Shown: piece after piece, positions 1 to 64,000 of the stretch | How positions within the stretch are numbered: the first letter of the stretch is position 1 | How the letters are laid out: the number at the start of each line of letters is the position of its first letter | Assembly: GCA_035084275.1 (NCBI GenBank) | Contig: CM068770.1 | Span: 4,030,001 to 4,094,000, forward strand | DNA: 64,000 bases | From: Hydrolagus colliei | Lineage: Eukaryota | Direction: 5' to 3' | Translations under genes and position numbers: made by a program | The notes under the pieces: model-generated | What the model saw: the letters and a program-made list of their open reading frames with translations, nothing else | What the model was told of the DNA's origin: nothing | Database searches by the model: none

Positions 1-356
1 TCAAATGCAAGGATTATTATTATTATTGTGACATTCCTTTTCTCTTTCAGATTCCCTTCCTCTTAAATTCCAAATTTGACCTTACTTTGACTCCTACCTT
101 TCTGATTTATCCGGCAGTGTCTCCTACTCTGAGATGTGCTGAGATAGTTCACAAGCATTGGTATGGGGTTCCGCAGGGCAGTGGTTAGAGCAAGGGAGAG
201 GACCTGGGTTTGATTCCCGGGCAATGACAACAGCAAAATTGCACTTCTATAGCGTCTTTCACGTCGGGAGGACGTCCAAAGTGCTAAACACTCTGGTCGG
301 GACAAGGTGAAAAACTCAGGCAAGTTTCCTTACTCCGCACACCTCTGTTTATCTGT

Positions 357-606
357 GGAGCTCCTGTAACACAGTGGTTAGAGCAGTCGTCTTAGAAAGC
401 GTGAGACCCGTGTTCGAATCCAGGCAGGTCAGGGCGAAACCTTGGGCAGTTTCCTTACTCCACACACTCGCACACCTAATAATAAGTCATCCCAAAAAAA
501 CCACAATCATAAAAAACTATGTTCACTTTACAGTATATTCTGTGAAGCGCTTTGAGACGTCGATAAGATGTGAAAAGCGCTATATCAAATGCAAGGATTA
601 TTATTA
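357..606 (+). mobile_element. tRNA-derived SINE, internally deleted copy
   Basis: Head GGAGCTCCTGTAACACAGTGGTTAGAGCAG with B box GTTCGAATCC; joins directly to the 3' tail (TGTGAAGCGCTTTGAGACGTC...ATCAAATGCAAGG(ATT)n), lacking the central GCTGTGCGCAATTGGCTGCC block. Confidence 0.85.
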
Positions 607-1784
607 ATCCTCAGCAGTGAATAGGAACCCGGTTGTTAGTCGATTGGTGGATCGCTTTCCGGTGGGGTAATAATCCCTTCAATAAAATACAGAGTGTGTG
701 AGAGAGTAAGTGGGACATGTCAACACACCTCACTCTCACCCCCTGCCCCCACACACCCCACCCACCAACCACTACAACCAAAGGAAGTTATTTTAACAAT
801 AGGTTAAATCTTCTCCTGTACAAAAAAAAGTATTCTGCCGGTATCTCTCTGCTATTCCAAGTACGATGTTTACCAGCGCAACAGCGCTCAGCATCTGTGG
901 TGTCAATGAATTCTCCTCCCTGGCTCTCCGTCTGCCCGACTCGCAAACTTGCTGTTCAGAAACGCACTGTGAATTACGCTCCGAATTTTTAAGTGTTAAT
1001 TAAAGGCCGCCAGTCTGAGCTTCCTCCGCCTCTGCCCCTGCAATGTGTTCACCGCTCTTTGGCGACGGTTTATACGAAAATAATAATATTCTCCCAGGCA
1101 GTGTGTGTACATAATATCTCGAATTAGGCGCACATTAGCCAAGCTTTCCTCCCGGTTTGTCCCAGTAACCTGCTGTTAATTCACAATGGCCTTAATATTT
1201 TGCTTTTATTCCGAATTTCGACTCTCCATCGCGTTTGCCCGCCGCCTGGCTAAAACACAAATCCTCCACTTTGGCGATAATTAGGGGCTAACTGCCAGTA
1301 ATTATTGCTTTTATTAGTCGGTCTTTTCAATTAGACCCTTCAGTACCTGGACAGCCTCATGATACACTTACTACTTCTCGATGTATTTGCTAATTGAGGC
1401 CTCACACAGAGTAAGTAGGCGGTTTCTGCCTCGTTGCGTTAAAATGAAAGTCGTTTTTGTTTTTGCAAAAGTCTAATTTATTTCCACTCTCTCAACCAGC
1501 AACCTTCCCCAGCCTCCTCAGAAAGGCAACAAAACAGCAAACATTCGCAAAAAAAATTATTTTTGGCTTCGCCCTCTCTTTCGGCACAAAAGCGACTAGA
1601 ATTTTACACCGAGTTTTTCGCACAGGACCGACGGATTGAACTGCTTTCTCAGAGGCCGTGCAAAGCAGCAGGAAGGAGATTTTGCCAATGTTGTCCTAAG
1701 GCTCAGTCGCAGCATTGAGGTTTTGTAGACTGACGGAGTAGAATCGGAAGACATTTTGGGAGGGAGTTTGCAGAGCGCAGCTGT

Positions 1785-2152
1785 AATAATAATGGTAATA
1801 ATAATAATCTTTGCATTTGATATCGCGGCTTTTCACGTCTTCGAGACTGTGTCTCAAAGCTCTTCACAGAATATACTGTAAAGCAAATTGACTGTATATG
1901 TTTGTAGGCGAAACGCGGGAGCCAATTGCGCACAGCAGCGTCTCCCCCAGACAAACACCGGTGGATTGAAAATGGCCAATTTATTATTCATTTTTTTGAT
2001 GGTGGTGGGGGACGAATTATTATGTGGCGCGTGTGTGTGTGAGCGTGGAGTAAGAAAAATTACCCGAGGTTTCGCCCTGACCTGGCTGGATTCGAACACA
2101 GGTCTCAATGCTTGTAAGGTCGAGTGCTCTAACCACTGAGCTACAGGAGCAC
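1785..2152 (-). mobile_element. tRNA-derived SINE, full length
   Basis: Reverse complement shows A box, B box, (CA)n, central block and (ATT)n tail, matching the other copies in the window. Confidence 0.9.
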
Positions 2153-2744
2153 CATGATATACAGGAGCACCAAAAAACAAAACAAGCAATCACTTAACCC
2201 CAGGACCCCCCACCCCCCCCCCACACCCCTCCACTCCCCACACTCGCTGCTAACGAAGAAAATCCAACAGCAATTAGCCGGTTCGAACTGTTCCGAAATA
2301 AAGATCGCAAGGGACATCTGAATCCAGCTGATAAAAAAATAAAATCCCTTGTCCAGGAGACGGTGGGATCGCCCAGTGGGTCAGCAATTACTGTGAGACG
2401 GAAACGAGGAGACCGAGCCGCAAACGCTCACCAGCCCAGCAGGGTTCGGGGCCGGGCTGGGAGCGTTCTCCGAGGTTCATTGACTGCGCGCCCTACAGCA
2501 CGGTCGATTCCCTCCAGCCTCGCGCGCCCCAGAACAGGACAATGGGAGGTTGAACAGGTGATTCTTAATCACGGATCCATCGGAACCCGTTAAGTGTTTC
2601 GGTGACAGCAAAATCAATTGCGTCTAATGTTACCTTCAATGGGGGGTAGAATGAAACACTGTTGGAGCAGGCAGATGGGGGCCTGGACGGAGGAGGTGAT
2701 TTTTGACCTGCTTTCTCTCCCCCTGCCCCACCTCCCGTTCACTC

Positions 2745-3195
2745 CGTCCGGCCAGCGACAGCTTCCTACTTGTCCTCCGTACTCACCCCTCCAATCATCA
2801 TCGGCCGTGCTTTCACATACTACTACGCCCTAAGCCTTTGGAACATCTCCCCCAAACCCTCTGCCTGGGCCCCCCTCTCCTTCCCCCTGACTTTCAGCCT
2901 CTCTCTGCCCTCCACTCCCCCCCCACCCCCAACACACTCTGGAACTCCACCACACAGTCAACCTCACCTTGCTCACTCCCTCGCCTCCTTCAAGGCCGGT
3001 CTCAAGACCCTCCTCTTGGGAGGGCCCTCCCAACTCTCTCTCCCTTCCCCTCCTAACTCTCCCCCGCCACTCCCCACCTACCCTACCCCTCTCCCTTGCT
3101 CGGGTCCCAACCTGACTGTTCAGCGCCTTGGGACGTCCTCCCAAAGTGAAAGACTCTATGAATGTAATTTTGCTGCTGCTGTTGTTGTTGTTGTT
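2745..3195 (+). mobile_element. L2 LINE 3' fragment
   Basis: Degenerate ORF2 C-terminus (IIGRAF..ALSLWN; LASFKAGLKTLL) followed by tail CAGCGCCTTGGGACGTCCTCCC...(GTT)n. Confidence 0.85.
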
Positions 3196-4479
3196 AGATC
3201 ACGACCGAAAACCTTCCTCTTCATCCGTGATGAATTCCACAACGTTCGTCAATTAATTGACAATTATCAAGGCGCATTTCGCGCAACATATCGCGCGGGA
3301 GCCTTTCACACACGCAAATCTTATGCATACAGGAATGTCGTTCATTGCTATTAAATCCGATTACACGGTATTTGGTAATTCACCGGATGATCGAATTACA
3401 ACTCGCGCAGCAGAAGATACGGTCGTAAAACTGATCTATCTCCTAGTTACATTTAGCCTCGGAAAGTCAAACCTCGAATGGAGGCCGACCGAGGTTTGTA
3501 CGAGTAATCGTTTAGACACTTTGATTGCTGCGGCAAGGTTGCGTTTCTTTTAATGTAAAGATCGAGTGCGTGAGGTGGGTTGCCCGTGAAATACGCAAAC
3601 TAGATCCCAGTGTTGCAAAGGCTCATTGGCGACCTTGTTTTAGGTTTAATGAGGAACAGCAATAAGTATGGGGCATTGCAAAAACAAGGCACATATTTGT
3701 TTAAAGCTATTGTCTCTGTACAAAGCCATTCATATTGTTAGCGCTGATAGACTGAACATAATGGAAACACTACTTGTTTTCTACCCACTGCATTCTGGAG
3801 TAGCAGCCTTGTAAATGAAGCAATGATTTAGCATTTTAGTGACTGTGTTAGCGCTGATAAGAGACAGGGGCAGGATAATGCCTGAAATATTTGTCAAATC
3901 ACAAGTAGGCTGACTGCGGCAGAACAGAGTATTAACACTAATTTCTATCACATCTCCGCTGTTTCCTGGAGGAAGATAGGGTCAGCATAGGTTGAGAGAA
4001 CACAAAATGAGCAGCTGCCTCAGAGCGTCAGGGAATACAGAGATTCAAGCTCGGGGAAAACAGAGTAGACCGAATGCTAATATTTTTAAAATTGGAAATA
4101 TATCTGTCTTTATAGAAACACTGTGCGTTTTTTATTTAATTTTTCTATTCCGCGAACACGATATGTATGTATGAAAGTGTCCCCAATATGCTTTGCGACA
4201 CACGGAATAATAATTTGCCGTTTGCCTTTCATTACAAGAGTTGGAGAACGGAGTGTGGAGGGTGGTGCGGAGGGTGTGTGTGTTGGGATTTATTCTGGTC
4301 TAACGTTTTATTGGGATTAATAATTGAACAATAGGAAATAAATTCCATTTGTTGGAAGTTTAACCAAAGGCGGTTTCAGCGCCTTGGGACGTCCTCCCGC
4401 TCTCATGAAAGGCGCTCTATAAATGTAATTTTTTGGTGTTATTGTCGTTGATTTGAACGGAGTGAAACAGCACCAAAGT

Positions 4480-4680
4480 AGGGTCCACGCAGGCCAGCGT
4501 TTCATACGCCAAACAATCCTCCATCCTTCCTATTCCTCACTCCTTTACCCTCTTAAATAGGTCTCCGTTCTCCTCTTCCTCCACCACGTTTCCCTCTTAA
4601 ATACTTTTGCCTTCGACCATCGATTCCAGTGGTGAGTGTCAGACTCTCCATGGCCTCTGTGTGATACGTTCCTCCTCTGC
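4480..4680 (-). mobile_element. Degenerate CR1-like LINE 3' fragment
   Basis: Pyrimidine-rich sequence loosely resembling the CR1 ends at 50548 and 63290. Confidence 0.4.
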
Positions 4681-4984
4681 TGATCAGACCTGCTCATTTC
4701 TATTGTATTGGCAGATGTAAACAAACAACAACTTGCACAAATAAGTGATTTATTTCACCTAGGAAGCCTCTTTACTGGAATAGATTACCGAACAGTCTGG
4801 TGTGGTTAACTGGAGGAGCGGTCGAAGAAATACGGGAGAAGGATAATAATAATATTAATAATAATGAGGAAGATTTAAGGTTAAGGGAAGAATTTCCCTA
4901 ACCACTGAGCCAGAGCGGGTGAATGTTTGCCCATCAATGAAGACTCAATCCCCAGCAAAACTCCTCCAACCTAACACAGTGGAA

Positions 4985-5255
4985 AAAGGAGCCACGGATC
5001 TCCCAAACGTCTCAAAACGCTTTCACAGATGAATAAGTGAATTGACTGTACAGTATATTTGTTGATTGTGGGTGAAACGCGGCAGCCATTTGCGCCCAGC
5101 AGCGTTCCCCCACCCCCACAAACGGTCGTGGATCTCAGTGACCTCAAATTATTATTATTTTTTTAGAGGGATTATTATCAGGCGTGTGGAGTAAGGAAAC
5201 TTCCTCGAAAACGAACCCAGATCTCTCGCTTGTGAGGCGAGTGCTCTAACCAGTG
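4985..5255 (-). mobile_element. tRNA-derived SINE, diverged
   Basis: Central block GAAACGCGGCAGCC...AGCAGCGTTCCCC and head GTGCTCTAACCA on the minus strand. Confidence 0.8.
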
Positions 5256-6049
5256 ACAGCACCGACCCTCAACCCTTCACACCGCAGTTCACACAGACAC
5301 AATCCTCCTCCCTCGTGGCGCGGTAGCCAAACTCATCGCGCCCTACGTCGCTACGTTCAATGCAGTTTACAGTAAACCGAGTCAGGAGAGTCTAAAATTC
5401 AATACAGGTTAATGCCTGTGACAGGTTAGCACTTGTCCAATTCCAATAGTATCAGCGAGAGGTCGTGATATCTGCGTTCTTATCGAACGACACCTCTCGA
5501 TCAATATCACAGCAGTTTAGAGTTTCATATTAATACTGAGATGTTGGTAAATGCGGGTGGGGGTGTGTGTAGGAGGGGGGAGGTGGTGGATGAAGCCTAC
5601 TTAGACAGTTCTATGTTATATCCGTCACGTTAAATGTTGCCGTGTGAGGGACACTGGAACCTTCGGACGCACCCCCCCCCCCCCCCACCCACCCATTCTA
5701 CCTCGTCTTAGCCTGTAACAGCATTTCATTCGAAAGTTTAGGAAAATTAATTGGCGTTCGGAAATCTGTTGCCCCACAAACAGCCCTGATGTGAGTCACA
5801 GATTTTTTTGGGTATTACTTTTGGGGTGGGGGGGGGGTGATTATTTGACCATCAAATTGTATTATTTGACTGTCCAGTGACTCGGGATGTCCTCCTGGCA
5901 TGAAAGGCGCTATACAAGTGTCATTTTGTTGTTGTTGGTTGGATTGGAAGGATAGACAGAGAGAGAGAGAGAGAGAGAGAGGGAGGGAGAGAAACTCCTT
6001 TCTCTTTCCAAACAGGTCGATGTGAAATGTTCACCCAAAACAGGCACTC

Positions 6050-6202
6050 TGTCTAAAGAACGTCACCTCAAATAATACGTCGCATTCCCGAACAGCATCA
6101 GCCTAGACCTCCGAAGTAGCTCTAAATCCCGACTTGGGTCTCGAACCCTCAACTGTGCGGCTCGGAGGTGAGACTGCCCCCAACGGAGCCAGGCTGACAC
6201 CC
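6050..6202 (-). mobile_element. Degenerate DeuSINE-type (SacSINE1-like) head
   Basis: GTCTCGAACCCTCAACTGTGCGGCTCGGAGGTGAGACTGCCCCAACGGAGCCAGGCTGACACC resembles, from memory, the tRNA-derived head of shark DeuSINEs; related pieces at 22545, 36490 and 48690. Confidence 0.5.
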
Positions 6203-6491
6203 TGAGGAAGTGAAGGGAGGTCGTTTATGGCCGTTTGTTTAGGTACAGAGTTGGGGTTGATCAAAATAATGCCCGCAGACACTTCACTGAGACACTGAAA
6301 CTACTGCCGAAAGGGGTGGGGAAGCTCCTCCGGGCAGCGTCGCTTATAAAATAATCACGTTCGAACGCAGAAGGAGGTAAGTCATGTATAACAATAATTT
6401 GTTACATGATTTATGCTCGCACACGGGTGTTAGAAAATGTAAGTTTCCACCTTGAAGCACTCCCAACTCAAGGCGGGTGAGTGAGCGAGCG

Positions 6492-6531
<40 letters not shown>

Positions 6532-7639
6532 AGATGCAAATGCCATTGACACTGAAGTTGCATTAAACCTTCCCATCAAGGTGCAATAATGGAATAAAGG
6601 CCCCAAGCGGAGCTAGTTTTCTAGTCAATATTCTTTATTTGGCTGCATAAAAACCTTGTTTCATCTTCTTCACAAACCATTAGGAGCAGTCGATTTGGCT
6701 GTCAATTGCTATCTCAGGCAGGCACATTAATGCAGACTCACAAAAAGCCTGCATGCTGCTCTATCACTTCACTCCCTTTCAAATTAGAGCCTTAATGCTG
6801 CCTCCTCACAGCCTGTGTGACATGTTAACACTATCAGCTATTTGTTGTGATTGGCCTTAATACATTGTGTCTAAAGATTTCATCAGCCCGTTGATGACAG
6901 AAATAAACCGCCATCCACTGGGAAATTGCTCTGATTAATAGAATTAGGCCTCGCGGCGTGTCAGTGGTAAAGGTGGGCGTGCGGCGTCTCCCGCGAGACG
7001 CGGCGTTTGAAGAGGACCTTCGTCTGAGTTCTGCGGAGACGGCCGCTGAGGTAAAAACCCGGATTAACTCGTACCGTTCGGATGAACGCAGCCGCAACCG
7101 CCGCCCGGCAAGAGGGGATGGGCAGGAATCGGGTCTGGTTCAACGCTGGCATTTTTTTTGTCACTTAATGAGGCGTTAAAAACAGTGATTTGTTTTTGTG
7201 TGTGTGTGTGTCGGGGGGTGGGGGGGGGGGGGGAGCAAAATAATTATTTCATCTTCCTCTCCTCCACACCTCTCCCACCACACCCTCCGCCCAACCCCTC
7301 ACCACCCCTCACTCACTTAATTTCCTTTTCATCGTTACAAAGCACAGGTTTAGCGACCGGTGGGTTCCACCATCCGCTACTGATCCCCTCGAAACAATTC
7401 CCAAGTTTGATCCCTTTACGATCGTTTCAATTCCAATTTTAAAAAAAAGATCCTCTTCCTCCTAATTTATCCTCATCAATATAAGTTTCCGGAACGCCTT
7501 TGGTGAGACGCTCCCGGGCGTGATTGACGACCGCGTTTCGTCCACAGTCAGTATTATGTACTTTACTGTATATCCTGCAAAGCCACTTGATAAGGCGCAA
7601 AGACGGGATTAATGTTAGTATTAGTGTTATTGTACGTGA

Positions 7640-7880
7640 GAGACAGGTTCAATTCCAGGCAGGGCAAAACCTGGAGCAAAGTTCCTTACTCCATACACAC
7701 ACACACACACCTAATAATAATGATCCCTCCCAATCCCACCGTGGATTGGTGCAATCCACGATTGTTTGTGGGAGGAACAAATACACAGTCACTCTGCAGT
7801 ACAGAATATTCTGTGAAGCGCTTTGAGACACAGTTCTAGAATACATGAAAAGCCACTATATCAAATGCGAGGATTATTAT
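7640..7880 (+). mobile_element. tRNA-derived SINE
   Basis: B box GGTTCAATTCC, (CA)n, partial central block, tail ATCAAATGCGAGGATTATTATT. Confidence 0.85.
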
Positions 7881-10206
7881 TTCGCTGAGTTGTTTCTGAC
7901 TTTGGTTTGGAGTCTGAAAAAAGGTGTTCATTGTGCAAAACATGGCACGGTTTTAAACGTGACTAACCCCCACCCCCCCCCCCCCCGTCCCCTGCCCGGG
8001 GTTGGGGCCAGTGTCGGTGGGTATTTGCGATGCCCAGTCTCACCCACAGCAGAGAACGCAGACACGTTTCCACTCTTGAGATAAAGCAGCAAGTCTAAAC
8101 CAGTCGCAGTTTGCGTTGAGTTCAGCTCAGCTCAGCTCACAGTCATTCAGTTCTGTGGCAGTCTGATGCCTCCGAAAGGCTATCAGAGGTACTGAATATA
8201 CATAACTAAACAAATAAATAATCCTTGCGTTTTGATATAGTGGCTTTTTACATCTTAGTCTCAAAGCGCTTCACAGAATATACTGTAAAGTGAATTGACT
8301 GTGTATTTGTGGGCGAAACGCGGCAGCCAATTATATGTGATAAGGTGAGAGAGTACATTTCGGGGAGAGGGTGGGGGTGGGGGGCTGGGTGAAGAATGAA
8401 CATCTGTTACTGTTCCCCTTTCAGATGAGAGGGACTGCAATTCCCTTCAGCTTCAATGCCACTTCACTGGAAGAGATGAGCCAGGGTTTCGATGCTTTAT
8501 CTGCCTCCAGCTTCAATTAAAGCCCTTTGCACGAGCATTGATAGGTTTAGTATTAGCCGAGAGCTCGGGTTGAGATGGCTGTCTGTCTCTCTCTCTCTCT
8601 CAGCAGCAGGAATCTAAACCCTTTAGCTCAATCGGTTTGTGTGAGATAAACACAGCATGAAACTGGTCTTTCTGTGGTTGTGTTTGATGGCGGAGGAAGG
8701 GAAGGATATTCACCAGGAAATATTTCAGCCTGCGCTGAATTCTCTCAGGCGTTGGCTTGGGATGGACAGTTGTGTTTGTGTGTGTGTGTGTGCGTGTGTG
8801 TATGTGTGTGTCAGTCAGAGGGTGTGGTGTGTGTATAAACTCTGTGTTGGGATTTGAACCGCTTGTTTAGACTGACGTCCCAGCGTCAATGCTCTGTGGG
8901 TCTGTGGGTCAGTTTGGAGAGAAGTTAAGGATCCCATGACACGGTTTGGAAAGAGGAGGCAGTTTCCTCTGCGTTTCCCGCCCAATGATTTTCCAACAAT
9001 TAAAAAGCCAAGAGTTACGGCCGCGTTTGCACAGACATTCACTCAACTGATTGAGTTGCTCGTACATCGAAACGGAGCAATGAGTTGGAAACCTCCTCCC
9101 TACTCTCCCCCCTACTCCCAACCGACTCCATCACCCCCACTTCCCCACCCCCACCCCCCCTCCCTAACCACCCCACCCCCAGTTCCTCACAAGCTCATGC
9201 TGTTTCGTAATTGCATCTTGCAGCAGGGTTTTGGGGGAGAGAGAAAAAAGGGCTCCAGGCCCTATTAGGTCTGATTATTGGGCTCCACTAAATCTGGGAT
9301 TAAGGGTCTTAATCCGAGGCAGAACAGGGCAGATCTTTGTCCGGTTCTCTGGGCAGACGCTGGAAAACCAGCCAGGGAGAGAACAAGGACGGGAGTTAAT
9401 CGGCCCCAAAAAAACACAAAAAACTTGTACCTCTGTTCAATCCTATTCTGTCGCGAAGATTACTGAGATACGGTCGGGTGGTTCTGATGAGAGGAGCCGA
9501 GGAAAAAAAAACAGATCAGGAGAACAACTTCAAGCGAGAGTTAGAGGTTTATTCAGATCATGTCACAGGACGCAACCAGTCTGCCCTTGTCTTTCATTGC
9601 TCCCAGCACATGGCAGCTTGAATAGTGTCCTCCTAGACATCATTACAAGGAGAAGACAAGCTGATACCTATTGCTCCCGTGCTTTTTAAAAAAAAACGCA
9701 ATGTCAAACGATCATTTCAAACACTTTTACTGGGCGGACGAACCATCAGTGGCCGTCAGAGACTGAGCGCGAATTCTGTGGTAAAACACTGGGCAGTAAC
9801 TTTGATCCTCTATGTTATCGACGCGGTTAATTTTCAGCATAACGTAAAATGGAACGAGAGCTCAATGCAACAGCGCCCGTCTGCCTCGCCCTTGCCACAC
9901 TGCGATACGCGCGTGGGGGGCGAGTGCACTCTTGGGCTGCGGGGGAATTACTGTTATTATTACTCGTTTGATCTTTGACTGACGCACACATTCCCGGGTT
10001 ATTGACTGTTTGTGGGGGGCGCGGACGCTGCCGCGCGCAACTGGCTGCCGCGTTTCACCTTCACAAAAATATACAGTCAATTCACTTCACAGTACATTCT
10101 GTGAAGCGCTTTGAGACACAGTCTAGAAGACGTGAAAAACGCGATATCAAATTCATTCTTGTTCTTATTATCCTTATTATGTTTGGCCCACATTTTGATG
10201 TTTCAG

Positions 10207-10279
10207 GAGCTATATGAGAAACGCAAGGACGTGTTTTATCCTAAATACTCCATAGGGAGTGACGGCCAGCTGCTGCGAT
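10207..10279 (+). CDS. Candidate upstream exon of gene X (ELYEKRKDVFYPKYSIGSDGQLLRL)
   Basis: Acceptor TTTTGATGTTTCAG; only one open frame; donor ambiguous (GTGGGG or GTGTGG), so linkage to the secure exons is not established. Confidence 0.35.
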
Positions 10280-10375
10280 TGGGTGGGGTGTGGGGGGTAT
10301 GGTGGGTGTGGGGGGGGGTGGGGTATGGTGGGTGTGGGGGGGGGGGGTATGGTGGGTGTGGGGGGGGGGGGGGAC
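10280..10375 (+). repeat. G-rich minisatellite (GGGGGTATGGTGGGTGTGGGGG) x about 3
   Basis: Tandem units directly visible; runs of G suit G-quadruplex formation. Confidence 0.8.
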
Positions 10376-11994
10376 ACGGACATATTTCAGTCGTTGGGAA
10401 TCAGTGGTGGAAATGAAGTTTGCCGAGGATATAATTCGGCAAACGAGATTATCGGGTTCATTGAAGGAGGACACAGCGCTCGCCTTAGACGCATAAAGAA
10501 AAAGGTTGTAAAACCCACGCTCTAACAAGATAATCCGTCACCACCGCCAAGCCTCCACTGAATTGTGTTAACGTATCAAGCGAGAGCATTCGGCTCACTT
10601 CAGAGGCTACTGTTGGGTTAAACGTCTGGGAGACAGTAACTAGTCTGTGCACAACAAGGAATCCTTTATCTGAGCAAATTATTCTGCGCTATGTGTCCTG
10701 TGACTTATGTAGTCCAACTTTCCTCGGACACACAGACTGCATTCAGTCACAAATAATCCATGTGATTTACTGATGCTGGGCTAAGGGTTGGGGGGGGTGT
10801 GTGTGGGGATGGGGGCGGAGGGGTTTGAGGAGTGGGAAGGGGGATGGGGAGGGGGGGAGGGGGGGGGGAGGTGGGGGAAGGGCAGGGGAACAGGGAGGGT
10901 CTTTGAGGACTGCGGATGTTGAAGGCTTGCGTCCCCGAGATTCATTTAAAGGACTTGTTTCTGGAACGTTTCAGAAAAAAAAATGCGATAGAAATATAAT
11001 TGTCTTCTGTTCTTTGTCCGGCTCTTCCCCAACCCAGCAGTCGGGAGCGGAGTTTTGAATGGGAACGATTTCCCTCTGGCCTGAGCCGACACGCCATTCG
11101 CTGGGTTAACGGGAGGAGGGCAGAGCACAGGAACACACGAGTAACGTACAGGGAAGGGCAGCGAGTCCACAATTGGTCTTAAAGTTTAGGGTCTTCTCGT
11201 TGAAGGTGGAGTCGGAGGGCGGTTCGAAGATGAACTGAGTGTGAGTGAGACGCTGCAGGTAAAGTGGTCACACGCAGCGTAGTGATGGCTGGTGAGTACC
11301 ACTGACTTTTACGCAGATCCCCTCCTTACCCTCCCCTTCCCCTTCCCATTCCCCTCCCTCGGTGGGGAGTCCGTTAGCTCAGTGGTTAGAGCACCCCCCC
11401 CACGCAATCGAGAGGACCTGGGTTCGATTCCCGGCAGGTCAGGTCAGGGCGCAACCTTGGGCGTGTTCCCTTGCTCCGCACGCCTGATAATAATCCCTCA
11501 AAAAAAACAATATGTAAATAATAATTTGGTCACTCAATCTACGACTGTTCGTGGGGGACGCTGCTGTGCGCAATTGGCTTCACAAGAAGAGCATGATTCA
11601 CACTCTTGCTTCAAGAGCCCTGATTTACCTTAATAATAATATTAATCCCAGAATTTGGCATAGCACCTTCTCACCTCTTCGAGACGTCTCGAAGCGCTTC
11701 GCAGAATATACTCTCCAGTGTAGTGACTGTATATTTTGTGGGCCAATGTCGGCAGCCAATGTTGCGCGCAGCGGCGTCCCCACAAACATTCGTGGATTGA
11801 AGTCATTGATTTAATACCTTCGCTACTGTAGACATTCAATGGACTATTGAGATATTAACAGGTCATAATTACTTGTTGCATTCTAACGACAAGCGCTTTT
11901 GACTCACTGAAAAATCGTCTGATAACAAGCAAGGAAGATTATCAATTCATTTCCTCTCCCTTGTTCTCTCTCTCTCTCTCCGTTTCTCTCGCAG

Positions 11995-12046
11995 TGTATG
12001 GCAGTAACCGTCGATCCATATGTGGGGACGTCATAGTTTTCCCAAG
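11995..12046 (+). CDS. Gene X exon (phase 1 to 2): YGSNRRSICGDVIVFP
   Basis: Long polypyrimidine tract ending CGCAG, donor AAG|GTACGT; the only open frame joins in frame to the next exon. Confidence 0.75.
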
Positions 12047-12229
12047 GTACGTGAGAAAGCCATGAAACACACAAACGAACGAACGAACAAACATTTACAA
12101 AGCAACAGGCGCCATCATTGAACTACTGAGGACAAAGTAGACACTGACTGTGTGCAAAGAGAAGTTTGTGACAAAGATTTGTAATCAGAACTGCGGTTAT
12201 ATCAACCCGCAAGCATGACTTTGACTTGT

Positions 12230-12540
12230 GGAGTCCTGTAGCTCGGTGATTAGAGCACTCACCTCTCAAAGCGAGAGACCTAGGGTTCGATTCCAGGCAG
12301 GTCAGGGCAACTTTCCTTACTCCACACTCACACACGCGCCTGATAATAATCCCTTTTTATATTAAAAAAATTGTCATTTCAATCCACGACTGTTTGTGGG
12401 GGACGATGCTGCGCACAAATGGCTGCCGCGTTTCTCCCACGAACGTACAGTTAATTTACTTTACAGCATAACTTGCGAAGCGCTTTGAGACGTCTAGAAG
12501 ATACGAATAGCCTTACATCGAATGCAAGGGCCGTTATTCT
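12230..12540 (+). mobile_element. tRNA-derived SINE, full length
   Basis: GGAGTCCTGTAGCTCGGTGATTAGAGCACTC head through to ATCGAATGCAAGG tail. Confidence 0.88.
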
Positions 12541-12644
12541 CATTCTCATTATTATCTCCGCTTACACCAGTTGTGACGCTTTGCGATGAAGTTGAGGAAG
12601 AATTGCAATGTCTCTACTGTCTCTCTCTCTACCCCAAAAGGCTG

Positions 12645-12860
12645 TAGATGCTCAGTCAACAGACAACATATTCAAGGACTGAAATCGACAGATTTCTTAT
12701 GGACAAAGGGATTTAAGGGATATGGGGTTAAGGGAGTGGGGGAGCAGGTGGAGTTAGATGAGAAGATAAGCCATGATCTTATTGAATGGCGGGAGGGGCT
12801 TGAGGGGCTGAATGGCCTACTCCTGCTCCTAGTTCTTCTGTTCTCATGTACCGTTCCGTA
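12645..12860 (+). mobile_element. CR1 LINE 3' fragment
   Basis: GGGATTTAAGGGATATGGGG...GGGCTGAATGGCCTACTCCTGCTCCTA, a typical CR1 3' end; near-identical piece at 51335-51575. Confidence 0.8.
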
Positions 12861-12872
12861 TATGTGTTACAG

Positions 12873-13320
12873 GAAGAAATACATGACCGTGCGTTGCCAC
12901 ATCAGGCTGGTGGAGGTCGCCTGTCCCACCTGGTCACCCCTCACTCCAGAGTCTCAGGAACGTCTGTTGCCTGACCTGTCGGGGTTCGGGCTGCTGGCGA
13001 TCGGTTACAACACCCGCTGGAACCCCAAGGTCCGTTACTACATGACCAAACTGAGCAGCCGCGGTTCCAAGCCCCTCGAGTCCTTCCTCACCCCGGGCGG
13101 GAAGGGTCAAAGGGCCGTCGAGAGGAAAGTCCAGGCCAGGAAGTGGAAGGACGTGTTCTACAAGTACGTGGACATGACGGCCAGCGAGATGGAGTGTCTG
13201 CAGCTGCTGCAGAGAGTCAAGTGGATGCCGCTGCGTCGCTGCACCTCGGAGGATGTCCTCTCGCGCATCACAGAGGAGAGTGGGCTCCTGGCGTTGGGTT
13301 ACAGCGGGCAGGGCACAGAG
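12873..13320 (+). CDS. Gene X exon (phase 2 to 0), 448 nt, uncharacterised protein
   Basis: TTACAG acceptor, GAG|GTCAGT donor, open frame KKYMTVRCHIRLVEV...LALGYSGQGTE with strong GC3 bias. Confidence 0.85.
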
Positions 13321-13484
13321 GTCAGTCACTGTGCGTCATGCGTTGACCCTGTCGTTGTTGTTGTGCACGCCAGTGAGTTCACGCAGAGAGCGATCGCAGT
13401 GCCGTTAACTGATACAGAGAAGGAGAGAGGACCAACCTGGGCCTCAAAGCTCGGTCACACCACTCCACTTTACAGTGAAGTTTT

Positions 13485-13900
13485 GGAGCTCAGTGGGTTA
13501 GAGCAATCGCCTTACAAGCGTGAGACCTGTGTTCGAATCCAGGCAGGTTGGGGGCGAAACCTTGGGCAAGTTTCCTTACACACACACATACTCTACACAC
13601 ACACACACACACACGCGCGCACACACGCACGCACACACACAGGCACACACGCATGCCTGATAATAATCCCTCCAAAGAAAACCACAATGATAAAAAATTG
13701 GTCATTTTCAATCCACGACTGTTTGTGGGGGACGCTGCTGTGCGCAATTGGCTGCCGCGTTTTGCCCACAAATATACAGTCAATTCACTTTACGGTATAT
13801 TCTGTGAAGCTCTGTGTTTGTCACGTCCAGAAGAAGTAAAAAGCGCCGTGCCAAATGCAAGGATTACTGCATGGAATGATATTATTATTATTATTTTTAT
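13485..13900 (+). mobile_element. tRNA-derived SINE, full length with expanded (CA)n
   Basis: Head, B box, central block and tail all present; lies in a gene X intron. Confidence 0.88.
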
Positions 13901-13936
13901 TAAATCAAAGCTCTGATTTGACGCCTCTCCTTTTAG

Positions 13937-14338
13937 GTGAGGCTGGATGTGTCAGCGTTGGACGGGAGTGAAGATTGGGCTGACGGACCGAGCGAGGAAC
14001 ATTCCCTTTCGTCTGAGTCTGACACGGAGCGAGACGCTGAGGTCAGCGGGATAAACCCGGTCCGTTACTGTTACGTGGAGGTGGTGATGACCAGCATCCG
14101 GGAGGTCCTGGTGAAACTTCTGCAGCGTCCCGCGGGCATCGTCCAGGACGCTCACTCCTGCCTCGACATCCATCACTTCGTCTGGCACCCGAGCGGTGTG
14201 GACCAGAGCAGGATCTACTGCAAGTGGTACCCAGTGCGTCCCGAGGTCCTGAGCCAAGGCTGCGTGAGGGAGTTCCTGGAGACTGCCCTCGGACACAGGC
14301 TTAAGTACAAGGCCCCCGGCACGTGCAGGGAGAGATAA
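13937..14338 (+). CDS. Gene X probable last coding exon (phase 0 to TAA)
   Basis: CTCTCCTTTTAG acceptor; VRLDVSALDG...KYKAPGTCRER* continues the frame; high GC3. Confidence 0.8.
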   Translation: MRLDVSALDGSEDWADGPSEEHSLSSESDTERDAEVSGINPVRYCYVEVVMTSIREVLVKLLQRPAGIVQDAHSCLDIHHFVWHPSGVDQSRIYCKWYPVRPEVLSQGCVREFLETALGHRLKYKAPGTCRER

Positions 14339-15071
14339 CGCACGGCTTCAAGCCCCTTTCGACCACCGAAGGTTTCACGCTGTCGTTTTCTTTTGCCCTA
14401 TTACGCATTCCAGCACCTCGAGCTACCGCTACAGTGCAGGACTGCTCACAATAATAATCCTTGCATTTGTTACAGCACCTCACCACATTGTTGAGACGTT
14501 CTCAATGCCCTTCACAGCATCTAATGTAAAGCGATTGAATATATATTTGCGGGTGAAACGTGGAAGCCAATTGCGCACAGCAGCGTCTCCAAAAACAATC
14601 GTGGATTGAGTGACAGACTTATTATTATTATTATTATTATTTGCTATTACCCCAGGAACAGTGATCCGCCAATCGACTAACCACTGGTTTCCCACTTAAC
14701 CGTTATGTAAACAGCGGAGCGCGGAGTAAGGAAACTTGCTTGGTGTTTTGCCCCGGCTGGGAATCGAACCCGGGTCCTCTTGCGTGCCAGCCGAGCGCTC
14801 TAACCCACTAACCAGTCTGCTTACTAACAACTTATCATGTGGCTTTTCAGATGTCAGAGACAGACAGCATCAGTGAAAGCCGCCCTGTCACTGAATGTTA
14901 GAGGGTCGGGATTACTATAACACAGGCTGAAGTTCTGGTCCTGACTTTGGAAATGAGCCCTTGTAATGGCGGCATCTCATGAGTAGCCAACATTGACGTT
15001 AAACGTAACACAGACTGGAAATTCAGCCCCCCCCTCCCAAAAACCAGTTTGTATTTGGCAAAGATACACGT

Positions 15072-15077
15072 AATAAA
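15072..15077 (+). terminator. Candidate poly(A) signal of gene X
   Basis: AATAAA about 730 nt after the stop, followed by AT/GT-rich sequence. Confidence 0.4.
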
Positions 15078-15207
15078 ATTAAATGATTGCAAATGTTTGA
15101 GATATTTTTAGAATATGTGTATTTGGTCTATATATATATATATATTTGTGTCTAAGCCAAACAGAGAACGCAACCGGTTAAAATTGCACCAATTACCAAC
15201 CCATCCA

Positions 15208-15450
15208 ATACAACAACAACAACAACAAAATTATATTTGTAGAGGGCCATTCACATTGGGAGGATCTCCCAAGGCACTGAGGGCTGGAGTAGGGGCAGGG
15301 GAGAAGGAGAGTAGGAAAAGGGGGTGGGGGGGGGAGAGTGAGGAGGGCAGCAAAAGGCACGGTCGAAGAGGAAGGTCTTGAGAAGAACAGGCCTCGAAGA
15401 AGGAGGAAAGGGAGGAAGCGAGGCGAAGGGATTGGAGTTCTCAGAGTGTG
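15208..15450 (-). mobile_element. L2 LINE 3' fragment
   Basis: (CAA)n tail and GGCACGGTCGAAGAGGAAGGTCTTGAG block shared with the long L2 at 45636. Confidence 0.8.
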
Positions 15451-15461
15451 TGGGTGGTGGG

Positions 15462-15496
<35 letters not shown>

Positions 15497-16869
15497 TCAC
15501 CGGGTCGACAATCTTCTAGAATTTAAAATAAAATGACCGTTTGTGGGACGCAGGACTTGAACGGGAGATGAAATACTCTATTGTTGTACTCGCTTCCGTG
15601 GCTTTAAAGAGCAGGAGGTCAGCGCTCTCTTTTCCCAGCTAAAAATGACTCCACTGAGTTCAGCCGGCGAGGAAAACATTTCTAATATACTGTACATAAA
15701 ACAGATTTCGTTTTGTGAACGTCTTATTGAAGCTTGATGGAGATGTAAGAATGTGGGCAAGTATGACATGACAGTACAGTGGGTGGGGAGTTGGAGGAGG
15801 TGGTCAGCCGGATGTCTGACACATGTGGAAATTCATCGGCGCGCTTATGAACATCCACACCAAACTGGGAGTTCCTAGGAGTCAGAAACAACAACTAGCT
15901 TTTACACCGTGTGCTCTTCACGTTGGGTAGTGAGTCCCTGAGTGCTTGACAGTGGCAGTGGAGACTGACCTTGAAGGTGAACGATCGACAAGGAAGGTCA
16001 GGACCCAATTTTGAAAGTGGGGAGAGAGGGGACAAGGGGAGAAAGAGAGAGAGAGAGAGAGACAGAGAGAGAAAGAGTTCCAGAAAATGTCATATGAATT
16101 AGGATGGAAAAATTGGTGTTTTTAATTTGAACAATACCCTGGCGACAAATTTCCCGAAAGTGGCGGATTATTAAGCCTTGAACCTGGACACTGTTTGAAA
16201 GCCGTCTGTTGTTCCAATGATTTTCCTCGTGGCCAATTGCTCAGGCTACGCTACTCTCTCTCTCTCTCTCTCTCTCTCTGCCCTTTAATCGGTTTATATC
16301 ACATGAGACGTTACGTGAATGGACAGAAACAGGGACGTCCCAAAATACATCACTTACGTAGAGAACCGAGCGAACGAACGAACGAGCGAGTGGAGGATAG
16401 TTTCCCCAGATTTATGTCTGACAAATTTGGACCATTAATCCGATTGTGTCCCATTTTGCAAAGTAAAATAGGCATCAGCCCTTCCATGTATTAGCTAATT
16501 GCAGAGAATCACACTGACAACATTCAGGAGACCTTTGGCCATTTGATTTCAGTGCCAACAGAGGGCGCAACTGAGGCAGTAACATTTGATTTAGTCGCGA
16601 AAAATGTCTCTCCTGTATATAATAATAATAATGATCCTTGTATTTGATACATGTCTTCTAGACGTCTTAAAGCGCTTCACAGAAAACACGTAAAGCGCTC
16701 TGAGACGCCGCCCGGCGTGGAGGGCGCTATATAAATCAAAGTTGTTGTTGTTGTTGTTGGTAAAGTGAATTGACTGTGTTTGCGTGGGCGAAACGCGGCA
16801 GCCAATTGCAGTTTTGAGGGATTATTATCAGGTGTGTGTGTGTGTGTGTGGAGTGAGGGAAGGGTCAGG

Positions 16870-17045
16870 GTGATCGGAAGGAGGGTAGGAGAGGGGGGGA
16901 GAGTTAAGAGGGGGAGCAGAAGGCACGGTCAAAGAGGAAGGTCTTGAGGCTGACCTTGATGGAGGAAGCGAGGTGAAGGGACTACTGGCTGGAGTTCCAG
17001 AGTGTGGGCGGGGGGCAGAGAGGCTGAAAGCCCCGATGTAAAGTG
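16870..17045 (-). mobile_element. L2 LINE 3' fragment
   Basis: AAGGCACGGTCAAAGAGGAAGGTCTTGAGGCTGACCTTGA...GGAGTTCCAGAGTG (rc encodes LWNSS...SFKVSLKTFLFDRAF). Confidence 0.8.
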
Positions 17046-18131
17046 AATGAACTACATATTTTTGTGAGCGAAACTCGGCAGCCAATTCCTTAGGTCTACT
17101 TTCGGAAGAGAGAGACAGAGCGAGATTGCAACGCTCGTCACTGGCTTCACGAATCTACAGGATCAGCATCATTCTCTCAGCCCTCTCTCGGTTCCGAACC
17201 CTGATTAATTCTCGTGGCCTCTCTATCGTGCCCCAGATCTCAAAACGAATAACACAGATAACATCACAGGATTAAAATAATGAACTTTAAAAGCCTAACG
17301 TCGAGACTGAGTTCAGTTTTGATCAGGCGGGCAAGGTGATTTTCCACACGGCGAAGATGTGATTAACAAAAACATAAGCAGTTTATGAAAACTCAAATGT
17401 GCTGGATATACTGCTGAGACAAGGTAAAGTGACTTCAAAGTATTTCCACTGAGGAAACAATACTGCGGGTGAGAATTAATTGGCAACCGTATGCCTGGGG
17501 TGAGGTGGGGAGGCAAGTGGGGTGAGCTCGGAGCTGAACTGGTTCCAAGGCGACAGGTCAAAAAATAATGATTTGGTCACTCCATCCACGACCGCTTAGG
17601 TGGGGGACACTACCGTGCACAATTGGCCGCCGCGTATGGTTAAGGATGTGGGTTGGGGTGGGGGGGGGTGGAAATCTTCTTACCGGCTAGGAATGGCTAT
17701 AAGTTTCAGGTGTCAAACGAGACTGACTGACTTGTGGTTCAAGTGAATATGGTTCTGGTTCGGGCAGGGGTCGGTGGGGGTGGGGAGATGGGGAGGGGGA
17801 GGGGTGGGGGGTAACGCTTGGTTTGTGTGGATCACACTCGGGCCTTTGAATTTAGATATCAATTGCTTTCAATCAAATGAGCCCGAGACATATAACACAT
17901 GGCTGTTTTTGTCCTGTGAGTCACACTCACACAGACCACTTAACAACAGGCTTACAGTAAACAGCAAGGCCGTCCAACCTCTGAAACAAATAGCGCGACC
18001 GCACGATCTCTCTGTCGTCTGAAGCTCTCTCAGCGTACACACAGAGTAGGGCTTCCTGTAAACTCACACCTACGGCTAAGTTTTATACCCGTACTCTGGT
18101 ACGCTCAGCGTCCGGCTGACTTGTGGCTCAC

Positions 18132-18172
18132 CTGCCCGGCTCTTTCATGTGTGATGCTGCCACACATTCACA
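18132..18172 (-). CDS. Possible further cytoplasmic exon of gene A (CECVAASHMKEPG)
   Basis: Good acceptor GCTAGTTTCAG and donor CAG|GTGAGC, but the open frame (phase 0 to 2) does not join directly to the 20203 exon. Confidence 0.3.
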
Positions 18173-19149
18173 CTGAAACTAGCACAGTGACAACACCCAC
18201 AGATCACGTTTCCACTGTTGCCACCTGTAAATCTACCATTAATTTTCTCCGCCCCCCCCACCAACTCTCCCCCAACCTCTCTCTCTCTCTCTCTCTCTCA
18301 CTCTCCACCTCCCTCTCCCAACACCACCCCATCCACCCCACCCCACTCCCCCTGTCGCCAACAAACCACTGAAATCCAACGCAGCTCAGTTCAAACGCTT
18401 AAGTTGGTATCCACCCCATCCTCCAGGTAACTGATAAGAATCAACAACAACAACAACGCCCTCCACGCCGGACGGCGTCTCAATCAACAACAATCTAATC
18501 ACCTGGGAGGAGGGACAACAATATATCAATGAAAGGAATATCAGAGTGAGGAGTTAATGTTGAATTTGAACTGTACCTGGTTAGACTGGGAAGGGTAGAC
18601 CAGTCACTGGGGGTGGTGGGGAATCAACCCACACAGCTCCTGTTAATCCTACAAGTCAACCTCCTGACAGGTAGGGTGGTCCCAGCTAGACAAGCCTTAC
18701 TAGGCTTATCAATGGCAAGCTGTGTGGTTTTAGCTGGTTAGACTCTGGCAGTTACCCCCAACGCACACTCTGGGCTCCCCCCCCCCCCACCAACCTAAGC
18801 CTTGGCTCTTGCCAAACTGGGCCTAGTACTCTCACAAATCAATTAAGGCATCAGTTGTGTTTCCCAGGGAGAGAGAGAGAGATAGAGAGATAGAGAGAGA
18901 GAGAAAGAGAGCAGGCTGCATCTCAACAATCTGACTCTGGGATTATTGGTGTAGTTTGGAGACTCTTACAGCAACGATGACGGGTTTCCATGTGTGTGTG
19001 GGACCACCCAACTGACACCCCTCCCCTCCCCACCAAAACAGTGATATGAACCAGATAAACACAGCCCAGAGATAGAGCGCTTGTTTTACAGACCTTCAGG
19101 AGTTGACTGAGGTGAGAGAGATAAACATAGCCATTGTTCCGACTATATT

Positions 19150-19510
19150 GGGGCGTCTGCAGCTCAGTGGGTTAGAGCGCTCGCCTTTACAAGCGTGAGA
19201 TCTGTGTTTCGAATCCAGGCAGGTCAGGGCGAACCCTTGGGCATGTTTCCTTACACACACAGATACACCTGATAATAATCCATTCAAAGAAACCGCCCCC
19301 CCCCCCCCAATAATAAATCAGTCATTTTCAATCCACGACCGTTTGTGGGGGGGGGAACGCTGCTGTACGCAATTGGCTGCCGCGTTTCGCCCACAAATAT
19401 AGAGTCAGTTCACTTTACAGTATGTTCTGCGAGGCGCTTTGAGACGTCTCGAAGACGTGAAAAGCGGCATATCAAATGCGAAGATTATTATTATGATTAT
19501 TATTATTATT
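19150..19510 (+). mobile_element. tRNA-derived SINE, full length
   Basis: A box CAGCTCAGTGGGTTAGAGC, B box TTCGAATCC, central block, (ATT)n tail. Confidence 0.9.
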
Positions 19511-20202
19511 ATCTGTGGTGGAGAGGGAGGCGAAGGCATTCGTGAGGTTAACGAGGCAGTTATCGCTCACAAACATCTACTTCGAGATGTTGACCTCAAA
19601 AGCCTCGTGTCGTATGTTGGGTGAGAAACTCTCACTTTTCGCTTCTCGCCTTTCAGCCTTTTTGAAAAATTTTCTCGCATTTTCAAACGTGAAATAGGTC
19701 AACAAAACCCCGCAGGGTTTAACGGTTAACAGTAGTAATTCTTGATAATAAGAATCATCGTTGCATCCGACATTAGCGCCTTATCGCGTCTTCGAAGTCG
19801 TCTCAAAGCGCTCTTCACAGAATGTGCTGTAAAGTGAATCGACCGCATATTGCGTGTGTGGGGGGTGAGAGGGTGGGTGGGGGGCGGGGGGGTGGTGTGT
19901 GGGTGCGAAACACAGCAACTCATTTGCGCACAGCAGCGTCCCCACAGACAGTCGCGGACTGAGTAACCAGATTATTTTTGTTTCTAAGGAATTATCAGCT
20001 CCCGACAAGCGACCCCCCCCGATCCCCGAGTTCCCACTTATTGCCGGATAAACAGGGACGTGTGTGAGACTGTGCGAGAGTGTGTGAGAGAGTGAGTGAG
20101 TGTATGTGTGTGTGTGTGTGAAGGCAACTCGCCCAACATTTCCCCCTGGCAATATGGTCAACAGAGCATTGTACACGCCAGGGTTGCGTGCTCGAAACTC
20201 AC

Positions 20203-20269
20203 TTGCTTCCTCTTCCTGTGACACTTCGCCTGGTAATTTGCGGTCTGGCTGGTAGTTTATCTCAGTGCC
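20203..20269 (-). CDS. Gene A cytoplasmic exon (phase 0 to 1): GTEINYQPDRKLPGEVSQEEEA
   Basis: Acceptor GTTGTCTGTCAG, donor GCAA|GTGAGT, in frame with the 20988-21045 exon. Confidence 0.7.
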
Positions 20270-20274
20270 CTGAC

Positions 20275-20560
20275 AGACAACAACAACAACGACGACGAGG
20301 ACAACAACTGAGATTTACACACAGCGCCCTCCTCTCCACGCCCGACAGCGTCCCAGAGAGCTTCCCGATCACAGGGTTCCCAGGGCCGTGAAGGGAGAGA
20401 GGGAGAGAGGGAGGAAGAAGGTGACTGAAAATAGGAAAGGAGTTGGAGGGGGTGGGTATGGTCCAGACCCGGTGGAGTGAAGGCAACGGGTGCTGTTGGA
20501 GGTCAGAGGAGGTCAGAGAGGTGGGAGAGCTGAGGTGGGGGGGGTGGGGGGGGTGATGCA
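20275..20560 (-). mobile_element. Degenerate L2 LINE 3' fragment
   Basis: (CAA)n tail, CAGCGCCC...GACAGCGTCCCAGAGAGC, purine-rich body. Confidence 0.65.
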
Positions 20561-20987
20561 GAGGAGTGAAGGGATTTGAATACCAACGTGAGAATCTTGC
20601 AATCAATACTGCGGTGTCCTGACAGGCAGATGCCTTAGGAAACAGCAGATATAATACTGATGCATGACTGCATGTAACATTTGAACCCTGGCCTCTAATC
20701 TCGGCCTTCATCAGTTGGGAGTTTAAAAGGTATTTTCTCCCCATTGTTGTTCGTTCTCTTGTTGATGCTGTGTCAATGGGTTTTATTTTTCCTGCAGAAT
20801 TTCAGCTTCAATCAATCTGAGACGGAGAGAACTCAGGCACCGTTTAGAAACAAAGTGAGTCACAACAGCATCTCGCAGCAGAAGTAGATCGAAATCACCT
20901 CTCTTATTTTATTTTCCATAGACTTGTGTGTGTGTGTGTGTGTGTGATACATTGAAAGGTTGATTCGAACCAAGTTTCGAGCCTCAC

Positions 20988-21045
20988 TTGTGTGTGTTCA
21001 GGCAATCGGATGCTCTGACAAGTGGAAGGAATGGAATCACCAGGG
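20988..21045 (-). CDS. Gene A cytoplasmic exon (phase 2 to 0): PGDSIPSTCQSIRLPEHTQ
   Basis: Acceptor TTGTTGTTTTGCAG, donor CAA|GTGAGG, phases match both neighbours. Confidence 0.72.
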
Positions 21046-22039
21046 CTGCAAAACAACAATCTTTTGTTTCGGTAGCAGCCGGAGACGGAACCTGAACCAG
21101 ATTCTGGCTTTGATATTAATGAGGATTTATCAGTGGCGTTCTGTGTCGGGGTGGGCGGATTTGTGTGTCTGTGCGTGTTTGTCTGTGTGTGTTTAGTCTG
21201 TGTGTGTGTGTGTGTCCAGCTCGGGTCTGAAACACTGACCGTCCAGCGCCTTGGGATGTCCTCCTGACGTGAAAGACGCTATACAAGTGTCATTTTGTTG
21301 TTGTGTGCGTTTGTAAGAAATACTAATTCTCGCATTTGATATCACACGGTTCACCTCTTCTCGATGTCTCGAAGCACATCACGGAACATACTGTGGAAGT
21401 GAATTGACTGTATATTTCTGGGCGAATCGCGGCAATGTACACGAACAGAGAAACACACATACGCAGATACACACAAGCATGCTATCACAACAACAACAAC
21501 AACAAAGTACACTTGTATAGCGCGTCAGAGTCGACTGAACAAAAAGTAGCCTTAATGATCCTTGCGTTCGATATGGAGCCTTCACACTTCTTCAAGAGTT
21601 CAAACTCCATTGAACTCACACCACTGTCTGATTCTAGACATGACAACAGTCCCACCTGGGCTTGGCTGACACGCTTCAAAAAGCACTAACGTATAACCAT
21701 TTGCAAACAGAACACGATCGAGGGAGGGTGTGCAAGATTGATAAAAATCAAACCCTTCTCTCTGCTGAAAGAGCGAAAGGTGAACGAGATCAAAGGAGAT
21801 GTCTGTCTCGTTGTGTCTTTGGGAAGACTTAAATTGGTTCATTGTAAAATGTAACATCACATTTAAACCACCTTTGTTGGTTCTGGACTACAGTCACGTT
21901 CTCTGCACCCCCCTCCCCCCCCCACCCACCCCCTTCTCGCTCTCTCCCTAAACCACATCAAACTCCGCCAATCTCAAATGCTCTGAGACTCTACCCTTCC
22001 TGATATAAAGGCAAGTTGTTGTTGCTGTAGCCTGCGATT

Positions 22040-22368
22040 ATAATAATAATCCTTACATTTGATACAGCAGCTTTTCACGTCTTCTAGACATTTCAAAGCG
22101 CTTCAGAGAATAAACTGTAAAGTGAATCGACTGTATTGTTGTGGGCGAAACGCGGCAGCCAATTGCTCGCAGCAGCGTCCCCCACAAACAGTCGTGGATT
22201 GAAGTGACTGATTTTATTATCGTATTTTTGTTTGGAGGGATTATTACCAAGCGTGTGTGTGTGTGTGTGTGTGTAGTAAGGAAACATGCCCATAGTTTCG
22301 CTCTGACCCGCCTGGATTCGATCACACTCTGTAAGGCGAGCGCTCTAACTGCTGAGCTACAGGACTCC
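22040..22368 (-). mobile_element. tRNA-derived SINE, full length
   Basis: All modules present on the minus strand. Confidence 0.9.
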
Positions 22369-22544
22369 CTCCCCCAGCAGTTTCTTATTTAACCCTGTGC
22401 ACTGTTATCTCTGAGGATTTCAACTGTGTCGTTGAACAGCTTTCCTCTGCCTCACCCTTAAAAAATACGCAGTCAATTCGTTTCACAGTGTGCTCTGTGA
22501 AGCACTTTGAGACTTCTTTGTTTATCAGGGCTGGGAACCATCGT

Positions 22545-22640
22545 CGAGGCTGACAGTCCAATGCAGTACTGGGGGGGCGCTGTGTTATTGTGCGTGATGC
22601 CGTCCTTTGATTGAGACATTAACGTTACAGATCCCATGAC
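22545..22640 (+). mobile_element. DeuSINE-type fragment
   Basis: GGCTGACAGTCCAATGCAGTACTGGGGGG...GATGCCGTCCTTTGATTGAGACATTAA...GATCCCATG resembles, from memory, the Deu domain of AmnSINE1/SacSINE1. Confidence 0.6.
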
Positions 22641-23272
22641 GCAATCCGAAAAGAGAGATTAACACGGTTAAATCCTATAAAAGCGCTTTCGAAGCCAACC
22701 TCCTGCCTCAACAGAGGCCTGGCTGAACGCTAACCGCGTTAGTTTGCACCAATGATCCATTTAAAGGGTTAACGTTTCCAAAACAGAGAGAGAAAAAATA
22801 ATTAGACGGTTTCATTTCTCTCTCTCTCTCTCTCTCGCTCTCTATCTCTCTCTTCCCCTCTGCGTTTTTTTTTCTCGAAAACATCTCCACGCAGGTGAAG
22901 TTAAGAAGCAATGACAAAGAAAGAGAAAACGTGGTTAGAACGCACGGGTCTGTATTCTAATCCTAACGCACGAAGCGCGCGTTTGAACTCACAACGGTTC
23001 ACGCGAGAGAGGGCTGAACACTCAGCGCAGATTTCCTGTAGACGTGACACTGCCTCTCGTCGCCTCTCTGCAACTTCAGCCTTATCCAGTCCCTCTTTGA
23101 CTTATCGTTATGATTGTTACTACTGTCCTATTACTCTTGTCCCGTTAGTGAAGTGGCTTCAATGGGTTTGTAGAGGAACAGAAGAACCCAATACAGTGTG
23201 GGTCTCAGTGTCTCGGGACGTCTCACTCCCCCCCCCCCCCCCCCCCCCCACCCCCACCCTCCCCCGATTCAC

Positions 23273-23421
23273 TTTCGGGCAGTGAATTTCTCTCTCAGGT
23301 CCTGTCTTGAGATGTGGACTGCGGCGTATTCCGTTTCTTCAGGTACCGTTGGATTGTGGTGAGATAAACCCGTCGAGTCTCGAGACCTCGTCTTGATTTC
23401 TCTGGCTGCAGTGTACGGGCT
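23273..23421 (-). CDS. Gene A cytoplasmic exon (phase 0 to 2) with ITSM-like TEYAAV
   Basis: SPYTAARE...PEETEYAAVHISRQDLREKFTAR; acceptor TTTGCAACAG, donor AA|GTGAAT; motif at 23317-23334. Confidence 0.82.
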
Positions 23422-23968
23422 CTGTTGCAAATATAATAATAATAATATTAATAATAATAATAATCCTTGCTTTTTCACATCTTCTAGACGTCTCAAAGCG
23501 CTTCACAGAATAGACTGTACATTTGTGGGTGAAACGCGGCAGCCAATCGCGCACAGCAGCGTCCCCCCACACGCGGTCGTGTGTTGAAATGACCAATTAT
23601 ATTATTGTGTTTTTTGGGGGGAGGGTGTGTGTGTGTGTGTGGAGTAAGTAAACTCGCCCAATCCTTCCAGAAGATATGGTTCATTTCACCTCCTCCCCAC
23701 CTCGACACTCGAACATGTGCAGCGCTTAGTAGACATTTCATTATTAATAATCTTAATTAGAATGCTCGCGTTTGATACAGGGACATCCTCCCAACGCAAG
23801 AGGCATTGCCATCTAATTCTCTATTGTGTTTTGGATTATCCAGCAAATCGCGGCGTTGAGACGTCTCAAAGCGCTTCACAGAATACCCCGTAAAGTCTAG
23901 TGACTGAGTATACTGTGTGCAAAATAAGCCACTCGATAAAGCTAAGTCTTTGGATTGTAAGACTGTAC

Positions 23969-24075
23969 CTCGGGTTGGTGGTTGCCACCTCTGGGTCTCG
24001 GTCTCCGAATGATGATGTCCGCGTAGGACACTTCCTCCTCTTCCTCGTGTTTACGGTCATCAAAGGAAACGGAGC
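23969..24075 (-). CDS. Gene A cytoplasmic exon (phase 1 to 0) with ITIM VSYADI
   Basis: Acceptor TTTTTTTTCTCTCTCACCCCCAG, donor GAG|GTACAG; SVSFDDRKHEEEEEVSYADIIIRRPRPRGGNHQPE; motif at 24014-24031. Confidence 0.87.
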
Positions 24076-24183
24076 CTGGGGGTGAGAGAGAAAAAAAAAT
24101 CACGCATTCATTCCTTCATTCTTTCATTCATTCCATCTGCAAACAAGCTACGGGGGTGTCGATGACAATGTCGTTCGACTTAC

Positions 24184-24243
24184 TCTGTGCTGGTGTCTGT
24201 GGATTGTGAAGAGCTTTCTTCTGCACTACTGCGTATACTGTAT
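24184..24243 (-). CDS. Gene A cytoplasmic exon (phase 1 to 1) with ITSM-like TVYAVV
   Basis: Acceptor GGAACTTGCAG, donor CAGA|GTAAGT; DTVYAVVQKKALHNPQTPAQ. Confidence 0.85.
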
Positions 24244-24780
24244 CTGCAAGTTCCAGCAAAGAGAGACAGTGTGAGTAATAATAGGAATAATAATAATAAA
24301 TATTGTATTATTATATTATATATTATTACATTATATATATTATTATATTATATTATTATGATGATGAAGTAATGGTGAAACTGGCAAATCTCCAATAGAA
24401 TAACAAATATCCCTGTAATCACAATAATAATATGAATAATCCTTGCATTTGTTACAGACGTCTCAAAGCGCTTCGCAAAGGCCCTCACACAATATATTGA
24501 CTGTATATTTGGGGGGAGAAATACACGCTGTGGGTGCACAGTGCCTAATAATCCACAGGATTTCCATCTCAAAGCGCTTCACAGGATCCATTTGAAAGTG
24601 AATTAACTGCGTGTTTTGCGGGCGAAACACTTGGCCTGGTACATCTCCTCCGCACCATTTCTTTGGCTCTGAAATCCTTCCTAAAGCAGAGTGATCTAAA
24701 CTAGACCTGAGGTTAAAAGGACACCAATTGTTACTGCACCAATGGATGTTGACAAGAATATCGTTCAGTGACACACATAC

Positions 24781-24809
24781 CTGTTTCATTGCTGTGATTG
24801 TTTCCTGGC
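24781..24809 (-). CDS. Gene A cytoplasmic micro-exon (29 nt, phase 2 to 1): PGNNHSNET
   Basis: Acceptor TCTTTCCCCCTATTTTAG, donor CAG|GTATGT, phases fit. Confidence 0.75.
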
Positions 24810-24884
24810 CTAAAATAGGGGGAAAGACACAGACGTGTGATTCTGTTGACATATTGACCCCACTGTAATACAGTGTGACTGGCT

Positions 24885-25135
24885 TGCACACACTCACAGA
24901 CACACGCGCACACTCACAGACACACGCACACACTCACAGACACACGCACACACTCCCAGACACACACTCACAGACACACGCACACACTCACAGACATACG
25001 CACACATTCACAGACACACTCACAGACACACGCACACACTCACAGACACACGCACACACTCACAGACATACGCACACATTCACACACACACACACACACA
25101 CTCACAGACACACACACACACACACACACAGACAC
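24885..25135 (+). repeat. Minisatellite, about 20-bp unit CACACTCACAGACACACGCA, decaying into (CA)n
   Basis: Tandem units directly visible. Confidence 0.9.
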
Positions 25136-25457
25136 TTACACATCAATCCTCTAGACATCTAACAAGAACGATAACAACGTTACGTTTCTATAGCGCCTTT
25201 CACATCGGGAAGACGTCCCTAAGCGCTGGACAGACAGTATTCCTGAGCTGAGGGATGGGGGTGGGTGGGGGGGGTAGAGATTGTGGAGGGTGGGGGAGAC
25301 TGGGGTGGTAGTTGGTGGGTGGGGGGGTCTAAAGGGTCTGATCGAAAAAACGGTCAGAGAGGAGGGTCTCGAGGTGGGTCTTGACGAAGGCGATGGATGG
25401 ATAAATACAGTGAAACATTTGCAGCTGAATTCAACGAAGTGCTTCTCAATACAATTA

Positions 25458-25817
25458 CAATAATAATAATAAATAATAATGCTTGCATTTGATAAGAGCG
25501 TTTTCACATCTTATCGACTCAAAGCGCTTCACAGAATACACTGTCAAGTGAATTGACTGTATATTTGTGAGCGAATCGCGGCAGCCGATTGCGCACGGCA
25601 GCGAACCCCCCCACCCCCCCACCCCCACAAACAGTCGTGGATTGAAAATGACCAATTTTATTACTATTGTGTGTGTTTTTTGGGGGAGGGATTATTATTA
25701 GGCGTGTGTGTGTGTGTGGAGTAAGAAAACTCGCCCAAGGTTTCGCCCTGACCTGCCTGGATTCGAACACAGGTCTCCCCAGCTTGCAAGACAAGTGCTT
25801 GAGCACACAGGAGCTTC
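25458..25817 (-). mobile_element. tRNA-derived SINE, full length
   Basis: All modules present; head variant CTTGCAAG. Confidence 0.9.
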
Positions 25818-26804
25818 ACAAATTAGGATCATTTTTCCAACGTGTTTCGGTTCACTGTTCGTGGTGGGTGAGTGGGTGGGTGGATGGGTGGGAGGGTGTG
25901 AGGGTGGGTGGAGGTGACAGGGCTTTTGCAAACACTTTGTAGGTGTCTCTTGATAACGAGCAGAAAAATTAAAAGGCAGGTGGAAGGCCCACACGTCTGA
26001 AAACCACAAGTTAGCTAAGTCACCTGTTGCAGGGCTGAGCAGACGATATTAAATAATCTCAGTACGAATCTAAATATATTTTGCAAAGCAAAATGCAACA
26101 GATAATTTTACCAGTGATCTTTAAACACCCCCTTCCCTCTCCCCACACCCCCCCACTCCCCCATCCCCCCAAACCTGATCCGCGAGGTCAGCCTATCTCG
26201 GTTAAAGAGTTAAGCAGAGGGCAACACACCCTGCAAAAAGTGTTTAATGGTGCGGTTTGTGTGAGGGTAATAAAAGTTGCAACCGAGCTCACATATAGAT
26301 CGATAAATACCACAACAGGTTCTGTTGTGCATAGGTTTCCTCTGAAAATGTTCCGGCGTTTGAATGGTGGGGGCTGCTGCCTTTCTGTGGCACCTCAAGG
26401 CGTAACTAATTCTCGTTGCTGAACTCGAGACGTGTGGTTTGATGGACGCGAAACAGGTGGCTGGCCAGAAGCACTTTGGTATTAAAATAATAATGTGATT
26501 GAAAGCTCACAGAGCTGCAATCGAGTACAGTACAGTACGGATTTTTTTAAAAAAAAGCTTGGTCACATGTGTTATCCGTTTCTAACCCTCATCTGCTGTG
26601 ACTTACATAAGTTGTGGTTTTTCGAGAGAGAGAGAGAGAGAGACGTGGGCCAATTCGCAACTGTGTAGAGAAGGCAAATCGACTGCAGAATGGCTTCACT
26701 CCACCTCCCCCCCACCACCACCACAGAACACAATCTAGTAATGACTGGACAAAGTTATCTCAGAGGAGGAGACAGAGAGAGGACAGTCACTGACACTGGG
26801 CGAA

Positions 26805-27035
26805 TGCTGCAACAAGTGATGTGCACACAGCTCCTTTCACGTCAGGAGGACTTCCCAAGGACAGTCAAGGATTTGAGCTGCTGATTGGGATCAGGAGAGG
26901 TGGAGGGCGGAGGAGGAGTGTGGGGGTAGGAGGGTGGACTGAAGGCGCGGTCGAAGAGGAGTGACTTGAGACAGGCCTTGAAGGAGGCAAGGGAGGGGAG
27001 CGAGGTGAAGGGACTGTGGGATGGACTTCCAAAAG
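26805..27035 (-). mobile_element. L2 LINE 3' fragment
   Basis: rc encodes SLASFKACLKSLLFDRAF followed by the L2 tail. Confidence 0.8.
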
Positions 27036-27730
27036 GGTCTGAGAAGTGGACAGATCCATGAGGAGTTAGGCTATCACAGAGACTTTTTAATGGCCCACAA
27101 AATATGCACATTTTAACCCAACGATCCTTGGCAATCACTCTCGAGTGTAGTGACTGTGTGTTTGTAGGCAATTTGCGCCTGGCTTGGTCCCCCCAAAAAA
27201 CAGCCATGAAGTCAACGATACGGCCAGGAGACGAAGAGAAACTATCTCGAGCCTCGATCTATCTCTCGAACTTTCTCTCATTCGAAAGATGGCAATGCTG
27301 ATATTTTACAACTCCCCACCCCCACTCCCACCCAGTACTGCATTGGAATGCAAGATAGTGAACTCATATCCTGGTTGGGTTAACCCACAAGCGTCTGACT
27401 AAGAGGCTAGAGTGTTGGGGGAAATCAACCGAGACAAGCTAACACGATCACTGATTTTCAGACACTCCACTTAAATTCTATTAGTAGCACAATGAAAGGG
27501 CGGTTTCCTCGCTAACTCGATTCTTCGTCTTATTATCAGACGCGCGCACGTGTGTGTGTGTGTGGAGTGAGGAAACTCGCCCCGAGGTTTCACCCTGACC
27601 TGCCGGGAATCGAACTCGGGTCTCTCGCTTGCCCGCTATAGCGCTCTAACCCGCTGAGCTACAAGTCTCCACGAGAGCTGCAGGGAAGGAGAGAATAGCC
27701 CCCCCAAAAAAGTTTCCCCGTCGTTCTTAC

Positions 27731-27758
27731 CTCAGCTCGGTGGCCACAGCTCCCGGCT
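27731..27758 (-). CDS. Gene A first cytoplasmic micro-exon (28 nt, phase 1 to 2): EPGAVATELR
   Basis: Acceptor CTTTCTCGTTACAG, donor GAG|GTAAGA; bridges the TM exon and the 24781 exon in frame. Confidence 0.75.
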
Positions 27759-29992
27759 CTGTAACGAGAAAGACTTTTACGGAGGACGCGTTCGCAGCCT
27801 AACTAACTATGCGCCAGCAAACGGGTGGCGTTGCTATGGAGTGAGCTTGTGGGAGTGAAATCAGAACCCGAGCCAGAAAACGCCGTACAGTATCGCACTC
27901 ACAGGAAAACCGTGGGCGTTTGTGTTCGTTTCTTTCATGCTCTCCGCCGCGAGGCAAAGCTCGCTCATTGAACTTAAAAGTGGAGCAGAGTAACCAGAGG
28001 CACAGCTTAACCCCGGGAATAGTGTTTCGATATATTGTTTTAAGGATTCGAACACACAGGTCTCCCCAGCTTGCAAGACAAGTGCTCTAACCACTAAGCC
28101 ACAGGAGCTCGCGATGGCACTTTTAAATTGGTTTCTCTTCTGCTTTAGCTTTTCTTTTGCACTTGAGCGCTGAGGGCTGACGGCAAGGGCTAGCGGCTGG
28201 CTGGTATCCCTGACCTTCTGAAAGTGCTGAATCTATTGCTGCGATGGTTTTCACCTGAAGGCGGATCACACAGATCTGACTAATCAAAGTGTAAATCACT
28301 TCCCCGCCCTCGCAAACCAAGTGGCGGTGCTCCTCACACGTGGCATCGGCTGTCTTTTACTTCCAACAAATTTCCCCCCCCCCCCACCCCCCCCAACCAC
28401 ACACAAAAAATACTAATAATACCCTAAACGCAGTAGATGGGAATGGTTTAAAATGATAATTGATTTCGACTGCGTTGAGTTTTTTTTTGATGAGAGTAAC
28501 AATCCTCGCATTCGACATTGTGTCTTATTAAGTCGTTAAGACGTCTCAAATCGCTTTGCAGCGTATTTTGCCCACGTATGTAGTCTTGTATTCACAGTAT
28601 ATCCTGCGAAGCGCTTTGAGACACAGTCTTAAGAAGACATGAAAAGCGCTATATCAAATGCAAGGATTATTATTCTTGTATACTATAAAGTGAAGTGACT
28701 ACGTGTGTTGCAAACGAAACGTAGCAGCCCGTTGAGCATATCTCTTAACAACAACAAAATACAACAAAATTACACTTATATAGAGCCTTTCACGTCAGGA
28801 TGACGTCCCAAGGCGCTGAATCTGAAGGCCTCGTCCTTTCACTTTACCGCTTAGTACAGAACCAAACTCTGGTCTGTCCGTGTCTCTGTTAAACATCTGT
28901 GTCCGAGCATTCCACAGCTTCGTCGATTCCTCGTTAGGAGTGAGGGAGTTGCTCACCAAAAAAAATACAGTCAATTCACTTTACATGACCATTCTGTGAA
29001 GCGCTTCGAGTCATCCCAACGACTTGAGAAAGGCGAACTGTCAAACCAAAAAGGTTAACATATCGCTTTCTGTCCTCAGCGCTGGCTACTTCGGTTTGTC
29101 TCTCGCTCACTGATTTGTGCAAACCCATCAAAAAAAACACACTGGGACTGAGTAAAGCCAACATCTGGTTTTAAGCAGCCAGAATGACATGACAAAATAG
29201 AATTACATGATTCAATCTTTCGCTCTCAAAGCCTCTGGCCTGCGATTTGGGGGCTGGGGTAGGTGGGGAGGCAAGGTCAGAATTGAGGAACGACCAAAAC
29301 CACATTGCAAAGCATGTGATCCAAACGCCCAGCTTGAGTCCCATAAAAAGTCAGTCATCGCTGGCACGAGACACGGAGTGAGGTCACTTTGCTTGCAATC
29401 CTAGTTCCACTTCCCACACCACAAGGATTAAGAGTTTGGTCCTAAAGACTGACAGTCCATCACTTTGGGATGTTCTCTCGACCTGAATGGCGCTGCACAA
29501 ATGTAATTTTGTTCTTCATTATTTGGAGCCAAGCCGGGAGGGGGGGGGGGGGGAGGGGGAGCTGGTGGAACTTTCTGTTGGAAGCTGTGGTCAAGGTAAA
29601 TAGCATCAACGTACGAAAGAGGAAACTCAATACAGCGCATAAGAAACTTCAAAAGGGAAAGGATATGAGATATTATTTTGTATAGTAATAATCCTAATAA
29701 TTATAAAGCGATAATAAAAAGCTATGTAGTGCCGTATCACCTCCTTAGACTGTCTCAAAGTGTTCTGAAGGATCCCCACCGTTAAGCGAATCGACTGTGT
29801 ACGTTATGAGCGAAGGATATACTGTAAAGCGAGTTGACTGACTGTACATGTTGTGGGGGTGAAATGGTCCATTGTTAGACCAGGAGACAGCGTGAATGTG
29901 TTGTTTGTACCCAACCACAGCTTGTCGCAGCTCACGAGTGATGTAGGAGCCGAGGTTAACACCTTCTGCCCAAAGCGTTCGATTTGTCTCAC

Positions 29993-30091
29993 CTTTCAGC
30001 TGCCGTTTCATTACGCAGTAGATGGAAATCAGCACAGACACCACCACAGCTACTGCCAGCGCAGGCAACAACACACAAAACAGCTTCGAGC
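29993..30091 (-). CDS. Gene A transmembrane exon (phase 1 to 1), uncharged TM
   Basis: Acceptor TTCTCGTTCACAG, donor AAAG|GTGAGA; GSKLFCVLLPALAVAVVVSVLISIYCVMKRQLK. Confidence 0.9.
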
Positions 30092-30851
30092 CTGTGAACG
30101 AGAATGTAGCAAAAGTCACTTGCCGACAAACGAGGGCCCCCAGAGCGTGGTGGTTAGAGCACTCGCTTCGTGTGTGGGGGCCACGGGTTCAATTCCTGGT
30201 TAGGGCGAAACTTTTGGAAAGTTTCTTTACTCCACACACACACACACACACTCACACTCACACACGCTATGTTCACCTTGCAGTAAACAGGAACCTAGTC
30301 ATTAGTCAATCGGTGAATGGCGTTCCGGGGAATAGGTAATAATCTCTTCTAAGAGTCTTGGAATCTAAGACTGTTTGTGGGAAACTGCTGTGCGCCATTG
30401 GCTGCCGCGTTTCGTCCACAAAATGTAGTCAATCCACCTCACACTATATTTTGCCTACCAAATAAATACACAGTCGATCCATTTTATGGAATATTCTGTG
30501 AAGCACTTTGAGGCAGGCTAGAATATGTGCTGGATCAGATGCAAGGATTATTCTTATTCTTATTATGAGGCGTGTTTACCGGCAATTGATCGCTGATCTA
30601 TTACGATCAACAAATCCACTCATTTCAAAACTACTGCGAGAGCGCAGAACATTAAACCAACTCGGTTCAAAGCCTTCGTAAATGGCGAGTTGACTCTTCT
30701 CTAGATCTTTGTGCTTTACAGACAGGTTGAGATCTGTTTTGAGTCTCACTATAACAGCACTCTGTGTCTCTAACAGTCGCGAGGAGCCTTAATAAATTGG
30801 TCATTTCAATCCACGACTGTTTCGTGGGGATGACTACTGCGCCCACGCCAA

Positions 30852-31184
30852 ATAATAATAATAATAATCCTTGCATTTGATATAGCGCTTTTCACATCTG
30901 ATCGACGTCTCAAAACGCTTCATAGAATATACTGTGAAGTGAAGTGACTGTATACGTGTGGGCGAAACGCGGCAGCCGATTGCGCGCAGCAGCGTCCCCC
31001 CCCACAAACAGTTGGGGATCGAAATGACCAATTTTTATTACTGTGTTCTTTTTTGGAGGGATTATTATTAGGCGTGTGGAGTAAGGAAACTTGCCCAAGG
31101 TTTCGCCCTGACCTGGCTGGATTCGAAACACAGGTCTCACGCTTGTAAGGCGAGTTGCTCTAACCACTCAGCTACAGGAGCTCC
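30852..31184 (-). mobile_element. tRNA-derived SINE, full length
   Basis: Close to consensus; ends GCTACAGGAGCTCC. Confidence 0.92.
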
Positions 31185-31403
31185 ACGAGTGCAACGCTTC
31201 GAGACGCCCTCCAGACCCGAAAGACGCTTCATCCAATGTATTTTGGATAAAAATAAAACAACTTTATTATATTTAAAATAGATCAGATATCCTGAGCAAC
31301 TTTGTCTGAGACTCAGGAAGAGAGAACTCAAGGAACAAAATGTATCTTGGCAATTTGCCTGAACGACTTGGCAGTGAAACTTAATGGGTTTTATTTTACT
31401 TAC

Positions 31404-31715
31404 CCACAGCACGTAATCGCGTGAAAACTTTGGACCTATTCTGCCCGTGGATGTTGTTCGCCTCACACAGGTACGTTGCCTGATCCTGCGACTGTAGAAA
31501 ACCGGTTTGGTTTATGGTAAGCGTCCGCTGAGTTTGGTTTGTCTCCGCGAGTTTCTCTCCGTCTTTAATCCACGTCAATGTGCACCCTGGGTTACAGTCC
31601 ACGGAGCAGGTCAGTTCTAGGAAGGAGCCCTCAGAGACAAAGACGGAGATGTTCGCAGGCTGATATGTGACTTGTCCGTTTGTCCTGTACGTGATGACAG
31701 GTTTCTGCGGAGCAT
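31404..31715 (-). CDS. Gene A Ig domain 3 exon (C2/I-type, Siglec-like)
   Basis: 312 nt, phase 1 to 1; YAPQKPV...VSEGSFLELTCSVDCNPGCTLTWIKDG...DQATYLCEANNIHG; CCCTATCAG acceptor, GTAAGT donor. Confidence 0.92.
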
Positions 31716-31798
31716 CTGATAGGGAAACGGAACAAGAGCTCTTATACAAAACATAAGATAAAAATAATAATAATACTTGCATTAATATAGCGCCTATA

Positions 31799-31913
31799 GA
31801 GTCCTGCTCACTGGTTAGAGCTCTCGCTTTACAAGCGTGAGACCTGTGTTTCGAATCCAGGCAGGTCAGGGCGAAACCTTGGGCAAGTTTCTTTACTCCA
31901 CACACACACACAC

Positions 31914-31959
<46 letters not shown>

Positions 31960-32182
31960 GCCGAATAATATTCCCTCCAAAAAAGCATCTATAATAAATT
32001 GGTCATTTTCAATCCACGACTGTTTGTGGGGGGGACGCTGCTGCGTGCAATTGGCTGCCGCGTTTCGCCCACAACTATACGGTCAATTCACTTTACAGTA
32101 TATTCTATGAAGCGCTTTGAGACGTCTAGAAGATGTGAAAAGGCGCTTTAGCAAATACAAGTTATTATTAGTATATTATTAT
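31799..32182 (+). mobile_element. tRNA-derived SINE, full length
   Basis: All modules present; inverted relative to the 30852-31184 copy. Confidence 0.92.
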
Positions 32183-32343
32183 TATCAAAATGCTTTACAG
32201 AATAATAAAGTGTATATTTTGTAAGCGAAATGATGGAACAAAAGAGCCTGTTAGACGAGGACAGAGGACAACAGGAATTGTTAGAAATAAATACACTTCC
32301 AGATTGCGGGAAGACAGTTTAACATGTAATTGGTGAGACTTAC

Positions 32344-32622
32344 ACTCGATACACAGTCTGACTTCAGTCCGAGCTACGGCTGCGTGAACATTGGTCTTGG
32401 TGCTGATCTGACACGCACACACACTCCCATTGTCTCTCATTCCGGCAGTGATGGGAAGTTGGCTGGTGAACAATCCAGAGTCCTTGGAGACTGAGCCACT
32501 GATATTCTCTGCGTGCAGTTCACAGGTGAAGGCGAGGTTCATGAAGGGAGATACCTGAGCAGAGCAGTTTAGGGTAGACCTACGTCCTACAACCAGGACG
32601 GACGAAGAGATGCGTGGAGTGT
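32344..32622 (-). CDS. Gene A Ig domain 2 exon (C2-type, resembles Siglec domain 2)
   Basis: 279 nt, phase 1 to 1; DTPRISSSVLVVGRRSTLNCSAQ...FTSQLPITAGMRDNGSVCACQI; TCTCTTCTGCAG acceptor, GTAAGT donor. Confidence 0.88.
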
Positions 32623-33099
32623 CTGCAGAAGAGAAGGTTCAACGGTATGAAAGTACATGAGTCTGTCGATGTCAGAGGTGATAACGCTGTCACTTTGCAG
32701 CAATGCTTCACAATAATAATACTGCAATAATAATCTTTATAATTGGTACAGTGCGATTCATAGAGGGAGGACATCTCAAAGTGTTCCACGGGATTTATTG
32801 GAGGGACTGGCTGTTTGTAAGAAGAGAGGGGCGGCCCATTCGCATTAAATGTGCCACAAACTGCCCTAAAGTGAATAACCGAGTCTGTTTTTTATCAGGA
32901 GATCGCAGAGCCAGGTGGGGAGGGAAGGCAGTGTGAAAGTAAAATGATTTGGCTATTTCTGTAATAACTTTCATGTGCAACAGCAGTTGCAAACCCAAAG
33001 TCTGACGACATTTTGAGAGGGTGAACTGCGCGAACGACACGAGGTGAAAAACCTATCGCTGTTGTCGATAGCACGTGTTTTAGAATAGGAACACACACA

Positions 33100-33340
33100 C
33101 ACACGCACGCACGTACACACACACACGCGCCTAATAATAATCCCTCCTCCCAAAAAACTACATTAATAAAATTGGTCATTTCAATCCACTACTGTTTGTG
33201 TTGGGGAGACGCTGATGTGTGCAATTGGCTGCCGCGTTTCACCCATAAATATACAGTCAATTAACTTTACAGTCTATTCTGTGAAGCGCTTTGAGACGTC
33301 TAGAAGACGTGAAAAGCGCTATGTCAAAATGCAGGGATTA
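33100..33340 (+). mobile_element. tRNA-derived SINE lacking head
   Basis: (CA)n, central block and tail. Confidence 0.85.
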
Positions 33341-33767
33341 ATTGGCAAAACAACAATTGGGAGGAGACCAGATATGATATCAACAGGAATGTTTCTAAAT
33401 ATCCTTCTCAGTTTCGATGTGACTAATAAAACAACACAATTGTACATTGATATGTACACTCCCCTAATCTTACCCCACAGCCCTGTAAATTTTCCTTTTC
33501 AAATAATGCTTGCATTTCATCTTCTGGTTATTCACCCACCCACCACAGGAAACAGTCTCTCCCTATTTACTCTTATCAAACCCAAACGATTCCTAGCTTC
33601 ACTAGTCTCTCCACATAAGATCCACGTCCCTGGAATCATTCCGGTAAATTTCCACAATTTCACTTTTGTTGCAAAATAGTTCCGTGCGAAATTTAAATGT
33701 CTTAAAATTCCTCCAAAACAAGAAATTAGAACCGGTTTTAGCCGTCAGATCATTGATTTGATTTACG

Positions 33768-33910
33768 TTCTGACGAAGGGTCGTGGACCCGAAACGTTGA
33801 CTCGCTTTTTCGTTCTCTCTCCATAGATGCTGCCTGACCTGCTGAGTGTTCCCAGCCATTTCTGTTTGTGTTTCAGATTTCCAGCATCCGCAGTGTTTTG
33901 CGTTTTCATT
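33768..33910 (+). mobile_element. Penelope-like element terminal fragment with hammerhead core
   Basis: CTGACGAAGGGTCGTGGACCCGAAACGTTGACTC...ATAGATGCTGCCTGACCTGCTGAGTGTTCCCAGCCATTTCTG. Confidence 0.7.
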
Positions 33911-34143
33911 TACGTTAAGATTCGCTTTGTGCAGAACTGTGACCAGTTCTTAAATTCAGCCTTTGGGAGCTATCTTACTGTAAGTCTTTTTTTTTGGAAC
34001 CAAAATATAGAAATAAGATTGATTTTCAAATATTTCCTCCCAAATTTAAAGATTTAAGGCTAAACCCGGGTGGAACTTTAGTGCTGGTGTACTAAGCAAG
34101 CATCAGCCCTTGTTATTAATTTACCATAATAAAAAAACTTTAC

Positions 34144-34464
34144 CAGAAACATGTAACCGTGTCCCTCCTCCTGTTTTATCCGCAGTCCCGTTTTCTGTTG
34201 TGATGGTGACCTCACAGTAATATGTTGTATTAGATTGTTCAAGAGAGACGTTTGCAATCTGTGTGGTTATCCAACAGCTAACAATCTCTGTGTGTTCAGT
34301 GCAGAACACATTATTCTTCAGGAAAAAACGAGGTTTTGGAAACCAGTGTATAAAAATCAAGTCACTTCGAATTCCAGTGTAACTAAATGTACAGTTTAAC
34401 GTGACCGATTCCCCTCTCCATACGCTGACCTCATGAGGCTGAGTCACCTCTAGGATCACAACAC
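34144..34464 (-). CDS. Gene A V-type (germline VJ) exon
   Basis: 321 nt, phase 1 to 1; VTQP..V.VWRGESVTLNCTF..W..YYC..GGGTRLHVS; CTCACCAG acceptor, GTAAAG donor. Confidence 0.93.
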
Positions 34465-34469
34465 CTGGT

Positions 34470-34575
34470 GAGATAATAATAATAATATTAATAATAATAT
34501 TAATAATCCTTGCATTGATAAAGCGCCTTATCACGTCATCGTGACGCCTCTAAGCGCTTCACAGAATATACTACA
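34470..34575 (-). mobile_element. SINE 3' tail fragment abutting the V-exon acceptor
   Basis: rc TGTGAAGCGCTTAGAGGCGTC...ATCAATGCAAGG(ATT)n directly followed by ATCTCACCAG. Confidence 0.85.
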
Positions 34576-34854
34576 GACTGTGAGTGTGTGTGGAGGACGG
34601 CATCAAGTCTGTCATAACGCAAATGTACCCAGATTAAACTAACGAGGATCAACAGTGATTCATGTTAAACATTCGTTTGTGCTCTAATCACACGCAAACC
34701 AAATTCAAATAAAAAACTTTGGTTGTTTCCCATTTCAGATCAATGTGACATTTTCAAGGAGGAATTTCTGTGAAGCTATTTCTCTATTTTATTGTTAAAC
34801 GTTTCACTGAAACCACGACACTCTCGCTTGGCACACGTCGCTCCTTATCACAAT

Positions 34855-35075
34855 AATAATACTGGTAACAATCCTTGCATTCAATATAGCGGCTTTTCAC
34901 CTCTTAATCGACGTCTCAAAGCGCTTCACAGAATATACTGTAAAGTGAATCGACTGTATATTTGTGGGCGAAACGCGACAGCCAATTGCGCACAGCAGCG
35001 TCCCCCACAAACAATCATGGATTGAAATGACCAATTTGTTTTATTATTGTGTTTTTTTTGGAGGGATTATTATTA
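34855..35075 (-). mobile_element. tRNA-derived SINE lacking head
   Basis: Central block and tail. Confidence 0.85.
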
Positions 35076-35923
35076 GGATTCCAACTGTGTGTGCCTCTTG
35101 ATGTCACATTAGGAAGATTTTAACTGTAAAGAAAACAACTTTAACTGTCGCAACTTGAGGATCCAGTCATTCGGAAATCATCTGCAGCCAAAATCAGTCA
35201 TTTCAAACACTGAACATTTTAGCAGTTAAAATTCAATAAAACTTTTGCTTAAAAGATGAGAATTTGGTCACTCAGTCCACGACTGTTTGTGGGTCACTGA
35301 CATCTGTGCGCAGTCGGCTGCCGCATTTCACCCACAACATATACAGTCAATTCACTTTACGGGATATTGTGTGAAGCACTATGAGACGTCTCGAAGACCT
35401 GATAAAGCGCTGTATCAAATGCAAGAATTATTATTATTATTAAACACGTAAAAGCTACCGAAAGATTCAATTTGTAAAGGATTTTCAGGACCTCCATATT
35501 ACACACTCGCATTGTGATAAATAATTTTGATAAAGATTTTGGTACATCAACTTTTTCGCTTTGCCAAGAGGTCTCAAAGTGTTTCAGATGATTTACCGGA
35601 GTGGAGCTGCTGTAGCTCAGAGGTTAGAGCACTCGCCTTACAAGCGTGAGACCTGTGTTCGAATCCATGCAGATCAGAGCGAAACCTTTGGCAAGTTTCC
35701 TTACTTCACACAAAGCGCTTCCGTGAAGCGCTTTGAGACGTCGATAAGATGTGAAAAGCCGCGATATCAAAGGCAAGGATTATTACTAGTATCATCACTG
35801 TAAAGGGGGTTCGGTGGACGAAACGCGGCAGCCAGTTCGTGCGCAGCGGCGTCCCACAAACAGCCACGGGAACCCTTTGAGTGGCCGTTGAACCGCGATC
35901 AGTCGCATGGATGAATCTCAACC

Positions 35924-35970
<47 letters not shown>

Positions 35971-35975
35971 CTCAC

Positions 35976-36024
35976 CATGTGCCTCAGCCAGCACAGTAAA
36001 GAGCAAGCTCGGAATTAGCAACAT
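35976..36024 (-). CDS. Gene A signal-peptide exon: MLLIPSLLFTVLAEAH(G)
   Basis: GCGATG start, 49 nt, phase 1, donor G|GTGAGT, hydrophobic leader. Confidence 0.88.
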
Positions 36025-36129
36025 CGCAGAGGCTAAACTGTGATGACAATTCTTTATTCCAGGCGTTTCCCAGGCTGTGCCAGTGCTGTCTGAGGCTCGG
36101 TGCAGTGAACAAACACACATCTCACTCTG

Positions 36130-36206
36130 GAGGAAGCCGCAAAGTGCAAATTCGACTAAATGCCATTGTTTCCGACCCAGATTAGGAGGAAGTTACGTGA
36201 GGAAGG
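36130..36206. promoter_or_regulatory. Cluster of ETS/PU.1-type GAGGAAG sites upstream of gene A
   Basis: GAGGAAG at 36130, 36186 (GAGGAAGT) and 36199, 100-180 bp upstream of the ATG. Confidence 0.45.
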
Positions 36207-36489
36207 GAGGAGAGCTTTTTTTTTCTTTTTCTTCTTCTTCGGTGCAGTGCTGTCTGTCTGTCTGTCTTGTCTGTCTGTCAGGATGTGATAGGACCTGTTA
36301 ACAGTACTGATCCAAATCTGGTAGCAGTTACATATACACACCCACCACACACTCTCACACACACATTCTCTCTCTCTCACACGCACACACATACACACGT
36401 GCACAGAAGAGGTTCTCAGTCCCTCAAAGGCCAAAAGTAGCCAACGCGACAACCCAATCTGAGTTACAAGCCAAATGTCAACCTGCCAC

Positions 36490-36830
36490 AGCCTGTTCCA
36501 CTTTTTTCTCTTGAATCAGAAAACTGTGGGTTCGAGCTTTGAACTCAGAGACAAAGGCTGACGCTCTCACTGTTGGGGAGAGACCCGAGGCAATACCGGA
36601 GGGGTGATCTGCAGAATCACAGCCGAGGTTCCGTCTCTGTGTTGAGGTTCATGTTACAGAGATCACATCATCTCAGAGTGAGTGTTACTCCCCCGTGTCT
36701 TGGCCAACGATCCCTCAGATGCTCCTGAAATAGACGACCGCTATTTATCCGCCCGCAGGTTGGCGACAAAGTGCACAGTCACTACACTTATACGGTGAAT
36801 CCCGTCAAGCGCCTGGAGGTGGGCGTCCTG
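36490..36830 (+). mobile_element. Degenerate DeuSINE-type element
   Basis: TGAATCAGAAAACTGTGGGTTCGAG head, GGCTGACGCTCTC, AGCCGAGGTTCCGTC, CCCCGTGTCTTGGCCAA, L2-like tail remnant. Confidence 0.55.
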
Positions 36831-37984
36831 GTTCGAAAGGCCGTTGCATCCAATGCGAGGACTGTTTCTATTATAATAATATATAATAATATTCCTTGCG
36901 TTTGATGAAGCGGCTTTTCACATCTTATCGATGTCTCAAAGGGCTTCGCAGAATATACCGTAAAGTGAATTGACTGTATATTTGAGGGCGAAACGCGGCA
37001 GCCAATTGCACACAAACAGTCGTGGATTGAAAATGACCAATATTTATTACTGTAGTTTTTTTGGGGACAGATTATTTCTGAACGTGAGGACATCTTATCT
37101 AGTCTCGTATTCCTTCTGACTCCTTAGTCCCTGTGATTGTCCCTTCTCTCTTACGCAGACCCTCAGGGCTCAACTAGTCTATGTTTTGGTGTGTGTACTC
37201 GAATACGGATGACTTCAATCAGAGGGATCATGTAGAAGAGGGGTAGGGGGTGGGTGGGGGGTCAAGGATGGAGTCTTGGGATACACACACTCATCACCAT
37301 GTAGGGACAGAAGGAGAAACCATTTGTAGAGACAAAATGATGTGGAGACCTTCCCTTCGCCTTGTCCCCATATTTAGTGCCTTGGGACGTCCTCCCAATT
37401 TGAAAGGCGCTGTACTATCTTACAGTATTATTATTCTGCAACTGGATTCCTGTAGCTCAGTGGTCAGAGCACTCGCCTTACAAGTGAGAGAGCTGGGTTC
37501 AATTCTAGGCAGGTCAGGGCGAAACCTCGGGCGAGTATCTTTGCTCCACGTGCCTAATAATAATCCGTCCAAATATAACCTACAATAAAAAATGTATTCA
37601 TCGCGATCCACATCTGTTTGTGGGCGACGCTGCTGATGTGAAGCCATCTCAATAGCAGCAGCAGAAGTTCCAGCACTTTGATTCCCACAGCCCACAGTCG
37701 CAGCAAGAAAAACTACAACTCCCAAGTTGCTTTCTGACAACATTCGCAGCCCTGAACATCGAGGGCTTTCTGTTAGACTGGCCTCTGGTGGATTTCAAGT
37801 GTCATGCGGCACACTTAAAACGATCCATTTAAACCCAGCGAATTACAGCGCCTCGCACTCAAAACGTGATAGCAGCAATCCTTGAATTTGACACAGCTCA
37901 TTATCACGTCATCCAGACGTCCCAAAGCGCTTCGCAAGAATAGACTGTGTGAAGTGAATGGACTTTTGTATTTTGATTCCAAGC

Positions 37985-38180
37985 TCCTCACTCTTGTGTT
38001 CGAATCCCTCCACTCTCCCTCAAATCACCACCCCTACCTCTCTGACCTCCTCTCTCCTCACAACGGCAACCGTTGCATTCGCTCTACCGGGTCTGGCCTC
38101 CTCCTTGTCCCCCCCCGAATCCTCGGAGGCCATGCCTTCAGCCACTACGCCCCCGAGGCTCTGGAACCCCCTCCCAACAT
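37985..38180 (+). mobile_element. L2 LINE ORF2 fragment
   Basis: Encodes HHPYLSDLLSP...IRSTGSGLLLVPPRILGGHAFSHYAP. Confidence 0.8.
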
Positions 38181-39542
38181 TCGCTCTGAAAAGCGCTGTA
38201 TCAAAATGCAAGGATTATTATTGTCCTGGGAGCCAATTTGCATGTGTCGTGTCCTGAACTACTCATATACGTAATTACATACATATGTAAATCCGAAAAT
38301 ATTATTTCCAAAAAGAATTCAGTCTCATTTGCACTTGAAAGCATCAGTTATTTCTGCTTGCTCCGTCTCCCTCGGGAACTCGATCTACAGATTTGACTTG
38401 TACCGATCGTTCCTCGTTGTCCTTTATGCTGATCTGCAGGTTCTCTTAGCTCCTCGCGTGTGGCCCGGGCAACGAGGAGCCAGGGATTGCTTGCCGGCGG
38501 TGGATAAAGTCCAGGAGGTATCTCTCTCCAGTGATTTCAAGTCCTGTCAAGTCCCAATTTCAACCTGGTGAGAAGCAGACTTCGGCTGAGCTTCACTTTT
38601 TCTTGCTGATTTACTCCATCTGGTGGTGAGAGTGTATTTAAAACAAACTGCCACTAATAATAATAATCCTCGCATTTGATTTAGAGCTATTCACGCCCTC
38701 TAGGCGTCTCAAAGCGCTTCACAGAATAGACTGTAAAGTGAACTGACCGTACATTTGTGGACGAAACGCGGCAGCCAATCACGCACAGCAGCGTCCAACA
38801 CAAAGTGACCAATTTATAATATTTTTTCCGAAGGAATTATTAGCCCCGGAAGAATAATCTGCCGGACGACGAACAGCCGGGTTGCTGCTAACCGCTCGGT
38901 AGCCAGAGGGGTGTGGAGTGAGGAACGTTTGTGGGCAAAAGGCTTCACTGGGACATGGCATCCTAGGACAGACCAACACTTGACCATCAGGGAGGTGGAA
39001 GGTGTTACTAGACGGACTTTGATCTTAACTCACTCCTACTGCTTCAGTTGCCTGGTAATTTTCACCTGTCTCCCTATTGCCCTCCTCAGGTGATAAGTCA
39101 CTTGATCAGTCGGTAAATAAAAAAAACGTAACGGAGACAGCTGTGATCGGTGTCTGTATGTATGTGTGTGTGTGTGTTGTGTGTGTGTGTGTGTGTGTTG
39201 TGTGTCTGTGTGTGTGTGTGTGTGTGTTTGTCTAGAGTTTGCTCACCAGATGGTCAGATGGTCGAGGTGACAATTTACAGAGTTTCCCTGGTGATGAGCC
39301 AGTCTGTGGCTCGCCCAACAAACCCATACCATCACATCTGACAAATTAACGTTGCACAGAATGGGTGAAAAGCTCTTTGGCCAATGCGAGGCAGGGCTGA
39401 TGTGGGGTGGTGGGTCTGTGGCCTGCCGGATTCTTAGGTATCTATTTAAAGAGCGAGGGGGCAATGGGGTGGGGGGGGTATGAGTGGGGGGAATGGGACG
39501 AGTTGGTCGATCAATAAAAGAACCAGCATGAAAATATATAAT

Positions 39543-40143
39543 TGTAAGAATACGGCTTTATCCGGTATTTAGAAAGCAATTCTATTTAATGAAGCACAAT
39601 CAATCATTACCCGAGTAACACCACAATACAGCGCTTCAAATAAAACAATACTTCCAGAGGGGTGCTTCTGCTGGATCGGCACCGATCTGGTCTCTCTCTC
39701 TCGAAGACAAGGAAGCCGCCTCTGACTAACACGGTCACTTGTTTATAGTCCACAGTCCGAGTGTCATACACATGATGTTATCGTGGACTCCTCTTGCACA
39801 TCTCGTGGGTGTCACACGTCTCGCCATCCTTTCCCGCACCTTGCCCTGGTTTCTCCGAAGGGCCCCCCCTACCCGATGATTGTGTCATCTGGGTGTCTTC
39901 CTGCCCCATGTACTCATTATTCCTCCATCCGAGGTCTGTTCCTTGTCTGCCCAGTACACAATACACTTATCTCGTGATCACAAAGTCACAACTTCTGCAA
40001 AAACAGGTTACACACGACACAACACTTCTCCACTCGTCCCTGGTTCTATTTTGAATCGTCTGTGGTTTCCACACTCCCCAACGTCTATCTGGCTTCTCCT
40101 TATTCTGCACTTTACCAATTCGCTGGACACTCTAAGTTACGCA
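39543..40143 (-). mobile_element. Possible solo LTR
   Basis: Minus strand shows TATAAAC (about 39745), then ATTAAA (about 39590), then a TTCTTACA end at 39543; no TSD found. Confidence 0.3.
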
Positions 40144-40187
40144 CGTACGCAGTAGCAAAAGCAATGTTAATATAAAATATAAAATCT

Positions 40188-40437
40188 AACAATAATAATC
40201 AATGCATTTTATGTAGCGCTTTTCATGTCTTCTAGACGGCTCAAAGCGCTTCACAGAATATACTGGATTGAAATGACCAATTTTATTATTGCGTGTGTTT
40301 TTGGAGGGATTATTATTAAACGCGTGTGTGTGTGTGGAGTACGGAAACTTGCCCAAGGTTTCGCCCTGACCTGCCTGGATTCGAACACAGGTCTCTCCTG
40401 CTTGTAAGGCAAGTGCTCTAACCACTGAGCTACAGGA
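40188..40437 (-). mobile_element. tRNA-derived SINE, internally deleted
   Basis: Head and tail present; central block missing at CAGAATATACTGGATTGAAATG. Confidence 0.85.
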
Positions 40438-40519
40438 TTATCTAGCGCTCTGAGGTGCTATTACTTGCTATATAAATGCAAGTTGTTGTTGTTGTTCTTA
40501 TTCTTGTTCTGGTCGTAAG

Positions 40520-40602
40520 GTCTGGCTAAAGGGTTAATGAACCGAAAACGTCAACTCATTTCCCACTCTCCATAGATGCTGCCTGACCTGCTGCGTGTTC
40601 CT
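40520..40602 (+). mobile_element. Degenerate Penelope-like terminal fragment
   Basis: GAAAACGTCAACTC...CTCTCCATAGATGCTGCCTGACCTGCTGCGTGTTCC matches the 33768 copy. Confidence 0.6.
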
Positions 40603-40841
40603 GTGTGTGCATAGGAAACAACGCTAACTCAGGACCAGTGGTCAGACACACTTTATTTTTGGGTCGTATACCAACTACATCTCACTCGCTCTTCCTTCCT
40701 GTTTGACACAAAGCCTCTTCCCAGCCACGCACGCGAACTACGGTAATCGCTTTGCACTAGAAGCGGTTCTTAGGCTACAGAACGCAAGCAGAACAATGGA
40801 GATATTTTGAGGAGCTTTGGACTTTTTAACTGAGCGAGGCG

Positions 40842-40890
40842 ATGTGGGTTTTGGCAATCGCTCTCTCTCTGGTGTTGGTGGGTGTGACAG
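40842..40890 (+). CDS. Gene B signal-peptide exon: MWVLAIALSLVLVGVT(G)
   Basis: GCGATG start, 49 nt, phase 1, donor CAG|GTGAGT; ETS-type CTTCCTTCCTG at 40691. Confidence 0.9.
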
Positions 40891-40918
40891 GTGAGTGATA
40901 TTCATACTACATGTTACA

Positions 40919-41062
40919 CGGAGTCCTGCAGCTCAGTGGTCAGAGCACTCACTCGCCTTACAAGCATGAGACCCATGTTCGATTCCAGGCAGGTCAGGGC
41001 GAAACCTTGGGCACGTTTCCATACTCCACACACACACACACACACACACACATCTACTCATA

Positions 41063-41100
<38 letters not shown>

Positions 41101-41330
41101 ACACACACACACACTTAATAATCCATCCCCCAAAAAAACCACAACAATAAAATTATTCATTTCAATCCACGACTGTTTGTAGGGGGGAACGCTGCTGTGC
41201 GCAATTGGCTGCCTGCCACGTTTCACCCACAAATATATATACAGTCAATTCACTTCACAGTATATTCTGTGAAGCGCGTTGAGACACCCAGAAGACATGA
41301 AAAGCACTATAGCAAATGCAAGGATAATTG
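40919..41330 (+). mobile_element. tRNA-derived SINE, full length
   Basis: All modules present; gene B intron 1. Confidence 0.9.
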
Positions 41331-41499
41331 ATATTCTGAAAATACTTTTGCCGTAGTTTCGAACTGTCTGTCAGCACAGTGGCTGAGGATCTCAAACGGA
41401 CCTGGACAATGTCAGGTTTCATGGTGTTTTGTGCTTCAAGACAAAGTAAACACAGTATTTTAATGGACAATCATGTTTAACTTCTAAAATTGTGGTAAT

Positions 41500-41820
41500 A
41501 AACAATCCTTGCATTTGATATAGCGCTTTTCACAGCACGAAAGACCTGTTTTCGCTGTCTCACAGCGCTTCACAGAATATACTGTAAAGTGAATTGACTG
41601 CATAGTTGTGGGCGAAAAGCGGCAGCCGATTGCACACAGCAGTGTCCATCCCCCACAATTAGCTGTAGATGGAAAGAACCAATTTATTATTGTTTTTTTT
41701 TGAGGGATTATTGTCGAGCGTGTGGGGTAAGGAGACTTGCCCCAAGATCTCACACTGCCTGAAATCGAACCTAGGTCTCTCGTGTGTGAAGCCAATGCTC
41801 TAATACTGAACTACATGGCT
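41500..41820 (-). mobile_element. tRNA-derived SINE, diverged full length
   Basis: Inverted partner of the 40919 copy in the same intron. Confidence 0.85.
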
Positions 41821-42108
41821 CCAAACCGTGGCAATAAATGACAATAAACAATCCTTTTATTTGGTGTAAGTGCCTCAAACATCATCATACGATTTACTGT
41901 ACTGTGTAGTGACTGTGCATTTTGTAGTGAAACACAGTAGCCAGATTTGCTGTAAGATTCTACGGTTGTATGATCACGGAACATTGCTGAAGCGTTCTAT
42001 ATTTTATACGATGAACTCGTACCGTAAAAGAGATGGTGAGCGCACAGTAATTAATGTCGCTCATTTCACATCAACATCTCGGCTTCACAGATTGTTTTAT
42101 CTCACCAG

Positions 42109-42429
42109 GTGGTGTGATCCTAGAGGTGACTCAGCCTCGTGAGGTCAGCGTATGGAGAGGGGAATCGGTCACGTTAAACTGTACATTTAGTTACACTGGA
42201 ATTCAAAGTGACTGGATTTTTACACGCTGGTTTCCCAAACCTCGCTTTTTCCTGAAGAATTATGTGTTCTGCACTGAACACACAGAGATTGTTAGCTGTT
42301 GGATAACCGCACAGATTGCAAACGTCTCTCTTGAACAATCTAATACAACATATTACTGTGAGGTCACCATCACAACAGAAAACGGGACTGCGGATAAAAC
42401 AGGAGGAGGGACACGGTTACATGTTTCTG
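42109..42429 (+). CDS. Gene B V-type (germline VJ) exon
   Basis: 321 nt, phase 1 to 1; 311/321 nt identical to the gene A V exon; CTCACCAG acceptor, GTAAAG donor. Confidence 0.93.
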
Positions 42430-43144
42430 GTAAAGTTTCTTTATTATGGTAAATTAGTAACAAGGGCTTATGCTTGATTAGTACACCAACACAGAAGTTC
42501 CACTTGGGTATAGCCTTCAAGTTTTGGGGGAAATATCTGAAATTCAATCTTACTTCTATATTTTTGTTTAAAAAAGACTTACAGTAAGATAGCTCCCAAA
42601 GGCTGAATTTAAGAACTGGTCACAATTCTGCATGGTTACGTGTTGATGGTAAAGTTTTATTTATTATGATAAACTAATATCAAGGGCTTCGGCTTGCTTA
42701 GCACACCAGCAAAACATTATTGAGGTCAGGCTAATGGGGCTATAGCTGATACGTGTGATTCTGTTGCCTTTCTTGAATCACTGGTTAAGCACAGAATAAT
42801 AATGCTAATAATTATAAAAATAATGTTAATAATAATAATATAAGAAGAAAAGGAAGAAAAAATATTACAATCCTGGCATATGATACAATAAATTATCACT
42901 GCCCTTCATAATATATTCCTGTGAAGCGCTTTGCGACACGATTAGACGCTATATCAAATGCAAGGATCATTATTAATTTAGTGTTATCACGTTGTTGAGC
43001 CATCTCAAAGCGCTTCAAACAGTGAACTATAAGGTGGATTGACTGTGTGGTTGGGGGGGGGGGGGGGAGGGTGGGGGGGGGCGACACGGAGAGAATACGT
43101 GTTGCGGAAAGGAGCGTGACGTTCGTTTTGCTTTGACGTTTTAG

Positions 43145-43486
43145 TCCCGGATTCGGCTCCGACCGTCCGGCTTACACAGGGAATATTGAGAGCAGATGTC
43201 AGATCCTTTGTGCGGTGCGAGGCCTGGGGATTCTCTCCTCGAGACATCTCGCTGAGCTGGCAGCACCTAGGACACAGAGTCCCCAGCAACACCCAGGCTC
43301 CTCGGGCTCACAGATACACCAGCAAACTGCTCGAGGGCGACAGCGCGGACGATGGCACCTTCCACATCATCAGTGAACTGTGGTTCATCCCAACCCCCGG
43401 AGATCACCAGACAGACTGCGTGTGTCAAGTCAAACACTCCACAAGCGATGTGCCCCTATACGGACGTATATCACTGAACGTGAAAT
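43145..43486 (+). CDS. Gene B Ig domain 2 exon (C1-set-like)
   Basis: 342 nt, phase 1 to 1; PDSAPTVRL...CEAWGFSPRDISLSW...DDGTFHIISELWF...DHQTDCVCQVKH; GTTTTAG acceptor, GTGAGT donor. Confidence 0.92.
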
Positions 43487-44350
43487 GTGAGTCTGTTACA
43501 GTGCGTTAATCGCGTTTAAATTGATTGGAAGTTCAGCAGTGGTACGTGTACATTGTTTACTCCACAGGCCTACTCATAATCCGTTAAAAAACCCCACAAA
43601 ATTGGTCATTTCAATGCACACTGCCGAGCGCAATTGGCTGTCGCGTTTCGCCCACAAAATATACAGTCAATTCAATTTACAGTATATTCTGTGAAGCGCT
43701 TTGGGACGTCGATAAGACGTGAAAAGCGCTATATCAAATGTAAGGATTATTATTATTATCCCACATCCAATACAGTAGGATTTAGATTTTTTTTGGTGTG
43801 GTTTTAATCAGTTCCTTGGCAGTTAACTCTCACTATAGTAGGTTGACATTCATTCTTCACTGAGAATAGAGTGTGTGTGTGTGTGCATGTGTGAGAGTGA
43901 GTGTGAGGACAGACTGAGTGTGAGAGTGACTGTGAGAGTGATTACCGGAAAAGTTAAAATAAAAGTGCATGTCCCATGCATAAAGTCTCTCAGCATAAAG
44001 GAGTACATCATATAGTACGACCCAGTTAGTATAAATATAAGACAGAGGCAAGAAAAGGGAAAAGAGTGGTTAGGAGAATTCTTTTAACGCACAGACTAAT
44101 TCGGTCATGAAATGTCTTGCCAAGTAAATTGGTGCAGATCAGAATCCATTTGTGGGTTGTGAGTACATTGACGGGTACAAGACAGAGAGAGAGAGAGAGA
44201 GATGGTTGAAGGTGGGGAGAGGGTTGGGGGAATTGGGATCGATTGGGATCCAGGGCAATGGGATTGAATGGACAGAGAATGGGTGCAATGGGTTCGTTCC
44301 TCCCACGCTTGTAAATGTCTACACTTGTCTCTTACGGCTTTTGATTCCAG

Positions 44351-44668
44351 ACGCTCCGCAGCTCTCCGTCGCTTACCGGATCTCGGCGTCCGATCGGCTG
44401 CGGCCGGTGGAGCGAGGGACCCTCGACGTGGCCGAACGCTCGTTCCTGGAGCTGAACTGCACCGCGGACAGCCACCCGGCGTCCACAGTTACCTGGGAGA
44501 GGAAAGACGGCCGCGGCGGAAGCCTCCAGTTCGACACGGCAGTCGGCAGTGTCGTCTGGAGGAGGTCGGAGCTCAAGGCGACGGATGTGGGCATCTTGTG
44601 GTGCAGAGCGGACAATGAATGCGGCACAAGGACAAACTCTGTCGCGGTATATACGTCTCACCCCATTA
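44351..44668 (+). CDS. Gene B Ig domain 3 exon (C2/I-type, Siglec-like)
   Basis: 318 nt, phase 1 to 1; YAPQLSV...VAERSFLELNCTADSHPASTVTW...DVGILWCRADNECG; GATTCCAG acceptor, GTAAGT donor. Confidence 0.92.
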
Positions 44669-45174
44669 GTAAGTGCAGCACAGAGTAAACACAGTCAAAC
44701 GTCTCAGATAGGAAGTCCAGTGCTTAGAGCACTCGCACTTAACGAGGGAGAGAGACCTGGGTTCGTTTCCAGGGCGGGTCAGGGCGAAACCTCGGGCAGC
44801 TTTCCTTGCTCCACACACGCCTGCCAATAATTATTTCTTCTTATTATTATAAATAATGGATTGAAGTGACCCAATTTTTAAATTAAAAAATATATATATT
44901 TAAAGAAAAATAAATTGGTCGCTTCAATCTTTGTGGGACTATCGCGCGCCATCGGCTGCCGCATTTCGCCCACGAATACACACGGTCAATTCACTTTACA
45001 GTTTATTCTGCGAAGACACTTTGAGACACAGTCTAGAAGTGCTATATCAATTGCCGGGGTTCTTATTCATTACAGTTCTACTGTTCGAGGAGCAATTTTC
45101 TCTGCGTGTTAGACGCCCCGCAGTGTTAAACCGTCCACAGAAGCATCTGATAAGGCCTCACGTTGTTTCCACAG

Positions 45175-45258
45175 GTGCTTTCCCTTTTCGTGCCGTGACA
45201 GTCCCCATCTTCCTGGTCACCGTCGCCTTGTTGTTGATCTGGAGCAGGAAGTCCAAAG
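45175..45258 (+). CDS. Gene B transmembrane exon with Arg
   Basis: SAFPFRAVTVPIFLVTVALLLIWSRKSK; TTTCCACAG acceptor, AAAG|GTAAAG donor; Arg codon at 45189-45191. Confidence 0.9.
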
Positions 45259-45427
45259 GTAAAGCTCACTAAAGCATTTTGACACTGAAGCCGATTTTAC
45301 GTTGGGTTTTTAATGCAAGTTGTTGCGTTCAGGCACTCTTCCTCCTACTCCACCCACTCCCCCTGCCCTCCTACCTTTCCCGATCCCGGTGTCCGCTGAT
45401 TCCTATTTGCTCTTGTTCCATTTGCAG

Positions 45428-45452
45428 ATCCGTTTTGCTTCTCCAAATACCG
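45428..45452 (+). CDS. Gene B cytoplasmic micro-exon (25 nt, phase 1 to 2): DPFCFSKYR
   Basis: TCTTGTTCCATTTGCAG acceptor, CG|GTAAGT donor. Confidence 0.78.
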
Positions 45453-45499
45453 GTAAGTCAGGATTTCAGTCTGGCATTTGATACGGTTGTCGGCATCAG

Positions 45500-45630
45500 A
45501 GGAACGTGGAAGGAAATCAAGAACAGTACATTGGGACAGATGGAGATAGTGCAACAGGAAGGACACAGGTTGAAGATTGTCGAGGGCAATTTTAGGACTG
45601 AAACCGCAAAGTTATTCCTTTATTCAGAAC
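45500..45630 (+). mobile_element. Degenerate CR1 ORF2 fragment
   Basis: Encodes GHRLKIVEGNFRTETAKLFL, like the CR1 C-terminal GHRFKI motif. Confidence 0.6.
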
Positions 45631-45635
45631 ACCTT

Positions 45636-46515
45636 CAACAACAACAACAAATTACATTTATAGAGCGCCTTTCACGTCGGGAGGACGTCCCAAGGCGCTG
45701 CACAGGAGGCGTGTGACCCGAGCTGAGAGGGGAGTGTTTGGGAAGGGGTGAGACACGAAGGGGAGGTCGAAAAATTCGGGGTGGAACAAAAGGCACGATC
45801 GAAGAGGAAAGTCTTCAAACCGGCCTTGAAAGAGGAAAGGGAAGAGATGAGACGGAGGGATTGAGGGATGGTATTCCATAGGGTGGGAGCGGAGAAACTG
45901 AAGGCCCGGCCTCCGATGGTGGGGCGGTTCGGGCGGGGGGCTTGGAGCAGGCCAAGTCCTGTTGAACGGAGGGTCCGGGTGGGCGTGTAGGGGGAGAGTA
46001 GATCGGTTAAATAGGGCGGGGCAAGGCCGTGTAAGGCCTTGTAGGTGAGGACGAGGATCTTGAACTCGATCCTCTGGAGGATGGGGAGCCAGTGGAGACG
46101 GGCGAGGGTGGGGGTTATATAGTCGCGGAGGCGGGTGCGGGATAGTACATGGGCTGCAGAGTTTTGAATGACCTGCAGCCTGTGAATGGAGGAACTGGGG
46201 AAGCCGACGAGGAGAGTTTCCATAGCCCAGCCGTGAGGTGATGTACGCGTGCACGAGTGTTTCAGCAGCGCGGGGGGTAAGATAGTTGCGGAGCCTGGCA
46301 ATGTTGCGCAGGTGGAAATAAGCGGTTCCGGTCAAGGCGCGGATGTGGGGGAGGAAAGAGAGTTTTTGATCGAACATGATGCCGAGGTTCCTGATTGGCT
46401 TTGTGAGGTGGAGAGTGCAGCCTTGGATATTGAGACTGGCAGCGCCCGATGTGCGGAGGCGCTGGCTTGAGCCGATCAGGAGGGCCTCGGTCTTACTCAC
46501 GTTCAATTGCAGGGG
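45636..46515 (-). mobile_element. L2 LINE, 5'-truncated, ORF2 C-terminus with a frameshift
   Basis: KTEALLIG...RNLGIMFD.KLSFLPHI...AYFHLRNIARLR / LQVIQNSAAHVL...LHWLPILQRIEFKILVLTYKALHGLAPPYL; complete 3' tail with (GTT)n. Confidence 0.95.
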
Positions 46516-46809
46516 GGGCGTGGGTTTAAAAATTAATCCTTCCCCCAAAAAATGTAAAAATTGGTCACTTCAATCCACGACTGTTTGTGGGACACTGCGC
46601 TCTACGCCTTGTTACGTCTTCCCGACAGGAAAGGCGCTCTATCAATGTAATTTTGTTGTTGTTGCGAATAATTGGTTGCTGTACTTTTCCAGTGTATGTA
46701 TTCTGCGAAGCACTTTGAGACGTCTCGAAGGTGTGATAAGGGTGCAAGGGTGGTGGTTATTGGAATTATTATTGATTAAGGGAGGTTGAGGCCATGAGAT
46801 TATAATGAT

Positions 46810-47050
46810 ACTAATAATCCTTGCGTTTGATATAGCGGCTTTTCACATCTTATCGACATCTCAAAGCTCTTCACAGAATACACTGTAAAGTGAATTCACT
46901 GTATATATATTGGTGGGCGAAACGCGGCAGCCAATTGCGCACAGCAGCGTCCCCCCCCCCCCCCACACAAACAATATTGAAAATATTGGATTGAAAATGA
47001 CCAGTTTTTCTTATCGTGGTATGTTTTGGGGGGACGGATTATTATCAGGC
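46810..47050 (-). mobile_element. tRNA-derived SINE lacking head
   Basis: Central block and tail. Confidence 0.85.
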
Positions 47051-47192
47051 CTTATTTCACAATACGTCCCAATAGATATTATTTCACAATACGTCTGTGT
47101 GATGAGTGGTTAGTAGGGTTTGTGTTCTTCTTCATCCAAGCCAACACTGGGGGAAACGTCCTTGTTGCTCTCCTCTCCTCACTGCCTTGTAG

Positions 47193-47214
47193 GAAGTCCT
47201 CTTGCGCCACATGA
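47193..47214 (+). CDS. Gene B last coding exon: (R)KSSCAT*
   Basis: Strong acceptor CTCTCCTCTCCTCACTGCCTTGTAG; phase 2 fits; total CDS 1161 nt = 386 aa plus stop. Confidence 0.7.
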
Positions 47215-47998
47215 TCAGCTCTAAGGCGAGAGGTGGCTTCACCTCGGGTGCTACCTGATGCCTGTGGTCTCGAGTGTTTTACGCTTTGTCTCAACAGGAA
47301 ACCGAAGCGACAAGACGAACAAGCGAAAGATGGCGAGGAGGTCACTGCAGAAAAGTGTACAGCGCTCTGCGATTAAACAGAGTCCGTGCACGAAGCACCT
47401 TTGGACTTGTTCGTTAGCAATGGTCGGAGGTTGGCGATGCACCAACGGCTTTATTTTTAACGCCAGCCAACGGAGAAACTATTTCCACCGACGAGTCGGG
47501 TCGGTCGGTCACCAGAGGACATCGATTTAAAGCTGTCGCTACAAGGAACAGACAACGTAATTCCAAGTCCTGATGCCTAATAACTTGTCGTGGGTTGAAA
47601 AGAACAATTTATTATTGATTTTTTATTGAGGAATTATTGATATTATCAGGCATGTAAAGAAATGTGCCAAAGGTTTCGCTCTGCCCGGCTCTAACCACTG
47701 AGCTGTGGGACTCCGCACGACTGATAAATGATCCCTCCAACTAAATTATTAAATACGTATTGTGATGCATTGAATCGCAAGAAATGCAATCTGAACCCAT
47801 CACCACGTGCGCACTTACCGGTTGCATGAAATGACGCAAACTTGGAGGTGTAGATTATTGATCGAGTCAGATTTGTTTTTACGGCCTCGACATCTAGACA
47901 ATTCACTTTGTCCCAGAACTTTGGGACATCCTCTTGACCTGAGAGGCTCTACACAAAAGCAATTCCTTGTCCTCGTTAATGTCGTGATATTCTAAATG

Positions 47999-48004
47999 AA
48001 ATAA
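47999..48004 (+). terminator. Candidate poly(A) signal of gene B
   Basis: AATAAA followed by a T-rich tract. Confidence 0.5.
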
Positions 48005-48174
48005 AGATTTGTATTTTCTATTCGACCAGGTTGAGGGGCCGCTTTCTGCCAACACACTTTAAAGTGTGCCCTTGTTCTCTCTCCCCCGCCCCACACCCAC
48101 CACCAAAAAAAAGTACACTTTTTTTAAATTCCTCACCGCATGAACTAGCGTTGAATGAAATGTTTCGTTGTAGA

Positions 48175-48180
48175 TTTATT
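48175..48180 (-). terminator. Candidate poly(A) signal of gene C
   Basis: AATAAA on the minus strand about 230 nt after the TAG at 48412. Confidence 0.45.
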
Positions 48181-48411
48181 TTGGAGAGAACCGTTCTCCT
48201 TCAGTCTCCCCTGATGCAAGATTTCCTGATCAGCTCAGGAATGTCTTAAATCAGGGATACGTAACTGTCAATTCACACCACAGACGGTAGTGGGGAGGGC
48301 TGGGAGAGGGGGTGTGGAGGGGTCTTTTTCTTATATATTCCTGTCGATGTACAGTCCATTGCTCATTCCCTCTACCACATCGAGTCAGGGATTAATGTCC
48401 GCATCACGAAT

Positions 48412-48506
48412 CTAATGGCAAAGTCTGGTCCTGACAGGACAAACTGACATCGGGAACAGCCAGGTCACTGCCAGGACAGTAGAGAACAACAACTGGAGAC
48501 TGGAAG
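48412..48506 (-). CDS. Probable last exon of gene C, hydrophobic C-terminus (TM or GPI signal)
   Basis: Strong acceptor TTTTTTTTTGTTTCCCTCTCTCCATTAG; phase 1 gives SSLQLLFSTVLAVTWLFPMSVCPVRTRLCH*; linkage to the V exon 6.8 kb away is inferred. Confidence 0.55.
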
Positions 48507-48689
48507 CTAATGGAGAGAGGGAAACAAAAAAAAACACAATTAGGAAAATATTAACGGAACCCGCGAGGATTTCAAATCCTTTGGGTCTAGAAGGCCCTAC
48601 GGACATCCGATCTCGTTCCTCATCCAACACCTGCAGTATTTTGCGTTTTCCATAGCGTTTGACCGAAACACTCGTTTAGACGACATAAG

Positions 48690-48746
48690 CCTTGAACCCA
48701 CAATCTTCTGACTCAGAAGCAAGAGTGCTACTGCCCACTGAGCCGG
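48690..48746 (-). mobile_element. DeuSINE-type tRNA-derived head
   Basis: rc GGCTCAGTGGGCAGTAGCACTCTTGCTTCTGAGTCAGAAGATTGTGGGTTCAAGG. Confidence 0.6.
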
Positions 48747-49717
48747 TCTGATGTAGATTCCTCAACACCTCTCAAGGTTTCGAATTTGAAGCGCTCTGAG
48801 ACGCCGTTCAGCGCGGAGGGAGCTGTATATAAATCCAATACTGAATATATAAATCCAATAGATATATATATAAATACATATAAATCCAAGTTGTTGTTGT
48901 TGCTGTAGTTGTTGAATTCATCGGCTTGGTGCAGACATTCTTTCGACGGGGAACTCGATAGATATTTAATGTTTGAAGCGGAGGATCATGAATAATAATA
49001 ATCAATAATCTGCCCCCCAAAAATACACAATAATAAAAATTGGTCTTTTTCAACCCATTGTTGTTTCCCCCTCTCCAATCCTATGTGGGGGGGACGCTGC
49101 AGTGTGCGAATAGCTGCTGCGTTTCGCCCACAAATATACAGTCGATTCGCTTGACAGTACATTCTGTCAAGCGCTTTGAGACGTGGATAAGATGTGATAA
49201 GGCGCTATATCAAATGCAAGGATTATTCTTATTCTGATTGAAGCTGGTGAGGGGAGCGAGCGGTGGAATAGACACCTCCCGGCAGAGAGAGGAAACGGCA
49301 GTTGTGGTTTGCTGAGCCAAGCTGCTCGTTCCTACGCTGTGAAGTCGGGCGATTCTGTGATTAATGGACGGGGATTAAAGTATGGCGGGGGGAAACAGTT
49401 GGTAAATGAATCAGACAAAAGGATACGTCATATGAACATCTGTCATCTTAAAAGAAAATCCTCTCTCCGAGCGGGAACTGAGCGGTCTGTGTTTAGACTG
49501 AAGGAGTGGTGAGCGATTGAATCTTAACCCCCTCCTCCCCTCACCTACCGAGTGCTCACTGGAGCTTTGCTTCAACTGTCTTTAATATTAGTCAGGCAGA
49601 TTTGCAGAGATTGGATATTTTTTGCGACGATTCTGAGAAAGGAGAAATGGAACCAACCGTTTCCCTGTTCCTGAATACCCCAAGGCTGGTTCATCTCTCG
49701 TTCACAGATATAAATGT

Positions 49718-50058
49718 GGAGCTCCCGTAGCCCTGTGGTTAGAGCACTCGCCTTACAAGCGTGAGAGACCTGTGATTCGAATCCAGGCAGGTCAGGGCGA
49801 AACATTGGGCAAGTTTCCTTACTCCACACACACGCGCGCCTAATAATAATCCCTCCAAAAAAGAAAAACCCAATAATAAAAATTGGTCATTTTCAATCCA
49901 CGACTGTTTGTGGGGGGGACGCTGCTGTGCGCAATTGGCTGCTGCATTTCTCCCACAAATATACAGTCAATTCACTTGGCAGTATATTCTGTGAAGCGCT
50001 TTGAGACGTCGATAAGACGTGAAAAGGGCTATATCAAATGCAAGGATTGTTATTATTA
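49718..50058 (+). mobile_element. tRNA-derived SINE, full-length reference copy
   Basis: GGAGCTCCCGTAGCCCTGTGGTTAGAGCACTCGCCTTACAAGCG...TTCGAATCC...central block...TGTGAAGCGCTTTGAGACGTCGATAAGACGTGAAAAGGGCTATATCAAATGCAAGG(ATT)n. Confidence 0.93.
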
Positions 50059-50547
50059 ATAGTAGTACTATTATAAACGCTAGATGTCCTCCCGAGGTGA
50101 AGGAAGTAATACAAGTGCAATTTTGTTCTTGTTGCAGACTGATTACTCACTCAAATGTTTAACCCACACGCCAAACAGAGCACTTTGAATCATCTCCTCC
50201 CAGATCAATAGCGCTTTCTCAATTGAATTGTGTTGTGTTGAAAGGCAGCTACATATAGTTCTGGGAGCCAGCTGCGTAGCTAATGAAATCAAAGAGTGAC
50301 TGCCTCACATAATAGCAAGGCCTCAGGGTGTTCCATTCAACCCACTCTCAAACAAGGCTCTGAATTACTGTGTTACCTTGTAGCTTGATGCTTGGCAGCC
50401 AATTGCGCACAGCAGCGTCCCCACAAACAGTCATGGATTCAAATGACCAATTTTTATTATTGTGGTTATTCTTGGACGGATTGTTACGAGGTGTGTGGAG
50501 TAAGGAAACTTGCCCAAAGTTTCGCCCTGATCCGTCTGGATTCGAAC

Positions 50548-50785
50548 GCAGGGTCCCGCCACCCCCCCACCTCGCCACCATCCACCCCGTTCTCTCTCCA
50601 CAGCCCTGCAGACCTGTCCTCTCCAAATAACCATCTTCTTCTCTCTCGAAAGTTGTTATCGAATCGGCTTCCACCCATTCTTTCACGCAATGCGTTTGAG
50701 ATCCCAACAACTCCCTGGCTGAAAATATTTCTCCTCACCCACTCCTCACCCACCCTACTTGCCGGTGGAAACAGTTTCTTCTTGA
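50548..50785 (-). mobile_element. CR1 LINE 3' fragment
   Basis: rc encodes RNIFSQGVVGISNAL / WVEADSITTFERE, homologous to the 63290 copy. Confidence 0.85.
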
Positions 50786-51099
50786 TCAGTATAATAATAA
50801 TAATAATACAAATAATAATCCCTCCATTTGACACTACGCCTTTCATGTCGTCCAGAAGCCTCAAAGCGCTTCACAGGACTAAGAGCATTAAAGGCCTCTT
50901 GAGAAGATCTGGGGAAACTGGCATGATACTAGTCTTAACATTTATACTTCCACTTGATGTCTGATAAACACGCTGGATGGGTGGACAAGTTTCTTCTGCC
51001 CCTATGCCTCACCTGCCAAAGTGATCCCTCCATTTCGTGAACTTCTGCCTTCTATCTCTGTCACAAACCAACAAAGAGACAGTTTCAGTGCGAGACCCA

Positions 51100-51290
51100 A
51101 ACAACAACAGCAACAACGAGTTACATTTACACAGCGCCTTTCATAGCCGGAGGATGTCCCAAGGCGCTGGACAGTCTCGGGGAATTTGGGCCCAGGCTGG
51201 GGGTTTGCGATCAGGAGGGGAGGAGGGCGGGAGGGCGAGGGTAGGAGGGTGACTGAAGGCGCGGTCGAAGAGGAGGAGGGATCTTGAGAT
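51100..51290 (-). mobile_element. L2 LINE 3' fragment
   Basis: (CAA)n tail, CAGCGCCTTTCATAGCCGGAGGATGTCCCAAGGCGCTG. Confidence 0.8.
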
Positions 51291-51334
51291 GGGCCTTCCT
51301 TTCTCCTGAGAAATTTGTCGAGTTTCCTTTGTCT

Positions 51335-51575
51335 GTTACTTCAAAGGCTTCCCAAATGGATTCTTTGTCAACAACAGATGCTCAGTCCTTGACTGAGTTT
51401 GATAGATTTCTTTCCAACAGTGGGATGAAGGGATATGGGGACATGGCGGGAGAGCAGGTGGAGTTAGATTAGAAGATCAGCCGTGATCTTATTGAATGGC
51501 AGCTAGGGGAGGGTGGTGGGGGCAGGCTTGAGGGGCCGAATGGCCTACTCCTGCTCCTTATCCTTATGTTTTCAA
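51335..51575 (+). mobile_element. CR1 LINE 3' fragment
   Basis: Near-identical to 12645-12860. Confidence 0.8.
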
Positions 51576-52227
51576 TGCTAAGCAGAACTGGAATAGACAT
51601 TCAGCAGAAGTGATGCAGATGATCTGTGATTGATACGGCTAAAGTGTATGTTTGCTTATACCTGCGAACGTCAGAATGGTGTGCCTACATCCGAGCCGAA
51701 ACCAAAGCAACCGGCATTTTCAATTGCAAACAACACACAAACGATGCAAACCTCGTGATCTGCGAACAGATAATTGCCATGGCACCCGAGGCCAGCTTCA
51801 CTAGCACGCAAGGCTTTTCATCTCCACTTTATCTCGCCTCTGTCAAAACTAACCCAAAAGCTCTCAGAAATGAAAGCATCCTCAGGAAGCCAATTGCTAA
51901 GAATTGCGCCAATTCAAACAGAAACTGGAAGTCACAATCAGCGTAAGGGGAGGAGGGGGGTGGGGGGTGGTGGGGGAGAGGGGGTGTTGCTATGGAAACT
52001 GAGCCTATGAAAGCAGGTCACTCATTGAGTGTGGGCAGAGGTGCGAAAGAGTAATGAGGTATTGTGCGTCTGTCAGAGTTTCTGGTCGGCTGAATATCGC
52101 AGCTCGTAATCGGATTAGATTGTGTCCTGAACTCTAGGCCCTGGTAAATGTTTCCATGGAACAAAGAAGGTTGAGCGGAGTGACCTGATAAGGGATTGTT
52201 GAGATTAGGTGATTAGGAGGTTAGATG

Positions 52228-52437
52228 AGTCCTGCAGCTCAGTGGTTAGAGCACTCGCCTCGCAAACGAGAGATCCTAGGGTTCGATTCTAGACAGGTCA
52301 GAGCGAAACCTTGAACAAGTTTCCTTACTCCACACACGCACGCCTAATGATAATGTCTCCAAAGAAACACCAGAATAAATGAGTCACTCGATCCACGACT
52401 GTTTGTGAGGACAACTGTTGTGCGCAATTGGCTGCCG
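52228..52437 (+). mobile_element. tRNA-derived SINE, 3'-truncated
   Basis: Head, B box and central block. Confidence 0.85.
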
Positions 52438-53799
52438 TGTGGTATTTTGTGACATTTGCCTTGTTCATCACGGGAAACAAGGTCAATATTTGGAGCAGCC
52501 GTTCAACAGCCTGGTGTGCCTTCCCATCATCAATTAGTGCTGTCGCCTGGCGTCCAACTGCAATCTAAGTCATAACCAAGGAACTGAATGCAATGTAGAG
52601 TTAAAAGGTTGACGTGTTTCTGGGAATATTCAGTCATGTGGGTTTTTTTGCCTCGTCGGTTCTGCAAATATCAGCTGACTGATAGTTGGGAGTCAGAGTG
52701 GAATGACAGCAGTTTCATTTCACGTTGTCACCAGCCCCCCCACAAAACGTTCAGCTTTCTGTTTTAACGCTTTCTGTTTTAACGCTTTCTGTATTGAGTG
52801 ACAAAAGCTTCCCAATGAATGAGTCGATGAATGCCGAACCTTCAAACTGGGAGGAGCAGTTAGCTCATTTCTGAAGGGAATCAAAGGGAAGCGGAGAGGG
52901 TCATTGTTATTTAAAGCACTTTGAGATGTCGATAAGATGTGGAAAGCGCTATATAAATGTAAGACTTTTTTAATATATATTATTGTTAGAGTAGCCTGGT
53001 CCAAATGGGGGAGAGTTATTAAGCAGAGTGCCTGAGGTGGGGGGGTCAGTACTGGGACCAACTCCTGTTTCTCTCATATGTATTATTGACCTGGGGTTCA
53101 TGGACTCGTTGTAAGATTGCTAAACTTGTAGTCTTCCGTGCGGTATTGTATTGCCCACAAAATGTACAGTCACTCCACTTGAACAGCATGTTGTGTGAAG
53201 CACTTTGCGACATCTCGAAGACCTGATAAGGTGCTATATCAAAAGCAAGGATTATTATTAAAGTTTTATCGAACGCCTCTTGGTTAGTCTAGTTTCCCAC
53301 TGTCAATTTGGGCTGTCAGTTCTTAAAACTTTAGAGGGGATGCAATTCATCCTCTGTAAAGCTTGAGCAAGTTTCCTTGAATACACACACACACACGGGC
53401 CTAATGAGAATGTCTCCAAAAAAACCCAAGAATAAATGAGTCACTCGATCCATGACTGTTTTTGGGGACACTGTTGGCTGCTATGTGGTATTTTGTTCGG
53501 CAAAACTCGGCAGCTTTTAAAATAATTAAAAAGTTAATAATAATCAATAATTTGACACAGCACTTTATCGTGACGTTCAGACATTTCAAATCGCTTAAGC
53601 AGAATAACCTGTAAAGTGGATTGACTGTGTATTTTGTGGGTGTTTAAGTCCTAGAACTCAAATACAATTCCTGTTTGTTAGGGGTATGTTTTTTTTAGTG
53701 TGTTTTAGCTCCCTGTTAAGTAGGCATATATTTGCTATTTCTTGTCCATTCTCTTTCTCACACACACCCTCACACACACTTTGATGCCCTTAAGAATGT

Positions 53800-53955
53800 A
53801 ATATAGAATAATAGAATCATTACGGCACAAAATGAGGCCATTCGGCCAATCGAGTCTGTGCCGGCTCTTTAAACAGAGCAATTTAATCCCACTCCCCAAC
53901 TCTCTCCCATAACCTCGCAAACCTGTCCTCCCGCAATAAATGTCTACCTCTCTTT
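53800..53955 (-). mobile_element. CR1 LINE 3' end
   Basis: TAGAATCATTACGGCACAAAATGAGGCCATTCGGCCAATCGAGTCTGTGCCGGCTC matches 63295. Confidence 0.85.
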
Positions 53956-55334
53956 TAAGTTATTGTGGCAATATCTCGCTTGACTGTTGTAATATTGAAA
54001 GCGTTTTTTGGCTGTTATGTTTGCCATTTGCTGCTATGGCAATTTCAGTTCTCCCTTGGCTTCCCCAATCCCTTTTTAAAAATATATATATCTCTTTGCA
54101 TACAGTTCTGTATTCAGCCCAATGATCGACCTTTTGTTTCTAAACGACAAGCTTGATACAAGGTTCATTGTCATTGTCTTCTTTATCCCTATATTCTTTT
54201 TCCCATTGCGTCTTTCTTTCGTTTGTCTCTATTATAATGGGGTATTGTTTTCTTTTTTCTTTTAATAAAGAAGGCAGTGATTAAAGAATAAGACTTTTTT
54301 TTTTGGGGGGGTGGGTGTTGGGGGGGGGGGAGGGTCAGCCAGTTCCGTCACATTGATATGCTTAAGAACATGTAAACCAGACTGAGAGTTCCACATCACT
54401 TACGCAGCATCACTTCCACAATGAAATTTCCCCGTGTCTACAATGGGAAACATACCTTGAAGGTGACACTCTATCTCTCCCACCCAAAAAAAACAAATGA
54501 ATATTGGTCATTTTCAATCCAAGACTGTTTGGGGGGGGGCGGGGTGGTGGGGTTGGGGGGGGAGACGCTGCTGTGCGCAATTGGCTGCCACGTTTCGCCC
54601 ACAAATATACACAGTCAATTCACCGTATTGATGCTTTTCACATCTTATTGACGTCTCAAACCGCTTCACAGAAGCTTTGAGATGTCGATAAGATGTGAAA
54701 AGTGCTCTATCAAAGCAACGATTATTATTATTATCCTATTTACCTAATTCCAGAGAGTATTAGTTGCAGATCAGGCCTAAGGACCCCAGAGTGTTACTGG
54801 GGTCGGAGAGTTCGAATGTAACTCCATAGCTAGCCAACTGAGAGTGTCTTCTGGCTAGTTTCCCTGGGCTTGTCTACTTAAGACTGCCCTACCTCTTGGA
54901 CCTTTGGTTTGGAGGAGTCGGCTGGGAAGAATTCCCTCCTCTCAGTATCTTGTCTGCTTATCCCAAGTCCTGCCGATGAGCCAGGCTGACTGGTCTGTCA
55001 TCAGCCGTGGACAGTCCTGGTTCAAGAACTAGACCAATAGAGACTGGCCACAGTTTGACTTGATGCTGATAGTCTATTACCAAGTATGAAACCTTGAAGT
55101 CAACTGAGCCCTAGGAGGAAGGAGGAGAGATAGGTGGGGAGGGAGAGAGAGAGGGGTGAGGGGAAGAGAGAGGGGGAACGAAACAGAAACAGACAGATAA
55201 ATACAGAGAGAGTGAGAGATAGAGAGAGAGAGAGAGAGAGAGACGTAAGGACATCAGAGACACGCAGGCAGATGGAGAGATGGATTGAGGTGAAGGGAGA
55301 ACGAGAGACATAGGGGAGAATTCGGGTAACTTAC

Positions 55335-55631
55335 GAGTCACGTTCAACTCAATGGAACATCTCTGGGATTCTTTCTTGGAAAACACGCGGCAGATGTACA
55401 GTCCAGATTGCGAAATGGCCGTTGAGGGGATGGTCAAAGTCACTTGTTTGTTGGTGAATGATGGCTCGAAGCCTTTGCAGGTTTTTGTCTTTCCTTGGAA
55501 TATGTAACAAATGTCAAGGTTGTTATATTTCCATTGCACAGTGGTTTCCCCTTCACTGGCGTCGACAGGTTTCTCGCAAGTCAGGGTTACACTCTTACCA
55601 ACGGATGTGTGAATGATGGAGGGGGTATCAT
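55335..55631 (-). CDS. Gene C Ig V-type exon with five Cys
   Basis: 297 nt, phase 1 to 1; DTPSIIHTSVGKSVTLTCEKP...VQWKY..ICYIF..KTCKGF...VTLTIP...SQSGLYICRV...RCSIELNVT; TTTTTCACTTTCTTAAG acceptor, GTAAGT donor. Confidence 0.9.
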
Positions 55632-55779
55632 CTTAAGAAAGTGAAAAAAACACAAAGAAGTTTCATCAATGGCTTCCTCGGCTACCCAACATTCCTCTTA
55701 GATAATAGTAATCCTTGCATTTGATATAGCGCTTTTCACGTCTTCCAGAGAGTTAGGAGTGGTGGGGGGGTGGGGGGTG

Positions 55780-55975
55780 AAGGGAGAGAGTTGGGAGGAC
55801 AGCAGAAAGGCACGGTCGAAGAGGAGGGTCTTGAGACCGGCTTTGAAGGAGGCGAGGGAGGGAGGGAGGGAGGGAGGTGGGAAGGAGGGAGGGAGGGAGG
55901 GGGGGAGGGAGGGAGCGAGGGAGCGAAGCGAAGCGACTGTTGGATGGAGTTCCAGAGTGTGGGAGGGGGGCGGAA
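55780..55975 (-). mobile_element. L2 LINE 3' fragment
   Basis: rc encodes SLASFKAGLKTLLFDRAF. Confidence 0.82.
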
Positions 55976-57179
55976 AGTTCCTCACTGTTCCCGACATCGT
56001 ATTCAACCTACGTCAAACATGCCCTTCAGCCCCATGGTAACCCACGAGATGTTCGATTAAGCGTTACATTTCCCTGTAACCTTCCACCTCCACACGATTG
56101 AACCTCCTGGATGTCTTGCAAATCGCTGACGCAACCCGACAAATGATTGCCTCGATCATTTGTTTGGGGGAAACGCCAAATTCACATTCGTATAACATAA
56201 CAACTGCCACCCATCCATCCATCCACTCTAATTTGTCAAGGGTGGGAGGCTGGGCCTGCAGATTGTCGTTTATTTAAATGTAGATTTTTTTTTGGGGGGG
56301 AGGGGATCTTACACAAATGATCGAGCTGAACTGAGCCAGGAGGCTGAGGACAGTAAGAAAACCTCCCTCGCTGTGTTTTTTTTAACCTATCTATCTTTCA
56401 GTTTTGTAGTCTGAAACCCGCCTCTCAAAAACATGGAACACTTCCATTATCTGTGGGATGTGTAGATGAGTGACGCACACAGACCTGAGACGATTTAACT
56501 TTAGTTAAATCCGTCCAGTTTTTTGGACCGATTAATAATAATCCCTCCCCCCCAAAAAACCACAATAATAAAATTGGTCATTTCAATCCACGACTGTTTG
56601 TGTGGAGGACGTTGCTGTGCGCCATTGGCTGCCACGCTTTGCCCACAAATATATACAGTCAATTCACTTTACAGTATATTCTGTGAAGCGCTTTGAGACG
56701 TCGATAAGCTGTGAGAAGCCGCGATATCAAATGCCATTATTAGACCATACCATTATTAATTTGGGAAGCGACAGGGTCACACAGGACAAGGCTAGGTGAT
56801 GTTCAGGCCTTTGATCTGAGAATGCTTTGGGTGGGAGTGTCTTTTTAGAATGCATTACATGAATAATAATTATTATTATTAATAATACTAATCCTTGCAT
56901 TTGTTATGGCGCCTTATCATCCCTTTGAGGCATCTCAAAATGCTTCACAGAATATACTGTAAAGTGAATTGACTTTATTTTATGGTCGAAGGCAGCAGCT
57001 AATTGTAGGCAGCAGGGTCCCACAAACAGTCGAGGATTTATTGACCGAATTATTATCAACTTTTCGTGAAGGGATTCTTACCCCCCCACACCCCTCCGGA
57101 AAAGCGATCCGCCAATCGATTAACGACCGGGTTCCTGCAGACTGCGAGGTAAATGGATTGTTAATGGAGTCAAACTTAC

Positions 57180-57246
57180 CGCTCGCTCTTGTTTCGTGTA
57201 GCACATGGACGTGGACAGCGAGGATCACTAGAACTTTGTTAAACAT
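57180..57246 (-). CDS. Gene C signal-peptide exon: MFNKVLVILAVHVHVLHETRAS(D)
   Basis: GTCATG start, 67 nt, phase 1, donor G|GTAAGT, in frame with the V exon. Confidence 0.75.
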
Positions 57247-57704
57247 GACTGAAGATCAGTTGAGGAAAGCTGTAAAGCAAGCAGAGGCATGAAATGTGCG
57301 CACACTTTGCAGACTGCTCTACGTTCTACCAATACAAACACGGGTAAGCTTGCCAACGCAAACAAGCTGGTCTCGAGGCAGCTTGGGTAAATATGGTACG
57401 GGCATGAACAAGCTTAGTAACAAACAATCATCTTTACACAGTAGAGAGGGAATATTCAACGTGGCATCTTATCGTAGAATCTTGCACACAGGAAAATGTC
57501 CATTCGTCCCATCTTTGAAAGAGCTACCCAACTCATCCCAACTCCTCCGCTCTTATCCCCAACAGCCTTGCAAATGTTTTCCTTTTCAAACACAGTAGAT
57601 AAATCCACCTATGGATATATATTATTTTCCTTTTCAAGTAACTATCGGCTGAGTCCACTGTTTGTCTAAATACCGAGCTCAGGAGAAGCGAGGAGCAGAC
57701 TCAC

Positions 57705-57744
57705 CGAACAAACACACAAGAGCTTGGATGTGAAACGCAAACAC
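57705..57744 (-). other. Possible 5' UTR or alternative exon of gene C
   Basis: Acceptor ATTTTTCTTTCCAAG and donor TCG|GTGAGT; no usable ATG. Confidence 0.35.
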
Positions 57745-59635
57745 CTTGGAAAGAAAAATCCCCGGCAATTATCTAACATCCCATGGTTGGGGCTGGATTC
57801 GAAGAAGAATGTTTTCTTCAAGTCTCTACTTGCAAGTACAGTAACAACCCATCAATCAGCCATCAGTAAAACATAACTCCATACACTGGTTCTCCCAGAT
57901 TCAGTGCCTTGGGACGTCCTCCCGACGTGAAAGGCGCTATATAAAAGGATTGATTGGTTGATTGATTGATTAATCTGCGCTTTTATGGACTCCAGAATTC
58001 TTTCCCCCGATCCTTGCCTTTGTCCACCGTACCCTACTCACTCACCCACCATTTAACCCTTCAGCATCCTTACCTGAACTGAGCTTTAACACTCTCACCA
58101 GGCTTCCTGACTCTCAGCGAAGCGATCCTCCAATCGACAAACAACTAGGTTCCCACTTATTGCTCGGTTAATAGAGGTGTGTGTGGAGTAAGGAAACTTT
58201 GCCGAAGCTTTCATCCCACCCTGGAATCGAACCTGGGTCGTCTCGATCGCCTCATTCCCTCCATCTCACAATCGACTGCTCAACTTTAAGCCACAGCCTC
58301 CCCACCTCTCCTTCAACCAGCCCATCCCACCTCCTCTCCGTCTCTCTTTAAAAATCCCTCCTAAAAAACACAACACACCATTTTACACCCACTCCAGCAC
58401 TCTCCCAGCTCAGTGTAGAGCTCTGTCTCTCGAGAATTCATGGATACGTTACCCAGTGTGCAAAGTCCAGCGTGTTGGGACATCCTCTGACGTGAGAGGC
58501 GCTATATACAAGTGTAATTTTGTTGTTCTTTTCTTGTTGTCGTACTTCTTGTCTTCGCTACCTTTCTTTCGGACCCTACCCTCTGCCCTCGAGCCTCCTT
58601 CTTACTCTAACACTAGAAATTCAAGACAGAACTCGTGTGGAGTGAGGAACTCCCTGCCAATGGATCTCTCCCATCAGTAAACAGTTCCGAGGAAATTAAT
58701 GTGCAGCTGTTGCGAAGTCAGGCGATGCCTAGACCTGTCAGGACCTGCTCGTAGCTGAGACACACCTTGAATTAAAATGCATTCACTTCTTCCCTTCCAT
58801 GGAGGACGGAGAAACCATCTCACCCCGGGCGAAAGGCGACTGAAATAATAATCATTATTATTATATTAATACTTGCGTTTGATAGAGCTGCTTTTCACAT
58901 CTCACCGACGTCTCAAAGCGCTTCACAGAATATACTGACAAACTTGCCTGAGGTTTCGCCCCTCCCGCCCGGGAATCAAACCCAGGTCCTCTCGCTTGCG
59001 AGGCGAGTGCTCTAATCACAGCGTTAACTGGACTCCACGCTGACTGCTCGGCATCTGACGCGTTAGGCTAACACATCGCTGAGATCTGCTGAAAGGTTCC
59101 AAAGCTAATTTAATTGAAATGATTTCTGGAAACGCACCACTCATTTCCTCCCAATCTTTCACCAAATTACATGCAAATCCGACACGGCTCAAATTAGTTG
59201 TGAATTCGAGTGGACGTTTGCATATAAACTGATCGCGCAGACTGACGCTACAATGCAATATGGGAGGGGAGGGGGTGGGGTGGCGTGGGGGCGGGTGGGG
59301 GCAGCTGAGGGTGCTGGTTTGTTGGTGGGATGGATGGACGGACAGACAGACAGTGACGCCTGTATCTTTAAATTCCTATCGCCTAACTCATTAGTCTGAA
59401 AGCAGAATATGCTTCTTGATGGGCAACTCTCTTCGCCAAAGCCTCTCAATCGGGGACTTGGATTAAACAGTTGGCGATACCTGATTGGTATTGGACTTTG
59501 AAACCTTTGGAACATCAAGGTATCTGGTTTGGCGCAAACTGTCCTGTAAAAGTCCTTCCACCAAAGCAGTTGTCCAACGAACAGCTGATCAGGAAGCTCT
59601 GAGGCTTGAGATGACATCTGTAGTAAGATTACCTG

Positions 59636-60135
59636 CAGCGTTAGACCTGTGTTTCAAATCCAGGCAGGTCAGGGCGAAACCTTGGGCAAGTTTCCTTACT
59701 CCACACACACACACACACACGCACCTAATAATAATCCCTCCAAAACACAATAATAAAATTGGTTGTTTCAATCCACGACTGTTTGTGTGGGGGACGCTGC
59801 TGTGCGCAATTGGCTGCCGCGTTTTGCCCACAAACATACAGTCAATTCACTTTACAGTATATTCTGTGAAGCACTTTGGGACGTTGATAAGATGTGAAAA
59901 CCGCTGTATCAAATGGGCGAAACGCGGCAGCCAATTGCATAGAGCAGCGTCCCCACAAACAAGGTTGAAATGACCAATTTTTCTTATTGTGTGTTGTTTT
60001 GGAGGGATTATTATTAGATGTGTGTGTGTATGTGTATGTATGTGTGTGTGGAGTAAGGAAACTTGCCCAAGGGTTTCTCCCTGACCTGTCTGGATTTGAA
60101 CACAGGTCTCACGCTTGTAAAGCGAGTGCTCTAAC
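59636..60135. mobile_element. Two SINE copies fused tail-to-tail
   Basis: Plus copy ends CGCTGTATCAAAT (59913) and is joined directly to a minus copy starting GGGCGAAACGCGGCAGCC. Confidence 0.85.
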
Positions 60136-60930
60136 CTCAGGACTCAACGCTTATGGAGCGCATTTCATGTCGGGAGGACGGCCCAAGGCGCTGTCCTCAT
60201 TGACAGAAGGCAATCGGGGCTGAACCGGCTTCACATCATGTATAATATTAGAATTAAGGAGATTCACTGCTGCGAGAGTTGATAAATTGCCTTGTGTCTT
60301 TCGCCAGGAAGTTCCACATCAGTCACTGTTTACAGCTGAACCTTTTTGGCTGATAGACAAAATTTGGGATGGTTGGATCACAAGGTTTTTTTTTCTCCCC
60401 ACCCCCCCTCCCCCACCACCCCACTCCACCATATGACTCTTGTTAAAATTTAAACCGTAGGCGATAAGAGTGAATTCAGCTAAACAAGAAGCAGGAAGCT
60501 TGGCAGACGCATTAGCAAATGTAATGCTTTCAGAACCATAGTAACTGCTAAAATGTACAACATAGTGAGAGGCCATTAAGTCAATTTTCTCTCGCCGTTT
60601 GCTACTCTCAAAATCCGCCCGGCTTTTAGTAAGATTAATAATCGCTCCAAAATCGAACAAAACGCCCCCAAAAAATTGCTCACTCAATCCATAGCTGTTT
60701 GTGAGGCACAGCTGTGAGTGTTTTGGCCACAAAAGTATTATTATTTCCAAAGTATGGTGATTTAGTGTTCTACATGTGTCGGACACATGGCAGGCCTAAA
60801 AATTACTGTGTGGTTATATGTCTTCCCGACAATTACACAGCCACTGCCTCATCACATATGAGAATCATTATGGTACAGTATTAAGATTTTTTTTAAAAAC
60901 AGAAAATACAGTACTGCAGATACTGGAAAT

Positions 60931-61118
60931 ATGAAACAAAAACAGGAATGGCTGGGAACACTCAGCAGGTCAGGCAGCATCTATGGAGAGAGGAAAAGTG
61001 AGTCAACGTTCAGTTGTGATGAAGGACCGTGGACCAGAAACGTTGACTCGCTTCTCCTCTCTCCACAGATGCTGCCTGAACTGCTGAGTGTTCCCAGCCG
61101 CTTCTGTTTTTGTTTCAT
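60931..61118. repeat. Penelope-derived palindrome, 80-bp inverted arms around a decayed hammerhead core
   Basis: Arms 60931-61010 and 61039-61118, about 7 mismatches. Confidence 0.85.
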
Positions 61119-63289
61119 TTATCAACATCATATCATTTCCCTTCCACTAAACGCGAAAAAATACTGGAAAATCTGAGGCCCATTACATTCCCGAGTGCAA
61201 ATTTGTGGGCAAAAAAGAGCTAAAAATAGCTTCTGCAAAGCTGCGTAAACTGATATGAAGATCGCAAGAGTGGAAAAAGTCATTCGGAAACTCCCTAAAT
61301 GCATCCTATTCCTCTTGGAAGCCTCACTTCCAACACTAACTGAAGATGCATTCTCATAACTCAACAATAATATCGAATAATAATCACTCGACCCATGGCT
61401 TGTTTGTGAAACGCAATTTGATGCCATGTTTTCGTCCACAAAGTATACTCAGCGCCTTGGGATGTCCTCCCGACGTGAAAGGCGCTCTACAAATGGAATT
61501 CTGTTGCTGCTGTTGTACACAGTCAATTCACTTTACAGTATATTCCGCGGAGCCCTTCGAGACGTCTGAAAGACGTGATAAGACGCTCTACCGGATGCAA
61601 GGATTATTCTTGATCTTGACTGTAATTGCATCTGAGGAAGCTTTGAGGCATTTGAAATTTACGTACACTGAATCCATTCATAACGGCAATCCTTGCATTA
61701 TCGAGACGTCTCAAAGCGCTTTACGTGATATACTGTGGTTAGTGAAGTAACTGTGTGGGACAAACGCGACAACAATTATCACGGTTTCCGGTATCCCCAG
61801 AGCTCAATCTGTCCCTCCCCACCACTCCGCCGCCCCCCCCCCCCCACCCCACACACCCCCATTCACCCCCACCCCACATCCATCCATAATTTTCAGTCAC
61901 TGCACTGAAAATTGTGACTTTCAAATGTCCTACTGAACGTGAACCGGTGTTTTCTGTTTTTACCTTATACACACACTGCTATTGTGAATATCAACATTAA
62001 CAGCATGGAGTGGAAAGAGACAGAACTATTAACTTTCAAGTCTTCAATATCAAGGAACTATTTTCCTTCTCTCCCCACACCCCACACCTTCCCCCCCCCC
62101 CCCCCCCCCCCACCACCCATTCCCCTCCAGACGTGAAAGACTCTATATACTGTATCTAAATGCAATCTGTGGTTGAGACTCCATTTCAAGCATCTCCCTC
62201 TCTGTCTGTCTGTGAGATGTGAGCTGTTCCTTAAGCTTCATTTTACATCCCTCAATAGCACAGATCGGTTAAACGAACACGGATAACAAATCATAACAAA
62301 AGCCTCTCTGTGATGTGATAAGGGGCTGGCTGCATCAAACTTATTCTTCTGACTGCCATCATTAACAATCTGCGTCTCGTGGAGGGAAGAGTCGGGAGGA
62401 ACACACACACAAAGCAACAGAAATTGAACACCGCCCGAATTTCCGAGAATAGGGTCGAAGACAAAAGGAGAGAGTGGAAGAGAGAGGAAGAGGAGGAGGA
62501 GGAGGGGTGGGTGGGGGGGCGAGAGGCAAAAACAAGAGAGAAAGAATGCGAAAGAAGTCAGAGGGCAAAGGCACATCGCAGACACACAAAATGATTCAAA
62601 CTGCTAACGAGGCACAACTTACCAGAGAGGCCGAGAGTCGAAATGACAGGGGCTTTGTGTGTGTGTGTGTGAAACTATAGCTGCAGTGCTGACTCTGTGG
62701 GTGGAGCTGTTATTGCTGCCTCCACAAACGTCAAGCGGCTTGCTGATGGGGAGAAACGGGGGGGGGGGGGGGGAGAGTTTAGGGAACTGAACGGAACGGG
62801 ACGGGAATGAGGGTAAGAGTACAAGATCTATCAAGGCAACCTCTAACCAACACCCCCCACACTGCCCCACCCCCACCCACCCCCCCGCCAACCCCCCCCC
62901 CCCCCTCCCCCGCCCCCACCACACCCTCCACGAGTTGCCGGGTCTGTCCTGTTTTGCAAAGGGATAATAACAGGTATAATAGCGTTTCTTTTCTCCGTCG
63001 CAGATTTGACTGTTTTCGAGATAAACGTAAATGGATTCCTGCCGATAAATAACTGCCTCCCGCAATTGGCCGCGGGGTTTCGCCCACAAAATACCGTCAA
63101 TCAATCCACTCGACGACGTTTTCTGTGAAGCGCATTGAGATGTCTCACTGACGTGATAGGGCACAATGCGAGGATTATTATTCCTATTATTGATTAACCC
63201 TCCGACTGAGCCTACGTACCATCCGAGTTCTAGTTTTCACACAGTCTGAAATAAGCTAGTGTTTGCTGAGTTGCTTTGTATAGGTTTTT

Positions 63290-63932
63290 TTTTCATAGAT
63301 TCATAGAATTTTACGGCACAAAAGGAGGCCATTCGGCCCATCTAGTCTGTGCCGGCTCTTTGAAAAGAGCGATTCAATCCCACTGCCCTGCCCACTCCCC
63401 ATAGCCTAATAGACCTGTTCTCCCTAAATAAAGATCTAATTCCCTTTTAAAAGTTGTTATCGAATCAGCCTCCACCACCTTTTCAGGCAATGCATTCCAG
63501 ATTCGAACAACTCGCTGAGTGAAAACATTTCTCCTCAGCTCCCCTCTACTTCGCCTTGAAACTATTTTAAATCTGTGACCACGAGTCACAGATTCACCCA
63601 CGAGTGGAAATAGTTTTTCTCTATTTGCCCTGTCGAAACCCCTCATGATCTTATAAACCTCTATTAGGTCTCCCCTCAATCTTCTCTGCTCCAGAGAGAA
63701 TAACCCTAGCCTATCTAGCCTCTCCTCATAGCTGAAGTCCCTCAATCCTAGTAAATCTTCGTTGTACCCTTTCCAATGCCTTCACATCCTTTCTGTAGTG
63801 TGGTGACCAGAATTGAACACAGTATTCCAGCTGAGGCCTCACCAAAGTCCTATAGAGGTTAGTCAGCACTTCCTGACTTTTGTACTCTATACCCCTATTT
63901 ATAAAGCCTAGTATCCCATATGCCTTCTTAAC
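63290..63932 (-). mobile_element. CR1 LINE, 5'-truncated ORF2 C-terminus and 3' end
   Basis: AYGILGFINRGIEYKS...LVRPQLEYCVQFWSPHY / FSYEERLDRLGLFSLEQRRLRGDLIEVYKIM...GHRFKI...FTQRVVRIWNALP; TTCTATG-type tail. Confidence 0.95.
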
Positions 63933-64000
63933 AGTTGAACGATAATAATATACGGTTATATAATAATCCTTGCATTTGATATAGCGCTTCTCACATCTTC

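Follow-up and report, generated by a model that had tools for sequence, protein, structure and literature searches.

The question raised by this locus is whether two divergent immunoglobulin superfamily (IgSF) genes, alike in one V exon while the remainder differs, form a paired inhibitory and activating receptor system, and how the likeness of that exon arose. The window (the whole stretch of 64,000 nucleotides that was analysed, from Hydrolagus colliei) contains no runs of N and is collinear with Callorhinchus milii, introns and intergenic region included, at 65-74% identity; the cartilaginous fish host proposed in an earlier note on this DNA is a holocephalan. Gene A starts at ATG 36024 on the minus strand and gene B at ATG 40842 on the plus strand. 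The spacing of 4,818 bp confirms the head-to-head arrangement, 4.8 kb apart, that had been described. The intergenic region of about 4.8 kb (36025-40841) contains SINE copies, and its A-proximal portion is conserved with C. milii. Every assembled exon of both genes has canonical AG/GT splice sites and keeps the frame, as had been claimed for the junctions, and the gene models support the proposed anatomy of a paired inhibitory/activating IgSF receptor. Two matches are far beyond chance: that between the inverted V exons (803 bits, blastn) and that between the A protein and its C. milii orthologue (E = 2e-163). The likely reading is a locus of two paired-receptor genes arranged head to head, members of an ancient IgSF family that has no name, whose V exons have been homogenised by conversion.

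Gene A has 10 coding exons, all on the minus strand, and encodes 478 aa that comprise a leader, a VJ-type V domain, two Ig domains, a transmembrane segment (TM) and a tail. Its orthologue in C. milii, P0001, has the same 10-exon structure with 58% identity and is an NCBI gene model automatically named 'sialic acid-binding Ig-like lectin 6' (Siglec-6). Exon 1 (35976-36024) carries the ATG and leader (MLLIPSLLFTVLAEAH-G, 82% identical to the P0001 leader) and has a phase 1 donor. Exon 2 (34144-34464; Pfam V-set) encodes the V domain, with canonical B- and F-strand cysteines, an additional cysteine pair and a J-like G strand, GGGTRLHV. Domain 2, encoded by exon 3 (32344-32622), gave no Pfam match and is without C1 hallmarks such as the C-strand Trp; it clusters with the A-type domain 2 of skate and sawshark and is not a typical C2 but a degenerate domain related to the C1-like second domain of this family. 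Exon 4 (31404-31715) encodes the membrane-proximal C2/I-set domain (Pfam Ig_2, Ig_3 and I-set, E = 1e-14 to 6e-12). The leader-V-C2-C2 order first given for gene A was right for the V and the membrane-proximal C2 domains and wrong for domain 2. The TM in exon 5 (29993-30091) is uncharged, as reported before, and is followed by KRQLK. Exons 6 (27731-27758, 28 nt, EPGAVATEL) and 7 (24781-24809, 29 nt, RPGNNHSNET) are cytoplasmic micro-exons detected solely through the C. milii alignment. Both are in frame; exon 6 has 83% nucleotide identity to an annotated C. milii exon and conserved splice sites, and exon 7 aligned to a C. milii exon. The next three exons carry a membrane-proximal ITSM-like motif, DTVYAVV (exon 8, 24184-24243; conserved in C. 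milii, skate and teleost relatives), the ITIM EVSYADI (exon 9, 23969-24075), and a distal ITSM-like motif, ETEYAAV, with the TGA stop (exon 10, 23269-23421; 65% identity to the C. milii C-terminus). The ITIM VSYADI is therefore flanked by TVYAVV and TEYAAV, all in frame in three consecutive cytoplasmic exons as the earlier note had it, and the positions of these tyrosine motifs are kept in skate and in the teleosts Albula and Scleropages. The tail, which had been put at 170 aa or more, measures 130 aa in the assembled model with its two micro-exons.

Gene B, on the plus strand, has an intact frame of 371 codons encoding a leader, V, C1-set and C2/I-set domains and a TM with a boundary Arg. Exon 1 (40842-40890) contains the ATG and leader (MWVLAIALSLVLVGVT-G), and exon 2 (42109-42429) the V domain, identical to that of A at 99 of 107 aa. 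Exon 3 (43145-43486; CEAWGFSPRDISLSW ... CVCQVKH) encodes the domain formerly called C1-like, which Pfam assigned to the C1-set (PF07654, 28 bits against a cutoff of 21) and which showed 39-43% identity to shark and ray B-type C1 domains. Exon 4 (44351-44668) encodes the membrane-proximal C2/I-set domain, 41% identical to sawshark P0015. The Arg noticed earlier in the TM of exon 5 (45175-45258, SAFPFRAVTVPIFLVTVALLLIWSRKSK; TM sequence FPFRAVTVPIFLVTVALLLIW) lies at the outer boundary, and this Arg and a VPIF motif are also present in sawshark, stingray and bamboo shark B-type proteins. Two endings were modelled. A candidate terminal exon (47193-47224, GSPLAPHDQL-stop) has a good acceptor and showed no similarity to elasmobranch B-type tails; the tail of about 20 aa in the earlier note probably uses it. 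Alternatively, read-through of the TM-exon donor gives ...SRKSKGKAH-stop, with GKAH-stop at 45259-45270. In these candidate models the tail is short and lacks tyrosine motifs.

Comparison of the two V exons showed differences at 10 of 321 nt and, as counted before, 8 of 107 aa. The block of similarity extends over about 550 bp and has abrupt borders, with 96.9% identity in the exon and about 90% in the intronic part. Its A arm (33930-34476, minus strand) takes in the V exon together with 12 bp of intron 1 and about 205-214 bp of intron 2, with both borders sharp; the C. milii A gene aligns to its B arm (42097-42632, plus strand) between the same borders. Because A and B are only 25-34% identical outside the V exon, the pair is not a young duplicate, and the contrast between this remainder and the block of about 550 bp marks the latter as exon-limited gene conversion. 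The substitutions between the V exons were 8 nonsynonymous and 2 synonymous (omega ~1.2, too few changes to demonstrate selection), with a dS of ~0.03; the last ~170 nt are almost identical and the adjoining intron is more diverged (~10%). Four of the eight amino acid differences fall within residues 33-40, near the CDR1-like region, so that the two receptors need not bind identically.

The C. milii locus bears directly on how the block arose. There, gene B is reduced to a pseudogene remnant, in which the V fragment contains a stop and the C1 fragment a frameshift. Within the final 117 nt of the V exon, A and B of the window are 100% identical and C. milii A is 89.7% identical to its own B remnant, while all cross-species pairs are at 75-78% (77.8% for C. 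milii B and window B). Since the C. milii remnant is closer to its own A than to window B, the V block must have been exchanged independently in the two lineages. A single recent duplication or shuffling of the exon into a pre-existing gene, rather than recurrent conversion, would suffice for the window alone and would fit the sharp borders, and the ~10% divergence of the intronic part indicates that the main exchange event was not very recent. We regard this single transfer as very improbable, given that the block recurs in C. milii between identical borders and with the greater B-A than B-B identity cited above, and that the low exon dS, below the divergence of the adjoining intron, suggests more than one event.

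Because it has decayed in C. milii, the activating partner appears to be evolutionarily dispensable, and gene B of the window could be on its way out too, despite its intact frame. The remnant in C. milii, the terminal exon that is only a candidate and is without match in relatives, and the A/B V omega of ~1.2 would all suit a B that is a dying or decoy copy kept by conversion from A, the locus acting as a single inhibitory receptor. This explanation is unlikely, since all five B exons are open with canonical splice sites and four of these lie outside the conversion block, where A could not have rescued them. Moreover, the whole of the C1, C2 and TM exons aligns with B-type proteins of sharks and rays that look functional (39-48% identity) and in which the TM Arg is conserved.

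Homologues of the A and B types were found in skate, sawshark, stingray, epaulette and bamboo sharks and basal teleosts, under assorted automatic NCBI names (Siglec-6, -10, -13, sialoadhesin-like and MAG-like); B-type genes with the same TM Arg are present in sharks and rays, and the basal teleosts have relatives of the family. The domain-2 tree separated an A clade (window, C. milii, skate and sawshark) from the B types and teleosts with a support of 98/96, these group names having been given post hoc with the trees already in view, and a holocephalan clade was rejected for domain 2 (AU p = 0.0165). The V tree, unlike the domain-2 tree, grouped sequences by lineage. These topologies place the split of the A and B lineages before the divergence of chimaeras and elasmobranchs. 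As no head-to-head partner was seen within ~7-10 kb upstream of the B-type genes of stingray and epaulette shark, the head-to-head arrangement is shown in holocephalans only. The novelty implied by the earlier note holds in that no named, characterised family fits, and is lessened in that A/B homologues, C. milii A included, were already annotated. That note missed the most informative point, namely the exon-limited block and its independent homogenisation in C. milii, a species with a decayed activating partner.

The automatic names suggest a true Siglec pair, both receptors binding sialylated glycans. Foldseek ranked MAG (Siglec-4) Ig1-3 first and CD22 next for the A- and B-type models (E = 1e-19 and 3e-16), domain 3 matched MAG, Siglec-8 and CD22 in sequence, the ITIM and distal TEY motif resemble CD33-related Siglec tails, and the orientation and N-terminal gene conversion mirror SIGLEC11/16 (PMC5701461). 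However, the structural matches had only 17-20% identity and an rmsd of 12-15 Å, and nectins and SIRP-alpha scored nearly equally. The V domain has the canonical B-/F-strand cysteines (LNC...YYC) where Siglecs have an intrasheet pair, a Glu at the position of the essential F-strand Arg (Val, Ala or Lys in relatives) and a J-like GxGTxL G strand; V sequence searches matched no Siglec V domain, and domain 2 is of the C1 type, absent from Siglecs. A Siglec pair is thus decidedly unlikely. Pfam called V-set, C1-set (in B only) and I-set/Ig_2/Ig_3 domains, and the family follows a plan in which an antigen-receptor-like VJ domain precedes a C1-type second domain, a third domain of the C2/I-set and a TM.

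The best sequence match of B V + C1 among solved structures was SIRP-alpha (2wng, E = 3.7e-13; SIRP-gamma, E = 9e-11). Like B, SIRPs have a J-like G strand in the V domain and a C1-set domain behind it, and they too are a paired family (inhibitory SIRP-alpha, activating SIRP-beta1). Human SIRP C1-set domains carry, like B, a GFSPRDI(S/T)L(S/K)W motif, and the SIRP-alpha tail has motifs such as ITYADL and TEYASI, which resemble VSYADI and TEYAAV of A. Nevertheless, the third domain of A and B is C2/I-set and not C1, B has a boundary Arg instead of the mid-TM Lys of the activating SIRP, and the V domain carries an extra conserved cysteine pair. The overall architecture departs from that of the SIRPs.

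The V domain alone matched V domains of Ig lambda and TCR alpha best, and also that of SIRP-alpha, and dimeric antigen receptors are built on a VJ plus C1 module. The ectodomain could accordingly act as a dimerising, antigen-receptor-like unit, in the manner of Ig/TCR chains, UrIg2 and PRARP; B would pair with itself or with A, and the two genes would then not be independent receptors of opposite signal. UrIg2 V-C1-C2-C3 was among the best PDB sequence matches (9dmx, E = 1.9e-8). Against such a dimer, which we hold to be the least probable of the alternatives, SIRP-alpha, the best match with the same V-C1 module, is not known to need V-V pairing for ligand binding, domain 2 of A lacks the C1 hallmarks, and an interchain cysteine is not evident in the membrane-proximal stalk. 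The non-rearranging VJ-C1 genes known from cartilaginous fish and other vertebrates (UrIg, UrIg2, PRARP and NKp30) resemble A and B in having a single-exon VJ domain followed by C1. NKp30 has a TM Arg alongside its VJ domain, and PRARPs are ITIM-bearing. NKp30 differs in that it is not known to have C domains, and it was absent from the V-domain matches; PRARPs are not known to have the third C2 domain. UrIg and UrIg2 have strings of C1 domains, do not form ITIM/Arg pairs and are reported from elasmobranchs alone, and UrIg2 forms homodimers (PMC12227049). The fish multigene families NITR, LITR and skate MDIR are likewise lower-vertebrate IgSF receptors in ITIM-bearing and charged-TM forms; none was among the matches of the A/B searches. 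The NITR V domain has a J-like motif, as in A and B, but NITRs consist of V and I domains or V only and are known just from bony fish. LITR and MDIR ectodomains are, as far as we know, C2 or CD300/pIgR-like and without a VJ-C1 module.

By structure, gene A is of the inhibitory type (uncharged TM, 130-aa tail, ITIM and two ITSM-like motifs) and gene B of the activating type (conserved outer-boundary TM Arg, predicted short tail without tyrosine motifs). Non-reciprocal exchange limited to the block keeps the presumed ligand-binding V exon nearly identical. If the locus is a paired receptor with a homogenised V exon, as we prefer, A and B would see the same or a very similar ligand. Phosphorylated A may recruit SHP-type phosphatases and B may signal with the help of an ITAM adaptor that bears an Asp, such as FcR-gamma or CD3-zeta; together they could set a threshold, or the activating copy could counter agents that exploit the inhibitory one. 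The SHP-1/2 recruitment, FcR-gamma/CD3-zeta coupling, shared ligand and pathogen arms race of the earlier note are inferred from motifs, by rules drawn from mammals, and were put too firmly there.

A paired design with an exon copied between partners is known in mammals; here it is found in an unnamed, very old family. The closest analogue is human SIGLEC11/SIGLEC16, which are head to head and 9 kb apart (PMC5701461). In that pair, as here and in SIGLEC5/14, an ITIM receptor and a charged-TM receptor lie a few kb apart (4.8 kb here). In each lineage separately, gene conversion has kept the N-terminal ligand-binding exons alike; loss of function is frequent in the activating partner (SIGLEC16P in human, the B remnant in C. 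milii); and the membrane-proximal C2 domains and tail motifs are similar. In contrast, the A/B V domain is of the VJ type with a canonical disulfide and without the sialic-acid Arg, domain 2 is of the C1 type, the converted tract covers one exon (~550 bp) rather than ~2-3 kb over several exons, and the TM charge of B is an Arg placed at the outer boundary, whereas DAP12 is the partner of Siglec-14 and -16. The separation of A from B is also older than that of chimaeras from elasmobranchs, while SIGLEC16 arose within primates.

Gene A, the inhibitory-type receptor gene of the minus strand, was assembled from 10 coding exons, all of which have canonical AG/GT sites and share a single unbroken frame that starts at the ATG at 36024 and encodes a 478-aa product; the window contains no N runs. 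The leader exon (35976-36024) is followed by a V domain exon with the C-terminal J-like motif GGGTRLHV (34144-34464), by the exons of Ig domain 2 (32344-32622) and Ig domain 3 (31404-31715) and by an exon coding for an uncharged TM segment (29993-30091). The cytoplasmic tail of 130 aa includes two micro-exons of 28 nt (27731-27758) and 29 nt (24781-24809) and three consecutive exons which carry the motifs DTVYAVV (24184-24243), EVSYADI (23969-24075) and ETEYAAV (23269-23421), all on the minus strand. The two micro-exons, one of which ends in phase 2, were located solely by alignment to the orthologous locus of Callorhinchus milii, and a blind search for the cytoplasmic exons under an assumed phase 1-1 gave spurious candidates only.

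Gene B, the activating-type gene of the plus strand, has five exons with canonical sites and phase 1 junctions throughout, coding for a leader (40842-40890, with the ATG at 40842), a V domain (42109-42429), a C1-set domain of 342 nt (43145-43486), a C2/I-set domain (44351-44668) and a TM segment (45175-45258) that reads SAFPFRAVTVPIFLVTVALLLIWSRKSK. Two endings are predicted for this gene: a candidate terminal exon at 47193-47224 (+), which would append GSPLAPHDQL, or read-through of the TM-exon donor with a stop after GKAH. With either ending, gene B would have a short tail devoid of tyrosine motifs, and enumeration of acceptors and similarity to shark and ray tails revealed no convincing tail exon in the window. 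The ATGs of the two genes are divergent with 4,818 bp between them, and tblastn with A and B as queries found no further family member in the window. The anatomy that an earlier note had described for both genes was thus borne out by canonical exons and a single frame, as were its divergent ATGs at approximately 4.8 kb and its count of 8 mismatches among 107 V residues; the end of gene B is an exception, as is the tail of gene A, for which at least 170 aa had been claimed.

Comparison of the V exons of gene A and gene B showed that they differ at 10 of 321 nucleotides and 8 of 107 residues (96.9% and 93% identity, respectively), whereas amino acid identity between the two genes is only 29% in the leader, 25% in domain 2, 34% in domain 3 and 28% in the TM segment. 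The near-identity extends over a block, 33930-34476 in gene A and 42097-42632 in gene B, which is 92.5% identical overall and has abrupt borders located 12 bp 5' of the V exon and approximately 205 to 214 bp inside the following intron. All remaining inverted repeats of the region are SINE copies. Judged by their sequences, the two genes are old paralogues outside the block. Within it, the intron part has diverged by about 10% while the dS of the exon is about 0.03 and its final ~170 nt are nearly identical; this lower divergence of the exon, together with its near-identical end, hints at more than one exchange. Eight of the 10 changes in the V exon are nonsynonymous (omega of about 1.2) and four are located within residues 33 to 40, a CDR1-like segment, but these counts are too small for selection to be claimed.

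Among database proteins, only P0001 of C. milii, automatically named "sialic acid-binding Ig-like lectin 6", is a close homologue of gene A, with 58% identity (E = 2e-163) and the same ten-exon structure. The C. milii locus (L001) is collinear with the window, with 65-74% identity that extends into introns, the region 3' of the gene and a portion of the intergenic DNA, and gene A shows a dS of 0.35 to 0.52 and an omega of 0.5 to 0.7 between the two species. The window is therefore that of a holocephalan distinct from the C. milii reference. The strand opposite to that of C. milii A contains, upstream of this gene, an unannotated remnant of a gene B orthologue (L001 ~3750-4661, minus). The remnant retains the last ~133 nt (the 3' third) of the V exon, interrupted by an in-frame stop, and only the start of the C1 exon, which is frameshifted; the rest seems to have been deleted. 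The putative activating partner is, from these lesions, decayed in C. milii, and the presence of its remnant opposite gene A means that the head-to-head layout is older than the split of the two holocephalan lineages.

When the final 117 nt of the V exon were compared, the identities were 100% between A and B of the window and 89.7% between C. milii A and its own B remnant, as against 75-78% for all cross-species pairs. C. milii A could also be aligned to gene B of the window, within the identical two borders. The block was therefore homogenised independently in both lineages. An assembly artefact as the source of the near-identical arms was ruled out, since the arms differ at 10 exon positions, their flanks are diverged and the independent C. 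milii assembly has the same arrangement.

We then searched 1.84 billion representatives with HMMER, using the C1 exon of gene B as the query. This search recovered collinear V-C1-C2-TM proteins with the same boundary arginine, the same VPIF motif and a short, ITIM-less tail from a sawshark (P0015, automatically named "sialoadhesin-like"), a stingray (P0027, "syg-2-like"), an epaulette shark (P0048) and a bamboo shark (P0132, like P0048 named "Siglec-10"); these elasmobranch B-type proteins are 39-48% identical to gene B per domain. A word-indexed homologue search had given only P0001 and two A-type proteins with the three tail motifs conserved, from the little skate (P0002, "Siglec-13") and a sawshark (P0140), and the B-types emerged solely with the HMMER query. 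Among basal teleosts, Albula, Scleropages and Conger have V-C1-C2-ITIM relatives. No A-type gene was found in the 7-10 kb that precede the B genes of stingray and epaulette shark, flanks too short for its exclusion, and the little skate (Leucoraja erinacea) has two tandem A-like copies of V-d2-d3-TM structure (L002 11545-16471 and 30301-36582; 87% identical in V and 96% in d2), so that the head-to-head layout is demonstrated for holocephalans only.

The locus draws attention to a set of database entries with misleading names ("Siglec", "sialoadhesin", "syg-2", "tapasin" and "NCR3"), and at least two of the gene models (P0002 and P0027) are faulty. P0002 appears to fuse the ectodomain exons of skate copy 1 with the TM and tail of copy 2, so that two genes may have been predicted as one chimera. 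In the stingray (Hemitrygon akajei), the V exon belonging to the B-type gene is found at L003 7445-7792, upstream of the P0027 model, which omits it and begins with unrelated sequence.

The tree of domain 2 separated an A clade (window, C. milii, skate and sawshark) from the B-types and teleosts with a support of 98/96, and a constrained holocephalan clade was rejected by these data (AU p = 0.0165). The tree of the V domain followed lineage instead: the elasmobranch V domains of both types formed one clade (97/96), A and B of the window paired with each other (97/96) and a B-type clade was rejected by the AU test. The groups for the AU tests were picked after the trees had been seen; with these post-hoc groups, the discordance of the two trees argues that the A and B lineages are older than the divergence of chimaeras and elasmobranchs and that the V exon has been exchanged since. 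The locus has two properties of paired receptors maintained by gene conversion, binding domains that are near-identical (93% of V residues) in adjacent genes otherwise divergent (25-34%), and V domains homogenised within species while the remainder is orthologous, as seen in the identity matrix, the V and d2 trees and the AU tests. A paired-receptor locus, as proposed in the earlier note, was judged the best reading.

Pfam assigned the first domain of both proteins to V-set, the second domain to C1-set for gene B only (28 bits, the cutoff being 21; no C1-set match for domain 2 of gene A) and domain 3 of both to Ig_2, Ig_3 and I-set. Among solved structures, V-C1 of gene B matched SIRP-alpha best (2wng, E = 3.7e-13, residues 21-169), followed by SIRP-gamma and shark UrIg2, the match to the latter (9dmx) being confined to residues 85-173. 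The V domain alone matched Ig lambda, TCR alpha and SIRP-alpha V domains, with no Siglec V domain or NKp30 chain among its PDB matches, and domain 3 matched contactins, MAG, Siglec-8 and CD22. Foldseek searches with AlphaFold models of the sawshark B-type protein and of C. milii A (mean pLDDT of 79 and 69, respectively, the ectodomain of the latter being confident) placed Ig1-3 of MAG on top, followed by CD22, nectins and SIRP-alpha, all with an identity of 15-20%, which indicates a generic three-Ig resemblance.

A Siglec identity, suggested by the automatic Siglec names, would agree with the C2-type domain 3 after the V domain and with the ITIM VSYADI and the distal ITIM-like TEYAAV in the A tail. 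In the V-set domain of Siglecs, an F-strand arginine binds the carboxylate of sialic acid and an intrasheet B-E disulfide replaces the canonical B-F one. Here, the canonical V cysteines are in the B strand (TLNC) and the F strand (YYC), and the F strand TYYCEVTI has a glutamate after the cysteine where the Siglec arginine is expected (valine, alanine or lysine in relatives). These cysteines and this glutamate, with the J-like G strand and the C1-type domain 2, speak against a Siglec. Gene B shares with SIRPs a V domain with a J-like G strand (GGGTRLHV) followed by a C1-set domain, but its domain 3 is not C1-set as in the V-C1-C1 of SIRPs, and the TM charge differs. CEACAMs were excluded since their N domains are devoid of the canonical disulfide, and NKp30 (NCR3) since it has a lone VJ domain on an arginine-containing TM, where gene B has C1 and C2 domains in between. 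UrIg and UrIg2, described from elasmobranchs, have a VJ domain followed by C1-type domains only (PMC12227049); a single C1 domain followed by an I-set/C2 domain, as found here, sets gene B apart from them. Of the named families compared, Siglec, SIRP, NKp30 and UrIg thus each differ from the locus in at least one defining feature. Besides the canonical disulfide, every family member, whether of chimaera, elasmobranch or teleost, has an extra pair of cysteines in the C'-D region of V (as in VFCTEHTEIVSCW or CIPDIAPGGFKHC), which could possibly be a signature of the family.

Phosphorylated ITIM and ITSM motifs recruit SHP-1/2. A TM arginine near the outer leaflet pairs with the aspartate of adaptors of the FcR-gamma type, for instance in the activating KIR of macaques (PMC8102735), and the TM arginine is conserved in the elasmobranch B-types. 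From these two motif rules, A would dampen and B would trigger leukocyte responses, with the same or a very similar ligand for both. The closest worked example is the human SIGLEC11/SIGLEC16 pair, whose genes are head-to-head and 9 kb apart, with N-terminal exons converted per primate lineage and an activating gene that is often a pseudogene (PMC5701461). This pattern and the loss of B in C. milii would be consistent with an evolution of B as a counter-measure against pathogens exploiting A.

Inhibitory/activating pairs homogenised by conversion typify mammalian innate immunity (KIR, LILR, SIRP, Siglec-5/14, Siglec-11/16 and CEACAM). The holocephalan locus repeats this design with its head-to-head genes, an exchange limited to the ligand-binding exon and an activating partner lost in the sister lineage. 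Since the design recurs in a family without a name or a characterised member, it suggests that the evolutionary logic of paired receptors either arose early in jawed vertebrates or is convergent there. The novelty is moderate: the principle is familiar, and databases already contain these genes, or orthologues of them, under automatic names. The family itself is uncharacterised and of distinctive VJ-C1-C2 architecture, and we found no description of it from cartilaginous fish in the literature covered (subscription journals being outside it). The exon-limited, recurrent conversion in a holocephalan is a clean and testable case. The gene structures, the motifs, the conversion block with its recurrence and the antiquity of both lineages were established by this analysis.

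The VJ-C1 module is also of interest where relatives of antigen receptors that do not rearrange are sought (UrIg, UrIg2, PRARP and NKp30), PRARP reportedly combining a VJ-C1 structure of this non-rearranging kind with an ITIM tail (Fu et al. 2019, cited in PMC10751288). It is conceivable, if rather doubtful, that we are dealing with an undescribed and very old gnathostome family (VJ, C1 and C2 with an ITIM/ITSM tail or an arginine TM) to which chimaeras, sharks and rays as well as basal ray-finned fishes contribute members, and whose A and B lineages have persisted side by side from before the chimaera/elasmobranch split onwards with repeated exchange of V exons. Because a VJ-C1 module of antigen-receptor or SIRP type is joined here to a C2 domain and tail of Siglec type, such a family could be a surviving relative of the stock that gave rise to SIRPs and possibly also to the non-rearranging VJ-C1 genes that are under discussion as precursors of antigen receptors.

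In the neighbourhood of the pair, an isolated Ig V/I-like exon (55340-55632, minus; SVTLTCEKP...VQWKY...SGLYICRV) with weak Pfam I-set and V-set matches is unrelated to A and B and probably belongs to a separate IgSF gene downstream of B. Two long ORFs of 417 aa (12586-13839, plus) and 133 aa (13937-14338, plus) are located in a G-rich stretch; they had no Pfam match and could be exons of an adjoining gene or chance ORFs. The window yielded no flanking marker gene. Copies of a tRNA-derived SINE family shared with C. milii are dense (34479-34572 on the minus strand, 30851-31190, 41496-41823, 43618-43759 and others), and the (ATT)n end of one of them lies 12 bp 5' of the acceptor of the A V exon, exactly at the 5' border of the block. 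ORFs similar to the 3' part of a LINE ORF2 (such as ...LEQRRLRGDLIEVYKIMRG...) are present at 63374-63745 (minus) and 45658-46548 (minus), the latter just 3' of the TM exon of gene B.

What the first reader, a model, noticed from the sequence alone, without database searches (positions are those of the whole stretch)
33930..42632. V exon homogenised between two otherwise ancient paralogs (gene conversion or inverted exon transplant)
Seen: the V exons (34144-34464 minus; 42109-42429 plus) differ at 10 of 321 nt, 8 nonsynonymous (V2G, H11R, R33Q, L36W, I39T, H40R, N52Y, T68A) and 2 synonymous, and the last third is identical. Homology continues about 200 bp into the downstream intron with more mismatches and indels, then stops; upstream it covers only ATCTCACCAG. 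Leaders, domain 2, TM and tail are unalignable by eye, and the domain 3 pair shares only motifs (YAPQ..YR..V.E.SFLEL.C..D..P..T.TW..DG). Four replacements cluster in the BC loop/C strand (CDR1-like surface). Inference: recent conversion between inverted copies, as known for Siglec-5/14 and Siglec-11/16. The 8:2 ratio alone is too small to claim positive selection.
Basis: partly seen in the sequence, partly recalled or inferred. Interest (0 to 1): 0.75.

Follow-up and report, generated by a model that had tools for sequence, protein, structure and literature searches.

The report
Shared V exon in paired receptors
Two neighbouring, oppositely oriented immune-receptor genes of a chimaera-like fish are old and very different, yet share an almost identical ligand-binding exon because one gene's exon was copied into the other; this is the gene conversion known from mammalian paired receptors, here in a cartilaginous fish.

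Summary
The V exons 34144-34464 (-) and 42109-42429 (+) differ at 10 of 321 nt. Homology runs about 203 nt into the downstream intron and about 12-19 nt upstream.

They belong to two head-to-head genes.
- Gene A encodes V-D2-D3-TM and a tail with ITIM and ITSM motifs. It is the orthologue of Callorhinchus milii "siglec 6".
- Gene B encodes V, a SIRP-like C1 domain, an I-set domain, and a TM segment with an Arg conserved across five chondrichthyan species.

D2 and D3 are 24-33% identical between A and B, and D3 dS is saturated. V-exon dS is 0.028. Trees of D2+D3 group sequences by gene across holocephalans and elasmobranchs (99/96). V groups by taxon, and B-type monophyly for V is rejected (p-AU 5e-7).

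New findings:
- A was the donor: it stays colinear with C. milii A beyond both tract ends.
- A relic of B's older V-exon end plus intron (42634-42711) sits directly after the tract, marking a non-homologous junction.
- A 129-nt identical run points to a later, shorter conversion.
- A stingray B-type V groups with a manta A-type V, so the exchange recurs.

Verdict: a real gene conversion or exon replacement in a SIRP-like inhibitory/putative-activating receptor pair. It is a new member of a known kind.

The parts
33930..34483 (-). Arm A of the inverted homology tract: splice acceptor, V exon and 214 nt of intron 2. This is the native (donor) copy.
   Evidence: It is orthologous to C. milii gene A over its whole length (L001 10909-11482, 73%). 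It stays colinear with C. milii for 450 nt beyond the 5' end and 23 nt beyond the 3' end.
42091..42632 (+). Arm B of the tract: acceptor, V exon and 203 nt of A-type intron. This is the recipient copy.
   Evidence: The flanks on both sides are unrelated to gene A and to C. milii gene A.
42634..42711 (+). Relic of an older gene-B V-exon 3' end (15 nt, GGTTACGTGTTGATG), its GT donor and about 63 nt of intron. It lies 1 nt after the tract end.
   Evidence: 67/78 identical to arm A and 64/78 to arm B; alignment score 99 against a maximum of 31 in 2000 shuffles; it keeps ancestral states (TACGTG, TTTATTTATT) shared with both C. milii copies.
42310..42438 (+). 129-nt run with no A/B difference (exon nt 202-321 plus 9 intron nt; counterpart in A is 34135-34263). 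Probably a younger, shorter conversion tract.
   Evidence: this is the longest identical run. Permutation p = 0.00025 for 41 differing columns in 546.
35976..36024 (-). Gene A exon 1 (leader, MLLIPSLLFTVLAEAH).
   Evidence: 81% identical to the C. milii P0001 leader.
34144..34464 (-). Gene A V exon (phase 1-1).
   Evidence: Pfam V-set.
32344..32622 (-). Gene A domain 2 exon (degenerate C-type Ig domain).
   Evidence: 56% aa identity to C. milii A D2. No Pfam hit on its own.
31404..31715 (-). Gene A domain 3 exon (I-set/Ig_2).
29993..30091 (-). Gene A transmembrane exon (no charged residue inside the TM).
23269..24243 (-). Gene A cytoplasmic exons: 24184-24243 (TVYAVV), 23969-24075 (VSYADI, an ITIM) and 23269-23421 (TEYAAV, ITSM-like, then stop).
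   Evidence: Aligned with the tail of C. milii P0001.
40842..40890 (+). Gene B exon 1 (leader, MWVLAIALSLVLVGVT).
42109..42429 (+). Gene B V exon.
43145..43486 (+). Gene B domain 2 exon: C1-set with the SIRP-like motif GFSPRDISLSW.
   Evidence: Pfam C1-set 3.7e-7. Aligned to SIRP-alpha 2wng and SIRP-gamma 4i2x. 40% identical to sawshark P0018.
44351..44668 (+). Gene B domain 3 exon (I-set/Ig_2).
   Evidence: 41% identical to P0018 D3.
45175..45258 (+). Gene B transmembrane exon (AFPFRAVTVPIFLVTVALLLIWSRKSK). The Arg near the outer end of the TM is conserved. If the donor is not used, the protein ends in GKAH followed by a stop.
   Evidence: The Arg and the VxVPIF motif are shared with P0018, P0030 and P0136.
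33766..33912 (.). Interspersed chondrichthyan repeat in gene A intron 2, starting about 18 nt beyond the tract end.
   Evidence: copies in the window (61 kb, 40.6 kb) and in the skate and stingray loci.

Best explanation
Genes A and B are an ancient head-to-head pair of SIRP-like immunoglobulin-superfamily receptors. A carries ITIM/ITSM motifs and is putatively inhibitory. B has a conserved arginine in its transmembrane segment, no ITIM-bearing tail found in the window, and is putatively adaptor-coupled and activating.

The ligand-binding V exon of B was overwritten by A's V exon through non-allelic (interlocus) recombination between the inverted copies. At least one event copied A's acceptor, V exon and about 203 nt of A's intron into B. 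Its 3' end joined non-homologously 15 nt before the end of B's old V exon and left that stub and its intron start as a relic. This fits one-ended strand invasion and synthesis on A, followed by end joining.

A later, shorter conversion of at least 129 nt re-homogenised the 3' third of the exon. Since then 8 replacements and 2 silent changes have accumulated, four of them in the B-C loop and C strand.

The same kind of V exchange has happened in other chondrichthyan lineages.

Shown: the sequence pattern, the direction, the relic, the tree incongruence and the motifs. Inferred: the repair mechanism, the signalling polarity, and that homogenisation is kept by selection to match ligand binding.
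For: Identity and extent of the tract.

Age contrast: V dS 0.028 and dN 0.033, against a saturated D3 dS (2.2) with 33/101 aa identical, and D2 with 22/90 aa identical. The A-to-C. milii orthologue dS is 0.35-0.53.

Direction:
- The tract, including its intron part, is orthologous to C. milii gene A.
- winA stays colinear with C. milii A 450 nt past the 5' end (71%) and 23 nt past the 3' end (17/23). winB does not.

Relic.

Layering:
- Exon 3.1% against tract intron 9.9% divergence, Fisher p = 0.0017. Long-term exon and intron divergence to C. milii are similar (23.7% and 26.7%).
- A 129-nt identical run, permutation p = 0.00025.

The pair is old:
- C. milii has a syntenic head-to-head pseudo-B.
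- B-type orthologues exist in a sawshark, a stingray and two carpet sharks.
- The A|B split is supported at 95/98 on D3 and 99/96 on D2+D3.

V incongruence.

Motifs: ITIM/ITSM in A; conserved TM Arg in B.

SIRP likeness: (2wng, 3.7e-13).

Precedent: SIGLEC11/16 lie head-to-head 9 kb apart with repeated conversion of the V-set exon region (PMC5701461). Xenopus CEACAM pairs show exon-restricted conversion between oppositely oriented genes (PMC5112662).
Against: - There is no read-level or population data, so assembly correctness and polymorphism are untested.
- The repair mechanism is inferred from a single junction. A partial tandem V duplication inside B followed by ordinary conversion could give the same relic.
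- The 3'-side colinearity of A with C. milii rests on only 23 nt.
- The layering rests on small counts. The 5' two-thirds of the exon (10/201) does not differ significantly from the intron (20/203).
- B's 3' end is not defined, and no expression data exist. The Arg lies at the edge of the hydrophobic stretch, and its adaptor is unknown.
- In C. milii gene B is degenerate. In the sawshark the A and B V domains are only 53% identical, so homogenisation is episodic, not universal.
- The stingray/manta V grouping compares two species, and that clade test was named after the tree had been seen.
Confidence: 0.8

Rival explanations
1. A single non-homologous exon transplant or duplication (A to B) happened once, with no later gene conversion. 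The lower exon divergence and the identical 3' third would then reflect constraint or chance.
For: - The relic and the abrupt 3' junction show at least one non-homologous event.
- The 5' two-thirds of the exon (10/201) is not significantly less diverged than the tract intron (20/203).
- The F and G strands and the J-like motif may be constrained.
Against: - The 129-nt identical run has permutation p = 0.00025, and it runs 9 nt into the intron.
- A-B dN/dS is about 1.2, so there is no sign of constraint in the A-B comparison itself, though on only 10 differences.
- The relic is itself 86% identical to A but only about 60% to C. milii A, which implies an earlier exchange.
- V exchange recurs in other lineages.
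Confidence: 0.12
2. An assembly artefact: one V copy is a mis-joined or duplicated segment, for example a chimeric or foldback read giving an inverted duplicate.
For: Inverted near-duplicates can arise from long-read foldback artefacts. No reads were available to check.
Against: - The copies differ at 10 exon sites, 20 intron sites and 4 indels.
- Each copy sits between its own leader exon and its own downstream exons, with intact phase-1 splice sites.
- 7.6 kb of unique sequence with two leader exons separates them.
- C. milii has the same head-to-head layout.
- The relic is diverged rather than identical.
Confidence: 0.03
3. An old duplication with the V exon kept similar by strong purifying selection and no sequence exchange.
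For: Ligand-binding domains can be conserved.
Against: - Synonymous divergence is 0.028 in V but saturated in D3 (D2 too diverged for a dS estimate).
- Homology extends 203 nt into the intron.
- V is 93% identical within the species but 58% to the C. milii orthologue.
- B-type monophyly for V is rejected at p-AU 5e-7.
Confidence: 0.01
4. The direction was B to A: A's V exon and intron start came from B, at least for the latest tract.
For: Polarised exon differences show more derived states in A (5) than in B (2). This is compatible with either direction for the youngest 129-nt tract, whose direction cannot be read.
Against: For the large tract, A's flanks and the tract's intron part are orthologous to C. 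milii gene A, and the relic of a displaced exon lies in B, not in A.
Confidence: 0.04

Closest known systems
SIGLEC11/SIGLEC16 and SIGLEC5/SIGLEC14 paired receptors (primates)
   Same: - Head-to-head or adjacent inhibitory (ITIM) and charged-TM partner genes.
- The exon region encoding the V-set ligand-binding domain is homogenised by repeated gene conversion, so the converted part groups by species and the rest by gene (PMC5701461, PMC6288428).
- The activating partner is often pseudogenised, as with SIGLEC16P. Here the counterpart is the C. milii pseudo-B.
- Constraint on the converted exons is relaxed.
   Different: - Here the tract is one exon plus about 200 nt (about 540 nt), not 2-3 kb spanning several exons.
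- The two genes are far older: the pair predates the holocephalan/elasmobranch split by the D2+D3 tree, and their other Ig domains are only 24-33% identical.
- The V domain is not Siglec-type. It has the canonical B-F cysteines, Glu instead of the essential Arg, a J-like GGGTRL motif, and no Siglec among its PDB sequence hits.
- The charged residue is an Arg at the outer TM edge rather than a mid-TM Lys/Arg.
CEACAM paired receptors (human CEACAM1/CEACAM3; Xenopus ceacam301/303)
   Same: - Conversion is restricted almost exactly to the ligand-binding N (V-like) exon, with unalignable flanking introns.
- The paired genes have opposite transcriptional orientation.
- Non-synonymous changes accumulate on the CC'C''FG face after conversion (PMC5112662).
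   Different: - A different IgSF family: CEACAM N domains lack the canonical disulfide.
- Here homology extends 203 nt into one intron.
- One tract end is a non-homologous junction with a relic.
SIRP family (SIRP-alpha / SIRP-beta1 / SIRP-gamma)
   Same: - Best solved-structure matches for B's V + C1 are SIRP-alpha 2wng (3.7e-13) and SIRP-gamma 4i2x.
- The V domain has a J-like G-strand motif.
- D2 carries GFSPRDISLSW, against GFSPRDITLKW in SIRP.
- A's tail motifs (xSYADI, TEYAAV) resemble SIRP-alpha's ITYADL and TEYASI (from my own knowledge of SIRP-alpha).
- The family has the same inhibitory/activating paired logic.
   Different: - D3 is I-set/C2-like, whereas SIRPs are V-C1-C1.
- A's D2 has lost recognisable C1 features.
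- B has a TM Arg at the outer edge, not SIRP-beta's mid-TM Lys.
- Orthology and synteny with tetrapod SIRPs were not tested.
- NCBI names the relatives 'siglec', 'sialoadhesin-like' or 'MAG-like'.

Membership tests
Paired inhibitory/activating immune receptors homogenised by gene conversion | Two linked genes with a near-identical ligand-binding domain but divergent remaining domains | tested here: met
   V is 96.9% identical at nt level and 92.5% at aa level. D2 shares 22/90 aa and D3 33/101 aa, and the TM and tail are unrelated.
Paired inhibitory/activating immune receptors homogenised by gene conversion | One partner has cytoplasmic ITIM/ITSM motifs | tested here: met
   Gene A carries TVYAVV, VSYADI and TEYAAV in exons 24184-24243, 23969-24075 and 23269-23421. 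This is sequence only. Phosphatase recruitment was not tested.
Paired inhibitory/activating immune receptors homogenised by gene conversion | The other partner lacks an ITIM and has a positively charged TM residue that couples to an ITAM adaptor | tested here: inconclusive
   - B's TM (FPFRAVTVPIF...) has an Arg conserved in 5 species.
- No ITIM- or ITAM-like exon was found downstream.
- The Arg lies at the TM edge, B's 3' end is undefined, and adaptor binding cannot be tested here.
Paired inhibitory/activating immune receptors homogenised by gene conversion | Phylogenetic incongruence: the converted exon groups by species or taxon, the rest by gene | tested here: met
   - D3: B clade 95/98.
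- D2+D3: A|B split 99/96, and a holocephalan clade is rejected at p-AU 0.023.
- V: split by taxon at 100/100, and B monophyly is rejected at p-AU 5e-7 and 5e-74 with 16 sequences.
Paired inhibitory/activating immune receptors homogenised by gene conversion | Co-expression in the same cells and shared ligand specificity | not testable with these tools
   No transcript or binding data are available.
Siglec (sialic acid-binding Ig-like lectin) | V-set domain with the essential sialic-acid-binding Arg on the F strand (PMC6288428) and the non-canonical cysteine pattern (own knowledge) | tested here: not met
   - The F strand reads TTYYCEVTI: it has the canonical Cys (C25-C84 pair), with Glu where the Siglec Arg would be.
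- The G strand has the J-like GGGTRLHV motif.
- PDB sequence hits to the V domain are Ig-lambda V, TCR V-alpha and SIRP-alpha D1, with no Siglec.
- Placing the Arg position relies on my own knowledge of Siglec V-sets.
Siglec (sialic acid-binding Ig-like lectin) | C2-set domains plus an ITIM / ITIM-like tail, which is the basis of the automatic 'siglec' names of the relatives | tested here: met
   D3 hits MAG and Siglec-8 structures. A's tail has an ITIM plus TEYAAV. These features are shared with many IgSF receptors and are not diagnostic.
SIRP family | V domain with a J-like motif followed by C1-set domains | tested here: inconclusive
   - B's V + D2 match SIRP-alpha and SIRP-gamma.
- D2 is Pfam C1-set at 3.7e-7.
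- D3 is I-set/Ig_2, not C1.
- A's D2 gives no Pfam hit.
SIRP family | Orthology or synteny with tetrapod SIRP genes; CD47 binding | not tested
   No tetrapod loci were compared. A lone V-set exon 10 kb away has a marginal CD47-type Pfam hit, but no CD47-like multipass TM region was found.

The most novel reading that the evidence does not exclude
This locus may be a living example of the oldest known paired-receptor system. An inhibitory and an Arg-TM SIRP-like gene pair would have arisen before holocephalans and elasmobranchs split (over 400 My ago by common estimates). Their ligand-binding V exon has been swapped between partners repeatedly and independently in the window species' lineage and in myliobatiform rays (C. 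milii's pseudo-B V remnant is also closest to its own gene A). It would mean that the decoy or counter-balance arms-race logic, and exon-scale conversion as its maintenance mechanism, were already in place at the base of jawed vertebrates. The relic at 42634-42711 would be a rare preserved footprint of how such an exon replacement is made.
Probability: 0.5. Interest if true: 0.65.

Novelty: new member of a known kind. Interest (0 to 1): 0.5.

Why it matters
Paired receptors kept matched by gene conversion are documented mainly in mammals (Siglec, CEACAM, KIR/LILR, SIRP) and in frogs (CEACAM). My literature searches found no such case described for cartilaginous fishes.

This locus adds four things:
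- It shows the phenomenon in a holocephalan.
- It ties an A-type and a B-type gene lineage together across sharks, rays and chimaeras.
- It shows that public annotations call these genes 'siglec', 'MAG-like' or 'syg-2-like' although the V domain is SIRP/antigen-receptor-like.
- It preserves a junction relic that bears on the repair mechanism.

It also gives a small natural experiment: 8 replacements on an otherwise identical V domain, half of them in the CDR1-like region. This allows a test of whether the inhibitory and the activating partner have begun to differ in ligand binding.

Tried and rejected
- **Homologue search with gene B's protein.** The word-index search found only the C. milii A orthologue. 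B-type orthologues appeared only with the exhaustive HMMER search on the D2 exon.
- **C. milii B orthologue.** It is present but degenerate, so it could only be used for its V 3' part and D2 5' part.
- **Fold search with the V model.** It gave only generic Ig-fold matches (IL-18R, Lrig3, TCR, VNAR; TM about 0.65) and no family assignment.
- **Further gene B exons.** tblastn with shark B-type tails, and regex searches for ITAM, ITIM or Cys-rich tail motifs in 45.3-58 kb, found nothing credible. B's 3' end stays open.
- **CD47 idea for the V-set exon at 55.3-55.6 kb.** The Pfam hit is marginal, no multipass TM exons were found and PDB hits are generic, so I did not pursue it.
- **TE-mediated capture of the exon.** The interspersed repeat near A's tract end starts about 18 nt or more beyond the boundary and is absent at B's junction, so this is not supported.
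- **Stingray locus.** No A-type partner lies within the 10-kb flank, so the head-to-head arrangement could not be checked in elasmobranchs.
- **Skate locus.** The pair there is an ordinary 95% direct segmental duplication, not an exon-restricted event.

Full report
**1. Observation**

The window has no N runs. The reverse complement of 34144-34464 and the plus-strand segment 42109-42429 are both 321 nt and differ at 10 positions. In the phase-1 reading frame this is 8 replacements (V2G, H11R, R33Q, L36W, I39T, H40R, N52Y, T68A) and 2 silent changes. Positions 202-321 are identical.

The repeat finder reports this as the longest inverted repeat of the region: 429 nt ungapped, 95% identical, arms 7620 nt apart. 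A gapped alignment extends it to A 34483..33930 = B 42091..42632. Upstream of the exon only about 12-19 nt ending in ATCTCACCAG are shared. Downstream, 203 nt of intron align with 20 mismatches and 11 gap columns. No third V copy exists in the window.

**2. Anatomy**

The two exons belong to two head-to-head genes whose start codons lie 4.8 kb apart.

Gene A (minus strand):
- leader 36024-35976
- V 34464-34144
- D2 32622-32344
- D3 31715-31404
- TM 30091-29993
- cytoplasmic exons 24243-24184 (TVYAVV), 24075-23969 (VSYADI) and 23421-23269 (TEYAAV, then stop)

Gene B (plus strand):
- leader 40842-40890
- V 42109-42429
- D2 43145-43486
- D3 44351-44668
- TM 45175-45258

All internal exons are phase 1-1 with canonical AG/GT sites.

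Gene A therefore encodes an ITIM/ITSM-bearing receptor. Gene B's TM exon encodes AFPFRAVTVPIFLVTVALLLIWSRKSK. If its donor is not used, the protein ends five codons later. No ITIM- or ITAM-like exon was found downstream.

Pfam calls V-set and Ig_2/Ig_3/I-set in both proteins, and C1-set in B's D2 only. The best solved-structure relatives of B's V + D2 are SIRP-alpha (2wng, 3.7e-13) and SIRP-gamma. They include the D2 motif GFSPRDISLSW, against GFSPRDITLKW in SIRP. The V domain alone hits Ig-lambda V, TCR V-alpha and SIRP-alpha D1, and no Siglec.

**3. How different is the rest of the two genes?**

- D2: 22/90 aa identical.
- D3: 33/101 aa identical, with dS saturated (2.2) and dN 0.82.
- V exon: dS 0.028 and dN 0.033.
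- Leaders, TM segments and tails do not align.

**4. Relatives**

The closest public protein to A is Callorhinchus milii 'sialic acid-binding Ig-like lectin 6' (P0001; 54% identity over 99% of A). Its leader, domain order and tail motifs match. The window therefore most likely comes from another holocephalan. This is an inference from dS of 0.35-0.53 and from alignable introns.

In the C. milii locus (L001) a partner lies head-to-head upstream. It consists of a V-exon 3' remnant (4660-4545, minus strand) with an in-frame TAT-to-TAA stop, and the 5' part of a B-type D2 with its upstream intron (about 3888-3700). The rest is unrecognisable. The A/B arrangement therefore predates the split from C. 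milii, and B is a pseudogene in that assembly.

An exhaustive HMMER search with B's D2 exon found intact B-type proteins in four elasmobranchs:
- Pristiophorus japonicus (P0018)
- Hemitrygon akajei (P0030)
- Hemiscyllium ocellatum (P0051)
- Chiloscyllium plagiosum (P0136)

The three that extend through the TM (P0018, P0030, P0136) share the TM motif x-x-x-R-x-V-[ST]-x-x-[IV]-F with the same Arg, and have tails without ITIM; P0051 ends before the TM. A-type, ITIM-tailed orthologues occur in a dozen sharks and rays.

**5.

- D3 alone: the five B-type sequences (window B plus four elasmobranchs) form one side of a branch with 95/98 support.
- D2+D3: the A|B split has 99/96 support, and forcing the three holocephalan sequences together is rejected (p-AU 0.023). 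Long branches would, if anything, pull window B towards A, so this result is conservative.
- V: the opposite pattern. Holocephalan V domains (winA, winB, C. milii A) split from elasmobranch V domains at 100/100, winA and winB pair at 94-95, and a B-type V clade is rejected (p-AU 5e-7).
- V with 16 sequences: the B label needs three separate placements, all forced by starred branches. The stingray B-type V (L003 7442-7792) pairs with the manta A-type V at 97/99. It is 70% identical to it, against 50% to the sawshark B-type V. A clade of the two elasmobranch B-type V domains is rejected at p-AU 0.009. That group was named after the tree had been seen, so this p-value is weaker evidence.
- Within C. 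milii, the pseudo-B V 3' part shares C. milii-specific states with C. milii A.

V thus groups by taxon and the body of the genes by gene, in more than one lineage. In the sawshark, however, the A and B V domains are only 53% identical, so the exchange is episodic.

**6. Direction and mechanism**

The whole tract, including its 203 nt of intron, aligns with C. milii gene A's V exon and intron 2 (73% over 582 columns).

- Beyond the tract's 5' end, window A continues to align with C. milii A intron 1 for 450 nt at 71%. This includes an old SINE fragment present in both species.
- Beyond the 3' end, window A matches C. milii A at 17 of the next 23 nt. Window B at that point carries unrelated sequence.

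A is therefore the native copy and B the recipient.

One nucleotide after the tract ends in B lies a second, diverged copy of the last 15 nt of a V exon, its GT donor and about 63 nt of intron (42634-42711). It is 67/78 identical to A's tract and 64/78 to B's tract. Its alignment score is 99, against a maximum of 31 in 2000 shuffles. It keeps ancestral states seen in both C. milii copies.

I read this as the stub of B's previous V exon. The incoming A sequence replaced B's exon from about 12 nt upstream of the acceptor and was joined, without homology, 15 nt before the old exon's end. One-ended invasion of a broken B into A, synthesis through the exon and 203 nt of A's intron, then end joining would give exactly this structure. 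That mechanism is an inference. A partial tandem V duplication inside B is an alternative. V-exon tandem duplication does occur in this family: Hemiscyllium P0139 has two V domains.

The relic itself is far closer to window A (86%) than to C. milii A (about 60%). This hints that B's earlier exon had also been homogenised with A after the species split. That is weak evidence, resting on 78 nt.

**7. Time layers**

A-B divergence is 3.1% in the exon and 9.9% in the tract's intron part (Fisher p = 0.0017). Over the long term, exon and intron diverge about equally: 23.7% and 26.7% to C. milii.

All 10 exon differences lie in the first 201 nt. The longest identical run is 129 nt (42310-42438) and crosses the exon/intron border (permutation p = 0.00025).

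The most economical reading has two steps:
- An older transplant, with intron JC distance 0.106. That is about one third of the 0.33 distance to C. milii.
- A younger, shorter conversion of at least 129 nt over the 3' third of the exon.

Using C. milii to polarise the differences gives 5 A-derived, 2 B-derived and 3 ambiguous exon changes, and 8, 9 and 2 respectively in the intron. dN/dS between A and B is about 1.2 on 10 changes.

**8. Where the replacements lie**

An AlphaFold2 model of the V domain, built from a 5-sequence alignment (pLDDT 83.9), gives these strands: A 3-8, A' 12-15, B 21-30, C 36-42, 52-58, 61-70, F 81-90, G 93-106.

- Position 33 is in the B-C loop.
- Positions 36, 39 and 40 are in the C strand.
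- Position 52 opens the next strand, and position 68 is in the following one.
- Positions 2 and 11 flank strand A.

The F-G (CDR3-like) region is identical in A and B.

**9. Comparison with known systems**

The pattern is the one described for several paired receptors:
- SIGLEC11/16: head-to-head, 9 kb apart, repeated conversion of the region holding the V-set exon, trees by species against trees by gene, relaxed constraint, and a frequently null activating partner (PMC5701461, PMC6288428).
- SIGLEC5/14 (PMC4042635).
- CEACAM pairs, where conversion is confined to the N-domain exon between oppositely oriented genes (PMC5112662).

Membership in the functional class 'paired receptors homogenised by conversion' is met on four of five features. 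It is open on adaptor coupling and co-expression.

Membership in the Siglec family, as the automatic names of the relatives suggest, is not supported by the V domain:
- It has the canonical B-F cysteines.
- It has Glu at the position of the essential Arg.
- It has a J-like G strand.
- It has no Siglec among its PDB sequence hits. The position of the Arg is from my own knowledge of Siglec V-sets.

The proteins are SIRP-like in V, D2 and tail motifs. They are not V-C1-C1, and orthology to tetrapod SIRPs was not tested.

**10. Rivals**

- Purifying selection on an old duplicate is excluded by the synonymous, intronic and tree evidence.
- An assembly artefact is unlikely. There are 30 substitutions and 4 indels between the arms, each arm is embedded in its own intact gene, the layout is the same in C. 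milii, and the relic is diverged. It cannot be formally excluded without reads.
- A single transplant with no later conversion remains possible at about 0.1.

**11. Verdict**

This is a real and well-supported case of interlocus V-exon replacement and conversion (A to B) in an ancient SIRP-like inhibitory/putative-activating receptor pair of a holocephalan. It is a new member of a known kind. It is interesting for three reasons: its phylogenetic depth, its recurrence across chondrichthyan lineages, and the preserved breakpoint relic.

Noticed in passing
window 55330-55632 (-): A lone V-set exon (DDTPSIIHTSVGKSVTLTCEK...). Pfam V-set scores 7e-9. There is also a marginal match to the CD47-type V-set model (21.6 bits against a cut-off of 21). 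This is notable next to SIRP-like genes, but no CD47-like multipass TM exons were found and PDB hits are generic.
   Followed up: partly
L001 (Callorhinchus milii) 4545-4660 (-) and about 3700-3890 (-): A degenerate gene-B orthologue lies head-to-head with the 'siglec 6' gene. It has a V 3' remnant with a TAT-to-TAA stop, a 5' V part that cannot be aligned, and a truncated D2. A TE is inserted 30 nt into the following intron. It is not annotated in the record.
   Followed up: yes
L002 (Leucoraja erinacea) 11.5-16.5 kb and 30.3-36.6 kb: A direct 95%-identical segmental duplication of V-D2-D3-TM lies inside one annotated gene model. Copy 1's TM exon runs into a stop (FCLFRNR*), giving a tailless twin of the ITIM receptor. 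Here V is the least similar exon (87% aa against 96-97%), the opposite of the window's pattern.
   Followed up: partly
P0139 (Hemiscyllium ocellatum A-type protein): It carries two tandem, nearly identical V domains. This is a V-exon tandem duplication within the same receptor family.
   Followed up: no
L003 (Hemitrygon akajei) 7442-7792 (+): The true V exon of the B-type gene lies 2.2 kb upstream of the annotated start. The public model P0030 instead begins with a TE-derived exon and lacks a V domain.
   Followed up: partly
window 30000-47000 and throughout: There are dense tRNA-related SINE copies (repeat families D1-D20, 60-140 nt units, both orientations) and (CA)n tracts. One old SINE fragment abuts gene A's V acceptor (34495-34580) and is shared with C. 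milii, so it predates the species split.
   Followed up: partly
window 63377-63998 (-) and 12577-13836 (+): Long open frames with no Pfam match. The first looks like the C-terminal part of a LINE reverse-transcriptase ORF (by eye). The second is a 420-aa ORF running into SINE sequence. Both are probably TE-derived.
   Followed up: no

What the first reader, a model, noticed from the sequence alone, without database searches (positions are those of the whole stretch)
40842..47214. Gene B: non-rearranging VJ domain plus a C1-like domain plus a Siglec-like C2 in one activating receptor
Seen: the V exon encodes its own J-like G strand (TGGGTRLHVS) with no RSS. Domain 2 has C1-set hallmarks (CEAWGFSPRDISLSW, DDGTF..ISEL, CQVKH); GFSPRDI matches SIRP-alpha domain 2 as I recall it, while LWFIPTPGDHQT recalls Siglec domain 2. 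Domain 3 begins YAPQ with a long linker, as in Siglec/CD22/MAG. Established: C1-set domains are largely confined to Ig, TCR, MHC, beta-2m, tapasin, SIRP, B7-H6 and a few germline VJ-C1 genes (chicken PRARP, Xenopus VJ-C1), which are discussed as relatives of the pre-RAG antigen-receptor ancestor. Inference: a mosaic germline VJ-C1 receptor in the oldest jawed lineage with adaptive immunity.
Basis: partly seen in the sequence, partly recalled or inferred. Interest (0 to 1): 0.7.

Follow-up and report, generated by a model that had tools for sequence, protein, structure and literature searches.

The report
Chimaera VJ-C1 activating receptor gene
An intact, unannotated cartilaginous-fish gene encodes a surface receptor with an antibody-like VJ domain, a true C1-set constant domain, a third Ig domain and an arginine in its membrane span; it looks like the activating partner of the ITIM-bearing gene next door, and both belong to an old fish receptor family I found described in no paper.

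Summary
Gene B (40842-47214, + strand) is an intact 7-exon gene with phase-1 Ig exons. A single exon encodes V plus a J-like GGGTRLHVS strand, with no RSS heptamer nearby. Domain 2 scores as C1-set (30.8 bits) above C2-set_2 (20 bits). Its model best matches beta-2-microglobulin, MHC class II, SIRP and UrIg2. GFSPRDI does match SIRP-alpha domain 2. The C-terminal half of domain 2 and the YAPQ linker best match CD33 domain 2.

The "one-off mosaic" reading is only partly right. Gene B belongs to a VJ-C1-Ig family found in sharks, rays, chimaeras, basal ray-finned fishes and coelacanth. Databases auto-name its members Siglec, MAG, SIRP or CADM-like. Domain 3 is a generic I-set domain, not specifically Siglec-like.

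Domains 2 and 3 and the arginine-bearing membrane span group with shark and ray "B-type" genes. The V exon is 97% identical to that of head-to-head gene A, an ITIM-bearing relative, so it looks gene-converted.

Best reading: the activating half of an inhibitory/activating pair. The Callorhinchus counterpart is a decayed pseudogene. Ligand, adaptor and expression are unknown. Any link to the pre-RAG antigen-receptor ancestor is untested.

The parts
40842..40890 (+). Gene B exon 1: start codon and signal peptide (MWVLAIALSLVLVGVTG)
   Evidence: ATG at 40842, GT donor at 40891, phase 1
42109..42429 (+). Gene B exon 2: a single-exon VJ domain. It has the canonical Cys41-Cys100 pair, an extra Cys71/Cys80 pair conserved across the family, four N-glycosylation sites, and a J-like GGGTRLHVS strand.
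   Evidence: AG/GT, 321 nt. Pfam V-set scores 29.2 bits but matches only the first 34 profile positions. It aligns end to end with TCR-alpha and Ig-lambda V-J. The family profile best matches Ig light-chain V-J. The AF2 model has pLDDT 91. No RSS heptamer is present.
43145..43486 (+). Gene B exon 3: the C1-set Ig domain (CEAWGFSPRDISLSW ... DDGTFHIISEL ... CVCQVKH ... ISLNVK)
   Evidence: Pfam C1-set 30.8 bits against C2-set_2 20 bits. The AF2 model has pLDDT 85 with predicted C' and D strands. Foldseek top hits are beta-2-microglobulin, MHC-II beta-2, SIRP-gamma, UrIg2 and SIRP-alpha.
44351..44668 (+). Gene B exon 4: the third Ig domain, I-set/C2-like, beginning YAPQ
   Evidence: Pfam Ig_2, Ig_3 and I-set. 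PDB best hits are contactin, Robo and MuSK, with MAG lower.
45175..45258 (+). Gene B exon 5: stalk and membrane span with arginine (AFPFRAVTVPIFLVTVALLLIWSRKSK)
   Evidence: AG/GT, 84 nt. The motif R-x-V-T-V-P-I-F...LLLIW is shared with the shark and ray B-type genes, and in variant form (R-x-V-T-Y-P-L-F...LLLY) with the paddlefish and bowfin genes.
45428..45452 (+). Gene B exon 6: short cytoplasmic exon (DPFCFSKYR)
   Evidence: AG/GT. It resembles DRYGPCNCRH and DRCFLCNRR in the shark and ray B-type proteins.
47193..47214 (+). Candidate last exon as read by the first stage (KSSCAT, then stop)
   Evidence: AG acceptor and in frame. No evidence from relatives supports it.
47298..47376 (+). Alternative last exon (KPKRQDEQAKDGEEVTAEKCTALCD, then stop). 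It is unused if the 47193 exon is spliced in.
   Evidence: Good acceptor and in frame. Its charged K/Q/D/E composition loosely recalls the tails of the shark and ray B-type proteins. No significant alignment was found.
42097..42632 (.). Block shared with gene A (34476-33930, opposite strand): the V exon plus about 200 nt of downstream intron. Probable gene-conversion tract.
   Evidence: 92.5% identity over 547 aligned columns, the only low-copy match between the two genes. The exon is 311/321 identical, the intron 183/203. Similarity starts 12 nt before the exon and stops abruptly at 42632.
42631..42711 (+). Second, more diverged copy of the V-exon 3' end and intron start, lying at the edge of the shared block
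   Evidence: 81% identical to 42412-42491 and 85% to gene A 34161-34082. It looks like a recombination scar.
23275..36024 (-). Gene A, the head-to-head neighbour. Exons: leader 35974-36024; V 34145-34465; degenerate domain 2 about 32345-32626; domain 3 about 31411-31716; uncharged TM 29994-30086; cytoplasmic exons 24185-24244, 23969-24073 and 23275-23418, which carry DTVYAVV, VSYADII and TEYAAVHI.
   Evidence: tblastn with Callorhinchus P0001, coordinates. Its domain 2 matches no Pfam family. The region upstream of its leader is conserved with the Callorhinchus locus.

Best explanation
Gene B encodes a type I membrane glycoprotein. Its parts are a signal peptide, a germline-joined VJ-type domain, a C1-set domain, an I-set domain, a membrane span with an arginine near its outer end, and a short tail of 21-35 residues without ITIM or ITAM.

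It is the holocephalan member of an old "B-type" lineage within a VJ-C1-Ig receptor family of cartilaginous and basal bony fishes. It lies head to head with gene A, an "A-type" member with an uncharged membrane span and three tyrosine motifs of ITIM type.

The V exon, presumed to bind the ligand, is kept nearly identical between the two genes by gene conversion. The pair would therefore see the same ligand and signal in opposite directions. Gene A would recruit SH2 phosphatases through its ITIMs. Gene B would pair through its arginine with an acidic ITAM adaptor; the outer-leaflet position fits the FcR-gamma / CD3-zeta type better than DAP12.

Shown here: gene structure, domain classes, family membership, the conflict between the V tree and the domain 2/3 trees, and conservation of the membrane-span motif.

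Inferred: adaptor pairing, opposite signalling, a shared ligand, and expression.
For: - The 7-exon ORF is intact with canonical splice sites.
- Domain 2 is C1-set. Pfam C1-set scored above C2-set_2 in gene B and in all 8 of the 10 relatives checked individually that gave hits (margins 4.8-32.6 bits), and 27 of 29 family members match each model. The family profile matches UrIg2 C domains, Ig CH domains and SIRP. Foldseek TMq values are SIRP-gamma 0.73, MHC-II beta-2 0.72, beta-2-microglobulin 0.68-0.69, nectin-1 D2 0.65-0.66 and MAG D2 0.58.
- Homologues with the same architecture exist. Pristiophorus P0002 is 41% identical over V plus C1 and has the same membrane span and short tail. Hemiscyllium, Hemitrygon and Scyliorhinus also have one, and the V and TM exons were found in the first two loci.
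- After those, the next named relatives are mammalian SIRP-alpha and SIRP-beta.
- In the V tree, gene A, gene B and the Callorhinchus A gene form a clade (quick tree SH-aLRT 98; only 54/71 in the careful tree, where gene A + gene B is 96/94). The sawshark B-type V sits among the elasmobranch A-type Vs. Forcing gene B with the sawshark B gene is rejected (p-AU 6e-8).
- In the domain 2 and domain 3 trees, gene B groups with the elasmobranch B types (94/85 and 91/89). Grouping it with the A types is marginally rejected (p 0.035 and 0.042).
- Only a 536-bp block around the V exon is shared with gene A.
- The membrane-span arginine and its motif are conserved from chimaera to sharks and rays, and in variant form in paddlefish and bowfin.
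- In paddlefish, the arginine-TM gene lies 7.4 kb from a long-tailed family member.
- Gene A carries DTVYAVV, VSYADII and TEYAAVHI.
Against: - No expression data, ligand or adaptor is known.
- The syntenic Callorhinchus copy is a decayed pseudogene, with a stop in a truncated V exon and a truncated domain 2 exon. The B gene is therefore dispensable in at least one holocephalan.
- Gene B's domain 2 has a long terminal branch (1.04, against 0.12-0.42 for the shark and ray B types).
- The ten V-exon differences from gene A are 8 non-synonymous and 2 synonymous. That fits either diversifying or relaxed selection.
- The AU tests on domains 2 and 3 are only marginal, and the groups were fixed after a first look at the data.
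- The 3' end of the gene is unresolved.
- The V model resembles I-set as much as V: Lrig3 TMq 0.69, against 0.55-0.60 for light chains.
Confidence: 0.6

Rival explanations
1. Gene B is an unexpressed or decaying relic. It would be a young pseudogene that still reads open, kept looking intact only by conversion from gene A.
For: The syntenic Callorhinchus copy is clearly dead. Gene B has a long domain 2 branch. dN/dS on the V exon against gene A is about 1. The protein was not in the 5.8-billion-protein collection, so no annotation pipeline has called it.
Against: - All seven exons are open with canonical AG/GT sites and matching phases.
- Conversion covers only the V exon. Yet domain 2, domain 3 and the TM, which are not converted, keep both cysteines, the tryptophan, DGTF, C-x-V-x-H and the whole membrane-span motif.
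- The AF2 models are confident, with pLDDT 85 and 91.
Confidence: 0.2
2. Gene B and its family are the fish orthologues of SIRPs, and its V domain binds a CD47-like ligand.
For: SIRP-alpha and SIRP-gamma are the best PDB sequence hits, including the GFSPRDI motif. SIRP-alpha and SIRP-beta are the next named relatives of the B type. NCBI names the paddlefish arginine-TM member SIRP-alpha-like. The paired inhibitory/activating organisation matches. A V-set exon at 55114-55632 (-) gives a marginal V-set_CD47 hit, 21.8 bits against a cut-off of 21.
Against: - Domain 3 is I-set, not C1.
- In the V and domain 2 trees, SIRPs fall outside the fish family on long branches, with no supported nesting.
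- The family domain 2 profile matches Ig CH and UrIg2 C domains as well as it matches SIRP.
- The CD47 hint did not hold up. No CD47 appears among the PDB hits, and no multi-pass TM exons lie downstream.
- Synteny with the SIRP locus was not examined.
Confidence: 0.1
3. Gene B is a Siglec, that is, a sialic-acid-binding lectin, as the automatic names of its relatives suggest.
For: The C-terminal half of domain 2 and the YAPQ linker best match CD33, Siglec-5 and Siglec-10. MAG matches domains 2-3. Gene A has an ITIM plus ITIM-like tail. NCBI names relatives Siglec-5, 6, 10, 11, 12 and 13.
Against: - The V domain has the canonical B-F disulfide (YYC) and a J motif. The residue after the F-strand cysteine is Glu, where Siglecs carry the essential Arg (read from the sequence; Siglec features are established knowledge).
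- The V profile matches Ig light chains, not Siglec V domains.
- Domain 2 scores and folds as C1-set.
Confidence: 0.03
4. Gene B is a nectin/PVR/CADM-type adhesion molecule (V, C1-like, C2).
For: It has the same three-domain order and Y-x-P linker. Nectin-1 D2 is a good structural match, TMq 0.65-0.66. Nectin-2 and PVR match the C-terminal half of domain 2. NCBI names relatives CADM1-like and CADM2-like.
Against: These matches are weaker than those to C1-set proteins. The V domain carries a J motif and lacks the TFP-type motif after the F-strand cysteine (read from the sequence; PVR motifs are from my own knowledge). The tails are ITIM-type or short with an arginine in the membrane span, which is immunoreceptor logic rather than adhesion.
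Confidence: 0.05

Closest known systems
SIRP family (SIRP-alpha, beta, gamma)
   Same: VJ-like N-terminal domain followed by a C1-set domain. The GFSPRDI(S/T)L.W motif is shared. SIRPs are the best PDB sequence hits and among the top structural hits. The family has inhibitory ITIM members and activating members with a charged membrane span and near-identical V domains.
   Different: The third domain is I-set rather than C1. The V domain has an extra conserved disulfide and is short. The charge is an arginine near the outer end of the span, whereas SIRP-beta has a mid-membrane lysine (my own knowledge). No supported nesting with SIRPs appears in the trees. Orthology and CD47 binding are untested.
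CD33-related Siglec pairs (Siglec-5/14, Siglec-11/16)
   Same: A neighbouring inhibitory/activating gene pair whose V exon is homogenised by gene conversion (for the Siglec case see PMC5701461 and PMC4042635). The C-terminal half of domain 2 and the YxPQ linker resemble CD33 and Siglec-5 domain 2. Gene A has ITIM-type tail motifs.
   Different: The V domain is a canonical VJ domain, without the Siglec arginine or the unusual Siglec disulfide pattern. Domain 2 is a full C1-set domain with C' and D strands.
UrIg / UrIg2 (shark non-rearranging VJ-C1 genes; PMC12227049, PDB 9dmx)
   Same: A germline-joined VJ exon followed by a C1-set domain in a cartilaginous fish. UrIg2 C domains are the top hit of the family domain 2 profile (48.6 bits for one domain) and a structural hit.
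   Different: UrIg2, as crystallised (V-C1-C2-C3), forms a disulfide-linked dimer whose C2-C3 part resembles IgG Fc (PMC12227049). Gene B is a single-C1 membrane receptor with an I-set third domain and paired-receptor signalling features.
NKp30 (NCR3)
   Same: A non-rearranging VJ domain and an arginine in the membrane span (my own knowledge). NCBI names one Scleropages isoform of this family NCR3. NKp30 appears among the structural hits of the V model (ranks 33 and 36).
   Different: NKp30 has no C domains. It was not among the best 60 sequence hits of the V domain or of the V profile.
Nectin / PVR / CADM
   Same: The same order of V, C1-like (Pfam C2-set_2) and C2/I domains, with a Y-x-P linker.
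   Different: Those are adhesion molecules. Here the profile and structure scores favour C1-set proper, the V domain is of VJ type, and the tails are of immunoreceptor type.

Membership tests
Non-rearranging (germline-joined) VJ gene | V framework and J-like G strand (G-x-G-T-x-L-x-V) encoded in one exon | tested here: met
   Exon 42109-42429 runs from the A strand to GGGTRLHVS and ends at a GT donor. The strand aligns with Ig-lambda and TCR-alpha J. G98, G100 and T101 are invariant in the family.
Non-rearranging (germline-joined) VJ gene | No recombination signal sequence splitting or flanking the V | tested here: met
   No CACAGTG or CACTGTG in 41900-42700. Only exact consensus heptamers were searched, with no nonamer or degenerate scan.
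Non-rearranging (germline-joined) VJ gene | True V-set fold, with C' and C'' strands | tested here: inconclusive
   Pfam V-set scores 29.2 bits, above its cut-off of 26, but matches only profile positions 1-34. The AF2 model shows only two strands between C and F. The best TM-score is to an I-set domain (Lrig3, 0.69), against 0.55-0.60 for light-chain V. Relatives in sharks and bony fish have a longer V.
C1-set Ig domain (Pfam PF07654) | Scores above the family cut-off and above the C2-type models | tested here: met
   30.8 bits against a cut-off of 21; C2-set_2 scores 20 bits, below its cut-off of 21. C1-set was the higher score in all 8 of the 10 relatives checked one by one that gave hits. 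27 of 29 members hit each model.
C1-set Ig domain (Pfam PF07654) | C1 fold, with a D strand and closest structures being C1 domains | tested here: met
   The AF2 model (pLDDT 85) has strands at 43-45 (C') and 57-66 (D). The top 38 Foldseek hits are beta-2-microglobulin, MHC, SIRP, UrIg2 and Ig. MAG D2 ranks 39 (TMq 0.58) and nectin-1 D2 ranks 44. The margin in E-value is under tenfold, and sheet pairing could not be read from the output.
SIRP family | V-C1-C1 ectodomain | tested here: not met
   Domain 3 matches Ig_2, Ig_3 and I-set, not C1-set. The family domain 3 profile matches DSCAM, contactin and titin.
SIRP family | Orthology: tree nesting or shared synteny with SIRP genes | tested here: inconclusive
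   SIRPs are the next named relatives but sit on long branches outside the fish family. Synteny was not testable, because the window holds no framework genes.
SIRP family | Binds CD47 | not testable with these tools
   This needs a binding assay. The neighbouring V-set exon's marginal CD47-family hit was not backed.
Siglec family | V-set domain with the essential F-strand arginine and no canonical B-F disulfide | tested here: not met
   The F strand reads YYCEV. The canonical cysteine is present and the next residue is Glu. The V profile matches Ig light chains.
Siglec family | Domain 2 of C2-set_2 type, nesting among Siglec domain 2 sequences | tested here: inconclusive
   The C-terminal half is most like CD33 domain 2, but the whole domain scores and folds as C1-set. 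No tree with Siglec domain 2 sequences was built, because none could be fetched.
Paired activating immunoreceptor | Basic residue in the membrane span and a short tail without ITIM | tested here: met
   FRAVTVPIFLVTVALLLIW, then SRKSK. Neither candidate tail (21 or 35 aa) has a tyrosine motif. The arginine is conserved in shark, ray, paddlefish and bowfin members.
Paired activating immunoreceptor | Neighbouring inhibitory partner with a near-identical ligand-binding domain | tested here: met
   The V exon of gene A is 311/321 nt and 98/106 aa identical. Gene A has an uncharged membrane span and VSYADII and TEYAAVHI motifs.
Paired activating immunoreceptor | Association with an ITAM adaptor, giving an activating signal | not testable with these tools
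   This needs co-expression and immunoprecipitation.
PRARP (chicken non-rearranging VJ genes) | Sequence relationship to PRARP | not tested
   The paper is not held, and no PRARP sequence could be obtained with the tools.

The most novel reading that the evidence does not exclude
This VJ-C1-Ig family could be the surviving fish representative of a receptor lineage ancestral to both SIRPs and CD33-related Siglecs. It is found in cartilaginous fishes, basal ray-finned fishes and coelacanth, and I saw no tetrapod member other than SIRPs. On this reading the Siglec C2-type domain 2 is a shortened C1 domain; the holocephalan A-type domain 2 shows such a shortening in progress. The inhibitory/activating pairing with an arginine-bearing membrane exon would then predate the split of cartilaginous and bony fishes. 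The family would also be one more germline VJ-C1 relic close to the pre-RAG antigen-receptor stock.
Probability: 0.15. Interest if true: 0.8.

Novelty: new variant of a known kind. Interest (0 to 1): 0.55.

Why it matters
Germline-joined VJ-C1 genes are few: SIRP, tapasin, PRARP, UrIg and UrIg2. They are central to arguments about what the RAG transposon invaded (PMC12227049, PMC10751288).

This is another such gene, and it belongs to a whole family that public annotation hides under contradictory automatic names (Siglec, MAG, SIRP, CADM, NCR3, tapasin-like). The family shows three things.
- A C1 domain combined with SIRP-like and Siglec-like sequence features.
- A split into inhibitory and activating types that is older than the chimaera-shark divergence, and possibly older than the divergence of cartilaginous from bony fishes.
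- V exons that evolve in concert between the two types while the rest of each gene does not.

That gives a testable model for how paired receptors are maintained over hundreds of millions of years. It also gives a candidate link between two major mammalian myeloid receptor families.

Tried and rejected
- A word-indexed protein search restricted to domain 2 found nothing. The whole-protein search found only Callorhinchus P0001.
Only the exact exon translations of domain 2 and of V were modelled.
- A CD47-like neighbour, hinted by a marginal PF08204 hit on the V-set exon at 55114-55632, was not supported. No CD47 appears among the PDB hits and no multi-pass TM exons lie downstream.
- "Domain 3 is Siglec-like" was rejected. 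It is generic I-set, and MAG ranks 23rd (single sequence) and 25th (family profile).
- [quoted passage not shown] was rejected. The same composite pattern is present in every family member.
- Seven literature searches found no description of this family. The PRARP paper is not held.
- No further family exons exist in the window beyond genes A and B. The other long ORFs are repeat or LINE fragments, or have no Pfam match, so the window gives no synteny anchor.

Full report
**What is in the sequence.** The window is repeat-rich vertebrate DNA with no N. On the + strand between 40842 and 47214 there is an intact gene. Its exons are:
- leader 40842-40890;
- V 42109-42429;
- domain 2 43145-43486;
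- domain 3 44351-44668;
- membrane span 45175-45258;
- a 25-nt cytoplasmic exon 45428-45452;
- a last exon 47193-47214.

Internal splice sites are AG/GT, the exons through the TM exon are phase 1, and the product is 386 aa. A second acceptor at 47298 gives an alternative tail of 26 residues, ending at 47376. Its composition looks somewhat more like the tails of shark relatives. Without RNA the 3' end stays open. Neither tail has a tyrosine motif. A LINE fragment sits in the last intron.

- The V exon carries its own J-like strand. GGGTRLHVS aligns with Ig-lambda J (GGGTKLTV) and TCR-alpha J (GGGTRLMV). A profile of the family's V domains best matches Ig light-chain V-J through to the J. No consensus RSS heptamer occurs within 41900-42700.
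- CEAWGFSPRDISLSW aligns with SIRP-alpha CESHGFSPRDITLKW. SIRP-alpha, SIRP-gamma and shark UrIg2 are the three best PDB sequence hits of the whole protein.
- Pfam gives domain 2 C1-set 30.8 bits over almost the whole profile. C2-set_2 gives 20 bits, below its cut-off and only over the last 35 residues.
- The AF2 model of the domain 2 exon has pLDDT 85 and shows C' and D strands. Its Foldseek hits are led by beta-2-microglobulin, MHC class II beta-2, SIRP-gamma (TMq 0.73), UrIg2 and SIRP-alpha. Nectin-1 D2 (0.65-0.66) and MAG D2 (0.58) come later.
The margin in structural E-values is less than tenfold.
- The Siglec recall is also real, but only for half the domain. The C-terminal half plus the YAPQ linker has CD33 domain 2 as best PDB hit, followed by SYG-1, Siglec-5, Siglec-10, nectin-2, MAG and PVR.
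- Domain 3 is a generic I-set domain, with contactin, Robo and MuSK above MAG.
- The V domain is short. Its model (pLDDT 91) has only two strands between C and F. By TM-score it is as close to an I-set domain as to light-chain V.

**Not a one-off: a family.**
- An exhaustive HMMER search with V plus domain 2 found 156 proteins at E no greater than 0.001. The best is Pristiophorus japonicus "sialoadhesin-like" (P0002, 408 aa, 41% identity). It has the same order of domains, the same membrane span (LLRSVSVPIFVVSVILLLIW) and a short tail.
- Further B-type genes exist in Hemiscyllium, Hemitrygon and Scyliorhinus. In the first two I found the V and arginine-TM exons in the fetched loci, although the annotated proteins lack them.
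- A-type members have an uncharged membrane span and long ITIM tails. They occur in Callorhinchus, Heterodontus, Narcine, Rhincodon, Stegostoma and Rhinoraja.
- Related genes occur in Polyodon, Lepisosteus, Amia, Albula, Megalops, Conger, Scleropages, mormyrids and Latimeria.
- The automatic names disagree wildly: Siglec-5, 6, 10, 11, 12 and 13, MAG-like, CADM1/2-like, SIRP-alpha-like, tapasin-like, NCR3, hemicentin-like.
- In the 8 of 10 relatives scanned individually that gave any hit, C1-set scored above C2-set_2. The other two, the holocephalan A-type domain 2 of gene A and of Callorhinchus, are shortened and match neither model.
- The family alignment shows the classical C1 signature C-x-A-x-GFYP-x-N-I-S-x-x-W ... 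DGTF ... C-x-C-Q-V-x-H, followed by L-x-V-x-Y-G-P.
- The family domain 2 profile hits UrIg2 C domains, Ig CH domains and SIRP at about 48 bits per domain for UrIg2 and Ig CH.
- The SIRP-like plus Siglec-like look of domain 2 is therefore a family trait, not a local splice of two genes.

**The neighbour, and the real mosaicism.** Gene A lies head to head on the - strand, with 4.8 kb between its leader (35974-36024) and that of gene B. It has a V exon, a degenerate domain 2, an I-set domain 3, an uncharged membrane span and cytoplasmic exons with DTVYAVV, VSYADII and TEYAAVHI. It corresponds to Callorhinchus P0001, and even the region upstream of the leader is conserved.

The only low-copy similarity between genes A and B is a 536-bp block, 42097-42632 against 34476-33930.
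- It starts 12 nt before the V exon and ends about 200 nt into the intron.
- The exon is 311/321 identical, the intron 183/203, and the last 120 nt of the exon are identical.
- A diverged second copy of the exon end and intron start sits at the block's edge, at 42631-42711.

The trees agree with this.
- V domains cluster by lineage. Gene A and gene B pair at 96/94; with the Callorhinchus A gene they form a clade with SH-aLRT 98 in the quick tree but only 54/71 in the careful tree. The sawshark B-type V sits among the elasmobranch A-type Vs.
- Forcing gene B with the sawshark B gene is rejected (p-AU 6e-8).
- Domains 2 and 3 cluster by type. Gene B groups with the elasmobranch B types (94/85 and 91/89). 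For domain 3 it also groups with the paddlefish and bowfin arginine-TM genes (77/82).
- Grouping gene B with the A types is marginally rejected (p 0.035 and 0.042).

So the A/B split predates the chimaera-shark divergence, while V exons are homogenised within each lineage. This is the pattern known from Siglec-5/14 and Siglec-11/16 (PMC4042635, PMC5701461).

**How it probably works.**
- The conserved arginine lies four residues into a span of about 21 residues (R-x-V-T-V-P-I-F ... LLLIW). It is shared from chimaera to sharks and rays, and in variant form (R-x-V-T-Y-P-L-F ... LLLY) in paddlefish and bowfin.
- The tail is short and lacks signalling motifs, and the neighbour carries ITIMs.
- Together these fit an activating/inhibitory pair that shares a ligand-binding V domain.
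- By analogy with NKp46, GPVI and LILRA receptors (my own knowledge), an outer-leaflet arginine suggests an FcR-gamma or CD3-zeta type adaptor. This step is inferred, not shown.
- In paddlefish the arginine-TM gene lies 7.4 kb from a long-tailed family member, so the adjacency may be old.

**Cautions.**
- In Callorhinchus the position syntenic to gene B holds only a truncated V exon with a stop codon and the first 25 codons of domain 2, followed by a stop and a repeat. The B gene has died there.
- In the window, gene B's domain 2 is on a long branch.
- The V-exon differences from gene A are 8 non-synonymous to 2 synonymous.
- Gene B could be on its way out. However, the regions that conversion does not cover keep every structural hallmark.
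- The groups used in the AU tests were chosen after a first look at identities and membrane-span motifs.
- No Siglec, nectin or PRARP sequences could be fetched for a direct tree.

**Novelty.** I found no paper describing this family in seven literature searches. The UrIg and UrIg2 papers show that such VJ-C1 genes are actively sought. Gene B itself is in no protein collection searched. It is best filed as a new variant of a known kind: a paired, non-rearranging VJ-C1 receptor akin to SIRP, with an I-set third domain and Siglec-like features. A link to the pre-RAG ancestor remains speculation.

Noticed in passing
window 55114-55632 (-): A separate V-set exon (DDTPSIIHTSVGKSVTLTCEK ... GLYICRVFSKKE ... 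IELNVT) that does not belong to the gene A/B family. Pfam V-set scores 36 bits, and V-set_CD47 gives a marginal hit (21.8 bits, cut-off 21). No CD47 appears among the PDB hits, and no multi-pass TM exons were found downstream.
   Followed up: partly
L001 (Callorhinchus MU249856.1) 4542-4667 (-) and 3750-3824 (-): These are pseudogene remains of the gene B orthologue, head to head with P0001. One is the last ~40 codons of a V exon with an in-frame stop. The other is the first 25 codons of the C1 exon (VRDSAPIIWPPQEVLRAGARSAVRC), followed by a stop and a repeat.
   Followed up: yes
window 32345-32626 (-) and Callorhinchus P0001 residues 128-224: The holocephalan A-type domain 2 is about 20 residues shorter than the B type. 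It has lost the C-strand Trp (replaced by Cys), the GFYP motif and the C'-D region, and it matches no Pfam Ig model. Elasmobranch A-type domain 2 still scores as C1-set. This looks like a C1 domain being reduced.
   Followed up: partly
L002 9746-10090 and 16299-16406; L003 7442-7792 and 17573-17650: The annotated Hemiscyllium (XP 'Siglec-10') and Hemitrygon ('syg-2-like') proteins are truncated or mis-started. Unannotated V exons lie upstream of both. An arginine-TM exon lies downstream of the Hemiscyllium model; the Hemitrygon model already includes its own.
   Followed up: partly
window 45661-46569 (-) and 63377-63781 (-): ORFs that look like LINE/CR1-like reverse-transcriptase tail fragments (no Pfam hit; identified by eye). 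The first lies inside gene B's last intron. A SINE-like element of about 150-300 bp is scattered through the window in dozens of copies, including in introns 1, 2, 3 and 4 of gene B.
   Followed up: no
L004 (Polyodon CM030285.1) 1-2587, 10001-13068, 17563-23068: In paddlefish the arginine-TM family member (362 aa) lies 7.4 kb downstream of a 524-aa long-tailed member on the same strand. It is followed by a gene with an RIIa domain, which is a possible synteny anchor.
   Followed up: no
gene B protein residues 215/217 and 328: Domain 2 carries a C-x-C on the F strand (DCVCQV), conserved across the family. Domain 3 has a third cysteine (NECGT). That leaves an odd number of cysteines in each domain, so an interdomain or interchain disulfide is possible.
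   Followed up: no
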